Counted from the stretch's first letter, positions 1-64,000 are shown. The stretch: 64,000 nt of DNA from Hemiscyllium ocellatum (GCF_020745735.1 NC_083414.1:13144001-13208000), one strand, 5' to 3'. The notes: a model not told the origin generated them from the letters alone. Translations and numbers: made by a program.

Positions 1-3000
1 ATTACCAGCAGGCAGCCGTGTATTTGGAGGTTAAGGCCAGGAGTGAGGGGCTAGGTTTGCGGCACTGGCTTTTGGACCCTTTTCTCCGTAAGGATTCCAC
101 ATTTGTGGAATACATTTTGAAGGAGTTTCAGGAATTCTTGACTATCAACTCAGGTACAGCTAGTAGTCCAACTATGCTATGGGAGACTGCTAAGGCCTTT
201 GGTAGGGGATTAGCTATTTCCTATCCAGCTAGCTGGAAACGACAGAAGGAGGAACAGCAGCGCCTACTTGAGACGCAGTTGAAAGCCGCTGAGGTGGCAC
301 ATTTTGCGCGGCCTTCGGTGACTAAGCTACAGCAGATCATGGCTCTCCGGGCTGCCTTGAATTCAATACTGACACAAACCGCAAAGAAAGTACTTGCTTT
401 TGCTAGACAAAGACTGTTCAGAATATGGGGATAGGTCAGGGAAGTATTTAGCGTTCCTGATTAGGAAAAAGTGTGCTCCCCAATCCATTACTGAAATCAG
501 AGGCAGTGCCCGGGTCCTTACATATGATGCTAAAAAGATTAAGGAAGCTTTTCAGAGCTTTTACTCTGAATTGTATTGGTCTGAAGGTTGCGAGGACAGG
601 AGGGCTAAAATGGAGACCTTTATTAAGAACTTGGACCTCTCAGGGGTAACCTTGGAACAGGCTTCTTTCCTTAATGCCCCCTTATCAGTTCAGGAAATAC
701 AGGAGGCAGCCAGGCAACTTCAGAGTAGGAAAGCACCTGGCCCTGATGGTCTTCCAGGTGAGTTTTATAAGGAGTTTATAGGGATTGTGTCAGGACCGAT
801 GTTGGAGATGTACAATCACTCCTATATGCATGAATGCCTACCACCATCTTTGAGAGGAGCTAATATTTCCCTAATTCTTAAGAAGGGGAAGGTTCCTCAT
901 ACAGGCCATCTCTCTATTAAATTCAGATTTCAAGATTCTGTCCAAGATCCTGGCGCTGAGATTGGAAAGGGTATTGCCCCATATTATTAAAGAGGACCAG
1001 ACAGGTTTTATAAGGGGCCACAGGTCCTCTAATAATATTACGAGGTTGCTGAATGTGGTCCAAGTTTGTCAGTAACGATCGATTCAGGGGTTGGTTATTT
1101 CCTTAGATGCAAAGAAAGCATTTGACCGGGTGGAATGGCCATATCTTATTTTCTGTCTTAGAACAGTTTGGGTTGGGTGGAGTCTTTGCTAGGTGCTCTG
1201 GCCGCGGTCATCACCAACGGGGTGAAGTCTGGGAATTTTAGGATTGGAAGGGGCAAGGCTGCCCCCTCTCACCACTGTTGGTTGCATTGGTGATAGAGCC
1301 GCTGGCAGAAGACATTCGTCAAAACGTCCACTTAACCGCTCCAGAAGTGGGACCGAGGGCACACAAGATTACACTGTATGCGGATGATGTCCTTCTGTTT
1401 TTAAATTGAACCCGATGACCTCCGTATCCCATTTGATACAATGTAGCAGTTTGTTAGGGGCTATTTCAGGATATGAGATTAACTTTACAAAATTGGAGGC
1501 TATGCCTTTGGGTAACCTTAAGGATGTACCAGAAGTTGAAGGTGGCCCTAAGTTCCCTTTTAAGTGGTCACGGGCAAGGTTCCGGTACCTAGGCATTTTT
1601 ATTATCCCCCAAGTTGATCTGTTATTTCAGACTAACTTTGCTCACTTGCTCGGCAATATTAGGTGAGATCTCCAGAGATGGGAGGCTCTTCCAATTTCAC
1701 AGCTGGGCCGAATATCTCTCATTAAGATGAATGTTCTTCCTCGTTTGCTTTATCCCATGCTCCCTATAATGTTTCCCAAGTCAACGCTGCGGAAGCTTAT
1801 GGGGTGGTTGGTTCCTTTGTCTGGCATTGTGGGCGGCCCCTCATCAAACTTACTAAATTGCAGTTGCCTCATGGAGGGGGAGGAGTTGATTTCCCAGACA
1901 TCAGGAGATATTAATTGAGTTCCCTGCTGTCCTTTGTCTGTGATTGGGTAGGGAATGATCCAAACTCAATATGGCTGGATATCGAGGCCTCCCAGGCAAA
2001 GTGCCCTCTTATTAACCTATCTTTCATGGATAAGGTGTGGACAGTAATGGACCACTGCCGGAACCCCACTGTCATTCGTACAGTCATGGCATGGAGGGCG
2101 ATGTGTCAGAGTCAGGGTTGTTTATCCAAGATTTCATCACTTACACCTATAGTTGACATGCCAAGGTTCCGACGAGGGATGATGGACTCAGGGTTCAAAC
2201 TACGGGCAGCAAGAGCAGTTTCTAGTTTGGGAGACTTGTTTGAGGGGGAGGTTATGATGTCTTTTGAGCAACAGAGCCGCAAATATGAGTTGCCCAGCAG
2301 AGATCTTTTCCGTTTTTTTCAGTTTAGGGATTTCATCCAGAAAAAGACTACGCTTCTCACTAAGCCCTATAAGCCCGATACAGAGAGGTTGTTGCTACGT
2401 TCCACAAGCACCCTTTCGGTTAGTGCCCTCTATCGCCTGCTGGGTGGCAGGGCCTGGCAGGATATTAACCGGTTATGAGTGGTCTGGGAGCAAGAGCTGG
2501 GAATGGAGGTCCCTTGAGAACATATGGGAGAATACTCGAAAGATCTCAATCTGTAATAGTTCATTCGCTACACAGTTAAAAGTTCTGCACAGGGCTCATC
2601 TGGCACCAGACCGTCTGGCAAAGTTTAAAAAAAGGGGCATCTTCAGTGTGCCCTAAATGTAAAGTAAGTGTAGGTACTCTTACCCATTGCTTCTGCATAT
2701 GCCACAGGCTCCGTGTTTACTGGAGTGCTGTGGCGGGAGAGATAGGGAGGTATTAAGGACTGAAGTCAAAGTAGACACGATATCTCTCCTCTTAGGTCTA
2801 CTGAATTTACCATCTTTGGACGGGCATGGGAAGAAACTATTTAATATTCTTGTATACTGTGCACAGAAGAATATTCTGATGAATTGGGTGTCTGAAAACC
2901 TGCCGGGCTTGCTGGGATGGTGGAAATTAATTACGGAGCACATTCCCTTGGACTTTTTTTTTACAAACATGGTGCACACACAACGGACCATTTTCATAAG

Positions 3001-3410
3001 ACATGGCAGCCCTACTTGAGTTATTTGGACATAGATTTGTCAGTTATCTTAACTAGGGTGTTTGTTTAAACAGGATGATTAGATTCATCAGGCCCTGGAG
3101 GGGGTCTCCTGAGTTAACACGGGTATATATGTAATGCTCCCGTTCCTTTGTTTGGGAGCTTTGCGCCGAGCATAGCTATTCTTTGTCTTTTTTTGTTGCT
3201 TTTCTTTCTTTTAGTTTGTTTTGGTGTTGCTTTGCACAGTGTTAGAGTTTGCTTTGTATTATAGGGTAGGTTAGTAGTTAGTAGATAGTAGCTGTATTGT
3301 AATTTGTGTTTTTTTATTATACTGATTTGTTATTGATTATTTTTTTCAATAATTTTATATGTTTGTAAAGTTAAAAAAATTTGCAAATAAATATATTTAC
3401 AAAAACAAAA
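1..3410 (+). mobile_element. Degenerate L1/Tx1-clade non-LTR retrotransposon (ORF2 RT region, 3' UTR, A-rich tail); runs off the window start; antisense in a FANCD2 intron
   Basis: Frameshifted ORF fragments with L1-type motifs: LWETAKA..RG..ISY, KAPGPDGLPGEFYK, LDAKKAFD (~1103), YADD (TATGCGGATGAT 1377-1388), FRYLGI, MNVLPRLLY. T-rich 3' UTR, then AATAAA and an A-rich end at ~3370-3410. Confidence 0.9.
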
Positions 3411-3469
3411 TGATCAGACTTCGACCCCAGTGGATGCATGCACAAGAAACACTAGTATGGTCAGAATTG

Positions 3470-3600
3470 GGAGAAAGTGAGGACTGCCGATGCTGAAGAC
3501 CAGAGTCAAAAAGTGGGCGCTGAAAAAGCACAGCTAGTGAGGCAGCATCTGAGGAGCAGGACAGTCAACATTTTGAACATAAGCTCTTCATCAGGAATGG
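3470..3600 (-). mobile_element. Short Neptune-like PLE 3'-end copy with decayed hammerhead motif
   Basis: Reverse strand reads CATTC-CTGATGA-AGAGC-TTAT-GTTC-AAAA (core GAAA mutated), followed by the same downstream sequence as the copies at 12153 and 57168. Confidence 0.7.
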
Positions 3601-4077
3601 GGTTTGTTGACATTAAACTAATCAAGGGCTGAGCAAAAAAAGATACTCATAAAAGTCTCTGGGAACAAAACAGACAATCTCCATTAGTTAATTATATTAC
3701 ACAAATTGAGGGGGGCATTTGCCACAATTCGCAATTAAATTTAAAATAAGCAGATCAAAATTATATCTTGGTAATAATATCAGGAAATATAACATCACTA
3801 ATACATTTCAACCCAATCGTTCATGTTGGGTACCCACAGGCTATCCAATACCTGCAAAGGAATTTTATAAAAGGGATTTTGGTAATACAAAACTAGAGTA
3901 TTGGCAAAAATAAACTTGCTGTCAGAGCTGCTCTTGAGATAATTAGTGCTGATTAGTTGGTGAGATGACTAATTTGTTGAGGGGTTGACAGCATTAATGC
4001 ACAAGTGAACAATAACCCCAAAACTTTTGTTTAAAATCAAAATATGACATGTCAATTCCAATTGTATGACAGGCATG

Positions 4078-5077
4078 GAGTCATAGAGATATACAGCACA
4101 AAAACAGACCCTTCAGTTCAACTCATCCATGCTGACCAGATATCCTAACCTAATCTAGTCCCATTTGTCAGCACTTGGTTCCATATCCCTCTAAACCTTT
4201 CCTATTCATAAATCCATCCAGATGCCTTTTAAATGTTGCAATTGTACCAGCCTCCTCCACTTCCTCCAGCAACTCATTCCATCCACATACCACTCTGTGA
4301 AAAACTTGCCCCTTAGCTCCCTTTTATATCTTTTCCTCTCACCCTAAACCTATGTCCTCTAGTTCTGGACTCCCACCCCAATGAGACCATGTCTATTTAT
4401 CCTATCCATGCCCCTCATGATTTTATAAACCTCTATAAAAGGTCAGCCCTCAGCCTCTGACACTCCAGGGAAAACAGCCTCAGCCTATTCAGCCTCTCCA
4501 TGTACCTCAAAACCTCCAACCCGGGCAACATTCCTGTAAATCTTTTCTGAACCCTTTCAAGTTTCACAACATCTTTCCAACAGGAAGGAGACCAGAATTG
4601 CAAGCAATATTCCAACAGTGGCCTAACCAATGTCCTGTACAGCTACAACATGACCTCCCAACTCCGATACTCAATGCTCAGACCAATAAAGGAAAGCATA
4701 CCAAACACCTTCTTCAGTATCCTATCAACCTGCAACTCCACTTTCAAGGAACTATGAACCTGGAATCCAACGTCTCTTCGTTCAGCAACACTCCCCAGGA
4801 CTTTACCATTAAGCATACAAGTCCTGCTCTGATTTGCTTTTGCAAAATGCAGCACCTTGCATTTATCTAAATTAAACTCTATCTGCCATTCTCAGCCCAT
4901 TGGTCCATCTGATCAGGATCCTGTTGTACTCTGAGGTAACCTTATTCATTGTCCACTACACCTCCAATATACCTCCTATGTTCACATCCAAATCATTTAT
5001 ATAAATGTTGTAAAGTAGTGAATCCAGCACCGATCCTTGTGGCATTCCACTGGTCACAGGCCTCCAGTTTGAAAAGC
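4078..5077 (-). mobile_element. CR1/HER1-like LINE 3' fragment
   Basis: Minus-strand ORFs with VRPLLEYC.QFWSP and LERVQKRFT.MLPGL; tail repeat (gagtcata) at 4078. Confidence 0.9.
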
Positions 5078-5592
5078 AGTAGGAATGCAGCAAGAGACAA
5101 TGTTCTGAAGACTTAGTTTTAATTGTGACAGTTCAATTCCTGGACAAATTATTTTTGTCTGCTGAGGACCAAGCCTGCAGGTGAATATGTGTGACTTCTC
5201 ATAAATGTGGGGTGAGCTACACTGCGAATCCAACTGAATTTTAAATTGGATATTTGCATAGTCCTTGGCATACTTGGGATTGTTCCAAGTGCTGAAGAAT
5301 CACATCAATATTAGACATTATGCTTTGAGTTGCACAAATTCATGCTGAGTGAGTACAGTCAACGCTCTACTTTTGGCAATTCTGAACTTGTTTGCAGTTT
5401 CCCACCACCTGCCTCCCTCTCAAAAAATCTCATAGCTATTATATATTCTGCTGTACCTCAATCATCTGGAGTTCAGGTGACAAAACTGCTCATTAGTACT
5501 CCATTAAATAATCGTCCTTGGGGTGAACTAACACGAGCAACAAAAATTAAACATAAAATAAGGTTTCTCGTAATCCCTTTTCAACAACATAC

Positions 5593-5733
5593 TTAGCTTA
5601 TTTGGTTGGTTTCCTTGTTTCAGAATCATTCCAGCTGATTTTAGCAAATGAACAAATACAGTGTCATCATCCACCTCTCCTTCCTGAGCGGATGTAGTTC
5701 GTTTCCTCCCACCAATTTTGCTCTTCTTTGCCT
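5593..5733 (-). CDS. FANCD2: FANCD2 second coding exon (141 nt)
   Basis: Encodes ..AKKSKIGGRKRTTSAQEGEVDDDTVFVHLLKSAGMILKQGNQPNKL, matching vertebrate FANCD2 ([29 protein letters not shown]). CAG acceptor at 5736-5734 with pyrimidine tract, GTATGT donor at 5592; phase 1 on both sides, compatible with the upstream exon. Confidence 0.93.
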
Positions 5734-5830
5734 CTGGGCGGTACAAAAGCAGTAGAAAAAGAATCCCTTTATTAAACAATGATTGAACCTCTACAATTTC
5801 TCTTAAAGTCATTGATTTCATGTGTATAAT

Positions 5831-5856
5831 ACACACACACACACACACACACACAC
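5831..5856. repeat. (AC)13 microsatellite
   Basis: Read directly from the sequence. Confidence 0.95.
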
Positions 5857-6949
5857 TTCAGCATCAATTTATAATCTGAACACAAAGACACTGGTATCCA
5901 AAACTTTGTGTATGCCTAATTCAAACATCCGTCAGTTTTCAGTTTCACAAAAACTGATGAGGGTTGGTTAATATTTCTGCACTAGAACTATTCCTTTTTT
6001 GTTAAGTCAGGCCATTGCAAAGGGTGCTTTTCTATTTTTGCTGTCCAGTGTTCGCACCAAGCACTCAAATATAACAGCACTAGTTCCACCAAGGTATGAA
6101 AAGTTTAAGATTTGCTGTCTCTGACACTGAGAAAGTATCAAAAACCTGTCGTTTCTTAATCTTAAATGACAGTTACATAATCCTGGAGAGCAGCAATAAT
6201 GATGTACAGATAGAAAGAGAAAATAAATGTGCCTCTATATTGATTCCAACAAGGTAAGTTTCTCCACCTAACCAGCAGAAAAAGAAATGATCGACACAGC
6301 ATATAAAGAATTTCACCACACTTATCCAAACTGGCTTGCCTCAGAAACAAGATAAGAGTCTAGAAGTAAAGTGGTTATCATGACATCGTGCATGAACAAA
6401 CAGATTGCTATCACCAATCAACATCACAAGGCCAGAAATTTCACTTGGGAGACTGACCACAACACCAACATCAGACAGTAATCTGTGTCATTGTTTGAGG
6501 AGTGATGGTAAAAAATAGCAACATTGTGGTCACTCTGTAACAAGTGCAAACAGCAACATGAAGCTCCCCAAACCTTGTTATGCAACATGCAGAAAGAGTA
6601 ATGCTGCTGAAAAGAATAACGCACTGCCAAAGCTTTTTGTCATTAGGACAAACCTAAGAGTGGCAAATTTCAAATGATCACAACAGTTAATACAGCAGGA
6701 GATATTCCTTTCCACCAACTGTTGCCCATCTCCAATTACTTCCGAATCAAGTGGCTTACTCAGTCAATTCAGAAGGCAGTTAAGAGTCAACCATTCAAGA
6801 GTTATAGACCAGTTAAGTTCTTTTTAATTAAAATTCATGACAGTTTTTATGGCACCATTACAGAGATGAGCTTTTAGTTCCAGATGGGGATTAAATGAAT
6901 TAGCTAAATTCCACCAATTATTGTGGTTGGATTTGAATCGCTGTCACCA

Positions 6950-7403
6950 CAGCACCTTCCTCTGCTACCGCAGGAATTGCAAAATCTGCACCCACACCTC
7001 CCCCCTCGGCCCCAAAATGAGCCTTCCACATCCATCGGAGTTTTACCTGCACTTGCACACATCATTTACTGTATCTGTTACTCCCAATGCAGTCTCATCT
7101 ACATTGGGGAGACAGAACACCTAATTGCGGAGTGCTTCAGAGAACATCGCTGGGGCACCCGCACCAACCAATCCCACCGCCCCGTTGTCGAACACTTCAA
7201 CTCCCCCTCCCACTCCGCCAAGGACATGCAGGTGCTGGGCCTCCTCCATCGCCACACCCTAACCACCCGACACCTGAAGGAAGAACACCTTATCTTCCAT
7301 CTTGGATACCTCCAACCTCATGGCTTCAATGTGGACTTCACTAGTTTCCTCATTTTCCCCTCCCCCCACCTTATGTAACTCGGCACTGCCCTCATGTCCT
7401 GTC
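6950..7403 (+). mobile_element. Neptune-like Penelope element, GIY-YIG endonuclease end (5' part, split by a CR1 insertion)
   Basis: ORF 6923-7378 contains IIYCICYSQCSLIYIGET..FREH..VVEHFNSPSHS..EEHLIFHLGYLQPHGFN, a GIY-YIG domain with C-x2-C. The element resumes at 9701. Confidence 0.85.
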
Positions 7404-9700
7404 ATAGACTCAGATATACGACATGGAAACAGACCTTTTGGTCCAACCCATCCATGCTGACTAGATATCCCAACCCAATCTAGTCCCAACTGCCAGCACC
7501 CAGCCCATATCCCTCCAAACCCCTCCTGTTCATATACCATCCAAATGCCTCTTAAATGTTGCAGTTGTACCAGCCTCCAACTTTTCCTCTGGCAGCTTAT
7601 TCCATACACGTACTAATCTCTGCATGAAAACGTTGCCCCACAGGTCTCTTTTATATCTTTCTCCTTTCATCCTAAACCTATGCCCTCTAGTTCTGGACTC
7701 CCCAACCCCAGGGAAAAGACTTTGCCTATTTACCCTATCCGTGCCATTCATAATTTTATAAACCTCTATAAGGTCACCCCTCAGCCTCCAATGCTCCAGG
7801 GAAAACAGCCCCAGCCTATTCAACCTCTCACTATAGCTCAAATCCTCCAACCCTGGCAACATACTTGTAAATCTTTTCTGAACCCTTTCAAGTTTCACAA
7901 CATCTTTCCGATAGGAAGGAGACCAGAACTGCACGCAGAAGTGGCCTAAACAACGTCCTGTACAGCCGCAACATGACCTCCCAATGCCTGTACTCAATAC
8001 TCTGGCCTTCTTCACTACCCTATCTGCCTGCGACTCCACTTTCAAGGAGCAATGAACATGCACTCCAAGTCTCTTTGTTCAGCAACACTCCCTAGGACCT
8101 TACCATGAAGTGCATAAGTCCTGCTAAGATTTGCTTTCCCAAAATGCAGCACCTCGCATTTATCTGAATAAACTCCATCTGCCACTTCTTAGCCCATTGG
8201 CCCATCTGGTCAAGATCCTGTTGTAATCTGAGGTAACCCTTTTTGCTGTCCACTACACCTCCAATTTTGGTGTCATTTGCAAACTTACTAACTGTACCTT
8301 TTTTGCTCACATCCAAATAATTTATGTAAATGACAAAAAGTAGAGGACCCAGCACTGACCCTTGTGGCACTCCACTGGTCACAGGCCTCCAGTCTGAAAA
8401 ACAACTCTCCAACACCACTCCCTGATTTCTACCTTTGAGCCAGTTCTGTATCCAAATGGCTAGTTCTCCCTGTATTCCATGAGATCCAACCTTGCTAATC
8501 AGTCTCTCATGGGGAACCTTGTCGAAGTCCATATGGCCTTACTGAAGTCCATATAGATTACATCTACTGCTCTGCCCTCATCAATCCTCTTTGTTACTTC
8601 TTCAAAAAACTCAATGAAGTTTGTGAGACATGATTTCCCATGCACAAAGCCATGTTAACTATCCCTAATCAGTCCTTGCCTTTCCAAATACACGTATATC
8701 CTGTCCCTCAGGATTCCCTCCAACAACTTGCCCACCCCCAAGGTCAGGCTCACTGGTCTATAGTTCCCTGTCTTGTTCTTACCACCCCTTCTAAACGGTG
8801 GTACCACGTTTGCCAACTTCCAGCACCTCACCTGTGACTATCGATGATACAAATATCTCAGCAAGAGGCCCAGCAATCACGTCTCTAGCTTCCCACAGAG
8901 TTCTCGGGTACACCTGATCAGGTCCTGGGGATTTATCCACCTTTATCCGTTTCAGGACATCCAGCACTTCCTCCTCTGTAATTTGGATATTTTCCAAGAT
9001 GTCACCATTTATTTCCCTACAGTCTATATCTTCCATATCCTTTTCCACAGTAAATACTGATGCAAAATACTCATTTAGTATCTCCCCCATTTTCTGTGGC
9101 TCCACACAAAAAGGCCGCCTTGCTGATCTTTGAGGGGTGAAAATGTGTTGTTGGAAAAGTGCAGCAGGTCAGGCAGCATCCAAGAAACAGGAGATTCGAC
9201 GTTTCTGGCATAAGCCCTTCTTCAGGAATCTTTGAGGGGCCCTATTCTCTCCCTAGTTACCCTTTTGTCCTTAATATATTTGTAAAAACCCTTTGAATTC
9301 TCCTTAATTCTATTTGCCAAAGCTATCTCACATTCCCTTTTTTCCCCTCCTGATTTCCCTCTTAAGTATACTCCTACTTCCTTTATACTCTTCTAAGGAT
9401 TCACTCAATCTATCCTGTCTATACTTTACATATGCTTCCTTCTTTTTCTTAACCAAACCCTCAATTTCTTTAGTCATCCAGCATTCCCTATACCTACCAG
9501 CGTTTCCATTCACCCTGACAAGAATTTACTTTTTCTGGATTCTTGTTATCACATTTCTGAAGGATTCCCATTTTCTAGCCATTCCTTTGCCTGCAAACAT
9601 CTGCCTCCAATCAGCTTTCGAAAGTTTTGCCTCATACCGTCAAAATTGGCCTTTCTCCAATTTAGAATTTCAACTTTTAGATCTGGTCTATCCTTTTCTA
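7404..9700 (-). mobile_element. 5'-truncated CR1/HER1-like LINE (~2.3 kb) with 7-bp TSD TCCTGTC
   Basis: ORFs with KSPGPDQVYPRTL, FDKVPH, SGVPQGSVLGPLLF, KFANDTK, LERVQKRFT. TSD at 7397-7403 and 9701-9707. Confidence 0.92.
9138..9227 (-). mobile_element. 90-bp solo HHR-bearing PLE mini-insertion inside the CR1, 12-bp TSD
   Basis: ATCTTTGAGGGG at 9126-9137 and 9228-9239. Reverse strand reads ATTC-CTGAAGA-AGGGC-TTAT-GCCA-GAAA-CG-TC-GAAT. Confidence 0.88.
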
Positions 9701-9935
9701 TCCTGTCCTCCCTGTCTATCTTCCTTCTCACCTATCCACTCCACCCTCCTCACCAACCTATCATCATTACCCCACCTCCATTTACCAATCGCACACTAAG
9801 CTATCTTCCCCCAGCCCTACCCCCCATTCCATTTATCTCTCCACCCCCCTCGGCTCACAAGCCTCATTCCTGGTGAAGGGCTCTTGCCCGAAATGTCGAT
9901 TCTCCTGCTGTGCTTTTCAAGCATCACACTCTCAA
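9701..9935 (+). mobile_element. Neptune-like PLE 3' UTR (continuation of 6950-7403) with mutated hammerhead
   Basis: C/T-rich UTR, then ATTC-CTGGTGA-AGGGC-TCTT-GCCC-GAAA-TG-TC-GATT at ~9866-9901. Confidence 0.8.
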
Positions 9936-9989
9936 CAGCAGAGTATTGTTACTAGCCCTATATTAACACTACACCATCATCTCTGTCAG

Positions 9990-10730
9990 AGAGAAATGTG
10001 TAGCTCAGATGATTTCAAGTCAAATTTCATCCTCGGACTGGAGTACAAAAATCAAGGCTGACACTCTTAGTGCAGTACTGAGGGATTGCTGCGCTGTCTG
10101 AGGTGCTGTCTTTCAGATGCACACTTAAACTAGAAACCTATCTGCCTGCCCACATGACTATATAGGATCGCATGGTGTTATTTCAATGAAAATTAAGGGA
10201 GTTATCCTGGTACACTGGCCAATATTTATTGCTCAATCAACAACACAAAATTAAATTATGTGGTCATTATCTCACTCTTTTAGGTTAGATTATTTTACAG
10301 TGTGGAAACAAGCCCTTCGGCCCAACAAGTCCACACCGACCCGCCGAAGCGCAACCCACCCATACCCCTACGTTTACCCCTTACCTAACACTACAGGCAA
10401 TTTAGCATGGCCAATTCACCTGACCCGCACATCTTTGGACTGTGGGAGGAAACCAGAGCACCTGGAGGAAACCCACGCAGACACGGGGAGAACGTGCAGA
10501 CTCCACACAGTCGGTCGCCTGAGTCGGGAAATGAACCCGGGTCTCAGGCGCTGTGAGGCAGCAGTGCTAACCACTGTGCCACTGTGCCGCCCACATGTGC
10601 CACCATGCCGTACCGCTCTTGTGGGAGCTTGCTGTGCACAAATTGGTTCCTGCATTTCTACACCTCAATAAAGTACTCCACTAGCTGTAAAGCACTTTGA
10701 GATGGCTGGTGGTGGCAAAAAGTCTTATTT
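9990..10730 (+). mobile_element. Old Deu-domain SINE (SacSINE/AmnSINE-like) interrupted by a V-SINE
   Basis: TGCAGTACTGAGGGATTGCTGCGCTGTCTGAGGTGCTGTCTTTCAGATG (~10071-10119) resembles the DeuSINE core; the 3' part resumes at ~10615. Boundaries approximate. Confidence 0.6.
10280..10591 (-). mobile_element. HE1-like tRNA-derived V-SINE
   Basis: Reverse strand: A-box (TGGCACAGTGG), B-box-like GGTTCATTTCC, V-domain (TGTGTGGAGT..GGGTTTCCTCC..CCCACAGTCCAAAGA), LINE-like 3' end. Confidence 0.88.
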
Positions 10731-11354
10731 AAGACCATAAGACATAGGAGCAAAAGTTGCCATTCAGCACATCTAACATACTCCACCATTCAATGAGATC
10801 ATGGTTGATCTGATCATTCTCAACTCCACTTTCCTAACTTTTTCTCTAACCCTTTATTCCCTCTTTGAATGTACAGGGAGGACTGACTTACAAACATCTA
10901 ACTAACAAACTCTTTTATTTGTGAGCATGATCCCTCACAGTGATAGATTAGTATTGATTCTGTCTTTAATTCCAACGTGCAAGGGTTTCCCCATATTTAC
11001 AACCCACTGCTATATTTTAGCCTGCACTGCATACAAATCAACAGGAGAAAGGACTCTAGAGCAGAACCCATTTAGAATGGGGGGGGGGGGTCTACCTGTA
11101 CTTACAGGAACCAGCCTTGACAGCCTTTGTAGTTTAAGAAAAAGAAAATCAACAAATTTACTTCCCCTCACTTTTACCTTAAATATGTAATCCTTTACTC
11201 TGAGATTATGCCCCCTGGTCCTAGACTCTCCCACAAGGGGAAAACTCTCCACATCCACCCTGTCAAGTCCCTGAAGGTGCAAGCCTTCTTTCCCCTTTCG
11301 TGAGAGCAACAAAGCAAAGAAAAAGTTCAAAAATAAGTTTATGAATCGGATTAC

Positions 11355-11424
11355 TTGATAAATCTTTAGCATTGGCCTCATCGTGCTCATCGGCCGACTT
11401 GGACAGTCTTCTTTTGGCCACCAT
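11355..11424 (-). CDS. FANCD2: FANCD2 first coding exon (70 nt coding)
   Basis: ATG at 11424 gives MVAKRRLSKSADEHDEANAKDLS, matching the FANCD2 N-terminus MVSKRRLSKS. GTAATC donor at 11354; A|AG joins in frame to the 5733 exon. Confidence 0.93.
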
Positions 11425-11469
11425 GATATGAAGCCAAGGCCTCCCTCCACCTCCTTGACTTCACTCACT

Positions 11470-11620
11470 CATTCAGCCCGCCACTAGAGCCTGGCTACTG
11501 CGCATGCGTCACCGTCGGGAGCCGTCCCCGGGCTCAATACGCACGCGTCACTTCACGGTAACTGCACCTGTGCATTGGGCAGGAATGCATCACGGGATTT
11601 GTAGTTCTTCCCCAGGTAAG
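11470..11620. promoter_or_regulatory. CpG-rich FANCD2 promoter with NRF1, ZNF143/SBS and E2F-like motifs
   Basis: TGCGCATGCG at 11499-11508 (NRF1). Reverse strand ACTACAAATCCCGTGATGCA at ~11586-11605 (ZNF143 extended motif) and TGGCGGG at ~11477-11483 (E2F-like). Local CpG enrichment. Confidence 0.75.
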
Positions 11621-12152
11621 CCCACACATTATGCTTCTCAAACAGACAATGCTGCAAATCCTGGCCAGATCAGGCACCAGAAAGAAACGGCATTCAAGTT
11701 TCCGAACTATTTTTCCAGCATCTTGTGTTTTCATTTCAAATTTCCAACAACTCCATCTTTATGTTTTTGTTTGGTAGTGGCCATTCCTTGGGATTTAGAC
11801 TCCATTCAGTTTTTTTAAAGAACATTTTTAAATGTTGGAAACGTTCAAGAGGCATCTGTAGCAAAAATAGACAAAGTTGATATTTTAGGTAAAGTAAAGG
11901 CAAAATCTTGCAGATGCTGGAAGTCTGACATATTGGAGGCTTTATCTTAGCACCAACATTTTGCCAAACAACGCAAGATATATTCAGATAATCTGACAGA
12001 AGAGAGAAGTACTGTGAATGTTTCAGATCCAAGCATTCCATTAGCAACTTTTGGATCAGAATTTTTGCTTTCGGATTTCATCTAAGCTTTACAGAATTTG
12101 CAACTTACTTTAAGTATCTGCCCAATCCGTAATCAACAGTTAGTTGTGGTTG

Positions 12153-12292
12153 GAAGAAAGTGAGGACTGCAGATGCTGAAGAGAAAGAATCAAAAAGTGT
12201 GGCGTTGGAAAAAGGACAGCAGGTCAGGCAGCATTCAAGGAGCAGGAGAGTCGACGTTTTGCACCTAAGTCCTTCATCAGGAATGTGGAGAG
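12153..12292 (-). mobile_element. Solo HHR-bearing PLE 3'-end insertion, 10-bp TSD
   Basis: GTTGTGGTTG at 12143-12152 and 12293-12302; reverse strand CTGATGA..AAAACGTC (stem II decayed). Confidence 0.75.
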
Positions 12293-12389
12293 GTTGTGGT
12301 TGAACAAGCAATTTATCTTCAGAGATTTAGAACTCCATGTCAAAGCTTCAAGTTGTTGATGTGTTGGCTGGTCTGATGATAATCCTGAT

Positions 12390-12579
12390 GTGAAGGAACC
12401 GGTGTTGGACTGTGCTGAACAAAGTTAAAAATCAAGATTAGAGTGATGCTGGAAAAGCACAGCAGGTCAGGCAGTATCCAAGGAGCAGGAAAATCGACGT
12501 TTCGAGGGAAAGCCCTCACCAGATTATAGTCGAACAATTGGACCATAATCTGGTGTTATGTGATTTTCAATTTGGTCAG
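12390..12579. mobile_element. Small inverted-repeat element of a third PLE-like family with a nested HHR-family fragment (~12435-12516)
   Basis: AAAGTTAAAAATCA..CACCAGATTATAGTC is inverted relative to GACCATAATCTGGTGTTATGTGATTTTCAATTT. Possible TSD AATCCTGAT (12381-12389, 12580-12588). Related copies at ~13580-13627 and ~16870-16970. Confidence 0.55.
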
Positions 12580-13033
12580 AATCCTGATATGTGACAAGCA
12601 TAAGGGAAAAAAATAAATTAATTGCTGTACAACATAAAATTAAATACTTAAAAATGAAATATGATAAATGATCCATTGGTCCAAGGATTAGGATTAAAGG
12701 GTGAAATGTGGCAAATGGAATGAGAGGAACCACATGGAGTGTAACACTGCCTGTTTTTGACAAGAGTGCTGGAGAAATTCAGCAAGTCTGGCAACATCCG
12801 TGGTAAGAGAATCGGAGTTTTGAGTCCAGTGTGACTCTTCTTCAGAACTATTTATTGTTTGTTCTGAAGACTCAACATATTTTCTTTCTCTCTTCATAAA
12901 TGTTGCTAGACTTTCCAAGTTTCAGCAGGACTCTGCTTGTTTCAGAAACAGCGACAGTAATATTGGGTTTTTTGCCTTTATATCTCTGCTTCTCACAAAA
13001 TGCAGATGGTGCATTTTCCAACTTTTCACTCAA

Positions 13034-13406
13034 AGGGGTGACCTTATAGAGGTTTACAAAATTATGATGGGCATGGATAGGATAAATAGGCAAAGTCTTT
13101 TCCCTGGGGCCAGGAAGTCCAGACCGAGCGGGCATAGGTTTAGGGTGAGAGGGGAAAGATATAAAAGAGACCTAAGGGGCAACGTTTTCACGCAGAGGAT
13201 GGTACGTGTATGGAATAAGCTGCCAGAGGAAGTGGGGAAGGCTGGTACAATTGCAACATTTAAGATGCATATGAATAGGAAGGGTTTGAAGGGAAATGGA
13301 CCTGGTGCTGGCAGGTGGGACTAGATTGGGTTGGGATATCTGGTCGGCTTGGACAGGTTGGACCGAAGGGTCTGTTTCCATGCTGTATATCTCTATGACT
13401 CTATGA
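13034..13406 (+). mobile_element. CR1/HER1-like LINE 3' end
   Basis: RGDLIEVYKIM, RGNVFTQRMVRVWNKLPEE; tail CTCTATGACTCTATGA. Confidence 0.9.
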
Positions 13407-13639
13407 TTCAAAATATGTGTTAACAAATGGGCCAATTGTTGTTGGCATCCTACTGTGTGTTACAGATGCTCAAGCACCTTATGACACACCTCTGAAACAG
13501 GTAGGACTTGAACTTAGGTCTGCTTAGCGCAAAGGTAGAGACAATATCACTCCACTTCAAGGATACAACCACACGGTTCCTTCCAATTAAACCTGTTGGA
13601 CTATAACCTGGTGTTGCATGATTTATGACGACTCTGCTG

Positions 13640-13907
<268 letters not shown>

Positions 13908-14504
13908 TAGCTCAATTGCTTTGTACCCATCCAATGGCCAGCACCCCCATCTCCATGGAGACCATCTTCTTTCCCAGAAGCTCTGTCATGATTGTTAAAA
14001 ATAATTTCATGCTTAATTGAATTTCTGACTTGACGCTGCTAGCTTTTATTTCGAGTGAATTTGGCCGAATGTTCCAGTGTTGCGTTTAAATAATGAAATA
14101 TCTCCTGTTTTATTTGCCATTTCGCTTTTCTGACATTTCAATGTCACCAATAAACTTATTAAACTAAAACATTAATACCCGTGAAAAGGTTGGAAAGGGA
14201 TGGCGAGTTTGGTTTCTGTATTCAGTCCTCAGTAATTGAAGCACAGTTGATTGTAGTCTGACTTTGCCTAGATACGCATGGGGAGTAGTTTGGAGGAGCT
14301 GTGTGAAAGGAAGCTGTTCTACACGCAGCGTGCACATTGGAAAAGCGATGGTCAGCCTGAGATGAGCTTTGGATGTTTTGTCGATGTTTGGGTGACAAAA
14401 GCAAACTGGGATCAGGACTCACTGGAATTGTAAACTCCCTTTGCTGCCCTCCACTTTGTAAGATACTTCATAGCCCTGCAAATGTTGCTACTGTGTTCCA
14501 ACAT

Positions 14505-14832
14505 AAATAGATAAGATCTTTTCCCTGGGGTGGGGGAGTCCAAAACTAGGGGCACAGATTTAAAGTAAGAGGGGAAAGATTTAAGAGACCTACGGGGCAA
14601 CTTTTTCATGCAGAGGATGGTGCTTGTATGGAATGAGCTGCTAGTGGAAGTGGTGGAGGCTGGTACAATTACAACATTTAAAAAGCATTGGGTGAGTATA
14701 TGAATAAGAAGGGTTTAAGGGAATATGGGCTAAATGCTGGCAAATGGAGCTAGATGAATTTAGGCTGTGTGGTTGGCATGGATGAGTTGGACCGAAGGGT
14801 CTGTTTTTATGTTGTATGTCTCTGTGACTCTA
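14505..14832 (+). mobile_element. CR1 3' end
   Basis: Same 3' sequence and tail as the other CR1 copies. Confidence 0.85.
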
Positions 14833-15000
14833 TTTAGTAAGTAGGTTCCTAGTATGCGTTACACTATGAGCAAAAGTAAATTGAGAACTTACAATCCAAC
14901 ATTTCTTCAACTGTAAAGCAGTTATGAGTGACTTAACCCATTTTTATCACTATCCTAACAACATAAAAGGTGACTTTTGACTTCCATTATCTCAGAGGCA

Positions 15001-15222
15001 AAGAGATGTACAGCTCGGAAACAGACCCTTCAGTCCAATTTGTCCATGCCGATCAGATATCCCAACCCAATCTAATCCCATCTGCCAGCACGCAGCCTAT
15101 ATCCCAACCCATGTCCTTCCTAACATTTCCTATTCATATACCCATCCAGATACCTTTTAAATGTTGCAACTATACTAGCCTCCACCACTTCCCCAGCAGC
15201 CCATTCTACATACACAACACCC
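15001..15222 (-). mobile_element. CR1 3' end
   Basis: GGAAACAGACCCTTCAGTCCAA..CCTTTTAAATGTTGCAA, the reverse complement of the CR1 3' UTR. Confidence 0.8.
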
Positions 15223-16141
15223 TATCTGTTATATTTAAGTGTCTTAAATCTATCATGGACTGTAATGGTCTTTAAAAAAACTAACTTGGTGACAGTGATC
15301 ACTTAATGACAAGTTGATGTTTTCATGAACTGGCTGAATAAACAGGAACTGGACTGATCAGAGATGGAACATGTCATGAAAATGACTGAAGGAAATCTGT
15401 ATCTTCAGTTTGATTTACATCTTTCTCGAAATTTCACGTCATATGAAACTTGCCTGCAGTTTATCCAGTTTGGGAGTGATGTGAGAAAAGGAAACAATGA
15501 AGCTAGACTCAATCAGTAATTGCTTTTCTTTGATTCCTTTTACTATTTTCTAGTCATATTTCAGCTACAATGGTTCTTTTCTCTGGGATTTAATTCATGA
15601 ATACTTTTGCCTTGTTACCTCTTCTCTGTATTCTAAAGCCTCTCAAAACTAATCTTTTCAGTATTTCCTTTCTGTGTCTCTCTTCTCCCATATTCCATTG
15701 TCCTATTTTCTGCTTGCAATTCAGATCTTATAGCTCTTATACAGTGCTTAAATACTTTTATTTGAGTAGTATGCAAATGTATGGAACTAGTTTATTTTGA
15801 AAGCTTATTTGATGCTTGTATTTAATATTGAACTCTTAACAGTGGAGGGAAGATGTTCTTTATACAGTTGAACTAAATGTTGGACTGGTTTTGAGTATGT
15901 TAGCTTACTTTTTAATATGCTTGACTTTTTAAATTTGGATTATTGGCAGGATCTCAAAGTACTCTAGTCAAAATGTGTAGCCACCATCTTTATCTGAGTT
16001 AGGTGAACTACTTTAACAACAGGTGATTTCTGTCAGACATTCAAATCTTCTATTTGGTGCAGTTGTTTCATGAAAACTCATGCCCAGCTTGTGAAATCTG
16101 TACTAAACTGTTGTATTGTGACACCTTGGAATAGTTCAGTT

Positions 16142-17141
16142 AGAGTCATAGAGCTGTACAGCACGGAAACAAATGCTTTGGTCAACTCAGTTCTATGTTC
16201 TAAGAAGTGAGAGGGAGGCAGTAGACAGGAAACTGGTTGGTCCAACCTCTGTCATAGGGTCATAGAAATGTACAGCATGAAAATAGACCCTTAGGTCCGA
16301 TTTGTCTATGCTGCCCAGATAGCTGAAATTAATCTAGTCCCATTTCCCAGCACGTGGACCATAATCCCTATAAATTCTTCCTATTCATCCAGATGTCTTT
16401 TAATGCTGTAATTGTACCAGCCTCCTCCACTTCTTCTGGCAGTTTATTCCATACACGCACCAATCTCTACGTGAAGAAAGTTGCCCCTAGGTCCTTTTTA
16501 AATCTTTCCACTCTCACCCTAAACCTTTGTCCTCTAGTTCAGGATTCCCCGCGACCCCAGGAAAAACACCTTGTCTGTTTACCCTATGCATGTCTCTCAT
16601 GACTTTATAACTTCTATGCCCTCACTCCTCAGATTCCGATGCTCCAGAGAAAACAGCCCCTCCTTCGAGCCCCTCTTAGAGCCTAAACCCTCCAACCCTG
16701 GCAACATCCTTGTAAATCATTTCTGAACGCTTTCAAGTTTCACAACATCCTTCTTAAAGCAGAGACCAGAACTGCACACAGTATTCCAAAAATGTCCTAA
16801 CCAATGTCCTGTACAGTTGCAATAAGACCTCCCAACCCCTTTACACAATGCACTGACCAGTAAAGGCAAACTTAAAAATCACAACACCAACCTGTTGCAC
16901 AACAACCTGATGTTGTGTGGTATTTAACTATGTCCACCCCAGTCCAATACTTGGTACCTCCTCATCATGTCTGCCATCAACACTATTAAAAGCAAGCATA
17001 TCTTGTCTACCTGAGACTCGACTTTCAAGGAACTATGAACTTGCACTTCAAGGTTTCTTTGTTCAGCAACACTCCCCGGGACCTTACCATTAAGTGTATA
17101 AGTCCTGCTCTGATTTGCCTATCCAAACTGCAGTACCTCAT
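16142..17141 (-). mobile_element. CR1 3' fragment(s) with a nested small inverted element at ~16870-16970
   Basis: Colinear with the copy at 4078-5077. Confidence 0.8.
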
Positions 17142-17265
17142 GAAACATTAAAAAATGCTTATACTTAGTGCCTTCCTGGATCTCTCAAAGCACAATGGCT
17201 GTTACATCAGATCTGGCAGTTGTTATAGTTACTGCATGGGCTTATAAATACCAATGATATGAATG

Positions 17266-17420
17266 AGGTAAAAGCAATGACTGCAGATGCTGGAAACCAG
17301 ATTCTGGATTAGTGGTGCTGGAACAGCACAGCAGTTCAGGCAGCATCCGGGGAGCAGATTTTACTGCTCCTCGGATGCTGCCTGAACTGCTGTGCTTTTC
17401 CAGCACCACTAATCCAGAAT
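17266..17420. mobile_element. 155-bp palindromic PLE-derived insertion, 15-bp TSD
   Basis: CCAATGATATGAATG at 17251-17265 and 17421-17435. Arms 17301-17357 and 17364-17420; 35-nt extension 17266-17300. Confidence 0.9.
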
Positions 17421-17486
17421 CCAATGATATGAATGGTAATCTGATAGAATTGGGAATGTTGCAATTTTCTAGTTTTCTTTGGAAAT

Positions 17487-18048
17487 GGTTTGTGCGAAGA
17501 TTTTTAGCTCGGGTGCTCATTGTTGTGGTTCTGTTCGCCGAGCTGGAAGTTTTTGTTGCAAACGTTTCGTCCCCTGGCTAGGCGACATCATCAGTGCTCT
17601 GGAGCCTCCTGCGAAGCGCTTCTTTGATGTTTCTTCCGGTATTTATAGTGGTCTGTCCTTGCCGCTTCCGGGTGTTAGTTTCAGCTGTCCGCTGTAGTGG
17701 TTGGTATATTGGGTCCAGGTCGATGTGTTTGTTGATGGAGTTTGTGGATGAATGCCATGCCTCTAGGAATTCCCTGGCTGTTCTGTCTGGCTTGCCCTAT
17801 GATAGTAGTGTTTTCCCAGTCGAATTCATGTTGCTTGTTGTCTGCGTGTGTGGCTACTAGGGATAGCTGGTCGTGTCGTTTCGTGGCTAGTTGATGTTCA
17901 TGTATGCGGATTGTTAGCTGTCTTCCTGTTTGTCCTATATAGTGTTTTGTGCAGTCCTTGCATGGTATTTTGTAAACTACATTAGTTTTGCTCATGTTGG
18001 GTATCGGGTCCTTTGTTCTAGTGAGTTGTTGTCTGAGCGTGGCTGTTA
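17487..18048 (-). mobile_element. Poseidon-like Penelope 3' fragment (GIY-YIG plus HHR)
   Basis: NVVYKIPCKDCTKHYIGQTGR; HHR motif on the reverse strand at ~17558-17597; probable TSD TTGGAAAT (17479-17486, 18049-18056). Confidence 0.9.
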
Positions 18049-18319
18049 TTGGAAATTATGATGAGATTTTAAAAATCTGTTCAATTAACATATTTCACCC
18101 TCAATTTCACGTGATATCTGAAGAATCAACTCACTCTGTAATGCTGAATGGATGCTAAGTTGTCACTGGTATGGAACTTTTTTTTTGAATGGTATTATCC
18201 TTCCATATTTAAGGGCTAACAAAGTGCTGTTCACTCTGGGATCAATAACTGTTTCGTGGCCTAGTTGTGACAATATCACAGACACTTTTTTAAGTGGCTG
18301 GCAGTAAAGCAAACACAAG

Positions 18320-20150
18320 AAAGTTGCTCCCGTATCACAGCATAAGAAATGGGTTTAGGCCAGCTGGCCCCTCAAGTCTGTCTCTTCACACAACAGCTCC
18401 TCTTTCCTGTCTTTGTAGTAACCTTTATTCAATACGGTTACACCTGATTCATTCTTCTCTCAAACTGCAAGTGATTTCTATCCTATTATGGTCACTGCCC
18501 CCGAGGGGTCCCTTCACCTTCGACTCTAAACAAGTCTGCCTCATTGCATGTTATTAAATCCAGAATTGCCTGTGGTGTAGTGGGCTCTACCACAAGCTGC
18601 TCCAAAAAAAACTTGACATTTTCTTGAGATCCACAACCATCTGATTTTCACAGTCCACTTCAACATTGAAGTCCCCTGTGATAATTGTAATATGTTCTTT
18701 CTTACATGCCTTTCCTACCTGCTAATTTATTTTCTTCCCACCCCCAACCCCAATCCTGTCTACTGTTTGGAGATCCGTACATAACTCCCATTAGAATCTT
18801 TCTTCCATTACAGTTCCTTAACTCTACCCACACAGATTATTTGATTCTGTATCACTTCTTCCTGTCGATTTAATTTCATTTCTTACTAGCAAGGCAACAC
18901 TACCCATTCTGTGCATTTGCTTCTCCTTTGAGAGGTTGTTTATCCTTGGATTCCCTTTCAGCCACATCTGTGATACCTACAACATCATACCCCAACTTCA
19001 ATCTGCATTGTAAGCTTGTTTACTTTGTTTCATATACTGCACGCATTTAAGTACAAATACCCTCAGTCCTGCATTGACTGGCCCCTTTTCATAATCTGCT
19101 GTGCCTGGAATTAGATTCCTGACCCTTTTCTTATCCTTTGTTCCATTATTTATTCTGAAAACTTGAACATCTGAGCAAACCCCCCCCCCCCCCAACTTTT
19201 TCTATAATTTTCCATGCAACTGACCCCCTCCCTCCCCCGATTCTTTTAGTTTAAAGCCCTATCTACAGCCCTACTTATATGATTCTGGTCTCAGCATGAC
19301 TCAAGTAGACCGTGACCCATAGGAACAGTTTTCTTCTTCCCTAGTACTGATGCCAATGTCACATGAATTCAAATTCGTTTCTCCACACCGATCTCTGAGC
19401 CAAGCATTTACCTCTTTTTAATCTTGTTGACCTTGTGCCAGTTTGCTCCTGGCTGACATGGTAATCTGGAGAATATTATCTTATTGGTTTTGCTTTATAA
19501 TTCCTAGCTGCTCATCTTCCCTTGACAGAATCTCTTTCTTTTTTCCTCTTTCTACCCGTATTGTTGATACCTATGTGGACCACAGCAACCGGATCTTGCC
19601 CTCCCCCTCCAAATTCCTCTGCAGCCCAGATGAGATATCCTGAATCCGGACACCACAGTGTTCTGGATTCTCTATTCTGGCCACAGAGAACAGTGTCTAT
19701 TTCCCTGACTCTACTCTCCCTGATTACAACTGAATTTCACTTTTCTCCTCCCTCTTGAATGACTCTCTGTACCATAGTGCTCTGTTCTGCTTGCTCATCC
19801 TTCCTACAGCTCCCACTCTAATTCACAAGGGAGCAAGAGTCTCAAGGGCTGAGGTTCGTTCAGCACTCCTCCTGGATCCCTCTACCTGCCTAACTCATAT
19901 TCACACCCTCCTGGCTCTGACTACTGATCAAACTTGAGGTAGTTAACTTAAGGAGTGTGACTGCCTTCTGAAACACAGCATCCAGATTACTTTTCCTCCA
20001 CCTGATGTGTCGCAATGTTCAAAGCTCAGACTACAACTTGTCAACTCTGAGCCGCGTTCCTCAAGCAACTAGCACTTGCTACAAATGCGGTCACTATAAA
20101 CCACAGTGGGGTCCACCAGCTGCCACATCATGCAGCACATCGCCTTGCCC
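18320..20150 (-). mobile_element. Old degenerate CR1 5'/ORF1-endonuclease region
   Basis: Reverse-strand remnants such as GDFN (GAAGTCCCC ~18668) and N(A)RS-like endonuclease start (~19005); no intact ORF. Boundaries approximate. Confidence 0.55.
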
Positions 20151-20323
20151 AGGTTCTGTCTTTTAGTTTGTAACCTGTAAATATTTGCGCTCTTAACTTC
20201 AATCCCAAAATAACCCATAATAGTCAAATTAGAAGCTATCACCATCCAATGAATTTTTGGTTTACCTGTGATGTCAGTCTATTGTGCTGGGCCTAGATTC
20301 TAAGTAGGGTTTAAATCAACTAG

Positions 20324-20397
20324 CCGAAACATCGATTTTACTGCTCCTCGGATGCTGCCTGAACTGCTGTGCTCTTCCAGCATCACTAATCCAGATT
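20324..20397 (+). mobile_element. Solo short-arm PLE fragment (same family as 17266-17420)
   Basis: CCGAAACATCGATTTTACTGCTCCTCGGATGCTGCCTGAACTG..AATCCAGATT; it ends at the same point as the short arm at 17420. Confidence 0.8.
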
Positions 20398-20409
20398 CTC
20401 AGCTTCAGT

Positions 20410-21090
20410 TGTCATGGTTAAATAAAACTTACAAACTATGAGCCAAAAAAAATCTTGTTCCTCTCTTCACTGAACTCGCATATGGCACCAAATCCCCTGA
20501 ACTATGTACTCACTTATGTTGGGGGCTAGGCCAGATCCTCCTCAAAATATTTCAAGGAAGTAGCCCAGATCCTAACTTTTTCTTATTTTAAAGGCAGCTG
20601 TGAAGTGGATTTTCCAGGGATGGTGCAACTGATCAAATCACTCAGCTTTACGCAAAACAATTTATTTAAACACCACAGTTGAAGCACAAACAAAAGAAAG
20701 CAGAACTTAGAATAATGTAACTATTGGAAATCTTAACTGGCCTGATACAGCGACTATTACTACTTAACTGTTCCAATACTGTAACATCCCATAAACACAC
20801 CGCTTGGCAAAAAGGTAAAGTTAAACACAGATTCTTACAGACTGGAGGGAACAACATCCAGAAAGATATTTCAGAGAAAGTCCGAGGAATCCTTTACTGA
20901 AGCTTGCAATTCTTCTGGACTGGCACATGTTGTGACTGCTACAGCTAAAAAAAAATATTTTTTTTTACCTGGGAGAATTGGTTACTCTCCTTCCATTGTT
21001 AAACTTTTTTTTATATAAAAACTCAAAGGCCTCTTAAACCTAGACTCTGGCACCTCTGCCTTTACAACCTCTCTTGAAAAAAAAACCAAG
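20410..21090 (-). mobile_element. Possible LTR remnant
   Basis: Starts TGTCATG, has a reverse-strand AATAAA-like signal (TTTATT ~20661) and no ORF; truncated by a CR1. Not confirmed. Confidence 0.35.
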
Positions 21091-21091
21091 G

Positions 21092-21913
21092 ACCTCAGAT
21101 TACAATGGGATCTTGATCAGATGGGCAAGTGGGCTGAGAAGTGGCAAATGGAGTTTAATTTAGATAAATGCGAGGTGCAACATTTTAGGAAAGTGAATCT
21201 TAGCAGGTCTTATACACTTAATAGTAAGGTCTTAGGGAGTGTTGCTGAACAAAGAGATCTTGGACTGCAGGTTCATAGCTCCTTGAAAGTGGAGTCGCAG
21301 GTAGATAGGATAGTGAAGAAGACATTTGGTATGCTTTTCTTTATTGGTCAGAATATTGAGTGCAGGAGTTGGGAGGTCATGTTGCGACTGTACAGGACAT
21401 TGGTTAGGTTACTTTTGGAATATTGCGTGCAATTCTGGTCTCCTTCCTATTGGGAAAGATATTGTGAAACTGTTCAGAAAAGATTTACAAGGATGTTGCC
21501 AGGATTGGAGGGTTTGAGCTATAGCAAGAAGTTGAATAGGCTGGGCTGTGGGGTGACCTTATAGAGATTTATAAAATTATGAGGGGCATGGACAGGGTAA
21601 ATAGACAAAGTCTTTTCCCTGGGGAGTCCAGAACTAGAGAGAATAGGTTTAGGGTGAGAGGGGAAAGATATAAAAGAGACCTAAGGGACAACTGTTTCAC
21701 ACAGAGGGTGGTACGTGTATGGAATGAGCTGCCAGAGGAAGTGGTGGAGGCTAGTACAATTGCAACATTTTAAAAGGCATCTGGATGATCTGAATAGGAA
21801 GGGTTTGGAGTGATATGGGCCAAGTGCTAGATTGGGTTGGGATATCTGGTTGGCATGGACAAGTTGGACTGAAGGGTCTGTTTCTGTGCTGTACATCTCT
21901 ATGACTCTATGAC
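21092..21913 (+). mobile_element. CR1/HER1-like LINE 3' fragment
   Basis: WAEKWQMEFNLDKCEV, LYRTLVR.LLEYCVQFWSP; tail CTCTATGACTCTATGA. Confidence 0.92.
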
Positions 21914-22926
21914 AAAAATAAACATTTTAGAGTGACAGTCTGAGTGGGACGATGCTCTTGCTCTGGATGGAATCTCTACTTCCTGACCGTGTGGAGCTTA
22001 CTGATCGTGCACTTCCAACAGGCCCTTTCTTAAAAGTCTGATTTCAGATCGTCTTCTACTAATTTCTTTGATGATGTTGCAGTGTACTACCATTGGAAAT
22101 CATTAAATTGTGTGGGACATGGGGTTTTCTTTAAGGGTGAATGAGGAAAATGCTTTGATTTGCTTCTTTTTAAAATAAACTCATTTGATGGCCGAAGTTT
22201 GAAATAAGATTTAATTCTGAAATGCTGCCACAGTTTAAAGGAAAACTTGCGGAGGCGTATAATAATTCCAGCCAAAAGTTAACAGAAACAATTCTGGATT
22301 TATCTTGAGCATGATATCAAATGTTAAATTTTTATACTTGCGCTGAGGAAAATTCTTCCAGAGACAATTGGGCTCAGCATGAGAATAATCAAAACATGGC
22401 ACCCAAAATGTTTTACAGCTGCTTAATATGTTAAAAAGATCACATTATAGGATAATTTGTGAGTGAAAAGATGCATTTCCAAAGATTATGCTCAGTTTTA
22501 GTGCAAAGTAACACAGAACAACCACTGGATGGAGCCTATGCCAACTTAAAAGAATTTGAGTACAAGAAGATTAGAAATGCAGAGTTTATGAAAGGACTCT
22601 ACTGGCCTGGCAAGCCTATTGCTCACTGAACCAGTGTTATGTCCCTATCTTTCTTTATGTATGCACCATCATATTCTGTTGTGTACCCTGCACTTTCTAT
22701 GCTCATAGTTGATGCTGTTCTCTGATCAAAGGTTCAGAAAAGGAAGTTATTTTTCAATAAATTACAGACTAGCCAAAATTCTGTATCAGTACTTGATAAA
22801 AGTCAAAAATGCATGATTATTTTGAAGGTTATCAAATTATTTATGTCAATTTTGATATTTTCATCTCTCTGACAAAATCTCAATTTCCTTTGCACTTAAC
22901 GTGTATTCTGTTAATTTTTTTTGCAG

Positions 22927-22984
22927 TCAAGTTCTGATCAGAAGTAGAATCCTGAGAGAAAATGGCAGATATATCCCAAAACAG
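22927..22984 (+). CDS. EMC3: EMC3 exon 2 (58 nt)
   Basis: (S)QVLIRSRILRENGRYIPKQ; TTTTTTTGCAG acceptor, GTGACT donor. Confidence 0.97.
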
Positions 22985-23379
22985 GTGACTCTTAACTTCT
23001 TTACTTAATTTCACAAAAATTACATTTTGGGCCTTGTCAATTAATGCTCAACTCATGTTTAGTTTTGAGCCATTGTCGTTGATTGTTAAATTTAGTAACA
23101 GAAATTTTATTTTGTGAACCATGTGCCATTTTGCAGTCTCAATGGTAGATATCTGGCTTACTGCTCCTCAGTTCTTGATTTATTACTAGGCACAAAGAGG
23201 TCCCAAGATTCAACCTGTTGTTCTTTTTTATGTTCAAATTTTATCCTGAAAAGTATTGGCATCTGTAATAAACTCTCTTGTTTAGTTAAAAAATGAGAAT
23301 ATTCAAATTCTTTTTGCTTTCTAATGGCCTTGTTCTTTTTCAGTTTTTATGTAGAGTATATGATATGCAGGATTTGCCG

Positions 23380-24032
23380 GTACCCCACCCCCTTACCTCC
23401 CTTCAGGGTCCCAAACAATCCTTCCAGGTGAGACAGAGTTTCACCTGCCCGTCTTCCAATTTAGTTTACTACATCAAATACTCCCGATGTGGTCTTCACT
23501 CCCTCGGGGAGACCAAACGTAAACTTAGGGAATGGTTTGCCGAGCATCTCAACTGGGCCTGCAGGGCCGACCATACCTCCCTCACCGCCCATTTTAATTC
23601 CCATCCCACTCCTTTCCAATATGACCATCCATGGCCCCTTCCATTGCCACAATGAACCAAACTGCAAATTGGAGGAACAACACCTCATCTTCTGCCTGGG
23701 CAGCCTACAATCTGGAGGACTCAACATTGAGTTCTCCAGTTTCACATAACCTCCCCTCGCAGCACTTCCCCCTCCCTTCCACTCCTCCCTGCCACCAACT
23801 GAATTCATTCCTCCCATTGACCAACCGGGTTGTACCCTCTACCTATCCCCACTTCACTACTCTGCCCTTGCCACCCCCTTTATCTGTACCCCTACATCCA
23901 CCCCCTGTCATGAAGAAGGGTGACACCTAAATCGTTGACTTCTCCACCTCCCTGATGCTGCCTGGCTTGCTGTGTTCTTCCAGCCTCCTGCCTGTCTACT
24001 TTGGATTTTAGCATCTGCAGTTTTATAGTCTC
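23380..24032 (+). mobile_element. Neptune-like PLE 3' fragment (GIY-YIG remnant, decayed HHR)
   Basis: FTCPSSNLVYYIKYSRCG..GETKRKL..FAEH and LEEQHLIFCLGSLQ..GLNIEFS; decayed HHR at ~23908-23940. Confidence 0.85.
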
Positions 24033-24329
24033 TAAGTGCTGTGATATGGCTTGATAGCTGGCAACTGCAATCTGGTAACCTTATCTAAGTTGTCATTCTT
24101 GGTGTGAATATTGAATATTTAATAGGCTGCTTAAGCATCATATTGTTCCTGCTCAGCAGCCAAACGTAGAAACTTGTAGCAGTGGTAACAAGTAAGCCAT
24201 TAAATGCAGGGTCATTCTTATTTTCCAGGTTAATGTGATACTGAGGCCCATCATTACCATAAACTAATTAAGAACAATGGATTGATCTTGGAATCTGACT
24301 GTTGGACGCAAACAGCTGTTCAAAAATAT

Positions 24330-25506
24330 GTTGTGGTTCTGCTCGCCGAGCTGGAAGTTTTTGCTGCAAACGTTTCGTTCCCTGGCTAGGGAACACCATC
24401 AGTGCTGTTGGAGCCTCGTGTGAAGCGCTGCTTTGATGTTTCTTCCGGTATTTATATTGGTTTGTTCTTGCCGCTTCCGGGTGTCAGTTTCAGCTGCAGT
24501 GATTTGTATGTGGGGTCCAGGTCGATGTGTCTGTTGATGGATGTTCTTGCCGTTTCCGGGTGTCAGTTTCAGCTGTAGTGGTTTGTATATGGTGTCCAGA
24601 TCAATGTGTCTGTTGATGGAGTTTGGGGATGAATGCCATGCTTCTAGGAATTCTCTGGCTGTTCTCTGTCTGGCTTGTCCTATGATAGTGGTGTTTTCCC
24701 AGTCAAATTCATGTTGCTGGTTGTCTGAGTGTATGGCTACTAGAGATAGCTGGTCGTGTCGTTTTGTGGCTAGCTGATGTTCATGGATGCGGATTGTTAG
24801 CTGTCTTCCTGTTTGTCCTATATAGTGTCCTATATAGCGACCTTTAGGACTCATAACAGCACACAAGCCAACATCCACGCTCAGACAACAACTCACTAGA
24901 ACAAAGGACCCAATACCCAGCATGAGCCAAACTAACGTAGTTTACAAAATACCATGCAAGGACTGCACAAAACACTATATAGGACAAACAGGAAGACAGC
25001 TACCAATCCGCATCCATGAACATCAGCTAGCCACAAAACGACACGACCAGCTATCTCTAGTAGCCATACACTCAGACAACCAGCAACATGAATTTGACTG
25101 GGAAAACACCACTATCATAGGACAAGCCAGACAGAGAACAGCCAGAGAATTCCTAGAAGCATGGCATTCATCCCCAAACTCCATCAACAGACACATTGAC
25201 CTGGACACCATATACAAACCACTACAGCTGAAACTGACACCCGGAAACGGCAAGAACATCCATCAACAGACACATCGACCTGGACCCCACATACAAATCA
25301 CTGCAGCTGAAACTGACACCCGGAAGCGGCAAGAACAAACCAATATAAATACCGGAAGAAACATCAAAGCAGCGCTTCACACGAGGCTCCAACAGCACTG
25401 ATGATGTTCCCTAGCCAGGGAACGAAACGTTTGCAGCAAAAACTTCCAGCTCGGCGAGCAGAACCACAACAACGGATACCCGAGCTACAAATCTTCAATC
25501 AGATTT
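24330..25506. mobile_element. Head-to-head palindromic Poseidon-like Penelope insertion, 13-bp TSD
   Basis: TGTTCAAAAATAT at 24317-24329 and 25507-25519. Arms 24330-24828 and 24972-25470 (499 bp each); 36-nt tail 25471-25506. GIY-YIG ORF at 24922-25401. Confidence 0.93.
25395..25434 (+). ncRNA. Minimal type I hammerhead ribozyme motif (PLE-associated)
   Basis: GCA-CTGATGA-T-GTTCCCT-AGCC-AGGGAAC-GAAA-CG-TT-TGC: intact core, 7-bp stem II, 3-bp stem I, palindromic stem III (AACGTT). Confidence 0.75.
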
Positions 25507-25996
25507 TGTTCAAAAATATCAAAGCAAAACCAATCCTCTTCTCACTTAGTGGCCATACATGCAACATCCTCAATGTGGTTGCACTGATTGCCAAAGCCAC
25601 AAAGACCACATGCTCACCTTATTCTTTTTAAGATGTGTTGAGCAGTAGGCCACTGGAAGATACTTAAAATGTATTACGGATACCCTTGTACAATTAGCTT
25701 CTCCCCACATCTTTCCCCCCTCCCCCACTCCCAAAAAAAAACTGTAGGGCCTTCCCTGAATAGTTCAGATAAATTTGGTTTTTACTGAAAGGTTTCATTT
25801 TCAGGATAAACCAAAGTAATGATTTTATGTAATCAATCCAAGTACCAGATCTGGATTGAAACACGATACCTTAATATTGTATTCAAATTTCTGTGTAGGT
25901 TGGATTCTTGCTATATATTTCTAATGAGCAGTTTTTGCTTTTCTCGTGTACTTACAGTCTACACTTTGACCTGACTCTCTCTCTTTAAATTTCCAG

Positions 25997-26090
25997 TCCT
26001 TCCTAACAAGGAAATATTATTTTAACAACCCAGATGATGGATTTTTCAAGAAGACCAAGAGAAAAGTTGTTCCTCCTTCCCCCATGACCG
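25997..26090 (+). CDS. EMC3: EMC3 exon 3 (94 nt)
   Basis: [31 protein letters not shown](D); AG/GT boundaries. Confidence 0.97.
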
Positions 26091-26939
26091 GTAATGTGTT
26101 TTTACCCTTTGTTTAGAGGGTATGTAATCTCTTTCATGGGAGATCCAAACAAAGGTGACTGGAAAGGATGCCATAGAAAAGTTTGACAAAGAGGAATGCA
26201 CTCTCATTACATTAACCAATTTTTTATTGCAAAAATATACTATATTCATAAAATCTTTTTCTACATTCACAATACAAAAGCAGTCAGTACAGTCCTTGCG
26301 CATCAAGAAAAACAAAACATTGGTATTCGCAAAAACCAAAGGTTCTTCTTAATCTTGTAAGATATTATTTACATACATTGAAAAGCAGTGAGAGGGTCTG
26401 GTAACTGAACAGACCGATGTTATTATTCATAAAGACCTTAGACCATGGTCTCTTCACCACCACCACAAAGAAAATTTGATCATTTATCCGATTTTAGTTT
26501 ATGGAACCTTGTAAAGCCTGCAGTTGCCTTCCATATTGCCTAGAAAATAATGGTGACTGTTCTTGAGATTTAGCGACTGTAAATGCTAATTCTTAACAAT
26601 TTTTTTAAAAACCATAACTAAGCAAGTTGAAGAATCCGACAGCAGTAAAGGGAAAAGTGGTTCGATAGTCACTGGTTGTTTCTGTCCTTTGAAGCTCACA
26701 TTAAATTTCCATTATCCTTTACCCAGTTTGTGGTGAGAATGTCTTGGAATCTTTTACTGAAATCATCCTGATTTCTATAAAGACTTAAAAAAAGGCACCA
26801 AGTGCAGCATTTCAAATGGTTTTGGCTTCTTTCAAAAAAGCTACAGCTGACACATTCAACATATAGCTACCTCTTCAAACACTGATGGACCTGCTTTGCT
26901 TCCAACATTTCTGTCTTTCTTAAATCTGGATTCATAAAG

Positions 26940-27245
26940 TCACAGTGAAGATAGGGATGGGGGGAGCAAATTCCCTTCCTCACCTTATTCATCCCAATTA
27001 GCAGCTACTCATTCTCCCAGGCTGACCTTTACCTATTTCTTTGTCTTCCCAACTATTGTTCTCTAAGTCTGAGCTCCATCTCCAGCTATTGTTTATTCCT
27101 CCCCATCTTCAGCATATATACCAACCTTTTCCTAGCTACATTCAGTTCTGAAGAAGGCTCAGTGGACTTGAAATGTTAAATGTGCTCTCTCTCCACAGAT
27201 GCTGCCAGACCTGCTGAGTTCTTTCAGCAATTTCTATTTTTGTTG
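26940..27245 (+). mobile_element. Old PLE 3' UTR with decayed HHR
   Basis: TTCTGAAGAAGGCTCAGTGGACTTGAAATGTT..CAGATGCTGCCAGACCTGCTGAG; an inverted partial copy lies at ~27375-27420. Confidence 0.55.
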
Positions 27246-27904
27246 TTTTCAGTAATATATCACAGAGTTAATAACTGGAGTTTTATAGAATGACACATTA
27301 TGACAATATACTAATTGGGACATGCATTTATGATACCACCAAACATCACAATGTGCTTTTTGGTGATATACTTTTGGAAAAAACAAATTACTCAGCAGGT
27401 CTAGCAGCATCTGTGGAGAGCCAACATTGTTTTTGTTTCTGATTTCCAGCATCTGCAGTTTTATTTTATTTAGTACTTTTGAAGAATCGTCACACTTGAA
27501 TGTGGAAAATGTAGCAGCCAATATACACAGCAAGGTCCCACCATCAGCAGTATGATCATGACCGTATGGTTTGTTTTGGTAATGTTGATTGTTGGAAAAT
27601 ATTGGTCAGGTCAAGGGAGTAACTCCCCTTCTCCTGTTCAAAATGGTACACCCACTTGAGGGACCAGATGAGGCATCTGTTTAATATCACATGCAAAAGG
27701 CTATGTAGAATTTTCTCAACATCGTATTATAATGTCAGCTTTGATTTTTTATGAATTTTCCATGTGAAATTGTAGAATGTTGATCTATACCCCTTGTTTC
27801 CCACAAAATCATATTAATTTAAATTAATTTACCTCACATGGGGGATGTGCCACATTGCTCCCAACTATTGTAGAAATGGTACCTGAGCAAGGGTTTTTGC
27901 TTAT

Positions 27905-28395
27905 TAGGTTATTTACAGTATGGAAACAGACCCTTCGGCCCAACAAGTCCACGCTAACCCTCTGAAGAGTAACCTATCTAGACCCATTGCCCCTGACTAA
28001 TGTACCTAACACTATGGGCAGTTTAACATGGCCAATTTACCTGACCTGCACATCTTTGGACTATGGGAAGAAACCGGAGTACCCGGAGGAAACCCATGGG
28101 GAGAATGTGCAAACTCCACACAGACAGTCGCCCGAGGTGGGAATTGAACCTGGGTCCCTGGCGCTGTGAGGCAGCAGTGCTAACCATTGAGCCACTGTGC
28201 CACTCCTAAAGTGTGGAAACAGGCCCTTTGGTCCAACAAGTCCACACCGACCCATTCCCCTATCCTACTATCCTATATTTACCCCTGACTGATGGACCGA
28301 ACCTACACATCCCTGAACATTATGGGCAATTTAGCATGGCCAATTCACCTAATTTGCACATCTTTGGAAATGTGGGAGAAACCGAAGCACCTGGA
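27905..28395 (-). mobile_element. Two adjacent HE1-like V-SINE copies (27905-28203 near complete; 28210-28395 partial)
   Basis: Colinear with 10280-10591. Confidence 0.85.
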
Positions 28396-28436
28396 GATGA
28401 GACTAAAGCGTATTAACTCCCATTTCATGTTTTCAG

Positions 28437-28541
28437 ACCCCACTATGGTGATGGATATGATGAAGGGCAATGTGACCAATGTACTTCCTATGATCCTTAT
28501 TGGTGGTTGGATCAACTGGACCTTCTCTGGTTTTGTTACCA
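28437..28541 (+). CDS. EMC3: EMC3 exon 4 (105 nt)
   Basis: (D)[34 protein letters not shown](T); TTTCAG acceptor, GTAAGT donor. Confidence 0.97.
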
Positions 28542-29781
28542 GTAAGTAAAGCACTGTAGCACAGTGGTAGCTAAACTTACTTGTTAATATGATGTACTTA
28601 AACTGATTCCTAATGTCTTTGGGCAACCATCAACTGCAAGTAACCTCCTTTTCCCATATCGCTAAGACAGTTTTCTCCAACTGAGTATTGAGGAGCAGAA
28701 ACTTAAAAATTCCAATTTCTTGTAATGACTGCATCGTTCAAACCAGTACATTGCAGAGCTTTAAGACCATCTTCAACCCACATCTGAGGTTCAACCTCCT
28801 ATCTCTTGCCAAACACAAAGACCACTTATCCAACCTCTGTAACATTATCTATCTGTAATTAGCCTCCGTGATGGAACCCACATCCATATTTTTGACATCT
28901 TTGGACTTAATTTCTCTAATGTTTGCTAGTTTTCCATTTTCTACCCTATATGAACATACTGTTCATCCAAAATCCAACTTGCTTGTGCCATGTTCTAAGC
29001 CAAATCTTACTTAACCCATTATTTTCATCTTTGCTTACTTACATTGGCACCCACTCCTCCGTACATTGCTTTTAAAATTCTTGTCTTCATCTACAAATCC
29101 TGCTATGGTTCTCAATCCTCTCTGATTCTAAATCCCATAGACCTACCTCCCCTGTTAAAATCTTTTAACATTCCGTTAATGTAAGTTCTCAGGTTAGTTT
29201 TTCAAACTTTCAAAATATTCACTGCCCAACAGGATAAATTTTGTCCAATCTCTATGGTCTGTTTTCCTATTCCTTCATGGGAAGTTGAGTCATGTCCCCT
29301 CTGAATTTTAGTTTATAGGAAATATTCATTCAGTGGACTTTGCCATCAGTTATCTTGACTTCAGTCTGCAATTTCTCTATCTTAACTGTTGTGTGGAAAT
29401 TAATGCAACTGTTCCAAGCACTGATTTAATTACATTGCACTTATTAATGCAAAGGGAATGTACAATTGTAGATCATATTAGTCCAAATGCCAAGATTCTT
29501 TTACTTGAGTTATTATTGTCAAATGTACATTGATACAGTGAAAAGTATTGTTTTGTGTACTAACCAGACAAATCAAAGCTTGCGTAAGTCTATCAGTAAT
29601 AGAACATAATGCAGAAAATAGTGTTGTGGCTACAGAGAAACATCCTCTTTAATATGAAAGGTCCGTTCATAGGTCTGATATCAGTGGGGAAGAAACTTTA
29701 TACCAACAGATTCAAGGTATAAGTTCAGAAAATCAAAGGTGGAATGTTTTTGCAAATAAAGCATTTCTTTTTTCTCTTCAG

Positions 29782-29863
29782 CCAAAGTTCCATTTCCTTT
29801 GACGCTGCGTTTTAAGCCTATGTTACAGCAGGGAATTGAGCTACTCTCACTGGATGCTTCCTG
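29782..29863 (+). CDS. EMC3: EMC3 exon 5 (82 nt)
   Basis: (T)[26 protein letters not shown](W); GTATGT donor. Confidence 0.97.
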
Positions 29864-30649
29864 GTATGTTGACAAATATGCATAAGAAAAGTCAAGAATC
29901 GGGAAAGGGTATACAGAGGGTCAACACTTATCCTTGATGCTTTCAATATCATTTTTTGTACATACTTTAACAATTACTTTTGAAAAAATCAGTGAAGCTT
30001 TCGTAAGACTTAAGAAATGGAGCCTTCTGGGGTAAAAGGCTAATTACTGTATCATTCACTGTGTTAATGGACCCAAAGGTAAATATTAAAATCGCTGACT
30101 TATTGGCTTAGAACAGCATCCTCCTTGATAATTGGATCCAAGCCTGAACGTAAAGTGAGAGGCAAGACATAATGCTTTTCCTTGACAGTAACTTTATTTG
30201 CCAAACAAATTGTATCTCAAATCTTCTGACCCCACTCGCCATGCCCCAGCTTTTCCCTTTTTATATGTATTCAAAGACAATCAATTAACACTGTCACCTA
30301 TTTATCCTCGACGTTAATGATGTAATGGACTTGATATTAACATTGTTTCAAATCTTGCTTTCATTTTGACAATTTCTTCCAGCTATGATCTAAACATGTA
30401 CTACATTCTTGACAAAGTATTATTCGTTCTAGATTATCAGTGGATATACCTTCAACACCTTAAGCTCTCTTCCTAAATCCTTCTCCTTTGCACCTGCATC
30501 CAGCCATCTCCTCCTTAGTATTTACCTCTTATTATCCCCATAAGGTGCTCAAAATGTTTTTCGTTAAATCACAAATACTACAGAAATAAAGATCTATTTT
30601 AATGAGAAGTAGCAGACATAAACAAACTTGTGAAATTGGTGCAGTGGAT

Positions 30650-31135
30650 CATTTAACCCTTAAAATCTGCTCCTCCATTCAATAAGATCACAAGATCTGA
30701 TGTTTTAAATTCCACCTTACATATAACCCCCCATCCCCAAAATGCTTTCAATTCTCTTGCCTAATAATAATCCATTCATTTCTGAGTTAAAAATACTCAT
30801 TGTCCCTGCTTCCACAGCCTTCTGGGGCAGAGTTCTAAAGTCGCCCAACTTTGAGGGAAAAAAGTTATCCTCATCTCTGTCCTGACAAGGTAACTCCTAA
30901 TTTTAATGGAGTGCCCCCTCGTTCTGGATTTGTCCATACAGGAAGTATCCTTTTCACATCCATTTTGTGAAAGCACTTTAGGATTTTGTATGCTTCAATC
31001 AAGTCACCCCTCACGTTTCTGAACTCTAGTGGACACTAGCCGAGCCTATCTGACCAGTCCTCCGAAGACAACACACATAATCAATATATCAGTCTAATGA
31101 GTATGCTCTGAACTGCCTTTGATGCATTTATGTCC
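30650..31135 (-). mobile_element. Old CR1 3' fragment
   Basis: Degenerate reverse-strand RGDLIE.YKIL (CAAGTCACCCCTC) and WA(E)LCP-like remnants. Confidence 0.6.
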
Positions 31136-32185
31136 TACTACCAAGGAAGAATAGGGGAAGCAGCGAATTAGCAGGACTGAACCCAGTTTTTAAAAGTTGA
31201 GGGAAAGGGATTGAGGGAGAAAATACAAAAGTGTGGTCATGTGTTTGAGGGAATGGATATTTATGGTGAAAACAAGATCAAAAAAGGTGCCTAGAAATGG
31301 TCACTTTTCACAACAAATAGGACATATTAAAATCTTCCCTGACTGCTAGCCATTCAAATGCTTCAGTACTTCTTTAGTGTCTCCTCTGTTTTAATTGATG
31401 TTGAATTAAACTGGCAAATCAATCATAGACCCTTGAGACTCCAGTCTACTAAAAATTCAGTATGTTTATTGATTTTTAAATGGAAATAAGATCAATTGGG
31501 TCATTCAAGACTCCATTAAATTACTCATGAGTTTTATATTAATGTTCCTAAATCTATCTCTTCAATTCCACTTTTAACATCTTTTTGTTTTCTAACTGTT
31601 TTCTTCAAATACTCACTACTCATCCATATAAAATGTACTATGTGAGTTGCAAATAGATTTTTTTTTAATGGAGGCAGAGTGGGGAAATTCAAATTGTCGC
31701 TTGTCCACAGAGTATCATTGAATGCAATCATTGCTGTAATGGACTGTCAATTTATCTGCTGTGATAGTTAACCAGTGACTGAACAAAAGAACGTTGAATG
31801 TGCTTTGTTTTCTCAACTGTCAAATAGCATCAGCTTACTCAAACATAGCACATCAAGAGTAACTCCATATTCATAGCTGGAATGTTATCGTCCCATACAG
31901 GATTGAAGGTTTAGAACAGTCACTGCCCCTGGAACCATCCCAAGGGAAATCTATCCTTCAGTCAAGAGACTAGAGTATTTCGAAGAACACAATATACAGA
32001 GAAAGCATGAGTGACAAATCAATTGATTTCAGTTGTGAGAGTTTGATTAGGTTTTGTGTTGCTGGATAGAAGCAAGACAAAAGAGAAAAACTTACATAAT
32101 TGATTATGTCTTGATAATGTTTGAACATTCAACGTTTTAACTCGAGGAGGATGCTTTTGCTGTAGCAAGAGGTAGACAAAGTTGA

Positions 32186-32350
<165 letters not shown>

Positions 32351-32650
32351 TAACAATTCAGTCTTTATGTTTTGATAGGTGTACATTAGACATTTTGGAG
32401 GCAATGGAATCAAGTGAAGACATTTTTCCACAAAAAGAAAGCTTAAGCTTCATTGACTTATTAATCTAACAATTCACTATTAAATGGCATTGTTAGAGAA
32501 TGCAGCTCATCTTAAAAAAAAAAGAGTTGTGATTGATCAATTTAAATGGAACAGCAAATAAAATAAGCCATGTCTTATTTGGATGAGAACAGAAAGAAGG
32601 AAGAATCTGAAATTGAACATACACAATTTATCATCTTTATTGCTCTATTA

Positions 32651-33153
32651 CAATTCTTGCCACCCTGCTATAGCAAGGATATTGTCAAACCTGAAAGGGT
32701 ACAGAAAAAAATTACAAGGATCTTGCTAGGACTGGAGGGTTTCAGTTATAAAGAGAGGCTGGATAGGATGAATCTTTTTCCCTGGAGCGGATGCTGATGG
32801 GTGAACATATAAAGGTTTATAAAATCATGAGGGGCATAGGTAAGGTAACTTTACCAAAGGTAGGGGAGTCCAAAACTATAGGGCACAAGTTTAAGGTGAG
32901 AAGGGAGAGATTTTAAAGGGACTGGAGGGCAAACGTTTCATACAAGGTTGGTGTGTGTATGAAATGAGCTGCCAGAGGAAATGGTCGAGGCAGGCTCATT
33001 TACAATATCTAAAAGACATTTGGACACGTACATGGATAGGAAAGGTTTAGTGGGATATTGGCAAACGGAAGCAAATGGGAATGGTTCCGTTTAGGATATT
33101 TGGTCAGCATGGGCAAATTTGTCCAATGTGTCTGCACTCGTGCTGTATGACTC
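32651..33153 (+). mobile_element. CR1 3' fragment
   Basis: KDIVKPERVQKKITRILLGLEGFSYKERL; CR1 3' UTR. Confidence 0.85.
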
Positions 33154-35462
33154 TTGGGGGATTTAGTGCAAAATAGTTTTTCTGTTGCATCCTATATGGT
33201 GTTGATAGACTATTCTAAGGTACCTTTCTGATATTTTAACAGAGAATTAAAAAATAACAGTTGGGCTCTACAACAACTTGGTTCTCAAAACTTAGTAAAC
33301 TGAGATCTTTGACTCCTATCAGAACCTCTAAATTATATACATCATGGTCTAGCTGTTGTATTTTAATCAAGTTCATGAAAGGATGCAGTGGCATCATTTG
33401 AAGAAAATCTTCAATGCTCCCAATGCCTGAGCCAAGATTCCTCTAACCAACACCATTAAAAAGGAAATTATCCACTTCATCATCTTATTGCTGTTCCTTG
33501 GATTTCACTACAACTAATGATTCTTCGCATGCAAAACTGCTTTAAAGTGATTCATTGTGTACTGTGGATTATGATAAGATAAAATCTGAATGCCAAGATT
33601 TTATCATAATGTTTGAAAAAAATGTTACGATACTTAACTACCGTTATTAAACAGATGGCTATGGAACTATTTTCCATGTTCTCTGGTAGTCTTTGGCAAA
33701 ACACATCAACAGCCCTATTTTTTAACAGCCTGTGGAGACTGAAGCTGGCAGGTGTTCTGAAGTCTCAATGCACAGTCACCACAGACTCATACCAAAACAC
33801 ATTTCAAAGTGAGGAGGAGGAGAAAGATATTCTGATTGTTGGTAGCATTTTATTTCACAAAAACCAAGATCCTTTGGTGTTTATTTACCAAAAAATATGT
33901 AAGCAAGAACAAAATAAATAAGTTGTATTTATACAACACATTATCACATCTTTTAAAAATGTTCCAATGTCTTTCACATACAGGCAATTGCTTGGGTGTG
34001 TCATGCAGGCAAAATACAGTGACTGTTTTATGCACAGCAAGCTTGCAAACAATTAGTAAACTTAAAATACTAATGATTCAGTAGTCTGGTTTAATAGCTG
34101 CTTTGAGCCAAACAAGCGAGTGAATGTCACATTCTCAAAAGAATATCATGGCTCTTAACCTTTTTTAACATTTCTAAAATACTTCTTAATAACCTACTCA
34201 GATGTTATGATACCTCTGGAGCAGGTGAGACTTTAACCTGGGCCTACTGGTAGGGGTAGGGACAGTACCACTGTGCCAAAGAGTCTTTTAAGCATCTTCT
34301 CTAAGGACAGTTGAACATAAGAGATGTAGGTGTGTCCAACTTATTAATTTTGTTGAATACTGTGTGGCCTGAATGAGGCTGAATGGAAGTTAAATTTAAG
34401 TCATTGAAGATTTAAGCTATGCCTGCTGAATTCCTGATCTCAACCTTCAGTCTAATCCTGCTCTGACCTCCACACAAGCAAAACACGTGTAATGCTACAA
34501 TAATGGTGTGATTTGTATTTCTGAGCATGTGTGAAGGGGAATTTGGAATCCGAAGTTGGCAACCGATATTTGTTCTTGAACATCTCCCAAAGATTGCATT
34601 TCATGAGCTCTGAAATTACAAATGTCTTTTCCTGCCTTCAAATTTTCTTTTTGCTTGTTTCAAAAAGGCAATCTGGATAATGAAGAATAAATGTCAGCCT
34701 GTAAGAATTAGGAAGATTAGAACTCATGAATAGCAGAAGTCGTCTCTGATGTTTTATCAAGGCAAAAATGATCATTCATCTTATTCAGCCTGTTCCTTCA
34801 ATATTTTAGTTATCAACACACATGATTTAACATGTTGAGTAGAGGAAGTAATTACAGATAAAATTTCAAAGCATGTTTGGAAAGCCTAAATTCTAGTTTT
34901 CAATCTTATCTACAATATTTCAGCAACTTGAATACAATGGGATGTGATTAAAACAGCTTATACTAATGCTTCTTAATTTAGGCCTGAATTTAATTTCTTA
35001 ATAGTTACAAGTGCAGCAATCGTTTACTTGAATTGCCATAAAAACTCATCTTTTAATATTTTTGAGTTGGCATGAATTTATATCCTCCTGATGTAAATAG
35101 CTGTGTTATCAGTTTGCACAGAGAAGACGTGAGACAGCAATTTCATGTATGAGTCAGATCAATAATTCAGTGCACTAAGTACATTCGGGTATGATCTAAG
35201 TAAATCCCTCAAAGATCATATTTAGTTTGGGACAGCTGGTGGGAAGTTGATGTGAGCTAATCTATTGAGGGGTCCATATCAGGTTGTACTGGATGGAATG
35301 AAGACTGAAGAAGGGATAATAATAGTGTCTTCTTCTCACCTACCTTCCCTGCTTCTCCCCTGCCTGCCCCGCCCTCCAAACATATACAAGCTTTGTTTTC
35401 ATGAGCTAATAATGACATAAAGAAGTCAGATGGTTGCCTTGCAACATGCCATTCATCTAATT

Positions 35463-35498
35463 GTTCCTGATGAAGGGCTTATGCCCGAAACGTCGAAT
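35463..35498 (+). ncRNA. Minimal type I hammerhead motif within an ~80-bp solo PLE fragment (35463-35542)
   Basis: GTTC-CTGATGA-A-GGGC-TTAT-GCCC-GAAA-CG-TC-GAAT: intact core, GUC triplet, 4-bp stems I and II. Confidence 0.8.
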
Positions 35499-36363
35499 TT
35501 CCTATTCCTTGGATGCTGCCTAACCTGCTATGCTTTAACCACCAACCAACCATTTTCACCTGCAAGGCTTTGGTTTGCCCTCTGAGTTTGCTAATCTGGG
35601 TTATTAGTCATTGTGTTTGTATGCCTCACTGGGGTAGTACCTTATAAATAAAATCCTGTTCCACCTGGAATCATTACAAAATTTAAAGATTTTGCCTGTC
35701 ACTTTGAAAGCAAGGATCAAGTTTCTGTACTTTAAGAATTAGTATTTAATACAAAATAAATTCTAACAATGATAAACAATTATGTCTTGCCAACTTATAA
35801 CTTTACTAGTTAAAACTCTAACCCCTCTGCATACACACAAATGTACAGGCAGGCACAGAAACACTTGGGTGTTATGCGAAGACTGGGAAGGCAGTTTCCT
35901 GAGATGACTCTTTGCTGATTGGAATGCTGCTTGTTTTTTGATCTTCATTTTTAGTACTTTCACTTGTTTGCAAGAGGCATAGGATAAGTGGTTTGTGCTT
36001 ATAAATTAAAAGTCTCAACTGACAGCAACTGATGAGCAGAAATAAACTGGCTATCTCAAGCATAAAATGCTTTTAACTGCAGAGCAAGCTCAGCTCCTTC
36101 CTTTCTAGAGATCTGATAACTTCTGTCCAAACTGTTCATCTGTATTGGAGCCAATCACAGTTATTGGCTGGTAGGATGTCTTATCCTCAATAACTCTTCA
36201 CCGTTTTACAGACCAATCAATTACTTGTTGCTGGCTAAATCTCAACCTCTAAGTCTCCAGCTCAGTTGTAGCTAAGTTTCACTGCTTGAACTAAATGCTG
36301 TGTAAACGGCACTTACTTATAATGAGGGCCATGTAACGTCTTTTGAAAATGTTCAGGAATACT

Positions 36364-36700
36364 ACAGCACGGTGGTACAGTGGTTAGCACTGCTGTCTCA
36401 CATTACCAGGGACCTGGGTTTGATTCCAAAGTTACATGACTGTGTAGAGTTTGCATGTTCTCACCGTGTCTACATAGGTCTCTCTCTGGGTGCTCTGGTT
36501 CCTTCCCACAGTCCAAAGATATTCAAGTTAGGTGAATTGGCAATGCTAACAAAAATGGCCCCATAGTGTCCATTGGTGTGCAGGTTAGATGGGTTAGCCA
36601 TGGTAACCATTACGGGAATTGGGGATGTGGAGTTTCTTCCAAGGGTCAGTGCAGACTTGATGAGCTGAATGGCCTCTTTCAGCACTTTAGGGATTCTGTG
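36364..36700 (+). mobile_element. Diverged HE1-like V-SINE
   Basis: CAGCACGGTGGTACAGTGGTTAGCACTGCTG..CCCACAGTCCAAAGA. Confidence 0.8.
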
Positions 36701-37381
36701 ATTTTTTTGAATCCTTGGTTTTTAAAACCATTATTTTTTTCATTTCAGAAAAAAGAAATGTAAAGCGGTACAGATTTTACAGTACAAATCCACATCTAAA
36801 CTCAAACGGAAAAGTTAGGCAGGGTTCAAGCTGGAAAAGTCATAAATGTTGTGAGAACGCCTCTGGACGTTGCAGTATCCCCCTGGTCTATGATCATAGT
36901 CAGCAAATGTTTAGTCTGTATGATTTTTGCCAACAAGTTAGTGGATTGAGGAAGAGGGAAAATTGGGTGAAAATGAATATTTGATTATGTAACTGGTGCT
37001 TTTAATGTAATCGAATTGGAATATTCTAAAAGAGTGGTGTAATTATTGGCTACATAATGATCAAACTCCTATTTCATAAGTAGTATATTTCCAACCTCAG
37101 TAAGTGCATCCAGATTTAGGAGTGGAAAATAAGATGGAAAACTTGCGACTCGGTCAACAACCAGTAGTATCTAGCATCAATATTTTGGCATGATCAAAGT
37201 ATTTCTCCCGTTGGGCAGGAAGTGCTGCATTGGTGATGAGGGTGTAATTGTATCAGAAGGGGAAATAATAATGCAGCCTGTAAACTTCAAGGTTTGTGCG
37301 AAGATTTGTAGCTCGGGTGCTCGTTGTTGTAGTTCTGTTCGCCGAGCTGGAAGTTTTTGTTGCAAACACTTCGTCCCCTGG

Positions 37382-39325
37382 CTAGGAGACATCATCAGTG
37401 CTCTGGAGCCTCCTGCGAAGCGCTTCTTTGATGTTTCTTCCGGTATTTATAGTGGTCTGTCCTTGTCGCTTCCGGGTGTCAGTTTCAGCTGTCCGCTGTA
37501 GTGGTTGGTATATTGGGTCCAGGTCGATGTGTTTGTTGATGGAGTCTGTGGATGAATGCCATGCCTCTAGGAATTCCCTGGCTGTTCTCTGTCTGGCTTG
37601 CCCTATGATAGTAGTGTTTTCCCAGTCAAATTCATGTTGCTTGTTGTCTGAGTGTGTGGCTACTAGGGATAGATGGTCGTGTCGTTTCGTGGCTAGTTGA
37701 TGTTCATGTATGCGGATTGTTAGCTGTCTTCCTGTTTGTCCTATATAGTGTTTTGTGCAGTCCTTGCATGGTATTTTGTAAACTACATTAGTTTTGCTCA
37801 TGTTAGGTATTGGCTCCTTTGTTCTAGTAAGTTGTTGTCTGAGCGTGGCTGTTGGTTTGTGTGCCGTTATGAGTCCTAAGGGTCGCAGTAGTCTGGCTGT
37901 CAGTTCTGAAACACTCCTGATGTATGGTAGTGTGGCTAGTCCTTTTGGTTGTGGCATGTCCTCGTTCCGTGGTCTATCTCTTAGGCATCTGTTGATAAAG
38001 TTGCGCGGGTATCCGTTTTTGGCGAATACCTTGTATAGGTGTTCCTCTTCCTCTTTTCGCAGTTCTGGTGTACTGCAGTGTGTTTAGCTCTTTTGAATAG
38101 TGTCCTGATGCAGCTTCGTTTGTGTGTGTTGGAGTGGTTACTTTCATAGTTTAGGACTTGGTCTGTGTGTTTTCCTGTGTACCCTTGTGGTGAATTCTCC
38201 GTTCGGTGTTCTCTGTACTATCACATCTAGGAATGGGAGTTGGCTATCCTTTTCTTCTTCTCTCGTGAATCGGATTCCTGTGAGTGTGGCGTTGATGATC
38301 CGGTGTGTTTTTTCTATTTCCGTGTTTTTGATGATTCCAAACATGTCATCGACATATCTGACCCAGAGTTTGGGTTGAATTTGTGGTAGGGCTGTTTGTT
38401 CTAACCTTTGCATAACTGCCTCTGCTATGAGTCCCGAGATTGGTGATCCCATGGGTGTTCCGTTGATTTGTTCGTATATCTGATTGTTGAATGTAAAGTG
38501 TGTAGTGAGGCACAAGTCCAGTAGTTTAAGTATGCCGTCTTTGTTGATAGGTTCAGCCTCCTGTTTTCTGTTCTGTATGTCCAGTAGGTTGGCTATTGTT
38601 TCTCTGGCTAGGGTTTTGTCAATTGAAGTGAACAGTGCCGTCACGTCGTATGAGATCATGGTTTCTTCTTTGTCTATGTGTGTATTCCTGATGGCGTCCA
38701 AGAATTCCTGTGTTGATTGTATGGAGTGTTTGGATCCGCTGACCAGGTGTTTCAGTTTCTGTTGTAGTTCTTCGGCCAGTTTGTATGCTGGTGTCCCTGG
38801 TAGTGATACTATGGGTCTGAGTGGGATGTCTGGTTTGTGTACTTTGGGTAGTCCATAGAATCTGGGGGTGTTGTTACTTTCCGGTTTCATTCTTCGTAGG
38901 TCAGCTTTGGTTATCTGTCCGTTTTTTTGTAGATTCCTTAGTGTGTTATTTATTCTATTAGTGAGTTGTGGTGTGGGGTCAGAATCCTTCATTTGGTAGG
39001 TGTTTGTATCTGCGAGTAGTTGCTGTGCTTTTTTGATGTAATCTGATTTATCTAGGATGACAGTCATTCTGCCTTTATCTGCTGGTAGTATGATTATGTT
39101 CTTATCATTTCTTAGTGCTTTCAGTGCTTCCCTCTCCTTGGTGTTGAGGTTATGTGTTTGTCTTTTTCTTATCATCATAGGTATGACCGTTTGTCTCACT
39201 GTTTGTTCTGTCTCTTCAGTCAGTCCATTGTTCCTGAGTGTGCATTCTAGTGCTGCTAGGAAGTCTGCTGTCTTGGCATCCCTGTGGTTGTAGTTGAGTC
39301 CCTTGGCCAGTATAGTTCTTTCCAT
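37382..39325 (-). pseudogene. Penelope RT plus GIY-YIG ORF, frameshifted (minus arm)
   Basis: ILPADKG, FYGLPKVHK, SYDVTALFTSI, GTPMGSPIS, RYVDD, LPFLDV, then VVYKIPCKDC..YIGQT. Broken near 38085-38170. Confidence 0.9.
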
Positions 39326-39580
39326 GTCTGTGAGCTGTCTGTGGGAGAGGTTTTTAACCCAGGTGTGTGTTGTAGTGTCCTCTTTTTTTGTGTGTTAGTT
39401 TGGCCATTTTTTCTTTTAGTGCCGTTTTTTTTGCGATGTGTTGTCCTGTTCTGTCCTATAGTGACAGCCTGTTCTATGGTCCGGGTCCATTCATGATTAG
39501 TGGTCTTTGAAATTAACGACTTTTGGCGCGCAATTTCTTGTTTGTATTTGTGCAGTCAGTTGTGAGCATCTGTGATCAGG

Positions 39581-40734
39581 CTTAAACTACTGGACTTGTG
39601 CCTCACTACACACTTTACATTCAACAATCAGATATACGAACAAATCAACGGAACACCCATGGGATCACCAATCTCGGGACTCATAGCAGAGGCAGTTATG
39701 CAAAGGTTAGAACAAACAGCCCTACCACAAATTCAACCCAAACTCTGGGTCAGATATGTCGATGACACGTTCGGAATCATCAGAAACACGGAAATAGAAA
39801 AAACACACCGGATCATCAACGCCACACTCACAGGAATCCGATTCACGAGAGAAGAAGAAAAGGATAGCCAACTCCCATTCCTAGACGTGATAGTACAGAG
39901 AACACCGAACGGAGAATTCACCACAAGGGTACACAGGAAAACAACACACACAGACCAAATCCTAAACTATGAAAGTAACCACCCCAACACACGTAAACAA
40001 AGCTGCATCAGGACACTATTCAAAAGAGCTACAACACACTGCAGTACACCAGAACTGCGAAAAGAGGAAGAGGAACACCTATACAAGGTATTCGCCAAAA
40101 ACAGATACCCGCGCAACTTTATCAACAGATGCCTAAGAGATAGACCACGGAACGAGGACATGCCACAACCAAAAGGACTAGCCACACTACCATACATCAG
40201 GAGCGTTTCAGAACTGACAGCCAGACTACTGCGACCCTTAGGACTCATAACGGCACACAAACCAACAGCCACGCTCAGACAACAACTTACTAGAACAAAG
40301 GAGCCAATACCTAACATGAGCAAAACTAATGTAGTTTACAAAATACCATGCAAGGACTGCACAAAACACTATATAGGACAACAGGAAGACAGCTAACAAT
40401 CCGCATACATGAACATCAACTAGCCATGAAACAACACGACCAGCTATCCCTAGTAGCCACACACTCAGACAACAAGCAACATGAATTTGACTGGGAAAAC
40501 ACTACTATCATAGGGCGAGCCAGACAGAGAACAGCCAGGGAATTCCTAGAGGCATGGCATTCATCCACAGACTCCATCAACAAACACATCGACCTGGACC
40601 CAATATACCAACCACTACAGCGGACAGCTGAAACTGACACCCGGAAGCGGCAAGGACAGACCACTATAAATACCGGAAGAAACATCAAAGAAGCGCTTCG
40701 CAGGAGGCTCCAGAGCACTGATGATGTCTCCTAG
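39581..40734 (+). pseudogene. Penelope RT C-terminus plus GIY-YIG, 5'-truncated and frameshifted (plus arm)
   Basis: ORFs 39572-40396 and 40348-40734 are near-identical to the minus arm. Confidence 0.9.
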
Positions 40735-41397
40735 CCAGGGGACGAAATGTTTGCAACAAAAACTTCCAGCTCGGCGAACAGAACCACAACAGCCTGTAAA
40801 CTGTACTACAAAATTTTGTGGTTGTGTTCAACAGCTTCAACATTATAACTTTAACCTTGAGTACAACTCATAGTTGTATAAAAATGTTAAGAAATGTAGA
40901 GTATCAGTCTTTCTTCACTCCAGTGTAGAAGCAGGTTATTCAGCCCATCGGGTCACACTTGACTGTCCAAAGAGCAGCCCACCTTAAGCTATCCCTGTAA
41001 CTGCGAATTTCCCGTAGTTAATCCACCCAACCTGCAAATCCCTGGATATCGCGGGCAATTTAGCATGGCCAGACAACTTAACGTAATCTTTGTTTATATG
41101 TTGGATATAGTTTGGTGACGTGGGTTGAAAATTAATTGTAGTTTTAAGTCATTTGCTTACACAAATGCCCAGTTTTTTAAAATCTCTTTAGTTGCAAGAA
41201 ATGAATTAATTTTGAAAGCATCTTATTAATTTGTGGTATTCATTGTACATGAAGAATAAAGCACACTTGTACAAAGAATATTGCTGTATGTATGCTTCTA
41301 CAATTAATGGGGTGAAACTGAAACATAATATTTGCACAATAAACCTAGAAATGGCTTAATCTGTTTTTCTGTCCCACTTTGACATGGAATCCAGTGA

Positions 41398-41565
<168 letters not shown>

Positions 41566-41569
41566 TAAA

Positions 41570-42700
41570 GACTGTTGATTTGGCAAATAAAGTACAATGT
41601 GGGAAATGTGAAAATATCCACATTGGCAGTAAGAATAAAGTTGTAAATGGTGAGAGTTTGCAAAGCTCTGAGATACACAGAAATTTGGGTGTTCTCATAC
41701 ATGAATTATGAACATTATTCTGCAGGTGCAGCAAGTAATTAGTAAGACTAATAGGAGTTTATACACTCAGACCTCATTATTTGTGAGAGATAGGCACACA
41801 GACTCTTTGGATAACAAATCTCCTGTGTACTGTGAAAGACTATTCAAAGAATTAGATGAGACAGTCAGAAAAACTTAAGATGGAGTCTGGGACTGAATTT
41901 GCAAGCACACAGATCCATACGTAGCATATCATTATGAGGACAAAGTAATTAATTACAAGGGAAGGTGAATATAAAAGTAGGGTTTTTCCTTCAGCTACAC
42001 CAGATGTTATTCTGGAATACTGTGTATAGTATTGGTGTCTTTAGTAAGGAAGGATGAAAATGTATTGGAAGCAGGTCAGAGAAGGTTTACTTGATAAATA
42101 CCTGGAATGGACAGGCTGCCTAATGAGAAAAAGTTGGACAGCAAGGGTTGTATCTGCTGGAGATTAGAAGAGCAAGAGGCAACCTGATTGAATCATACAA
42201 ACCCTGAGAGGTCATGACAGGATGGGATTGAAAAGGATTTTTCCACTTGAGAGATTCAACAATTAGGAGTTACTGGATGTAGGTTTGCTCGCTGAGTTGG
42301 AAGGTTCATTTCCAGATGTTTTGTCACCATACTTGGTAACATTTCCCAAAGAAACTCAAACATATAAATTGAAAGCAGGAATTTTCAGCATTGCTTTGCC
42401 TGACCCCCACTGAAGATGTTACCTAGTAGGGTAACGAAACATCTGGAAATGAACCTTCCAGCTCAGCGAGCAAACCTACATCCAAAACCTCAACCTGAGC
42501 TACAAATCTTCTCAAAACCCGATTAGGAGTTACTGTTTAAAAATAAAGGTTATTCATTTACAATATTTTGCTCTGATGCTCCTAAGTGTTTAAAATCCTG
42601 CTTTTGTTTGCAGATATAGTATTGATGTGTAAGGGATTGAAAGCTATCATGGATTGGTGGGAATGTGGGATAACCAGATTAGCCATCAAGGCCAGAATGC
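41570..42700 (+). mobile_element. Old CR1 fragment hosting the 42276 insertion
   Basis: KCENIHIG, LEYCV.YW and LEAGQRRFT remnants. Confidence 0.65.
42276..42521. mobile_element. 246-bp palindromic PLE-end insertion, 14-bp TSD
   Basis: ATTAGGAGTTACTG at 42262-42275 and 42522-42535. Arms ~42274-42342 and ~42416-42484; 37-nt tail; HHR motif CTGAAGA-T-GTTACC-TAGTAG-GGTAAC-GAAA-CA-TC at ~42410-42443. Confidence 0.88.
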
Positions 42701-43648
42701 CCAAGACCAATGTCTATCTGTGTTAAATAATTTCAGCTCAGCCTTAATATGTTGGGGGAAAGGTGTGCATGGTAAGTGTATGTGCTGGAGAGCCAATCAC
42801 TACAAGTTAATGCAAATACAAAAATGCTGGAAAAACTCAGCAGATCTGGCAGCATCTGTGGAGAGAGAAACAGAAATAAAATCTGATAGGGATTCTTCAG
42901 GACTTATGCATTTGCTTACCACATACTAATGGTTGGATAAAGTGCTCCTCAACCTTCCTTGTCTGTCTGTATTTGCCTCTGTTTTGCTTTTTCTAATCTA
43001 CCTGTTCAGAGATATTATGACATCTGTGTAGCAGGTGGGATGTGAACCTCTTGGCTCAGAGGCAGAGCCCCCAATCATCATTTCTGTGCTGAGTCAAAGG
43101 ACGTATTTGGATAACAATGTTGGAAGATGTAACCATGCTAATGAGTTTTAACGAGAGGCACTTGCCTTAACCAGGTCTAGTTTATTCCATGATTACAAAA
43201 GGTAGTAGTTTGATTGGCTAATGCGACTTAGCTGTTATGTCCATCCAGAGACACTGATGACACATGTGCATGTCTCATCGGAATCTCGAGTTAGTCTTTA
43301 TTCCCCACCACGGACTACCTGACATCATTTAGATTGTGTGGAGCTTAATGCACTCTCCAATATTAATCCTTTCATAGCGATTATCTTGCACAGTGGACAA
43401 GATGAGAGGCTTTAATGTTCTGTGTTCAACATTTACATGGGCTTGTATGCGAAGAATAGCTGAAAAGGGTCTTTAGGCAATTAATTGCACTAGTATGATT
43501 GAGCACCTTCAAGAGATTTGAGAAATTTAAAGGGGGAAGAAAATATGAACAATTTAAAGACATAACAACTTAAAAATGAAATGGGAAACAGAGGGTGGAG
43601 GAAATAATATTCAATAATACCTGCCTCAAGTGTTTTTTAATTCTGTAG

Positions 43649-43777
43649 GCTGAATGGGAAGCTTTGGAAATAACGGATCATCAGTGGGCCTTAGAAGAGG
43701 TTGAAGAGGAACTCATGGCCAAGGATCTTAATTTTGAAGGGATGTTCAGCAAAGAGATTGAGATGTCGATGTTCTGA
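43649..43777 (+). CDS. EMC3: EMC3 exon 8 (129 nt including stop)
   Basis: [42 protein letters not shown]; the exons sum to 786 nt, i.e. 261 aa plus stop. Confidence 0.97.
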
Positions 43778-44585
43778 AGCATCTTAACCAGTGGCCTCCA
43801 ATCGTAACCTCCAGCTTCCATAACTTGTGTTTGTAGTAAGACTGACATTTCTGCTGAAGTCTTAAAAAAAATCACTTGAAAGCATTAGAATCATTTGTCG
43901 CTGCTTCAAGTTACACAAGCCACTAATTTGATACTTTACTGTGAATTTGGAAGTTCCGTGTAAACCGGGGTCTTGTATGGATACTAGACTAGAATAGATT
44001 GTGTCTATTTCTGTGTCAAATTCCAAAACACTTGTTGGAATTGACTCTCATTCAATCCATAAAGATACAAGTTATTTAGAAGCCCTTAGTGTCTCTGACC
44101 AAATGTACTGAATTCACTTTGTTTATAAAAGTATAAAACATAATTTTCTCATGGATGTAAGTGTGTTTCTTTAGGATAACATTTGTTGCAGTGTGTTCTA
44201 TTACGTTAATCCTGCATTGGTTCGGAGTTTAGAAATGAATTCTATTTTGTGTGTCTGTATATTGGCAGTTGTCAAGTTCTCTTTTTCCCTCTATTATTAA
44301 TGCTATAGGAATTGAAGTAAGTAACTCAATTTGAGGTTTTTCACTAAATTGAGCATTGATATCTTGGTTGCTGTAATGAAAAATTACAAGTGTAGGTCAC
44401 ATAATACAAATTTGGCTCTTTCAAGTTGATTGGAAGCTATTTTTGTGTCTGGGCGTAAAAAAACCCCAGTTAATCCAACATAGCCAGTTTTTATTTTAAA
44501 AGATCAACTAAAGATTTCTTCAAAGCTGAGTTTGGCTTTGCAAACTCATGGAAATTGTGTTATCACAAGAAATGCAACTCATGAA

Positions 44586-44591
44586 AATAAA
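44586..44591 (+). terminator. Candidate EMC3 polyadenylation signal
   Basis: First canonical AATAAA noticed downstream of the stop, ~810 nt away. Confidence 0.5.
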
Positions 44592-47500
44592 CTGATAAAA
44601 TACATTCTTCGCCAATTTAATTGTACATCACCTTCAGATTCCTGTAGCTTTACATCTCACTGCCACCATAGAATGGTAACCCTTAGATGACTGTTAACTG
44701 TCATCACGCGTAAAAGGAAATCAATATTTGATCTTCAAATGTTGAAATAATGCTTGTTATATTCCAAAATGCCATAGTTTTGTTTCAGTTTTTGTTTCAG
44801 CAATGTAATCACACTGAGATTCTGGGCTAGGTTTTAGAGGCCATCCTCAGACTGGGAAACAATGCAAATGGAACTCTAAATTAGGGCACCATGCTATCAG
44901 CAGAATGCTCGTCCACAGCCTACCCAGCTGCAATATTTACAAGCATTAAGGGAGTGTCGGGTGATTCACCTGTCCCAATCCATATGAGGCTCTTCAGTGA
45001 TCAATTAATAGCCTCATCCCATCATCACGCAGATTTAATTAGCAGCAAGAGAGGCTGGCACACCACATAAAGCCTGGCTAGTCAAAATGTGGGTTGGCTT
45101 TTGCCATGCTGTCTGGCAGCTCGAATTGGAGGCTCCTTCACACAGTTTAGTTCACTATGTTTACCCCCTACCTCCCCTCATTTTCCCAGGCTTCCCTAAA
45201 TGATCAGGTCCTTCGCTGAACAATAATTTCTCAGTCTACTTGCAACACCAGCAATGGCCATCATTGCTGCTGATGTTGCCTGAGTGCAGAACTTCAGCTT
45301 CCAACTGGCCAGTAGTTCTGAAGCATGATTCCTTACTCGGTATAAAAGCTTATTGATTGTTTGGAAAATTAAAGTGTGATGAAACAGATAAGCAGAGGCA
45401 GCCTCATGTCCAATGTCTTAGCACTGAATTGTAGGGACCCCCCATCTTTGCTGTGTAATTCAGCCCCATGTTTTAGTAGTTTAAAATATTCAGTTTTAGC
45501 CATAACAGTACAAAGTTCCTTCATTTAGTATATGTATTCTTTTCTAACACATGAAATCACTATACCTGCTAGGTTTAGATGGAGAGAAATTTGGTTGATG
45601 CCCCTTCAACCTTCCATCCTGCTGTAATCCGATAGTTAAATAATTGGTACAGTGTACATATCTACAAAGTCCCAAGTTTAATTTCGAGCTTTGCAATTAA
45701 CTCATTTGCACCATGGTGGTCATGAGAAGCGTTCGCTTGGTCTCCACTTACTTTGTCTGAGAGGGGGGAAATCACCCAGGGTTTCTATTTTTGACTACTA
45801 CGTGGATGGGCTTGAGCAGACTGGTGTTGCATCCTACTGTACAATAGCACATTGATATACACTATCAAAGTTTTTATGTGAAGACTGAACAACATTTTGT
45901 CCATAGTGAGAAAATAACTCGATGAGAAATGGAAAAAGAATTAGTGATGTTGACATTTTTGACTTCAGAAGTTATTCAGCAATTTCTAACATTGTAGTTC
46001 TGATTGTGGGGAAGCCCCGAGCAGTAGGAATGTATTTGAATTAAGGTGTCAAATTCATACCCATTTTTTCCATGTTTTAGCTTTCCAATTGCTTAGACCT
46101 GGGAATGAGTTATCCCTGGACCAAATCATAAAAGTGACATTCTCATCGAAAATTTGTCACAATTTAAATGAATCCGACTTTCTTTTGTGTGTCTAAAAAC
46201 TTTGGTTTGTAATCAATTTCTCCTTCCTGGAGTGATTTCTGGCATGCCTCAGGCAGAAGCTCACTTGAAAGTAGAGGTTTGCGTTTTTGTTTTGGCATGG
46301 CCCCCAGTAAACATTGCACTTAGCCTTTCATTTTGATTAAGTATTATCTACCTTCCCTGCTTTCCTGATGGAGATGACTTACCAAGACCATATATGGTCT
46401 TGGAGCTGCAGTTAGCTCTTGGACATATTCTTGACTTTCAAGCCTAGTATGACAAACATTTTGATAATTGGTGAAAGCAAAATTGAGCTGAACCCCTTTA
46501 CTTTTCACCATCCATCCAGCTTGTCAAGATCTTCACATAATGCAAATCATGCTTCAACACCACCTTTGTTAAGCCGGCAATTTAACGAAGGCATAATTAT
46601 GCTTTGCAGCTCCTGATTGGCACCTGACAATGTTCCTGTAGTCTGAGAGACCTAGGCAACCTTTGTAGGTCACGTTATTTTAAAAGGTCAGCTTGATTTT
46701 ATAAATTAATCCCATGCTTTTTTCAGATTTATTGGCTGCCATAAATTAAAGTCCCATGCTTTTGTTCTTTGCTACAATATAAATTAGTAATGCTGTGATT
46801 GATGCAATTGCTAGCAAGATGCACAGTTATGTACTAATGTTCCATTTGAAATCTCCTTCAGTTTGTATAGTATCTAAATTTGAATGACCTCTTACTGTAG
46901 CTGAGTTACTCATGTATACCTTATGCAGTTCTGTAAATCAAAATTATTTTGTACTGTCAATATCTACTTGCCTACCCTGTCCCATGGAAATTTCACAAGA
47001 GGCATGCAAAAAAGCACCACGTGATCACCTTCTGAACAGGTAGGTCAAAAAATGGCATGGTAATTGCTTTTTCATAAGAAGCAGTGTTTACTGGCTTTCT
47101 GTGTTCTTTCTGGACCACTAATCTGTGTGTGTGTGTGTCTGTCTCTCTCTCTCCCTCTCTCTTTCCAGCTCCCTCTCCTCCCTCTCCCTGATCTGGCAGT
47201 TAGGTGATGAGCAAGACTGGTACGAAGAATATCTCTACAGTGAAAGATATTAGAACTGAAAACAGCTTATACAGCATTGTAACTTCCAAACTGACTTTCA
47301 CTTGCTTAATTAAAGTCTTGTCCACTGCTGGCTATCTGATCTGCATTTCTTTCTCACTGCTGTCAGTAATGAAACGTGGAGTTTTGGTCCTCTGCTTTAT
47401 GTTCAACATCTTTTGCTCACACATCATGTTTTCACTGCTCTATTTTTTAATAGTTTCCAAAGATGATAGAATCAAATGATTAATTTGGTATCTGTAGTTT

Positions 47501-48579
47501 TTTTAAAAAAAACTGAAATATTCACCACTGTCATATACCAGTAGTTCCATGCCATGACATTTAGTTATCTGTGGTTAAATTGTGAAATTCATTGTCTTGT
47601 CTCAGTTCAGTGTTTTATGTGAGCTTTGACCATGTGAAAATATGTTTGTTGCCGATTTCATTCCAGGAAAGGGGAAAAAGGAGTCATCTTCAAACAGGTC
47701 AAAACTTGCTTTCATTTTCAGTGTTTTACACTGGTTCTAAGTCCACTTGAATAGTTTTTAATGTAAAGTTCGATATTTATTATTAAGGTTGTTATTGAGG
47801 TCTAACAATGAGTCATATGCTTTGTTTTATGAGTAGGTAACAGCAGATGCATGTGGCAAAATACCTTTCTTGTTTGCAACAAAAGAATCTTGCTCTCCTG
47901 TTGGCTTCCAAAAAATGACTGGCTTACAGGTTTCTGAAATTACTTTTAAGCCCCTGCACGATTTCTGGGGATGTAATTGATGCCTTAGTAACAACTAGAT
48001 AAAAGTTTGTAATCTCTGGGATCTGTAGTACCAATCGTTAAATTTACTTTCTGTATTCATACACATTTCTATTTTTTTTGCAAGAATCAATATTAGTACT
48101 AATAGGTTATTAACTGAGCTCCAGTGGCAGTGACCTGAGCATTCATGCAACCACAGTGTAGTTTCTGCTTGAGCTTTAAACACATTAAGGTTTTAACATA
48201 TATTTTGCATAGCTAATCAATGGACTAGCTATTGTTTTTGTTTCTGATTTATGTTATCTTAAATAATTAAGATTGCAAGATAACTTTCAGTAGTTTTTAT
48301 GAAGTGGGAATGCATGTGAATGTCATCTCTGGGGTTATTTGTTTAATTCATTTCCATCCTCCGAAATTTGTCAATTGGAGGAATTCTATCATTTTATCTT
48401 TATCTGGTGTTCATTCCATTATCTTATTAAAAATAATCAATCAAGGACTCTGTAGATAGAGTCCATACTCTTGGATTGAGGGGCCAAGGTTCAAGCCCCT
48501 CCTCCTGAAATATGTAATAACATCTCTAAACAGGTCATTAGAAAAATAGTTGAAATAACAAAACATCAGCGAAGGGCCA

Positions 48580-48680
48580 TCTTGTGGCAAAGTGATAGTG
48601 TCTCTGCTCAGGTCCAGGAGGTCTGGGTCCAAGTCCCATCTGCTCCAGAGGTGTGTTACAATGTCTGTGAATAAGTTGAT
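48580..48680 (+). mobile_element. Short tRNA-like SINE head (related copies ~13480-13550, 34200-34280, 43010-43070, 48450-48535, 49690-49770)
   Basis: TGGCAAAGTGATAGTGTC..GGGTCCAAGTCCCA.CTGCTCCAGAGGTGTG recurs across the window. Confidence 0.55.
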
Positions 48681-50370
48681 TACAAAAATAGGTTAAAATT
48701 TTCAAAAATTAATGCATGTGGACCTTCCTCCAGTCTAACTCTGATAAATCCAAACTGAACATTCTTGGATCTGGAAGGAATTTGTTAGTGGTTAAATGTA
48801 AATTTTAAACTCATCCAGGTGAATGTTTTCTCAAGTTTGAAGGTAGAAGTGGTGATTTAATCTGCTCAAGTACAGATAAACGCTATATTTGTGACCAATT
48901 AAGAATGGCCACAAAAGCAATGTACAAGAGGACAGCTAGTGTACGTTAGCAAACGTCAGCACCTTCAAAAGAGGGGAAGGTTTTTGATTGTGTACAGACC
49001 TGTTACTTAAGCACACTCCAGTTTTCTCTGTCTAAGATGTGCTTTTGGTGTGAAAAAGCAACTGCTGTTACAATAACTAATTGACAAGATTTTCAAATGA
49101 TGACAAGAACACCCTGCTTTGCAAATATATTGTTAAGCTTACATATGCTTTACAAAAGGCCTTCATAAATATAGAAGATGTGAAAATCTGTAAAAACTAG
49201 ATGGTTGAATGTGCAATGTGATGAATGTAACTGATCCTTCTATGAACTGCTGATATTATTCATTCTCTGGTTTGCAACTAAAAAATGTCATTTTTATATA
49301 ACTCGAGAAAAAAAACACTCATTTAAGATCCTGTCCTCAGATACTGTTATTTTGCAGACAAAAATGAACAGTTTTGTATGAGATCTTATTTTCAATATCT
49401 GTGTTTAATAAAGATTTTGAGTAAGAACACTAAGTGTAGCACAATTATTTGTGATGTCAAGATGAGAAGTTATGAGGTTTTATTGCCTGAGAGCAAGAAA
49501 AATTCCCTTGAGCCGATCAAATCTGTGCCGATCAGGCACCTAGCTATCCTAATCCCAATTTCCAGCACTTGGCCCATAAGCCTTGAATGTTTTGACATCA
49601 CAGTGTACACATAAATGCTATTAAAATGTTATAAGGGTTTCTGCCTCTACCTCCCTTCAGACCAGTAAACAGTTGAAATAACAAAAAATCATGTGGCACA
49701 GTGATAGTGTCCCTGCTCCAGGTCCAGTAAGCCTGGGTCCAAGTCCCACCTGCTCCAGAAGTGTATTCACAGAGAATCCCTCTGTGAATATTTTTTTCCA
49801 CACCTCTCTAAACCTCCAGCCCCTTAATTTAAATCTATGCCCCTGGTCATTGATCCCTCTAACAAGGGAAAAAGTTCCTTCCTCTGACTATCCTATCTAA
49901 ATATCCCTCTTAATTTTTTGTACATCTCAATCATGTTCCCCCACCCAAATTTCCGTAAAATTGATACATGTTTAAACATAAAAATTGTAGTATTTGTATT
50001 ATGCATCATGTTAGTTTACTGGCAATCTTTTGTTAAATCAAAGTTGTGGATATGCTGATGGGAGTCAGCTCAATCCTGGCCTCGCATATATATCCACATG
50101 TTGAAAACCAGCTGAGGTAAGTAGATGAGTTCGTGATAGTCCCTTGGGAGCATAATGCTATTAGTTTTTTTTAGTTGTTTGTGTTTACTCCGGTATCAGG
50201 GTTAAAGGGATCGTGCCAATGTGTTTATTTGGAAATATCCACAATTCTAGGCATCTGAACTTTAGAGAAAATTCTCCACAGTCCATTGTCAACAACTAGA
50301 ATGCTTTTCTCAAGTTGACAAACATCACTCCGGATTCTGGTGTTCTGCTCTGTACTTTTCCTAAATGTCA

Positions 50371-50577
50371 AGTGTGGTGCTGGAAAAGCACAGCAGGTCA
50401 GGCAGCATCCGAGGAGCAGGAGAATCAATGTTTCGGGCATAAGCCCTTCATCAGACTATACCCTCATTCCTGATGAAGGGCTTATGCCTGCAAAGTCAAT
50501 TCTCCTGCTCCTCGGATGCTGACTGACCTGCTGTGCTTTTCCAGCAACACACACTCAACTCTGATCTCCAGTATCTG
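50371..50577. mobile_element. Palindromic HHR-bearing PLE-end pair
   Basis: Arms ~50371-50454 and ~50470-50553, both starting at CTGATGA; tail on the right arm; no clear TSD. Confidence 0.8.
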
Positions 50578-51396
50578 AGATCTGGAACTAAAGCAAAGTA
50601 TTGGAGAAACTCAGCAGGTCTGGCAACATTTGTGGGGAGAAATCAGTGTTAGCGTTTTGACTCCAGTGGCTCTTCATCAGACCTTAGTGATGAAGTGAAA
50701 ATAACCTTGATGTTCTGTTATAAATCTGAAAATCACATCAGTTTTCTGAGATTTGTTTTGTAACAGTTAAGATTAAGTTACGTTAACTGCTGCTATGACA
50801 AAAGATTTGATGTTAAATGAATATCTTTTTAAACAGCTAGGTCCTGCAAATAGCAATGAGATGGCTGTTAATTCGTTTCTAATAATATTAGGGTCAGTCA
50901 GCTCCAGGTTTTTTTTTTGAATAATGCAATAGGATCTTTCACTCTTAAAAACATTTCCGAAGGACAGCACAATGTACCTGCCTGTACCTCCAAATTACAA
51001 GATTAATCTGCAACCTTCTGACTTGAAGGTAAGGATACAATTGTTTAGCAGCATTGGGGTATGAGAGAAAAATGAGAAAATAATTTTGAAAAAATGGACT
51101 TTCTGCCATTAGTTAAATCACAAATCTTTCAACTCCTGCTACTGGTCTCAAATGTTGCAAAAGCTAACTTATTCATAAGGTTGCCATTGCTAGTGAATTT
51201 AGCGGTGTTGCTGAAGAAAAGCCACATTTTGCCAAGCACTCAAGACCATTCATAAAAATACTGGGGGAGAAACAACCTTTTGTACCTCATGAAAGAAGAA
51301 TGCTGAGTGGTAAGCAAGTGGACGGTGGGAAAGCTTTTGCCAATACACATTAATGATGTTTGTCGATTAATTGTCAGGCTTTAAAGTTTTAACCAG

Positions 51397-51590
51397 GAGA
51401 AAGTGAGGATTGCAGATGCTATGGATCAGAATCTAGCATGGAATGCTGGAAAAGCACAGTAGGTCAGGCAGCATCTGAGGAGCAGGAGAATCGATGTTTT
51501 GGGGAAGAACTCTTCATCAGCAATGAGCCAAGGGAATGGAGAGATAAGTGGGAGGGGGAGGTGAGGCTGAGGGGAAGATAGCTGAGAGTG
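51397..51590 (-). mobile_element. Neptune-like PLE 3' end with decayed HHR
   Basis: Same sequence family as 3470 and 12153. Confidence 0.7.
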
Positions 51591-53253
51591 TGGAACATGT
51601 TCCTGTGAATTAATATGGAGCTTTTAGTGTACCACACTGTAAGGCCAACTTCACAATCTTAAACTGGTTGTCAGTGTAATTCATTGCACGTTCCAGAGGT
51701 GATCCAGTAATTGTGTGATTTCAAAATCACATAAAATGTTGCACACATACAAGTTTTGCGAGGGCAGGCTGCTTAAGTATTCAGCACCTTGCTTGTTGTG
51801 AACAACCAAAGTGAGATCTTGTTTATTTAAGTCAGAATTCAAAATATGTCTATGAATTTTCATATATATTTTGATGTGCTGTCATGATCCCAGCTGATGA
51901 TGATACTTGTCATGCCGAATTCCTGAGTGAAACCTGGCTTGATAGAAAATTTTCTTTTTATCGTGCAGTCACTGAATAAATTCACAAGAGGCTGCCAATG
52001 TACTTTCAATAAAAGATCAAAAGTTTATTGCAAAACACAAACTATTTACGACACAGGAACTACTTGAAACTAATTAAAAATGTCAAGGAAATAATCAACT
52101 CTCTTACTCTATTCGGTTCTCTTTTCTTGAGATTCTTACACAACTTCTGTGAGGAGCCAAAATTTATTAAGCAAGTACAAGCTTCACCATGCTTGTCAAG
52201 CCATGTCAAGAAATCTCCCTGAACAAGGGAACAGTCCTCCTTTTTACATCACCATCAGCAATGCCCACAAGACAACCCCCTGCCACTGCCCTACAGTCAC
52301 ATGCCACTCGAGACACAGTGCAGTGACCTGATCATCTCCAGAAACAATATAATTTCAATTATTCCTTAATGGCAAAGATCTGGTGTAAATCTTTTTTTTT
52401 TAAAACTGCAGGGTAGTAGTCAGAATTTTAACTGCAATGTTCTTATTGATTCTGAATAGGAGATGATAATGTCAATTTATTCTGAATAATAGGAGATGGC
52501 AATGTAAATTGGGCATCCAATTCCTTGAAGGTCGACAGAGCAAATTAACCCTTTAACATTTCAACCCCAAAGTAACAATTTTACCGACATCCACATTTCA
52601 GTGAAGGGTCACCTACGTCTCCATGTTAAAGCTCCTTTTTCACCTGGCACTGCTATTATACATTGTTTTTCAGCAAATTTCTACATTCACTATGGTATTT
52701 TCTTGAGTAATATCTCTTCCAAGACCTTAAAACATGCTGCTAACTTGGCTCACTTGCTTGTTAACATAAATTTCTTAACCTCATATCTTGAACAAGATGT
52801 CCTCCTCTCTAACGATACCTGCTATTTCTGGAGTTTTCTTTTAACTCGCCTCGGACTTCTCCCCTTCTGCCCTGGCTCCTTTGAGACTACTAAACTAACC
52901 ACTCCTCTGCTGTTAAACATCTTTTCTATCTGAATAAACTTGCTTCTGTCTAAATGGCCTTGCTTCCATCTCTCTCTCTCTGGATTGTGAGGCCAAAGTC
53001 AGCAAAACCTCCAGCAATTATCACCTCAGACAGCTTGCTGTTCATTTATCTAAAATGACGTCATCTCTCAAAGTAACTTTCTAACTTTCTTTCTGAAAGA
53101 AAGAATCAGAAAAACTGAAAGGTATCTCCTTATTTAAGAATGGATATAATTGCACTGGTGGAAAATGTATTTCAAAGGAGGTTCCCTGGATTGAAACAAG
53201 GAATAAGCGTGTTCTTGATGAACCTAGAGGAGCATTTAAGAACATCCAGCAAA

Positions 53254-53747
53254 AATAATACATACAAAATACCCTGCAAGGACTGTAACAAACACTACAT
53301 CAGACAGGCAGGAAACCAGCCACCAGGATACACAAGTACCAACAAGCCATCAAACTACATGACCAACTATCCCTAGTATCCTTACACATAGACAAAGACG
53401 GACACCACTTCAACTGGGACAATACATCCATCCTCGGACAGGCTAAACAAAGACACGCACAGGAATTCCTAGAAGCCTGACATTCAAACCAGAACTCTGT
53501 CAATAAACACATTAATTTGGACCCCATTTACCAACCTGTGAGAAAAAGAACCAGTAATGATATCACCCACCATAACAGACCAAGAGACACAAATAGAAAG
53601 CAGGACAGAACACCAGCGCTTCACCGCAGACTCGCTGATGATGTTACCTAGCATGGTGACGAAACAGCCGAGAACAAACCTACCGGCTCAGTGAGCAAAC
53701 TTACAACCTGAACCTCAACCTGAGCTACAAATCATCTCAAAAATCGC
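53254..53747 (+). mobile_element. Older Poseidon-like Penelope 3' fragment
   Basis: YKIPCKDCNKHYIRQAG; HHR-like CTGATGA-T-GTTACC-TAGCAT-GGTGAC-GAAA at 53635 with a mutated cleavage triplet; same tail as 42485-42521. Confidence 0.85.
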
Positions 53748-56700
53748 AACTTTGGACTATATTCAGACTGGGCTTATTTTGATCTGACTGAAGTTTGAGG
53801 GATTGTGACAAAGTTGATGTGGAAAAGATCTCTTGTTGGTGAGCCTCGAACTACAGGCATTGTTTTAAGATTAGGCTTAGTGCTTTCAGGACAGATGAGA
53901 ATTTATTTTCTTTTAGAAGACTATGCAAATTTGGAACTCTCTTTACCTTAGAAGGCAGTGGAGAGAGAGTATTGACATAATTGTCAAGTGGACGTAGATT
54001 CTTATTAAGCAAGAAAAGCAAAAGTTATTGGGGATAGACTGAAATGTGGAATTAAGAGCAATAACAACAGGTCAGCCATCCTAGAATGGCAAAGCAGGCT
54101 TCAAGGGACAAAAGATCCATTTCTGCTCCTAATTCATAACTTTGTATGAAAACTAAAATCCATTTTGCTCCACTTTAGAAGCTAACTTCCCAAATAATAG
54201 TGTATTATGAGCCTTCAGTACAATGGAAAGTGCTACTACCCCAGATTATTTGTACGATTGAGCAGATTAGCCATTTCAAATGACATAAATAATGTGGCCC
54301 AGAAAAGGCAAGAACATTCATTGAACCAGTTGAGGTTTTCTGACATGTACATTTCTTGTTCAAGTTTCAAAGTTGCCAGTTTTCTTGAATTTAGTTACAT
54401 AAACATTGTATAACCTTGTGTATACCATATTTGGAATAGTGTAAACAGTTACAATGTATATATCAAGGATATAAAGAAACTGTAAGTGTGCAAAAGGAAA
54501 CTAAATTGCGAGTAGGACTGGGGCTAAGACTGTCTGGAAATAAAAAATTAGTAGAGCTCTTTGATTTATAGAACATCACAAAATAAGTTAATTGATGGCA
54601 CCTATTGAGATTTTCTCTGGAAACCTTTGATTTTTGGGGTCTACTTTTCTGTTTTGGGAGGATGACCTTTTCGTTCTATCTCCTCATTTGTTGGCTGATG
54701 CAGTCACTTAATATTACATTTCTTTTTTGTATTGACACGTGGAGTATTTGGACTCAAACAGAAGAATTCACCAATAATCTTAATCATAAACTTTCCATTA
54801 AACAGATGGCTAGAACACAAGGAAAACATTAATTTCATGGAGAGAGTATTTCAATTGGTACAAGGTAACATAAAATGTTAAAGGATTAACATTTGTTCTG
54901 TTGACATGTAAGAAATTGGATGTCCCGGGGCTTGTGTTTTTCTGTCTTGCAGACAGGATGTGACAATCTGATCATACTCTATAAATGCTGCAGTATAAGG
55001 AATAACCCAATCTCTCACTGTTTTAAGGAATAACCTAATCACTTTACATTGTTTTTGGGTGGTATGTAACTATGGGGGAGTGATAGGGGGTTGTGTCTTG
55101 CGTGCATGACTGACTGTGATGTAAAACCCTGTCTCAAGGGAGGATGGTTCCCTTGTTCAGGGATCTTTGCGATGTTTGTGGAGCATGTCAAACAAAGAGT
55201 GTTAAGTGATCTTCCAAAACCTGGTACTTAAATAAATTGTGGCTGTTCACAGAAGTTGGGAGTATTGCAGTTGAATCAAGTGGGTAGGAATCTCAAGAAG
55301 GAAACCTCACAAACGGGCATAAGTTATAAACAAAAGCTTCCCCCTCCCCTGCAGCCTCTCTCCCATGCCCCTCCCCAAACCACTTTGTCATTTTCTCTCC
55401 TGTATTACCCATGATCCCAATCAGCATAAATCTTGTAGCCTCCTTCTATATTCCCAAATAGCTCTTCCCCCAGCAGATAGAACTTCCAGCTTCAGCTGAA
55501 AGTGGTCCCCGATCCCAATGTTGGCTGGAGGCAGCCTCAAATCTCTGCCTCAGCAAAAAACCCCTTGGCCTTAAGGCTCCATTGGCATTTAATTTTCTAA
55601 TTCTTCCATTCACAGGTTGCTTTTTCTCCACCTTTGCTGATAGGCTTGCCACTAAAGCAGGACTTTTCAAAGTAGCGGTCATGAGCTGAAATTTTAGTCA
55701 TGCATTCTGATGCTATACTGGTTACTGTGGAAGCCTTGACAGGGTTATAACAGCTGCACTCCTGTTCCAACAGACACTGATCTCAGAGGGTTACAACAAA
55801 TTTTAAATCTCAAAAATAGGTGGCCTCCCAGTCTGACAGGATGAATTCCCAGCCTGGCGGGGTAGATTTGCAGTCTGGTGTGACATTCTTTAGGCCAGAA
55901 GTGGTGGTGTTTTGGTATGTGGCAGTCTTTCAGCCCTGTGTGGACATCACTTTCCTGGTGATTAAATGGTAATATGCATGGATTTGCAAGGTGTTTCCTC
56001 AGCCTTTAGAGTATTCAGACAGGACATGAGCAAAAGGAGTAAAAGAGAGAAACTCTGGGCTATGACTGGAACAACCCTGAGGGAAAGTTTGGCAGTGGGC
56101 TTTGGAGGAGGAAGGGAAGCAGTTAATTATGATTTTCATCTTTATCCAGGTTGTCACACAGCATGTATTGAACTTATCCTGTCTTATGTATGGAGAAGGT
56201 CCAAATTTAATTTACTAGGGTCAATAACTACAGGGAACAGGGAAGTTGATTGTTGCAAACAGTAAACTCAAAATAGTAATACTTCCTATTGTCAGCAAAC
56301 AGAAGTGGTAAAATGGCCTGTTGAAACAAAAAACTGAGCCATGTCATGTCTGTACTGTCCAGGCCTGGTTAGAACATGAAGTTATGTTCCCCACATAAAC
56401 CTCACTGTCACATAGCAGCAAATGTCTGTATTCAACAAAACTATATATGGATGCAACCAAATAAGATATGCGACTCACTCAATGTGTTCATCAGCCATAA
56501 CTAGAGTCACAAGCAGTCCTTGGAAATTTCTTATGATTAAGCTTCCCTTGTATCGAGTCAACAATATGACCTACATCAGAGGCTCACCTTCCAGATACTG
56601 TGCTACTTCCTTTGGAAGTTTGCACTCCATTAACACAGAAGTTCCTCAAGATCTTTATTTAACAGGGCATTTGCTTGTTTTAAGCACCCCCTTCCACACA

Positions 56701-57167
56701 TGGCACCTTGCACACATGTAAAATACCCTGAGATGTTATTTTACAGCAATATAAATTGTAAACTATTTTTACTACCAGAATAGTTTGATTAAAGTAACAG
56801 ATTACATAGAAGACTAGAAACAAAGTACAAAGTGCTGAAAATTTCAGAGCAGTTGATGTCAGCAGCTGACAGAAAAAGGTAGGTGAATGTATTGAAAAAG
56901 ATCCCTTCACTCGAACTCTTGAAAGCTGTGAGATCAATTTAAATTATCAGCCAAGGAAGAACTTAATCACAATTTTCTCTCAGGAAAAGTACGTTTAAGC
57001 TTGGCATATGAGCTTTGACAAGTTGTCTGTCAAATTTAACAGGAAAGAGTTGTTAAAAAATCAGAAGTGTCTCCTTGACTAGTTGACTGCAACTCTGATG
57101 GCGCACTAAGAAGCTTAAACAGCTTCCAGGTCAAATCAGCCTGCTTGATTGACACTCACCGACTACC

Positions 57168-57391
57168 GAGTAAAAAGTGAGGTCTGTAGATGCTGGAGAT
57201 CAGAGCTGAAAATGTGTTGCTGGTTAAAGCACAGCAGGTTAGGCAGCATCCAAGGAACAGGAAATTCGACGTTTCGGGCCAGAGCCCTTCATCAGGAATC
57301 CTGATGAAGGGCTCTGGCCCGAAACGTCGAATTTCCTGTTCCTTGGATGCTGCCTAACCTGCTGTGCTTTAACCAGCAACACATTTTCAGT
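57168..57391. mobile_element. 224-bp insertion containing a perfect 92-bp palindrome of two back-to-back hammerhead units
   Basis: Arms 57206-57297 and 57299-57390 are exact reverse complements with a 1-nt spacer. 38-nt tail; TSD ACTCACC(G/C)ACTACC at 57154-57167 and 57392-57405. Confidence 0.93.
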
Positions 57392-57697
57392 ACTCACCCA
57401 CTACCTTAAACATTCACTTTCTCCACCTGCAAATACACAGTCACAGCAGTGTATAACATCTACAACTTGCATTATCACCAACCAGTCTTGACAACAGCTT
57501 CCAATCTTGCAAACTCCAAGGACATTTTGGATAGAAGATCTGTAGGAGATGACCACTTGCAAGCCTCGAGCCTCCAATACCATCCTGACTATTTCGCCAT
57601 TCCTTTTACTGGGTTGAAATCATGAATCCTTACTTCATTATCGCATTGTGCACCTTGATAACAGTAAAGTCTCCAGTGGCCAATAAGGCAACTCACC

Positions 57698-58454
57698 TGT
57701 TACGAAGTTGAAAGAGTATATGTTCATTTTAAAATAGAGAGTGTTTTCTAAATTTTGGAGTGAATTTAATGTGCAGACTCAGCTGCCTGAACGGAATAGC
57801 TGGGAGACCGGCTGTTCCAAAATAGATACATGAAACAATTGACTGTGAAAGGGATACCTGAGTTTTGGATGCTGTTTTGACAACAATGCAAATTTAACCA
57901 TTTAATTTGAATTATGGCCAAGATACTAAAATCCAATTCCGTTTCAATGTATTGTTTTGACAACATTGGACATATGAGAGGATACAATGTTGTTGGGTAT
58001 AAAAATGCAGGCATTTGAAAATTGGTCAGAGCAACTGCCCACCTAACATCCCGCTCTCAAAGAAATAAGAAGACACTCTCTCTATCAAAGGGTATCTTTT
58101 CCTTTCCAAGCAGTATAAAGAAAGGAGACAACCCAGGGAGATCAGCTGATAGACAAATGAAGACAGCAGAGAAGACAAAGATTATGTGGACCTGAGATTA
58201 AGTTAATGTAATGTGTTATTGGAATATCATGTTAATAGGATTATGTTCCATTAAAGGAATAAGTGTTCACTTTGTTAATAGTTTTGTTTAGAGTTCACTA
58301 TTAAGAGTTAAGAAAATAAATTATTATTTTTCTTTAAATAGTGAAAATCCGGAGATTTCTGTCACTCACTACATTTTAACATGACGAGGCGAGGTGAGCT
58401 TTTCTAGGTATTTGGTTTTAATTAACAGAGGGGTTTGACCTCCGCATCATAACA
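57698..58454 (+). mobile_element. 5' LTR of a Gypsy (Gmr1-like) element
   Basis: TGTTACGA...TCATAACA termini; TATAAAA at ~57998; AATAAA at ~58315. Followed by a degenerate tRNA-Pro primer binding site TGTGGGCTCGTC (58458-58469; canonical TGGGGGCTCGTCC). Confidence 0.75.
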
Positions 58455-61090
58455 GTTTGTGGGCTCGTCATCTGAGATTTGTACAGGTTTGGACAGATCC
58501 AGTCTGGGATTTGGACAAGTTTAGATGAATCTGGATGGATTAGGTCCAGGATCTGGACGGATTTGGACAGATTTGAACAGATTTGGGGGACAAAAGGTCC
58601 CAGTAGATTGAACAGACTTAGAGATTAGTGTCCTAGATCTTTAAATAAAACTTAGATGAGAAAAATCAGTTTAATTTGGTTATTTGTTGCTTAGATTAAA
58701 AGTGAGGGAAATGGCTATTAAATTGCTCAAGAGGTTCTAGGATTTGATGATGCTTCCCGAATTTGCCAAGAAAGTTTAGAAAGATAGGAAGGAATTAGCT
58801 TTTAGAATTAGCAAACAGGTTAGAATTGGGTTTAACCATGGACAAAAGGAAATCTGAAATTGTCATGGAGTTGGTCAAGCACTTAAGTATATCAGATAAA
58901 CAGACAAGTGCAGAGAGTTAGAAAAACTTAAATTGTAAATGAGACAATTGGAATTAGAAGATAAAGAAAGAGAAAGAAGGGCTATGTTAGAAGAAAGGGA
59001 GAGAAAGTTCTTAGCTGAGCAAAAATAGAGAGAAGAAAGCGAAAGGGAAGAGAATTTGACCGAAGTTGTGAATTAGTCAGGCAAGTCAAGTTAACAGGAT
59101 GAAGATGAAGGGAGAAGATAAGGATGTACACAAATATATTAAACATTGCCACATTTTGATGAGAAACATGTCAAAGCCTTTTTTATTTCATTTGAAAATG
59201 TGGCTAGGCAGATGGAGTGACCAAAGAACTTACGTTGAGTTTGAAAGAATTAAACATAGCAATTTTGACAGGTGGGTGCAGGCCTTAAAAATAGATAAGA
59301 CATGTGAGGCTCTAAGAGAGATCATTCTGCTGGAGGAGTTTAAAAACTCACTTCCAAAGATGGTAAGAATTTATGTGGATGAACAGAAAGTTCAAGAAGT
59401 GAGAAGAGTGGCATAGATGGCGGAAGACTAAGCATTGGTGCATAAGGTGAAATTTAGTTTCCGACAGGAATTTCATCCTGTGAGGGATACAAATTGGGAT
59501 AAGGGGACTAGAAAACAAAAAGAACATTACCCTGGAAATAGATTACCACAGGTGAAAAAAGAAACCCAGGAGGGGTGAAAAAGTAGGTGAAAGGCCTCAG
59601 GTGTTTCCACTGTGGTAAGTTGGGACACATAAAGTACCAGTGCTATTCGTTGAAGAGAGGCATTGGGGAAAAAAAAGTGGTAAATGAGGCTAAGCCAGTG
59701 GGATTAGTAAAAGAACTAAAGGAAACCCCAAGAAAAGTCAAGGAGCTGCAGGAAACTGCAAAGTCGAAGCAGAGGCTGAGTATTGAGTTAGTGCCCGATC
59801 TCTAGAAAGACATTGCCTCCGTGAGTAACACTCAGACAGAGAAGGGAAATAAGTTATAATTTTAAGAGATACAGGATCTGGTCAATAAGAAATGAAAGTA
59901 TTTGCACTCTTTCTGACATGTTACCTGAGAGGATTATAATTTGTGGAATAGATGGACAGAAATTTAGCGTTCCCCTGTGTTAGATCAGGTTGGAGAGCCA
60001 AATCAAGACTGGGGAAGTAACAGTGGGAGTGATTGACAGAGTGACAGCTCCAGGAATACAGTTCATTCTTGGGAACGATCTGGCAGGATCCAAAATGGGA
60101 GCAACGCCCCTTGTGGTGAAGAAGCCGAAGGAAAACCAGGGAACTGAGGAATTAAAAGAAAAATACCCTGGATTATTTCCAGACTGTGTAGTAACAAGAT
60201 CCCACTGTCATAAGTTACAGCAAGAAGGAAAGACTAAAGAGAAAGACAAAGGAGTTGAGGTTCAGTTAGCTGACACCCTGTTTGAAATAATGGTATAGGA
60301 AAGAACTGAACAGGTAGAAGATCAGGCAGAGGTGTTTAGTCCTGAAAGACTAATGGACTTACAGCAGAAAGATAAGACAATAAAAGATATATATTATGAT
60401 GCATACTCAGAAAATGAATCAGAATGTATTCCCAAGGGTTATTAACTTATGGATAGAATCCTAAGATGAAATGGAGACCATGGCCAGTTAGTGCAGAGGA
60501 GAAATGGATGGGGTGCACTAGATTGTGTTGCCCGTAACATACAGACAGGAAGTATTACGGGTAGCACATGAATTACCAGTAGGATGTCATCTAGGTGGGA
60601 GAAAGACTCAGGCTAAGGTACAAAAGCACTTTTATTGGCCTGGACTGAGTAAGGACGTGGTTGAATTTTGCTGTACCTGTAAAATGTGCCAAAGGAAAAG
60701 AAAGCCATCAGAGAAACAGATGTTAGTTACTGCCCTGCAGAGTGAGGAGTCAAATCCAGATGACATGGATTTTGATGTGTTTCAAAATACATTAAATAAC
60801 AAGGAAGTCCTTGAAGAATGGGATAGGATGGTGAGGCATCTGTCTCAGGAGCAAAAAACTGAGTTAAAAGATTTGTTGCAGGAGTATGAAGGCATACGCA
60901 GGAATAGAATGGGGACAACTAATACTATTGTGAATGAGGTGGAAGTAGGAAATCCTGTTCTGATAAAACAACACTCCAACAGGCTTAATCCTCTCAAAAT
61001 CGCACAGGTCCAGGACAAAGTGGATGTGATGTTCAACAAAGACATCATTGAACCTAGTCAAATTTAGTGGAGTTTCTGATCATCTTAGTC
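58455..61090 (+). mobile_element. Degenerate Gmr1-like Gypsy internal region (gag with SCAN-like region and zinc knuckle, protease, integrase zinc finger, start of RT); 3' truncated
   Basis: FDRWV..LREIILLEEFKNSLP; CFHCGKLGHIKYQC; ILRDTGS (~59859-59879); HELPVGCHLG..FYWPGL..CCTCKMCQ; IKQH..RLNP..IIEPS. Confidence 0.85.
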
Positions 61091-61102
61091 CCAGCCCATT
61101 AC

Positions 61103-61555
61103 AGTCATAGAGATATACAGCATGGAAACAGACCTTTGGTCCAACTTGGACAAAGTGAGGGCTGCAAATGCTGGAGACAAGAGTCCAGAGTGGGGTGCTG
61201 GGAGAGCACAGCAAGTCAGGCAGCATCCAAGAAGAAGGAGAATCAACGTTTCGGGCAAGACCCCTTCATCAAGAGGCCTTTGGTCCAACTCGTCCATGCA
61301 GACCAGATATCCTAACCTAATCTAGTCCCATTTGCCAGCATTTGGCCCATATCCCTCTAAGCCCTTCCTATTCATATACCCTTCCAGATGCCTTTTAAAT
61401 GTTGTAACCGTACCAGCCTCCTCCACTACTCCCTCTTGCAGCTCATTCCATATGCGCATCATCCTCCTGCATGAAAAAAATTGCCCCTTAGGTCCCTTTT
61501 ATATCTTTCCTCTCTCACCCTAAACCTGTGCCCTCTAGTTGTGGACCCCACCACC
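61103..61555 (-). mobile_element. CR1 3' end with a nested solo HHR-family insertion (61147-61276, 14-bp TSD)
   Basis: CCTTTGGTCCAACT at 61133-61146 and 61277-61290 brackets a PLE-end copy. Confidence 0.85.
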
Positions 61556-61699
61556 CAGGGGGTGAAATTCTAGCTGGATGACCCAAGTTTACCTTCCAGG
61601 TCATTTCCGCTCCTGTTAGTCCGTGGAGGTAAATTCTGTTCATTCCCAAAGACGAGGGGCGGGGGAAGATAAATGATTTATGTTTGAATTTTAGTCAGG

Positions 61700-62450
61700 A
61701 CTTGTGTGAACACCGCCGGTTTGGTGTGGTGGGGAAAAGGGGACGGTGGTTGCTAAGCAACCGACTGTTTTTTTTGTGTGTGTACAGCGGCCGCCCCGCC
61801 CCCACGGCCTTGGATGACGCAATGACGTAGAGGGTGGTGGACGTTCGTCCCCTTCCCCTTCCCCCTCCCCCTACCACCCGGGGGGCGGGGCAGCGCGGTT
61901 GCGCATTTGGGAGGCCCGGTCGAGGGGGGGGTGGTGGCGGCGGCGCGCGTGCGCGTTGTATGGGGTTCACCCCTCACTCCACCAGCCCCGCCTCCCACAG
62001 GATTCGGTTCGCTCGCGCTCCTTCTCTTCACTCTTTCGGTGTCGGTGAGAGTAATGGCGGAAGGTGGCGTCCCGGATCTGGAGAGCCAGAAGAACGAGAT
62101 CGGGAACTTGTTGAATACCTCCCTCAAGAAAGGGGATTCGTGGTATGGGAAGGCTTCAGGAGTTTTGAGGGGGGTGGGTGGTCGTCGCGGCGGTGATTTA
62201 ACGCCTCAGGGTCAGGGTGAAGGCCGTGGGTAAGGCCCATTTCCCCCTTCTCTTCCTCCTCAGTCGCTGGGGCTGAAGCGAGGGATTGGGATAAAATGGG
62301 GCTTAGGGTGAGTCGGGACGTGAGGGTCAAATTTCTGGCAGAGCTGGGGTAGGGAGTAGGCCGGTTTGCCATGTGATGGGTATAGGCCTCGGGATTCCGG
62401 TAGTGAACCGACCCCCCCGGTCCCAGTGCGGCCCAGCTGGCGACCCTCCG
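61700..62450 (+). promoter_or_regulatory. CpG island / promoter of the USP4-USP15 family gene
   Basis: High GC and CpG content; GC boxes (CCCCGCCC ~61794, GGGGCGGG ~61882); tandem CRE-like TGACGCAATGACGTA at 61815-61829. Confidence 0.8.
62054..62142 (+). CDS. USP4: Ubiquitin-specific protease, USP4/USP15 family, first coding exon (89 nt; start of the DUSP domain). USP4 is favoured by neighbourhood; the peptide is USP15-like
   Basis: MAEGGVPDLESQKNEIGNLLNTSLKKGDS(W), TG|GTATGG donor. Compare USP15 MAEGGAADLDTQRSDIATLLKTSLRKGDTW and USP4 MAEGG..PDAETQKSELGPL. The family is secure; the paralogue is not. Confidence 0.7.
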
Positions 62451-63275
62451 CACAAACAGCATCTCTCTTTCCCCATTCCGGTGCAACAACGTGGCCTCCA
62501 AAGCCAGTACCTTACAACAATTTCCAGCCAAGAAAACACTAAACCCCGAAGGAGGCTGTTTTAAAAGGTTCCTTCCAACCTTAGACCGGATATTTCGAAA
62601 TATTAAGGTCTGTGATCCTACTCTGTTTATGTTGAGACTTGACTGCTCGCCAGCGGCCCGCAGCACGCACAGTTGTAATAACATTTTACTGTAAATGACA
62701 CTGCAGTTTTATGTGAACTTTGTTATACGCACAGCAATTTTTCCGACAGTTGGGAGGTTGCCAAATCATACTGTACCTTGCCCCATTTTGCCAGCTCCTT
62801 TTAATTTCTAAGAATATCTTAATACTTTCAATCTATTATTTCAAAGGAACTATCTTGTGACGGCTTTGTTTTACTTTTGGTAGTCAATCATTTTAAGAAT
62901 TTTATCCTTGTGGGTATGAATTTCAAGTTCGTTAGAACAGGAGAGAGCGCCATCTCTTAGCTGGTTTTACATCCTTAATGCATTTAAGAATTTTCACTTC
63001 AAGCACAACTCGCTTTTGATGGCCCAGCTGTTCCATTGTGGGAATTAAATTCACTGTTTATCGAAGTATTTTGTTGTTGCATGACTTGCATGGAATTAAG
63101 GGTGCATATGTTCCCAGAATAATTTTTTAAAAGTAGCATACTAATGCATTACTATGCCATGTACCTTTAATTAGCAAGCTCATTTTACTGTTGCAAACAG
63201 AAAGTAGGTACTTGCCCATGGAGAAAGGAAGAAAGAGGGTGTTGCTCTAGGCTCACCTTTCAGTGTTGACAGCTG

Positions 63276-64000
63276 TCATTCTTCAACCTGCTTTACGTTC
63301 AATGACAAGACCGACAAACAAATCAACAGGCCACCTATGAGATCACCATTATCAGGACTCTTAGCAGAAACAGTTATGCAGAGGTTAGAATGAACAGCTG
63401 TCCCCACAATCCAGCTCAACCTTTGAGTCCGTGATGTAAATGACACCTTTTTGTCGTAATAAAACAAAACAAATTTTATGAGACACATCCTTACTAGTAT
63501 AAAGCTCACAAAAGAGGAAGAGAACAACAACAGACTCCCCTTCCTAGACATCATAGTAGAATGAAAAGCTAATGGAGAGCTGCAGACCAGCGTTTACAGG
63601 AAAGCCACACACACTGACCAGATACTGAACTATAGGAGCAATCATCCCAACACCCACAAACAGAGCTACATTAAAGAATAAAGAACAAGCCACAATGCAC
63701 TGCAGCTCCCAAGAACTAAGAGCAGCCGAGAAAAAACACCTGTACAATGTATTCAGGAGCATCGGGTACCCGATAAGCGCAATCTGCAGATTCCTACGCA
63801 ACAAACTTCAACAAGAATTCACAACATACCCAGAGACTCTAGCGACCCTACCACACATTTAGGACATCTCAGAGATTACGACCAGACTACCATGGCCCCT
63901 ACGCATCATGGTAGTCCACAAAACTGCCAACACACAAACAGCTTATGATGAATTTAAAGGACCCCATACCAATACAAAACACCCTGCAAGGACTGCGACA
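63276..64000 (+). mobile_element. Degenerate Poseidon-like Penelope RT fragment (runs off the window end)
   Basis: EEENNNRLPFLDIIV, VYRKATHTDQILNYRSNHP and ..PCKDC remnants. Confidence 0.85.

What the first reader, a model, noticed from the sequence alone, without database searches (positions are those of the whole stretch)
17251..57405. Recurrent asymmetric palindromic insertions: hammerhead-bearing PLEs integrate as head-to-head pairs with a fixed 35-39 nt overhang
Seen: five independent insertions (17266-17420, 24330-25506, 37287-40789, 42276-42521, 57168-57391; 155 bp to 3.5 kb) share one design. Two copies of the element 3' end point outward, and the pair sits inside ONE 13-15 bp TSD. 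One arm carries a terminal tail of 35, 36, 39, 37 or 38 nt that the other lacks. The short-arm endpoint is nucleotide-precise within a family (..GAACCACAAC at 24330 and 40790; ..CACATTTTCA at 57389 and 9138; ..AATCCAGA(A/T)T at 17420 and 20397). This holds for Poseidon-like and Neptune-like families whose ends are not obviously similar. Established: PLEs are known to form inverted pseudo-LTR structures with short tails and to carry minimal HHRs. Inference: each event uses two defined priming points, the RNA 3' end and an internal site ~37 nt upstream, on the two strands of one staggered cut. That would be a conserved two-ended integration mechanism recorded repeatedly in this genome.
Basis: partly seen in the sequence, partly recalled or inferred. 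Interest (0 to 1): 0.85.

Follow-up and report, generated by a model that had tools for sequence, protein, structure and literature searches.

The report
Penelope retroelement head-to-head insertions with tails
Five (probably six) insertions in this shark sequence really are back-to-back copies of Penelope-like retroelement ends inside one target duplication, with a 34-40 base "tail" on one arm only; this is the textbook insertion signature of these elements, and its two-start-site mechanism was shown in vitro in 2024.

Summary
All five insertions sit at the stated coordinates between 13-15 bp target-site duplications. Their arms are 89-100% complementary, both 3' ends point outward, and only one arm carries a 34-40 nt tail. 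An unbiased inverted-repeat scan added a sixth, older pair with the same polarity and found no tail/tail or no-tail/no-tail pair. A contig from a related species joins window 57153 directly to 57392, a precise empty site for the 224-bp palindrome. Family B encodes an RT plus a GIY-YIG endonuclease of Penelope/Poseidon type. Family A is a 90-130 nt non-coding mini-element. Minimal hammerhead motifs number 8 against 0.04 expected, but insertion 1 has none. Inverted pseudo-LTRs with a 30-40 bp tail on one end are described for PLEs (Arkhipova 2013; Craig 2021). Frangieh et al. 2024 showed that a Poseidon protein cuts and extends both strands and starts reverse transcription at two adjacent internal sites that bracket the tail. 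First readers of this scan noted the same architecture in several other windows of this genome. Possibly new: strict one-tail-per-pair asymmetry.

The parts
17251..17265 (.). Insertion 1, left copy of the 15-bp TSD CCAATGATATGAATG (right copy 17421-17435)
17266..17357 (-). Insertion 1, tailed arm (family A, antisense on +). Tail is 17266-17300, 34-35 nt. No hammerhead.
17358..17420 (+). Insertion 1, tail-less arm. It is 6 nt (ATTTTA) longer at the centre than the tailed arm's body.
24330..24828 (-). Insertion 2, tail-less arm (family B, 499 nt, GIY-YIG ORF end). TSD TGTTCAAAAATAT at 24317-24329 and 25507-25519.
24829..24837 (.). Insertion 2, 9-nt filler at the arm junction that repeats the adjacent CCTATATAG
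24838..25506 (+). Insertion 2, tailed arm (669 nt). Hammerhead at 25398-25427; tail 25471-25506 (35-36 nt). Both arms share a private ~79-bp tandem duplication.
37287..39580 (-). Insertion 3, tailed arm (2294 nt). Contains the RT ORF 38144-39325 and the GIY-YIG ORF 37385-38080; tail 37287-37326 (38-40 nt). TSD CAGCCTGTAAACT at 37274-37286 and 40790-40802.
39581..40789 (+). Insertion 3, tail-less arm (1209 nt). Hammerhead at 40718-47. The junction with the other arm has no filler and no microhomology.
42276..42345 (-). Insertion 4, tail-less arm (70 nt, starts inside hammerhead helix II). TSD ATTAGGAGTTACTG at 42262-42275 and 42522-42535.
42346..42521 (+). Insertion 4, tailed arm (176 nt). Hammerhead at 42410-42439; tail 42483-42521 (37-39 nt).
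57168..57298 (-). Insertion 5, tailed arm (family A mini-element). Hammerhead at 57295-57272; tail 57168-57204 (37-38 nt). TSD ACTCACC(G/C)ACTACC at 57154-57167 and 57392-57405.
57299..57391 (+). Insertion 5, tail-less arm, 100% complementary to the other arm. The whole insert plus one TSD copy is absent from a related species' contig.
50369..50577 (.). Sixth, older head-to-head pair. Antisense tail-less arm 50369-50454; sense arm 50467-50577 with about 20 nt of tail. A third antisense copy (50578-50683) abuts it. No TSD found.
9138..9227 (-). Single tail-less family A unit (90 nt) with its own 12-bp TSD (9126-9137 / 9228-9239). It defines the short endpoint independently of any pair.
61147..61276 (-). 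Single tailed family A unit (130 nt) with a 14-bp TSD (61133-61146 / 61277-61290)
17487..18048 (-). Single tailed family B copy (562 nt, 97% identical to insertion 3) with a weak 8-bp TSD

Best explanation
These are ordinary integration products of endonuclease-bearing Penelope-like elements (PLEs). One family is a Penelope/Poseidon-type autonomous element; the other is its short hammerhead-bearing non-coding relative.

The element's RT-endonuclease makes nicks 13-15 bp apart on the two strands. Each 3'-OH then primes reverse transcription of element RNA. One end starts at the distal start site and carries the tail. The other starts at the proximal site 34-40 nt upstream and lacks it.

The two antisense cDNAs grow towards each other and are joined head-to-head. 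Joining occurs by an end-to-end template jump or by end joining, with 0-9 nt of filler. The result is an asymmetric palindrome inside a single TSD.

Shown here: the architecture, the TSDs, the same-template origin of the arms, one empty site, and single copies that end at either site. Inferred, and supported by the published in vitro work: that both ends are RT start sites, that both are internal to a tandem transcript, and how the arms are joined.
For: All five pairs have exact or near-exact 13-15 bp TSDs and outward-pointing 3' ends.

The arms of a pair are far more alike than different insertions of the same family: 100%, 99%, 98-99% and 97% within pairs, against 87-91% between insertions 2 and 3. 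Both arms of insertion 2 also share a private ~79-bp duplication.

A 666-nt contig from a related species joins 57153 to 57392. It lacks exactly the insert plus one TSD copy and shows no one-arm state. Contigs from another sample of the same species cross both outer junctions of insertions 3 and 5.

Single copies with their own TSDs end at the short site (9138-9227) or the long site (61147-61276, 12153-12292). Both ends are therefore stand-alone termini. Hundreds of genomic contigs diverge into unrelated AT-rich flanks around the tailed termini, at 37286 and 57174.

RT, a GIY-YIG with two Cys between GIY and YIG, and minimal hammerheads (8 found, 0.04 expected) identify the elements as PLEs.

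Literature: a 31-bp tail on one of the inverted pLTRs, with the inverted pLTR 37 bp shorter (PMC3846280). A 30-40 bp tail often at only one end (PMC8557442). Both strands cleaved and extended, with two adjacent internal RT start sites that bracket the tail (PMC11167929).

In both families a conserved stem encloses an AC-rich loop that holds the proximal site. This resembles the AC-rich stem-loop of PAc.
Against: No direct evidence here that the short end is an initiation site rather than a processing site.

In vitro, both start sites were used on both strands without preference. The strict one-tail-per-pair pattern is therefore not explained by the published data.

Three of the six pairs have almost equal arm bodies. 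For insertion 1 this is not explained by a defined RNA 5' end.

The palindrome centres are not confirmed by independent reads, because Logan contigs break there.

Only one empty site was obtained.
Confidence: 0.72

Rival explanations
1. Snap-back (self-priming) synthesis. A single cDNA folds back on itself and is copied, which makes the second arm. The element endonuclease, which recognises the tail, then resolves the intermediate so that one arm loses the tail.
For: Arkhipova 2013 inferred self-priming from palindromes at inverted junctions. Craig 2021 attributed the tail to EN-mediated resolution. Near-equal arms with tiny spacers (1, 6 and 13-15 nt) occur in insertions 5 and 1 and in the 50.4-kb pair. 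In the three family B pairs the tailed arm is the longer one.
Against: There is no microhomology at the insertion 3 junction, which a fold-back 1050 nt away would need. In insertion 1 the 6 extra central bases belong to the tail-less arm, not to the presumed first cDNA. Trimming a tail that lies between the arm and the TSD should also remove the TSD, yet the TSDs are intact. Tail-less single copies with their own TSD show the short end exists without any fold-back. The equal arms of the mini-elements are explained by a defined 5' end that single copies share.
Confidence: 0.12
2. Two sequential, independent insertions. A second copy later landed next to or inside the 5' end of the first, in the opposite orientation.
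For: PLE endonucleases are reported to target their own sequences. The 50.4-kb locus is a composite of three abutting copies.
Against: Each pair is flanked by a single TSD, with no second TSD at the centre. Arm identity within pairs is far above between-copy identity, and the arms of insertion 2 share a private duplication. The empty site in the related species lacks both arms at once. Six of six pairs have the same tail polarity.
Confidence: 0.04
3. Assembly artefact. The palindromes come from chimeric long reads or mis-joined repeats.
For: PLE tandem and inverted structures are known to trouble assemblies. Independent contigs do not span the palindrome centres.
Against: Artefactual palindromes would not be framed by exact TSDs, and their arms would not differ by a family-specific 34-40 nt tail. 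The outer junctions of insertions 3 and 5 are present in another sample. The empty site matches the TSD boundaries to the base. The same design is described in flies, rotifers and lizards.
Confidence: 0.02

Closest known systems
PAc, the Poseidon element of Anolis carolinensis (Frangieh et al. 2024, PMC11167929)
   Same: RT plus a C-terminal GIY-YIG. The ORF starts at the hammerhead (here an ATG inside CUGAUGAUG, with the predicted cut about 28-31 nt downstream; 26 nt in PAc). Two termini lie about 35-40 nt apart, roughly 70 and 106-110 nt into the ORF (111-118 in PAc). An AC-rich loop sits at the proximal site. Both target strands are used. Flanks are AT-rich.
   Different: Nothing biochemical was tested here. 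In vitro, PAc showed no strand preference between the two start sites. Every natural pair here has exactly one tailed arm.
Pen2a_Av and other Penelope families of Adineta vaga; Penelope of Drosophila virilis (Arkhipova et al. 2013, PMC3846280)
   Same: Inverted pLTR next to the direct copy. A single 8-10 bp TSD around the whole unit. A 31-bp tail on one inverted pLTR, with the inverted copy 37 bp shorter. The tail codes for N-terminal residues of the ORF.
   Different: The shark pairs are mostly bare head-to-head 5'-truncated arms without a full ORF-pLTR unit. TSDs are longer (13-15 bp). Many events involve 90-130 nt non-coding mini-elements.
L1 twin priming
   Same: Both strands of the staggered target cut prime cDNA synthesis, which gives an inverted structure inside one TSD.
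   Different: In twin priming one RNA is copied from its poly(A) end and from an internal site. The two halves are therefore different parts of the element (inversion without duplication). Here both arms contain the same 3' region, and the offset is a fixed 34-40 nt.
Minimal hammerheads of PLEs and non-LTR retrozymes (Cervera and de la Pena 2014, PMC4209133; Li et al. 2026 preprint, 10.64898/2026.07.22.740005)
   Same: [quoted passage not shown] Dual motifs on opposite strands 100-700 bp apart were already noted. Short non-autonomous PLE derivatives are known.
   Different: Rfam hammerhead models do not detect these motifs. Activity was not tested.

Membership tests
Penelope-like elements, EN+ (canonical) | Reverse transcriptase domain | tested here: met
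   RVT_1 at E 4e-9 on ORF 38144-39325(-) and E 3e-6 on 39572-40396(+). The YVDD-type motif RYVDDMF is seen in the translation. PLE-specific RT motifs (DKG etc.) were not examined.
Penelope-like elements, EN+ (canonical) | C-terminal GIY-YIG endonuclease with the two cysteines of the CCHH motif between GIY and YIG | tested here: met
   VVYKIPCKDCTKHYIGQTGRQL lies downstream of the RT in the same frame. Pfam GIY-YIG hits are below threshold at the right place in two copies (E 0.013-0.02). The criterion is from PMC8557442.
Penelope-like elements, EN+ (canonical) | Minimal type I hammerhead motif in the pLTR region | tested here: met
   A descriptor scan found 8 motifs, all inside the elements, against 0.04 in shuffles. 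Helix II covaries. No Rfam hit. Self-cleavage is not testable here.
Penelope-like elements, EN+ (canonical) | Inverted/tandem pLTR arrangement with an optional 30-40 bp tail at one end and variable-length TSDs | tested here: met
   Five clean pairs, tails of 34-40 nt, TSDs of 13-15 bp. Single copies have TSDs of 10-14 bp.
Penelope/Poseidon clade (versus Neptune/Nematis) | No CX2-5CxxC zinc-finger-like linker upstream of GIY-YIG | tested here: met
   The roughly 90 residues before VVYKIPC contain a single cysteine. No RT phylogeny was made, so the clade assignment is provisional.
   The motif is absent from the only coding family. Family A has no ORF in the window, so its autonomous partner cannot be assigned.
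Two-start-site, two-strand TPRT (PAc mechanism) | RT initiation at two adjacent internal RNA sites; cleavage and extension of both strands | not testable with these tools
   Only the genomic footprint can be read. Two discrete termini about 37 nt apart occur in pairs and in single copies. The tail is open N-terminal coding sequence.

The most novel reading that the evidence does not exclude
The two start sites are not alternatives chosen at random. They are used once each in a single coordinated event, so a head-to-head pair always has exactly one tailed arm.

One way this could work is that the two RT protomers load on the same RNA at the distal and proximal sites and travel in tandem. That would also explain three other observations. 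Both arms come from one template. The tailed (trailing) arm is as long as or longer than the tail-less (leading) arm. In insertion 1 the tailed arm stops 6 nt short of the other.

Evidence here is thin. Six of six pairs are asymmetric, while single copies are roughly half tailed (chance about 0.01-0.03). The tailed arm is longer in three of three pairs with unequal arms. Four of five tail-less junctions show 1-2 nt of microhomology (chance about 0.016).
Probability: 0.3. Interest if true: 0.55.

Novelty: already known. Interest (0 to 1): 0.25.

Why it matters
The window gives clean, young natural examples of the PLE insertion signature in a shark: one has a 100% palindrome and one has a demonstrated empty site. 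They agree closely with the only in vitro study of a PLE. That is useful as confirmation and for repeat annotation, since these palindromes can be mistaken for miRNA-like hairpins, as the sub-threshold Rfam hits on them show.

It does not reveal a new mechanism. The one aspect that could add knowledge is quantitative: whether pairs always combine one tailed and one tail-less arm. If so, the two strands' reactions would be coupled, which the in vitro data did not show.

Tried and rejected
Rfam at gathering and at E<=10 gave no hammerhead family. It returned only generic miRNA-hairpin matches on the palindromes, all below their gathering scores. The hammerhead was therefore checked with a descriptor and shuffles.

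I tried to collect an unbiased set of further loci by taking homologues of the EN ORF and fetching their contigs.

For insertion 3, the related species' contig stops inside the TSD, and the joints table was swamped by repeat-derived joints. No empty site could be read there.

Eight other long ORFs in the window were scanned for a second PLE lineage. None was found; the only hit was an LTR-element integrase fragment.

Sequential insertion and assembly artefact were considered and rejected, for the reasons given under the rival explanations.

The copy at 20323-20399 may carry a degenerate tail. It was not counted as firm support for a shared short endpoint.
Full report
**What is there.** All five insertions exist as described. 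The inverted-repeat search gave arms of 58 nt (97%), 500 nt (99%), about 1.2 kb in four collinear blocks (93-99%), 76 nt (89%) and 92 nt (100%). Each insert is framed by a direct repeat of 15, 13, 13, 14 and 14 bp; four are exact and the last has one mismatch. I aligned the outer ends of the two arms in sense orientation. One arm extends 34-35, 35-36, 38-40, 37-39 and 37-38 nt beyond the other. The ranges reflect 1-2 bases at the short junction that could belong to either the element or the target.

**What the elements are.** Two groups are present.

- *Family B (insertions 2, 3 and 4).* It encodes a reverse transcriptase (RVT_1, E 4e-9). In the same frame follows a GIY-YIG nuclease reading VVYKIPCKDCTKHYIGQTGR (Pfam GIY-YIG below threshold at the right place in two copies).
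  - The two cysteines between GIY and YIG are the PLE hallmark. The CX2-5CxxC linker that marks Neptune and Nematis is absent, which points to the Penelope/Poseidon type (criteria from PMC8557442).
  - The nearest database proteins come from orectolobiform sharks: Hemiscyllium ocellatum at 94% and Chiloscyllium punctatum at 86-89%.
- *Family A (insertions 1 and 5).* It is a non-coding unit of about 90 nt without the tail and about 130 nt with it. Most single copies begin at the same point, TTCCTGATGA. In an independent run, 168 contigs diverge from the window at that point.

A descriptor for the minimal PLE hammerhead was CUGANGA, an optional bulged base, a 4-7 bp helix II, then GAAA. It found 8 motifs, all inside these elements, against 0.04 in shuffles. 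Rfam models do not see them. Insertion 1 is cut downstream of the motif and has none.

**Orientation and origin of the arms.** In insertions 2 and 3 the coding order RT->EN->hammerhead->tail runs leftwards in the left arm and rightwards in the right arm. Both 3' ends therefore face the TSDs. Arms of one pair are much more alike than different insertions of the same family: 98-100% against 87-91%. Both arms of insertion 2 also carry the same private ~79-bp tandem duplication. The two arms of a pair therefore come from one template source.

**Arm junctions.**

- Insertion 3: 2294 nt meets 1209 nt with no filler and no microhomology.
- Insertion 2: a 9-nt filler repeats adjacent sequence.
- Insertion 4: 176 nt meets 70 nt.
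- Insertion 1: the 6 central bases belong to the tail-less arm.
- Insertion 5: both arms are complete mini-units.

**One event or two?** A 666-nt contig from a related species, about 95% identical in the flanks, runs from window 57153 straight to 57392. It lacks exactly the 224-bp palindrome plus one TSD copy. Contigs from another sample of the same species cross both outer junctions of insertions 3 and 5. There is no second TSD at any centre. Sequential insertion and assembly artefact are therefore unlikely. The palindrome centres themselves are not independently confirmed.

**Are the ends defined sites?** Single copies with their own TSDs end at the short site (9138-9227, 12-bp TSD). Others end at the long site (61147-61276, 14-bp TSD; 12153-12292, 10-bp TSD). 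Hundreds of contigs diverge into unrelated AT-rich flanks around the tailed termini, at 37286 and 57174. Within a family the short endpoints agree to within 1-2 nt, not strictly to the base. The 20399 example is doubtful.

In family B, an ORF starts at the ATG inside the hammerhead box and stays open through the tail. Its peptide is conserved between diverged subfamilies (MM.PSQGTK..LPARRAEPQQR.PELQIF). The tail is thus N-terminal coding sequence, and the long end is most likely internal to a tandem transcript rather than the RNA 3' end.

Both families also show a conserved stem whose 3' strand lies in the tail and whose AC-rich loop contains the proximal site. One compensatory change supports it in family B.

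**Comparison with what is known.**

- Arkhipova et al. 2013 describe an inverted pLTR completing the insert within one TSD. One of the inverted pLTRs carries a characteristic 31-bp tail, and the inverted copy is 37 bp shorter.
- Craig et al. 2021 draw the 30-40 bp tail as often present at only one end.
- Frangieh et al. 2024 purified the Anolis Poseidon protein. It cleaves and extends both strands. Reverse transcription starts at two adjacent internal sites in an AC-rich stem-loop, and the tail is the sequence between them.
- Cervera and de la Pena 2014 already noted paired minimal hammerheads on opposite strands 100-700 bp apart.

First readers of this scan noted the same design in several other windows of this genome. 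Those notes are unchecked, and I did not examine those windows.

**What might be new.** An unbiased inverted-repeat scan of the whole window recovered the five pairs plus one older composite at 50369-50577. It found no pair with two tails or none. Single copies are roughly half tailed. Six of six asymmetric pairs is therefore unlikely under independent choice, at about 0.01-0.03. In vitro, no strand preference was seen.

The tailed arm is the longer one in all three pairs with unequal arms. Four of five tail-less junctions show 1-2 nt of target/template microhomology, with chance about 0.016. These hints fit a coupled reaction, possibly two RTs following each other on one RNA. With n=6 this is a hypothesis, not a result.

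**Verdict.** It is the known insertion signature of Penelope-like elements, and its mechanism has already been shown experimentally. Interest is low to moderate.

Noticed in passing
window 25448-25489, 42460-42504, 57215-57282 (minus strand) and equivalents: In both PLE families a conserved stem (B: AGCUCGG/CCGAGCU, with one compensatory G-C to A-U change; A: GGAUGCUG/CAGCAUCU) encloses an AC-rich loop that holds the tail-less endpoint. The 3' strand of the stem lies inside the tail, so tail-less copies lack half of it.
   Followed up: partly
window 17420/17421, 24329/24330, 40789/40790, 42275/42276: At four of five tail-less junctions, 1-2 bases could belong to either the target or the template (chance about 0.016). 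This is a hint of minimal primer-template pairing at the proximal site.
   Followed up: partly
window 50369-50683: Three abutting family A copies: antisense tail-less, sense with about 20 nt of tail, then antisense tail-less joined 3'-to-3' to that tail. No TSD could be found. Contigs of an independent run also show rare 3'-to-3' joints (57390 joined to 57204).
   Followed up: partly
window 3471-3597, 9138-9227, 12153-12292, 35464-35561, 51397-51523, 61147-61276: Family A mini-elements mostly share a defined 5' end at TTCCTGATGA. This lies about 30 nt upstream of the predicted hammerhead cleavage site, so the 5' end is not the ribozyme cut. What sets it is unexplained.
   Followed up: partly
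window 24829-24837: A 9-nt filler at the centre of insertion 2 repeats the adjacent CCTATATAG, which contains the palindrome CTATATAG. This looks like a template slip or templated end-joining insertion.
   Followed up: no
window 37385-38080 (protein search): After the shark homologues, the next-best matches to the EN region are trematode proteins (Clonorchis, Schistosoma, Trichobilharzia; 45-55% identity) rather than proteins from other vertebrates.
   Followed up: no
window 60525-61067: ORF fragment with the integrase zinc-binding domain (Integrase_H2C2, E 2e-18), from an LTR retrotransposon unrelated to the finding.
   Followed up: no
window 17320-17400 and 57265-57331: The PLE palindromes score as miRNA precursor hairpins in Rfam below gathering thresholds (mir-2756, mir-2432, mir-1597). 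This is a likely source of false miRNA calls in such genomes.
   Followed up: no
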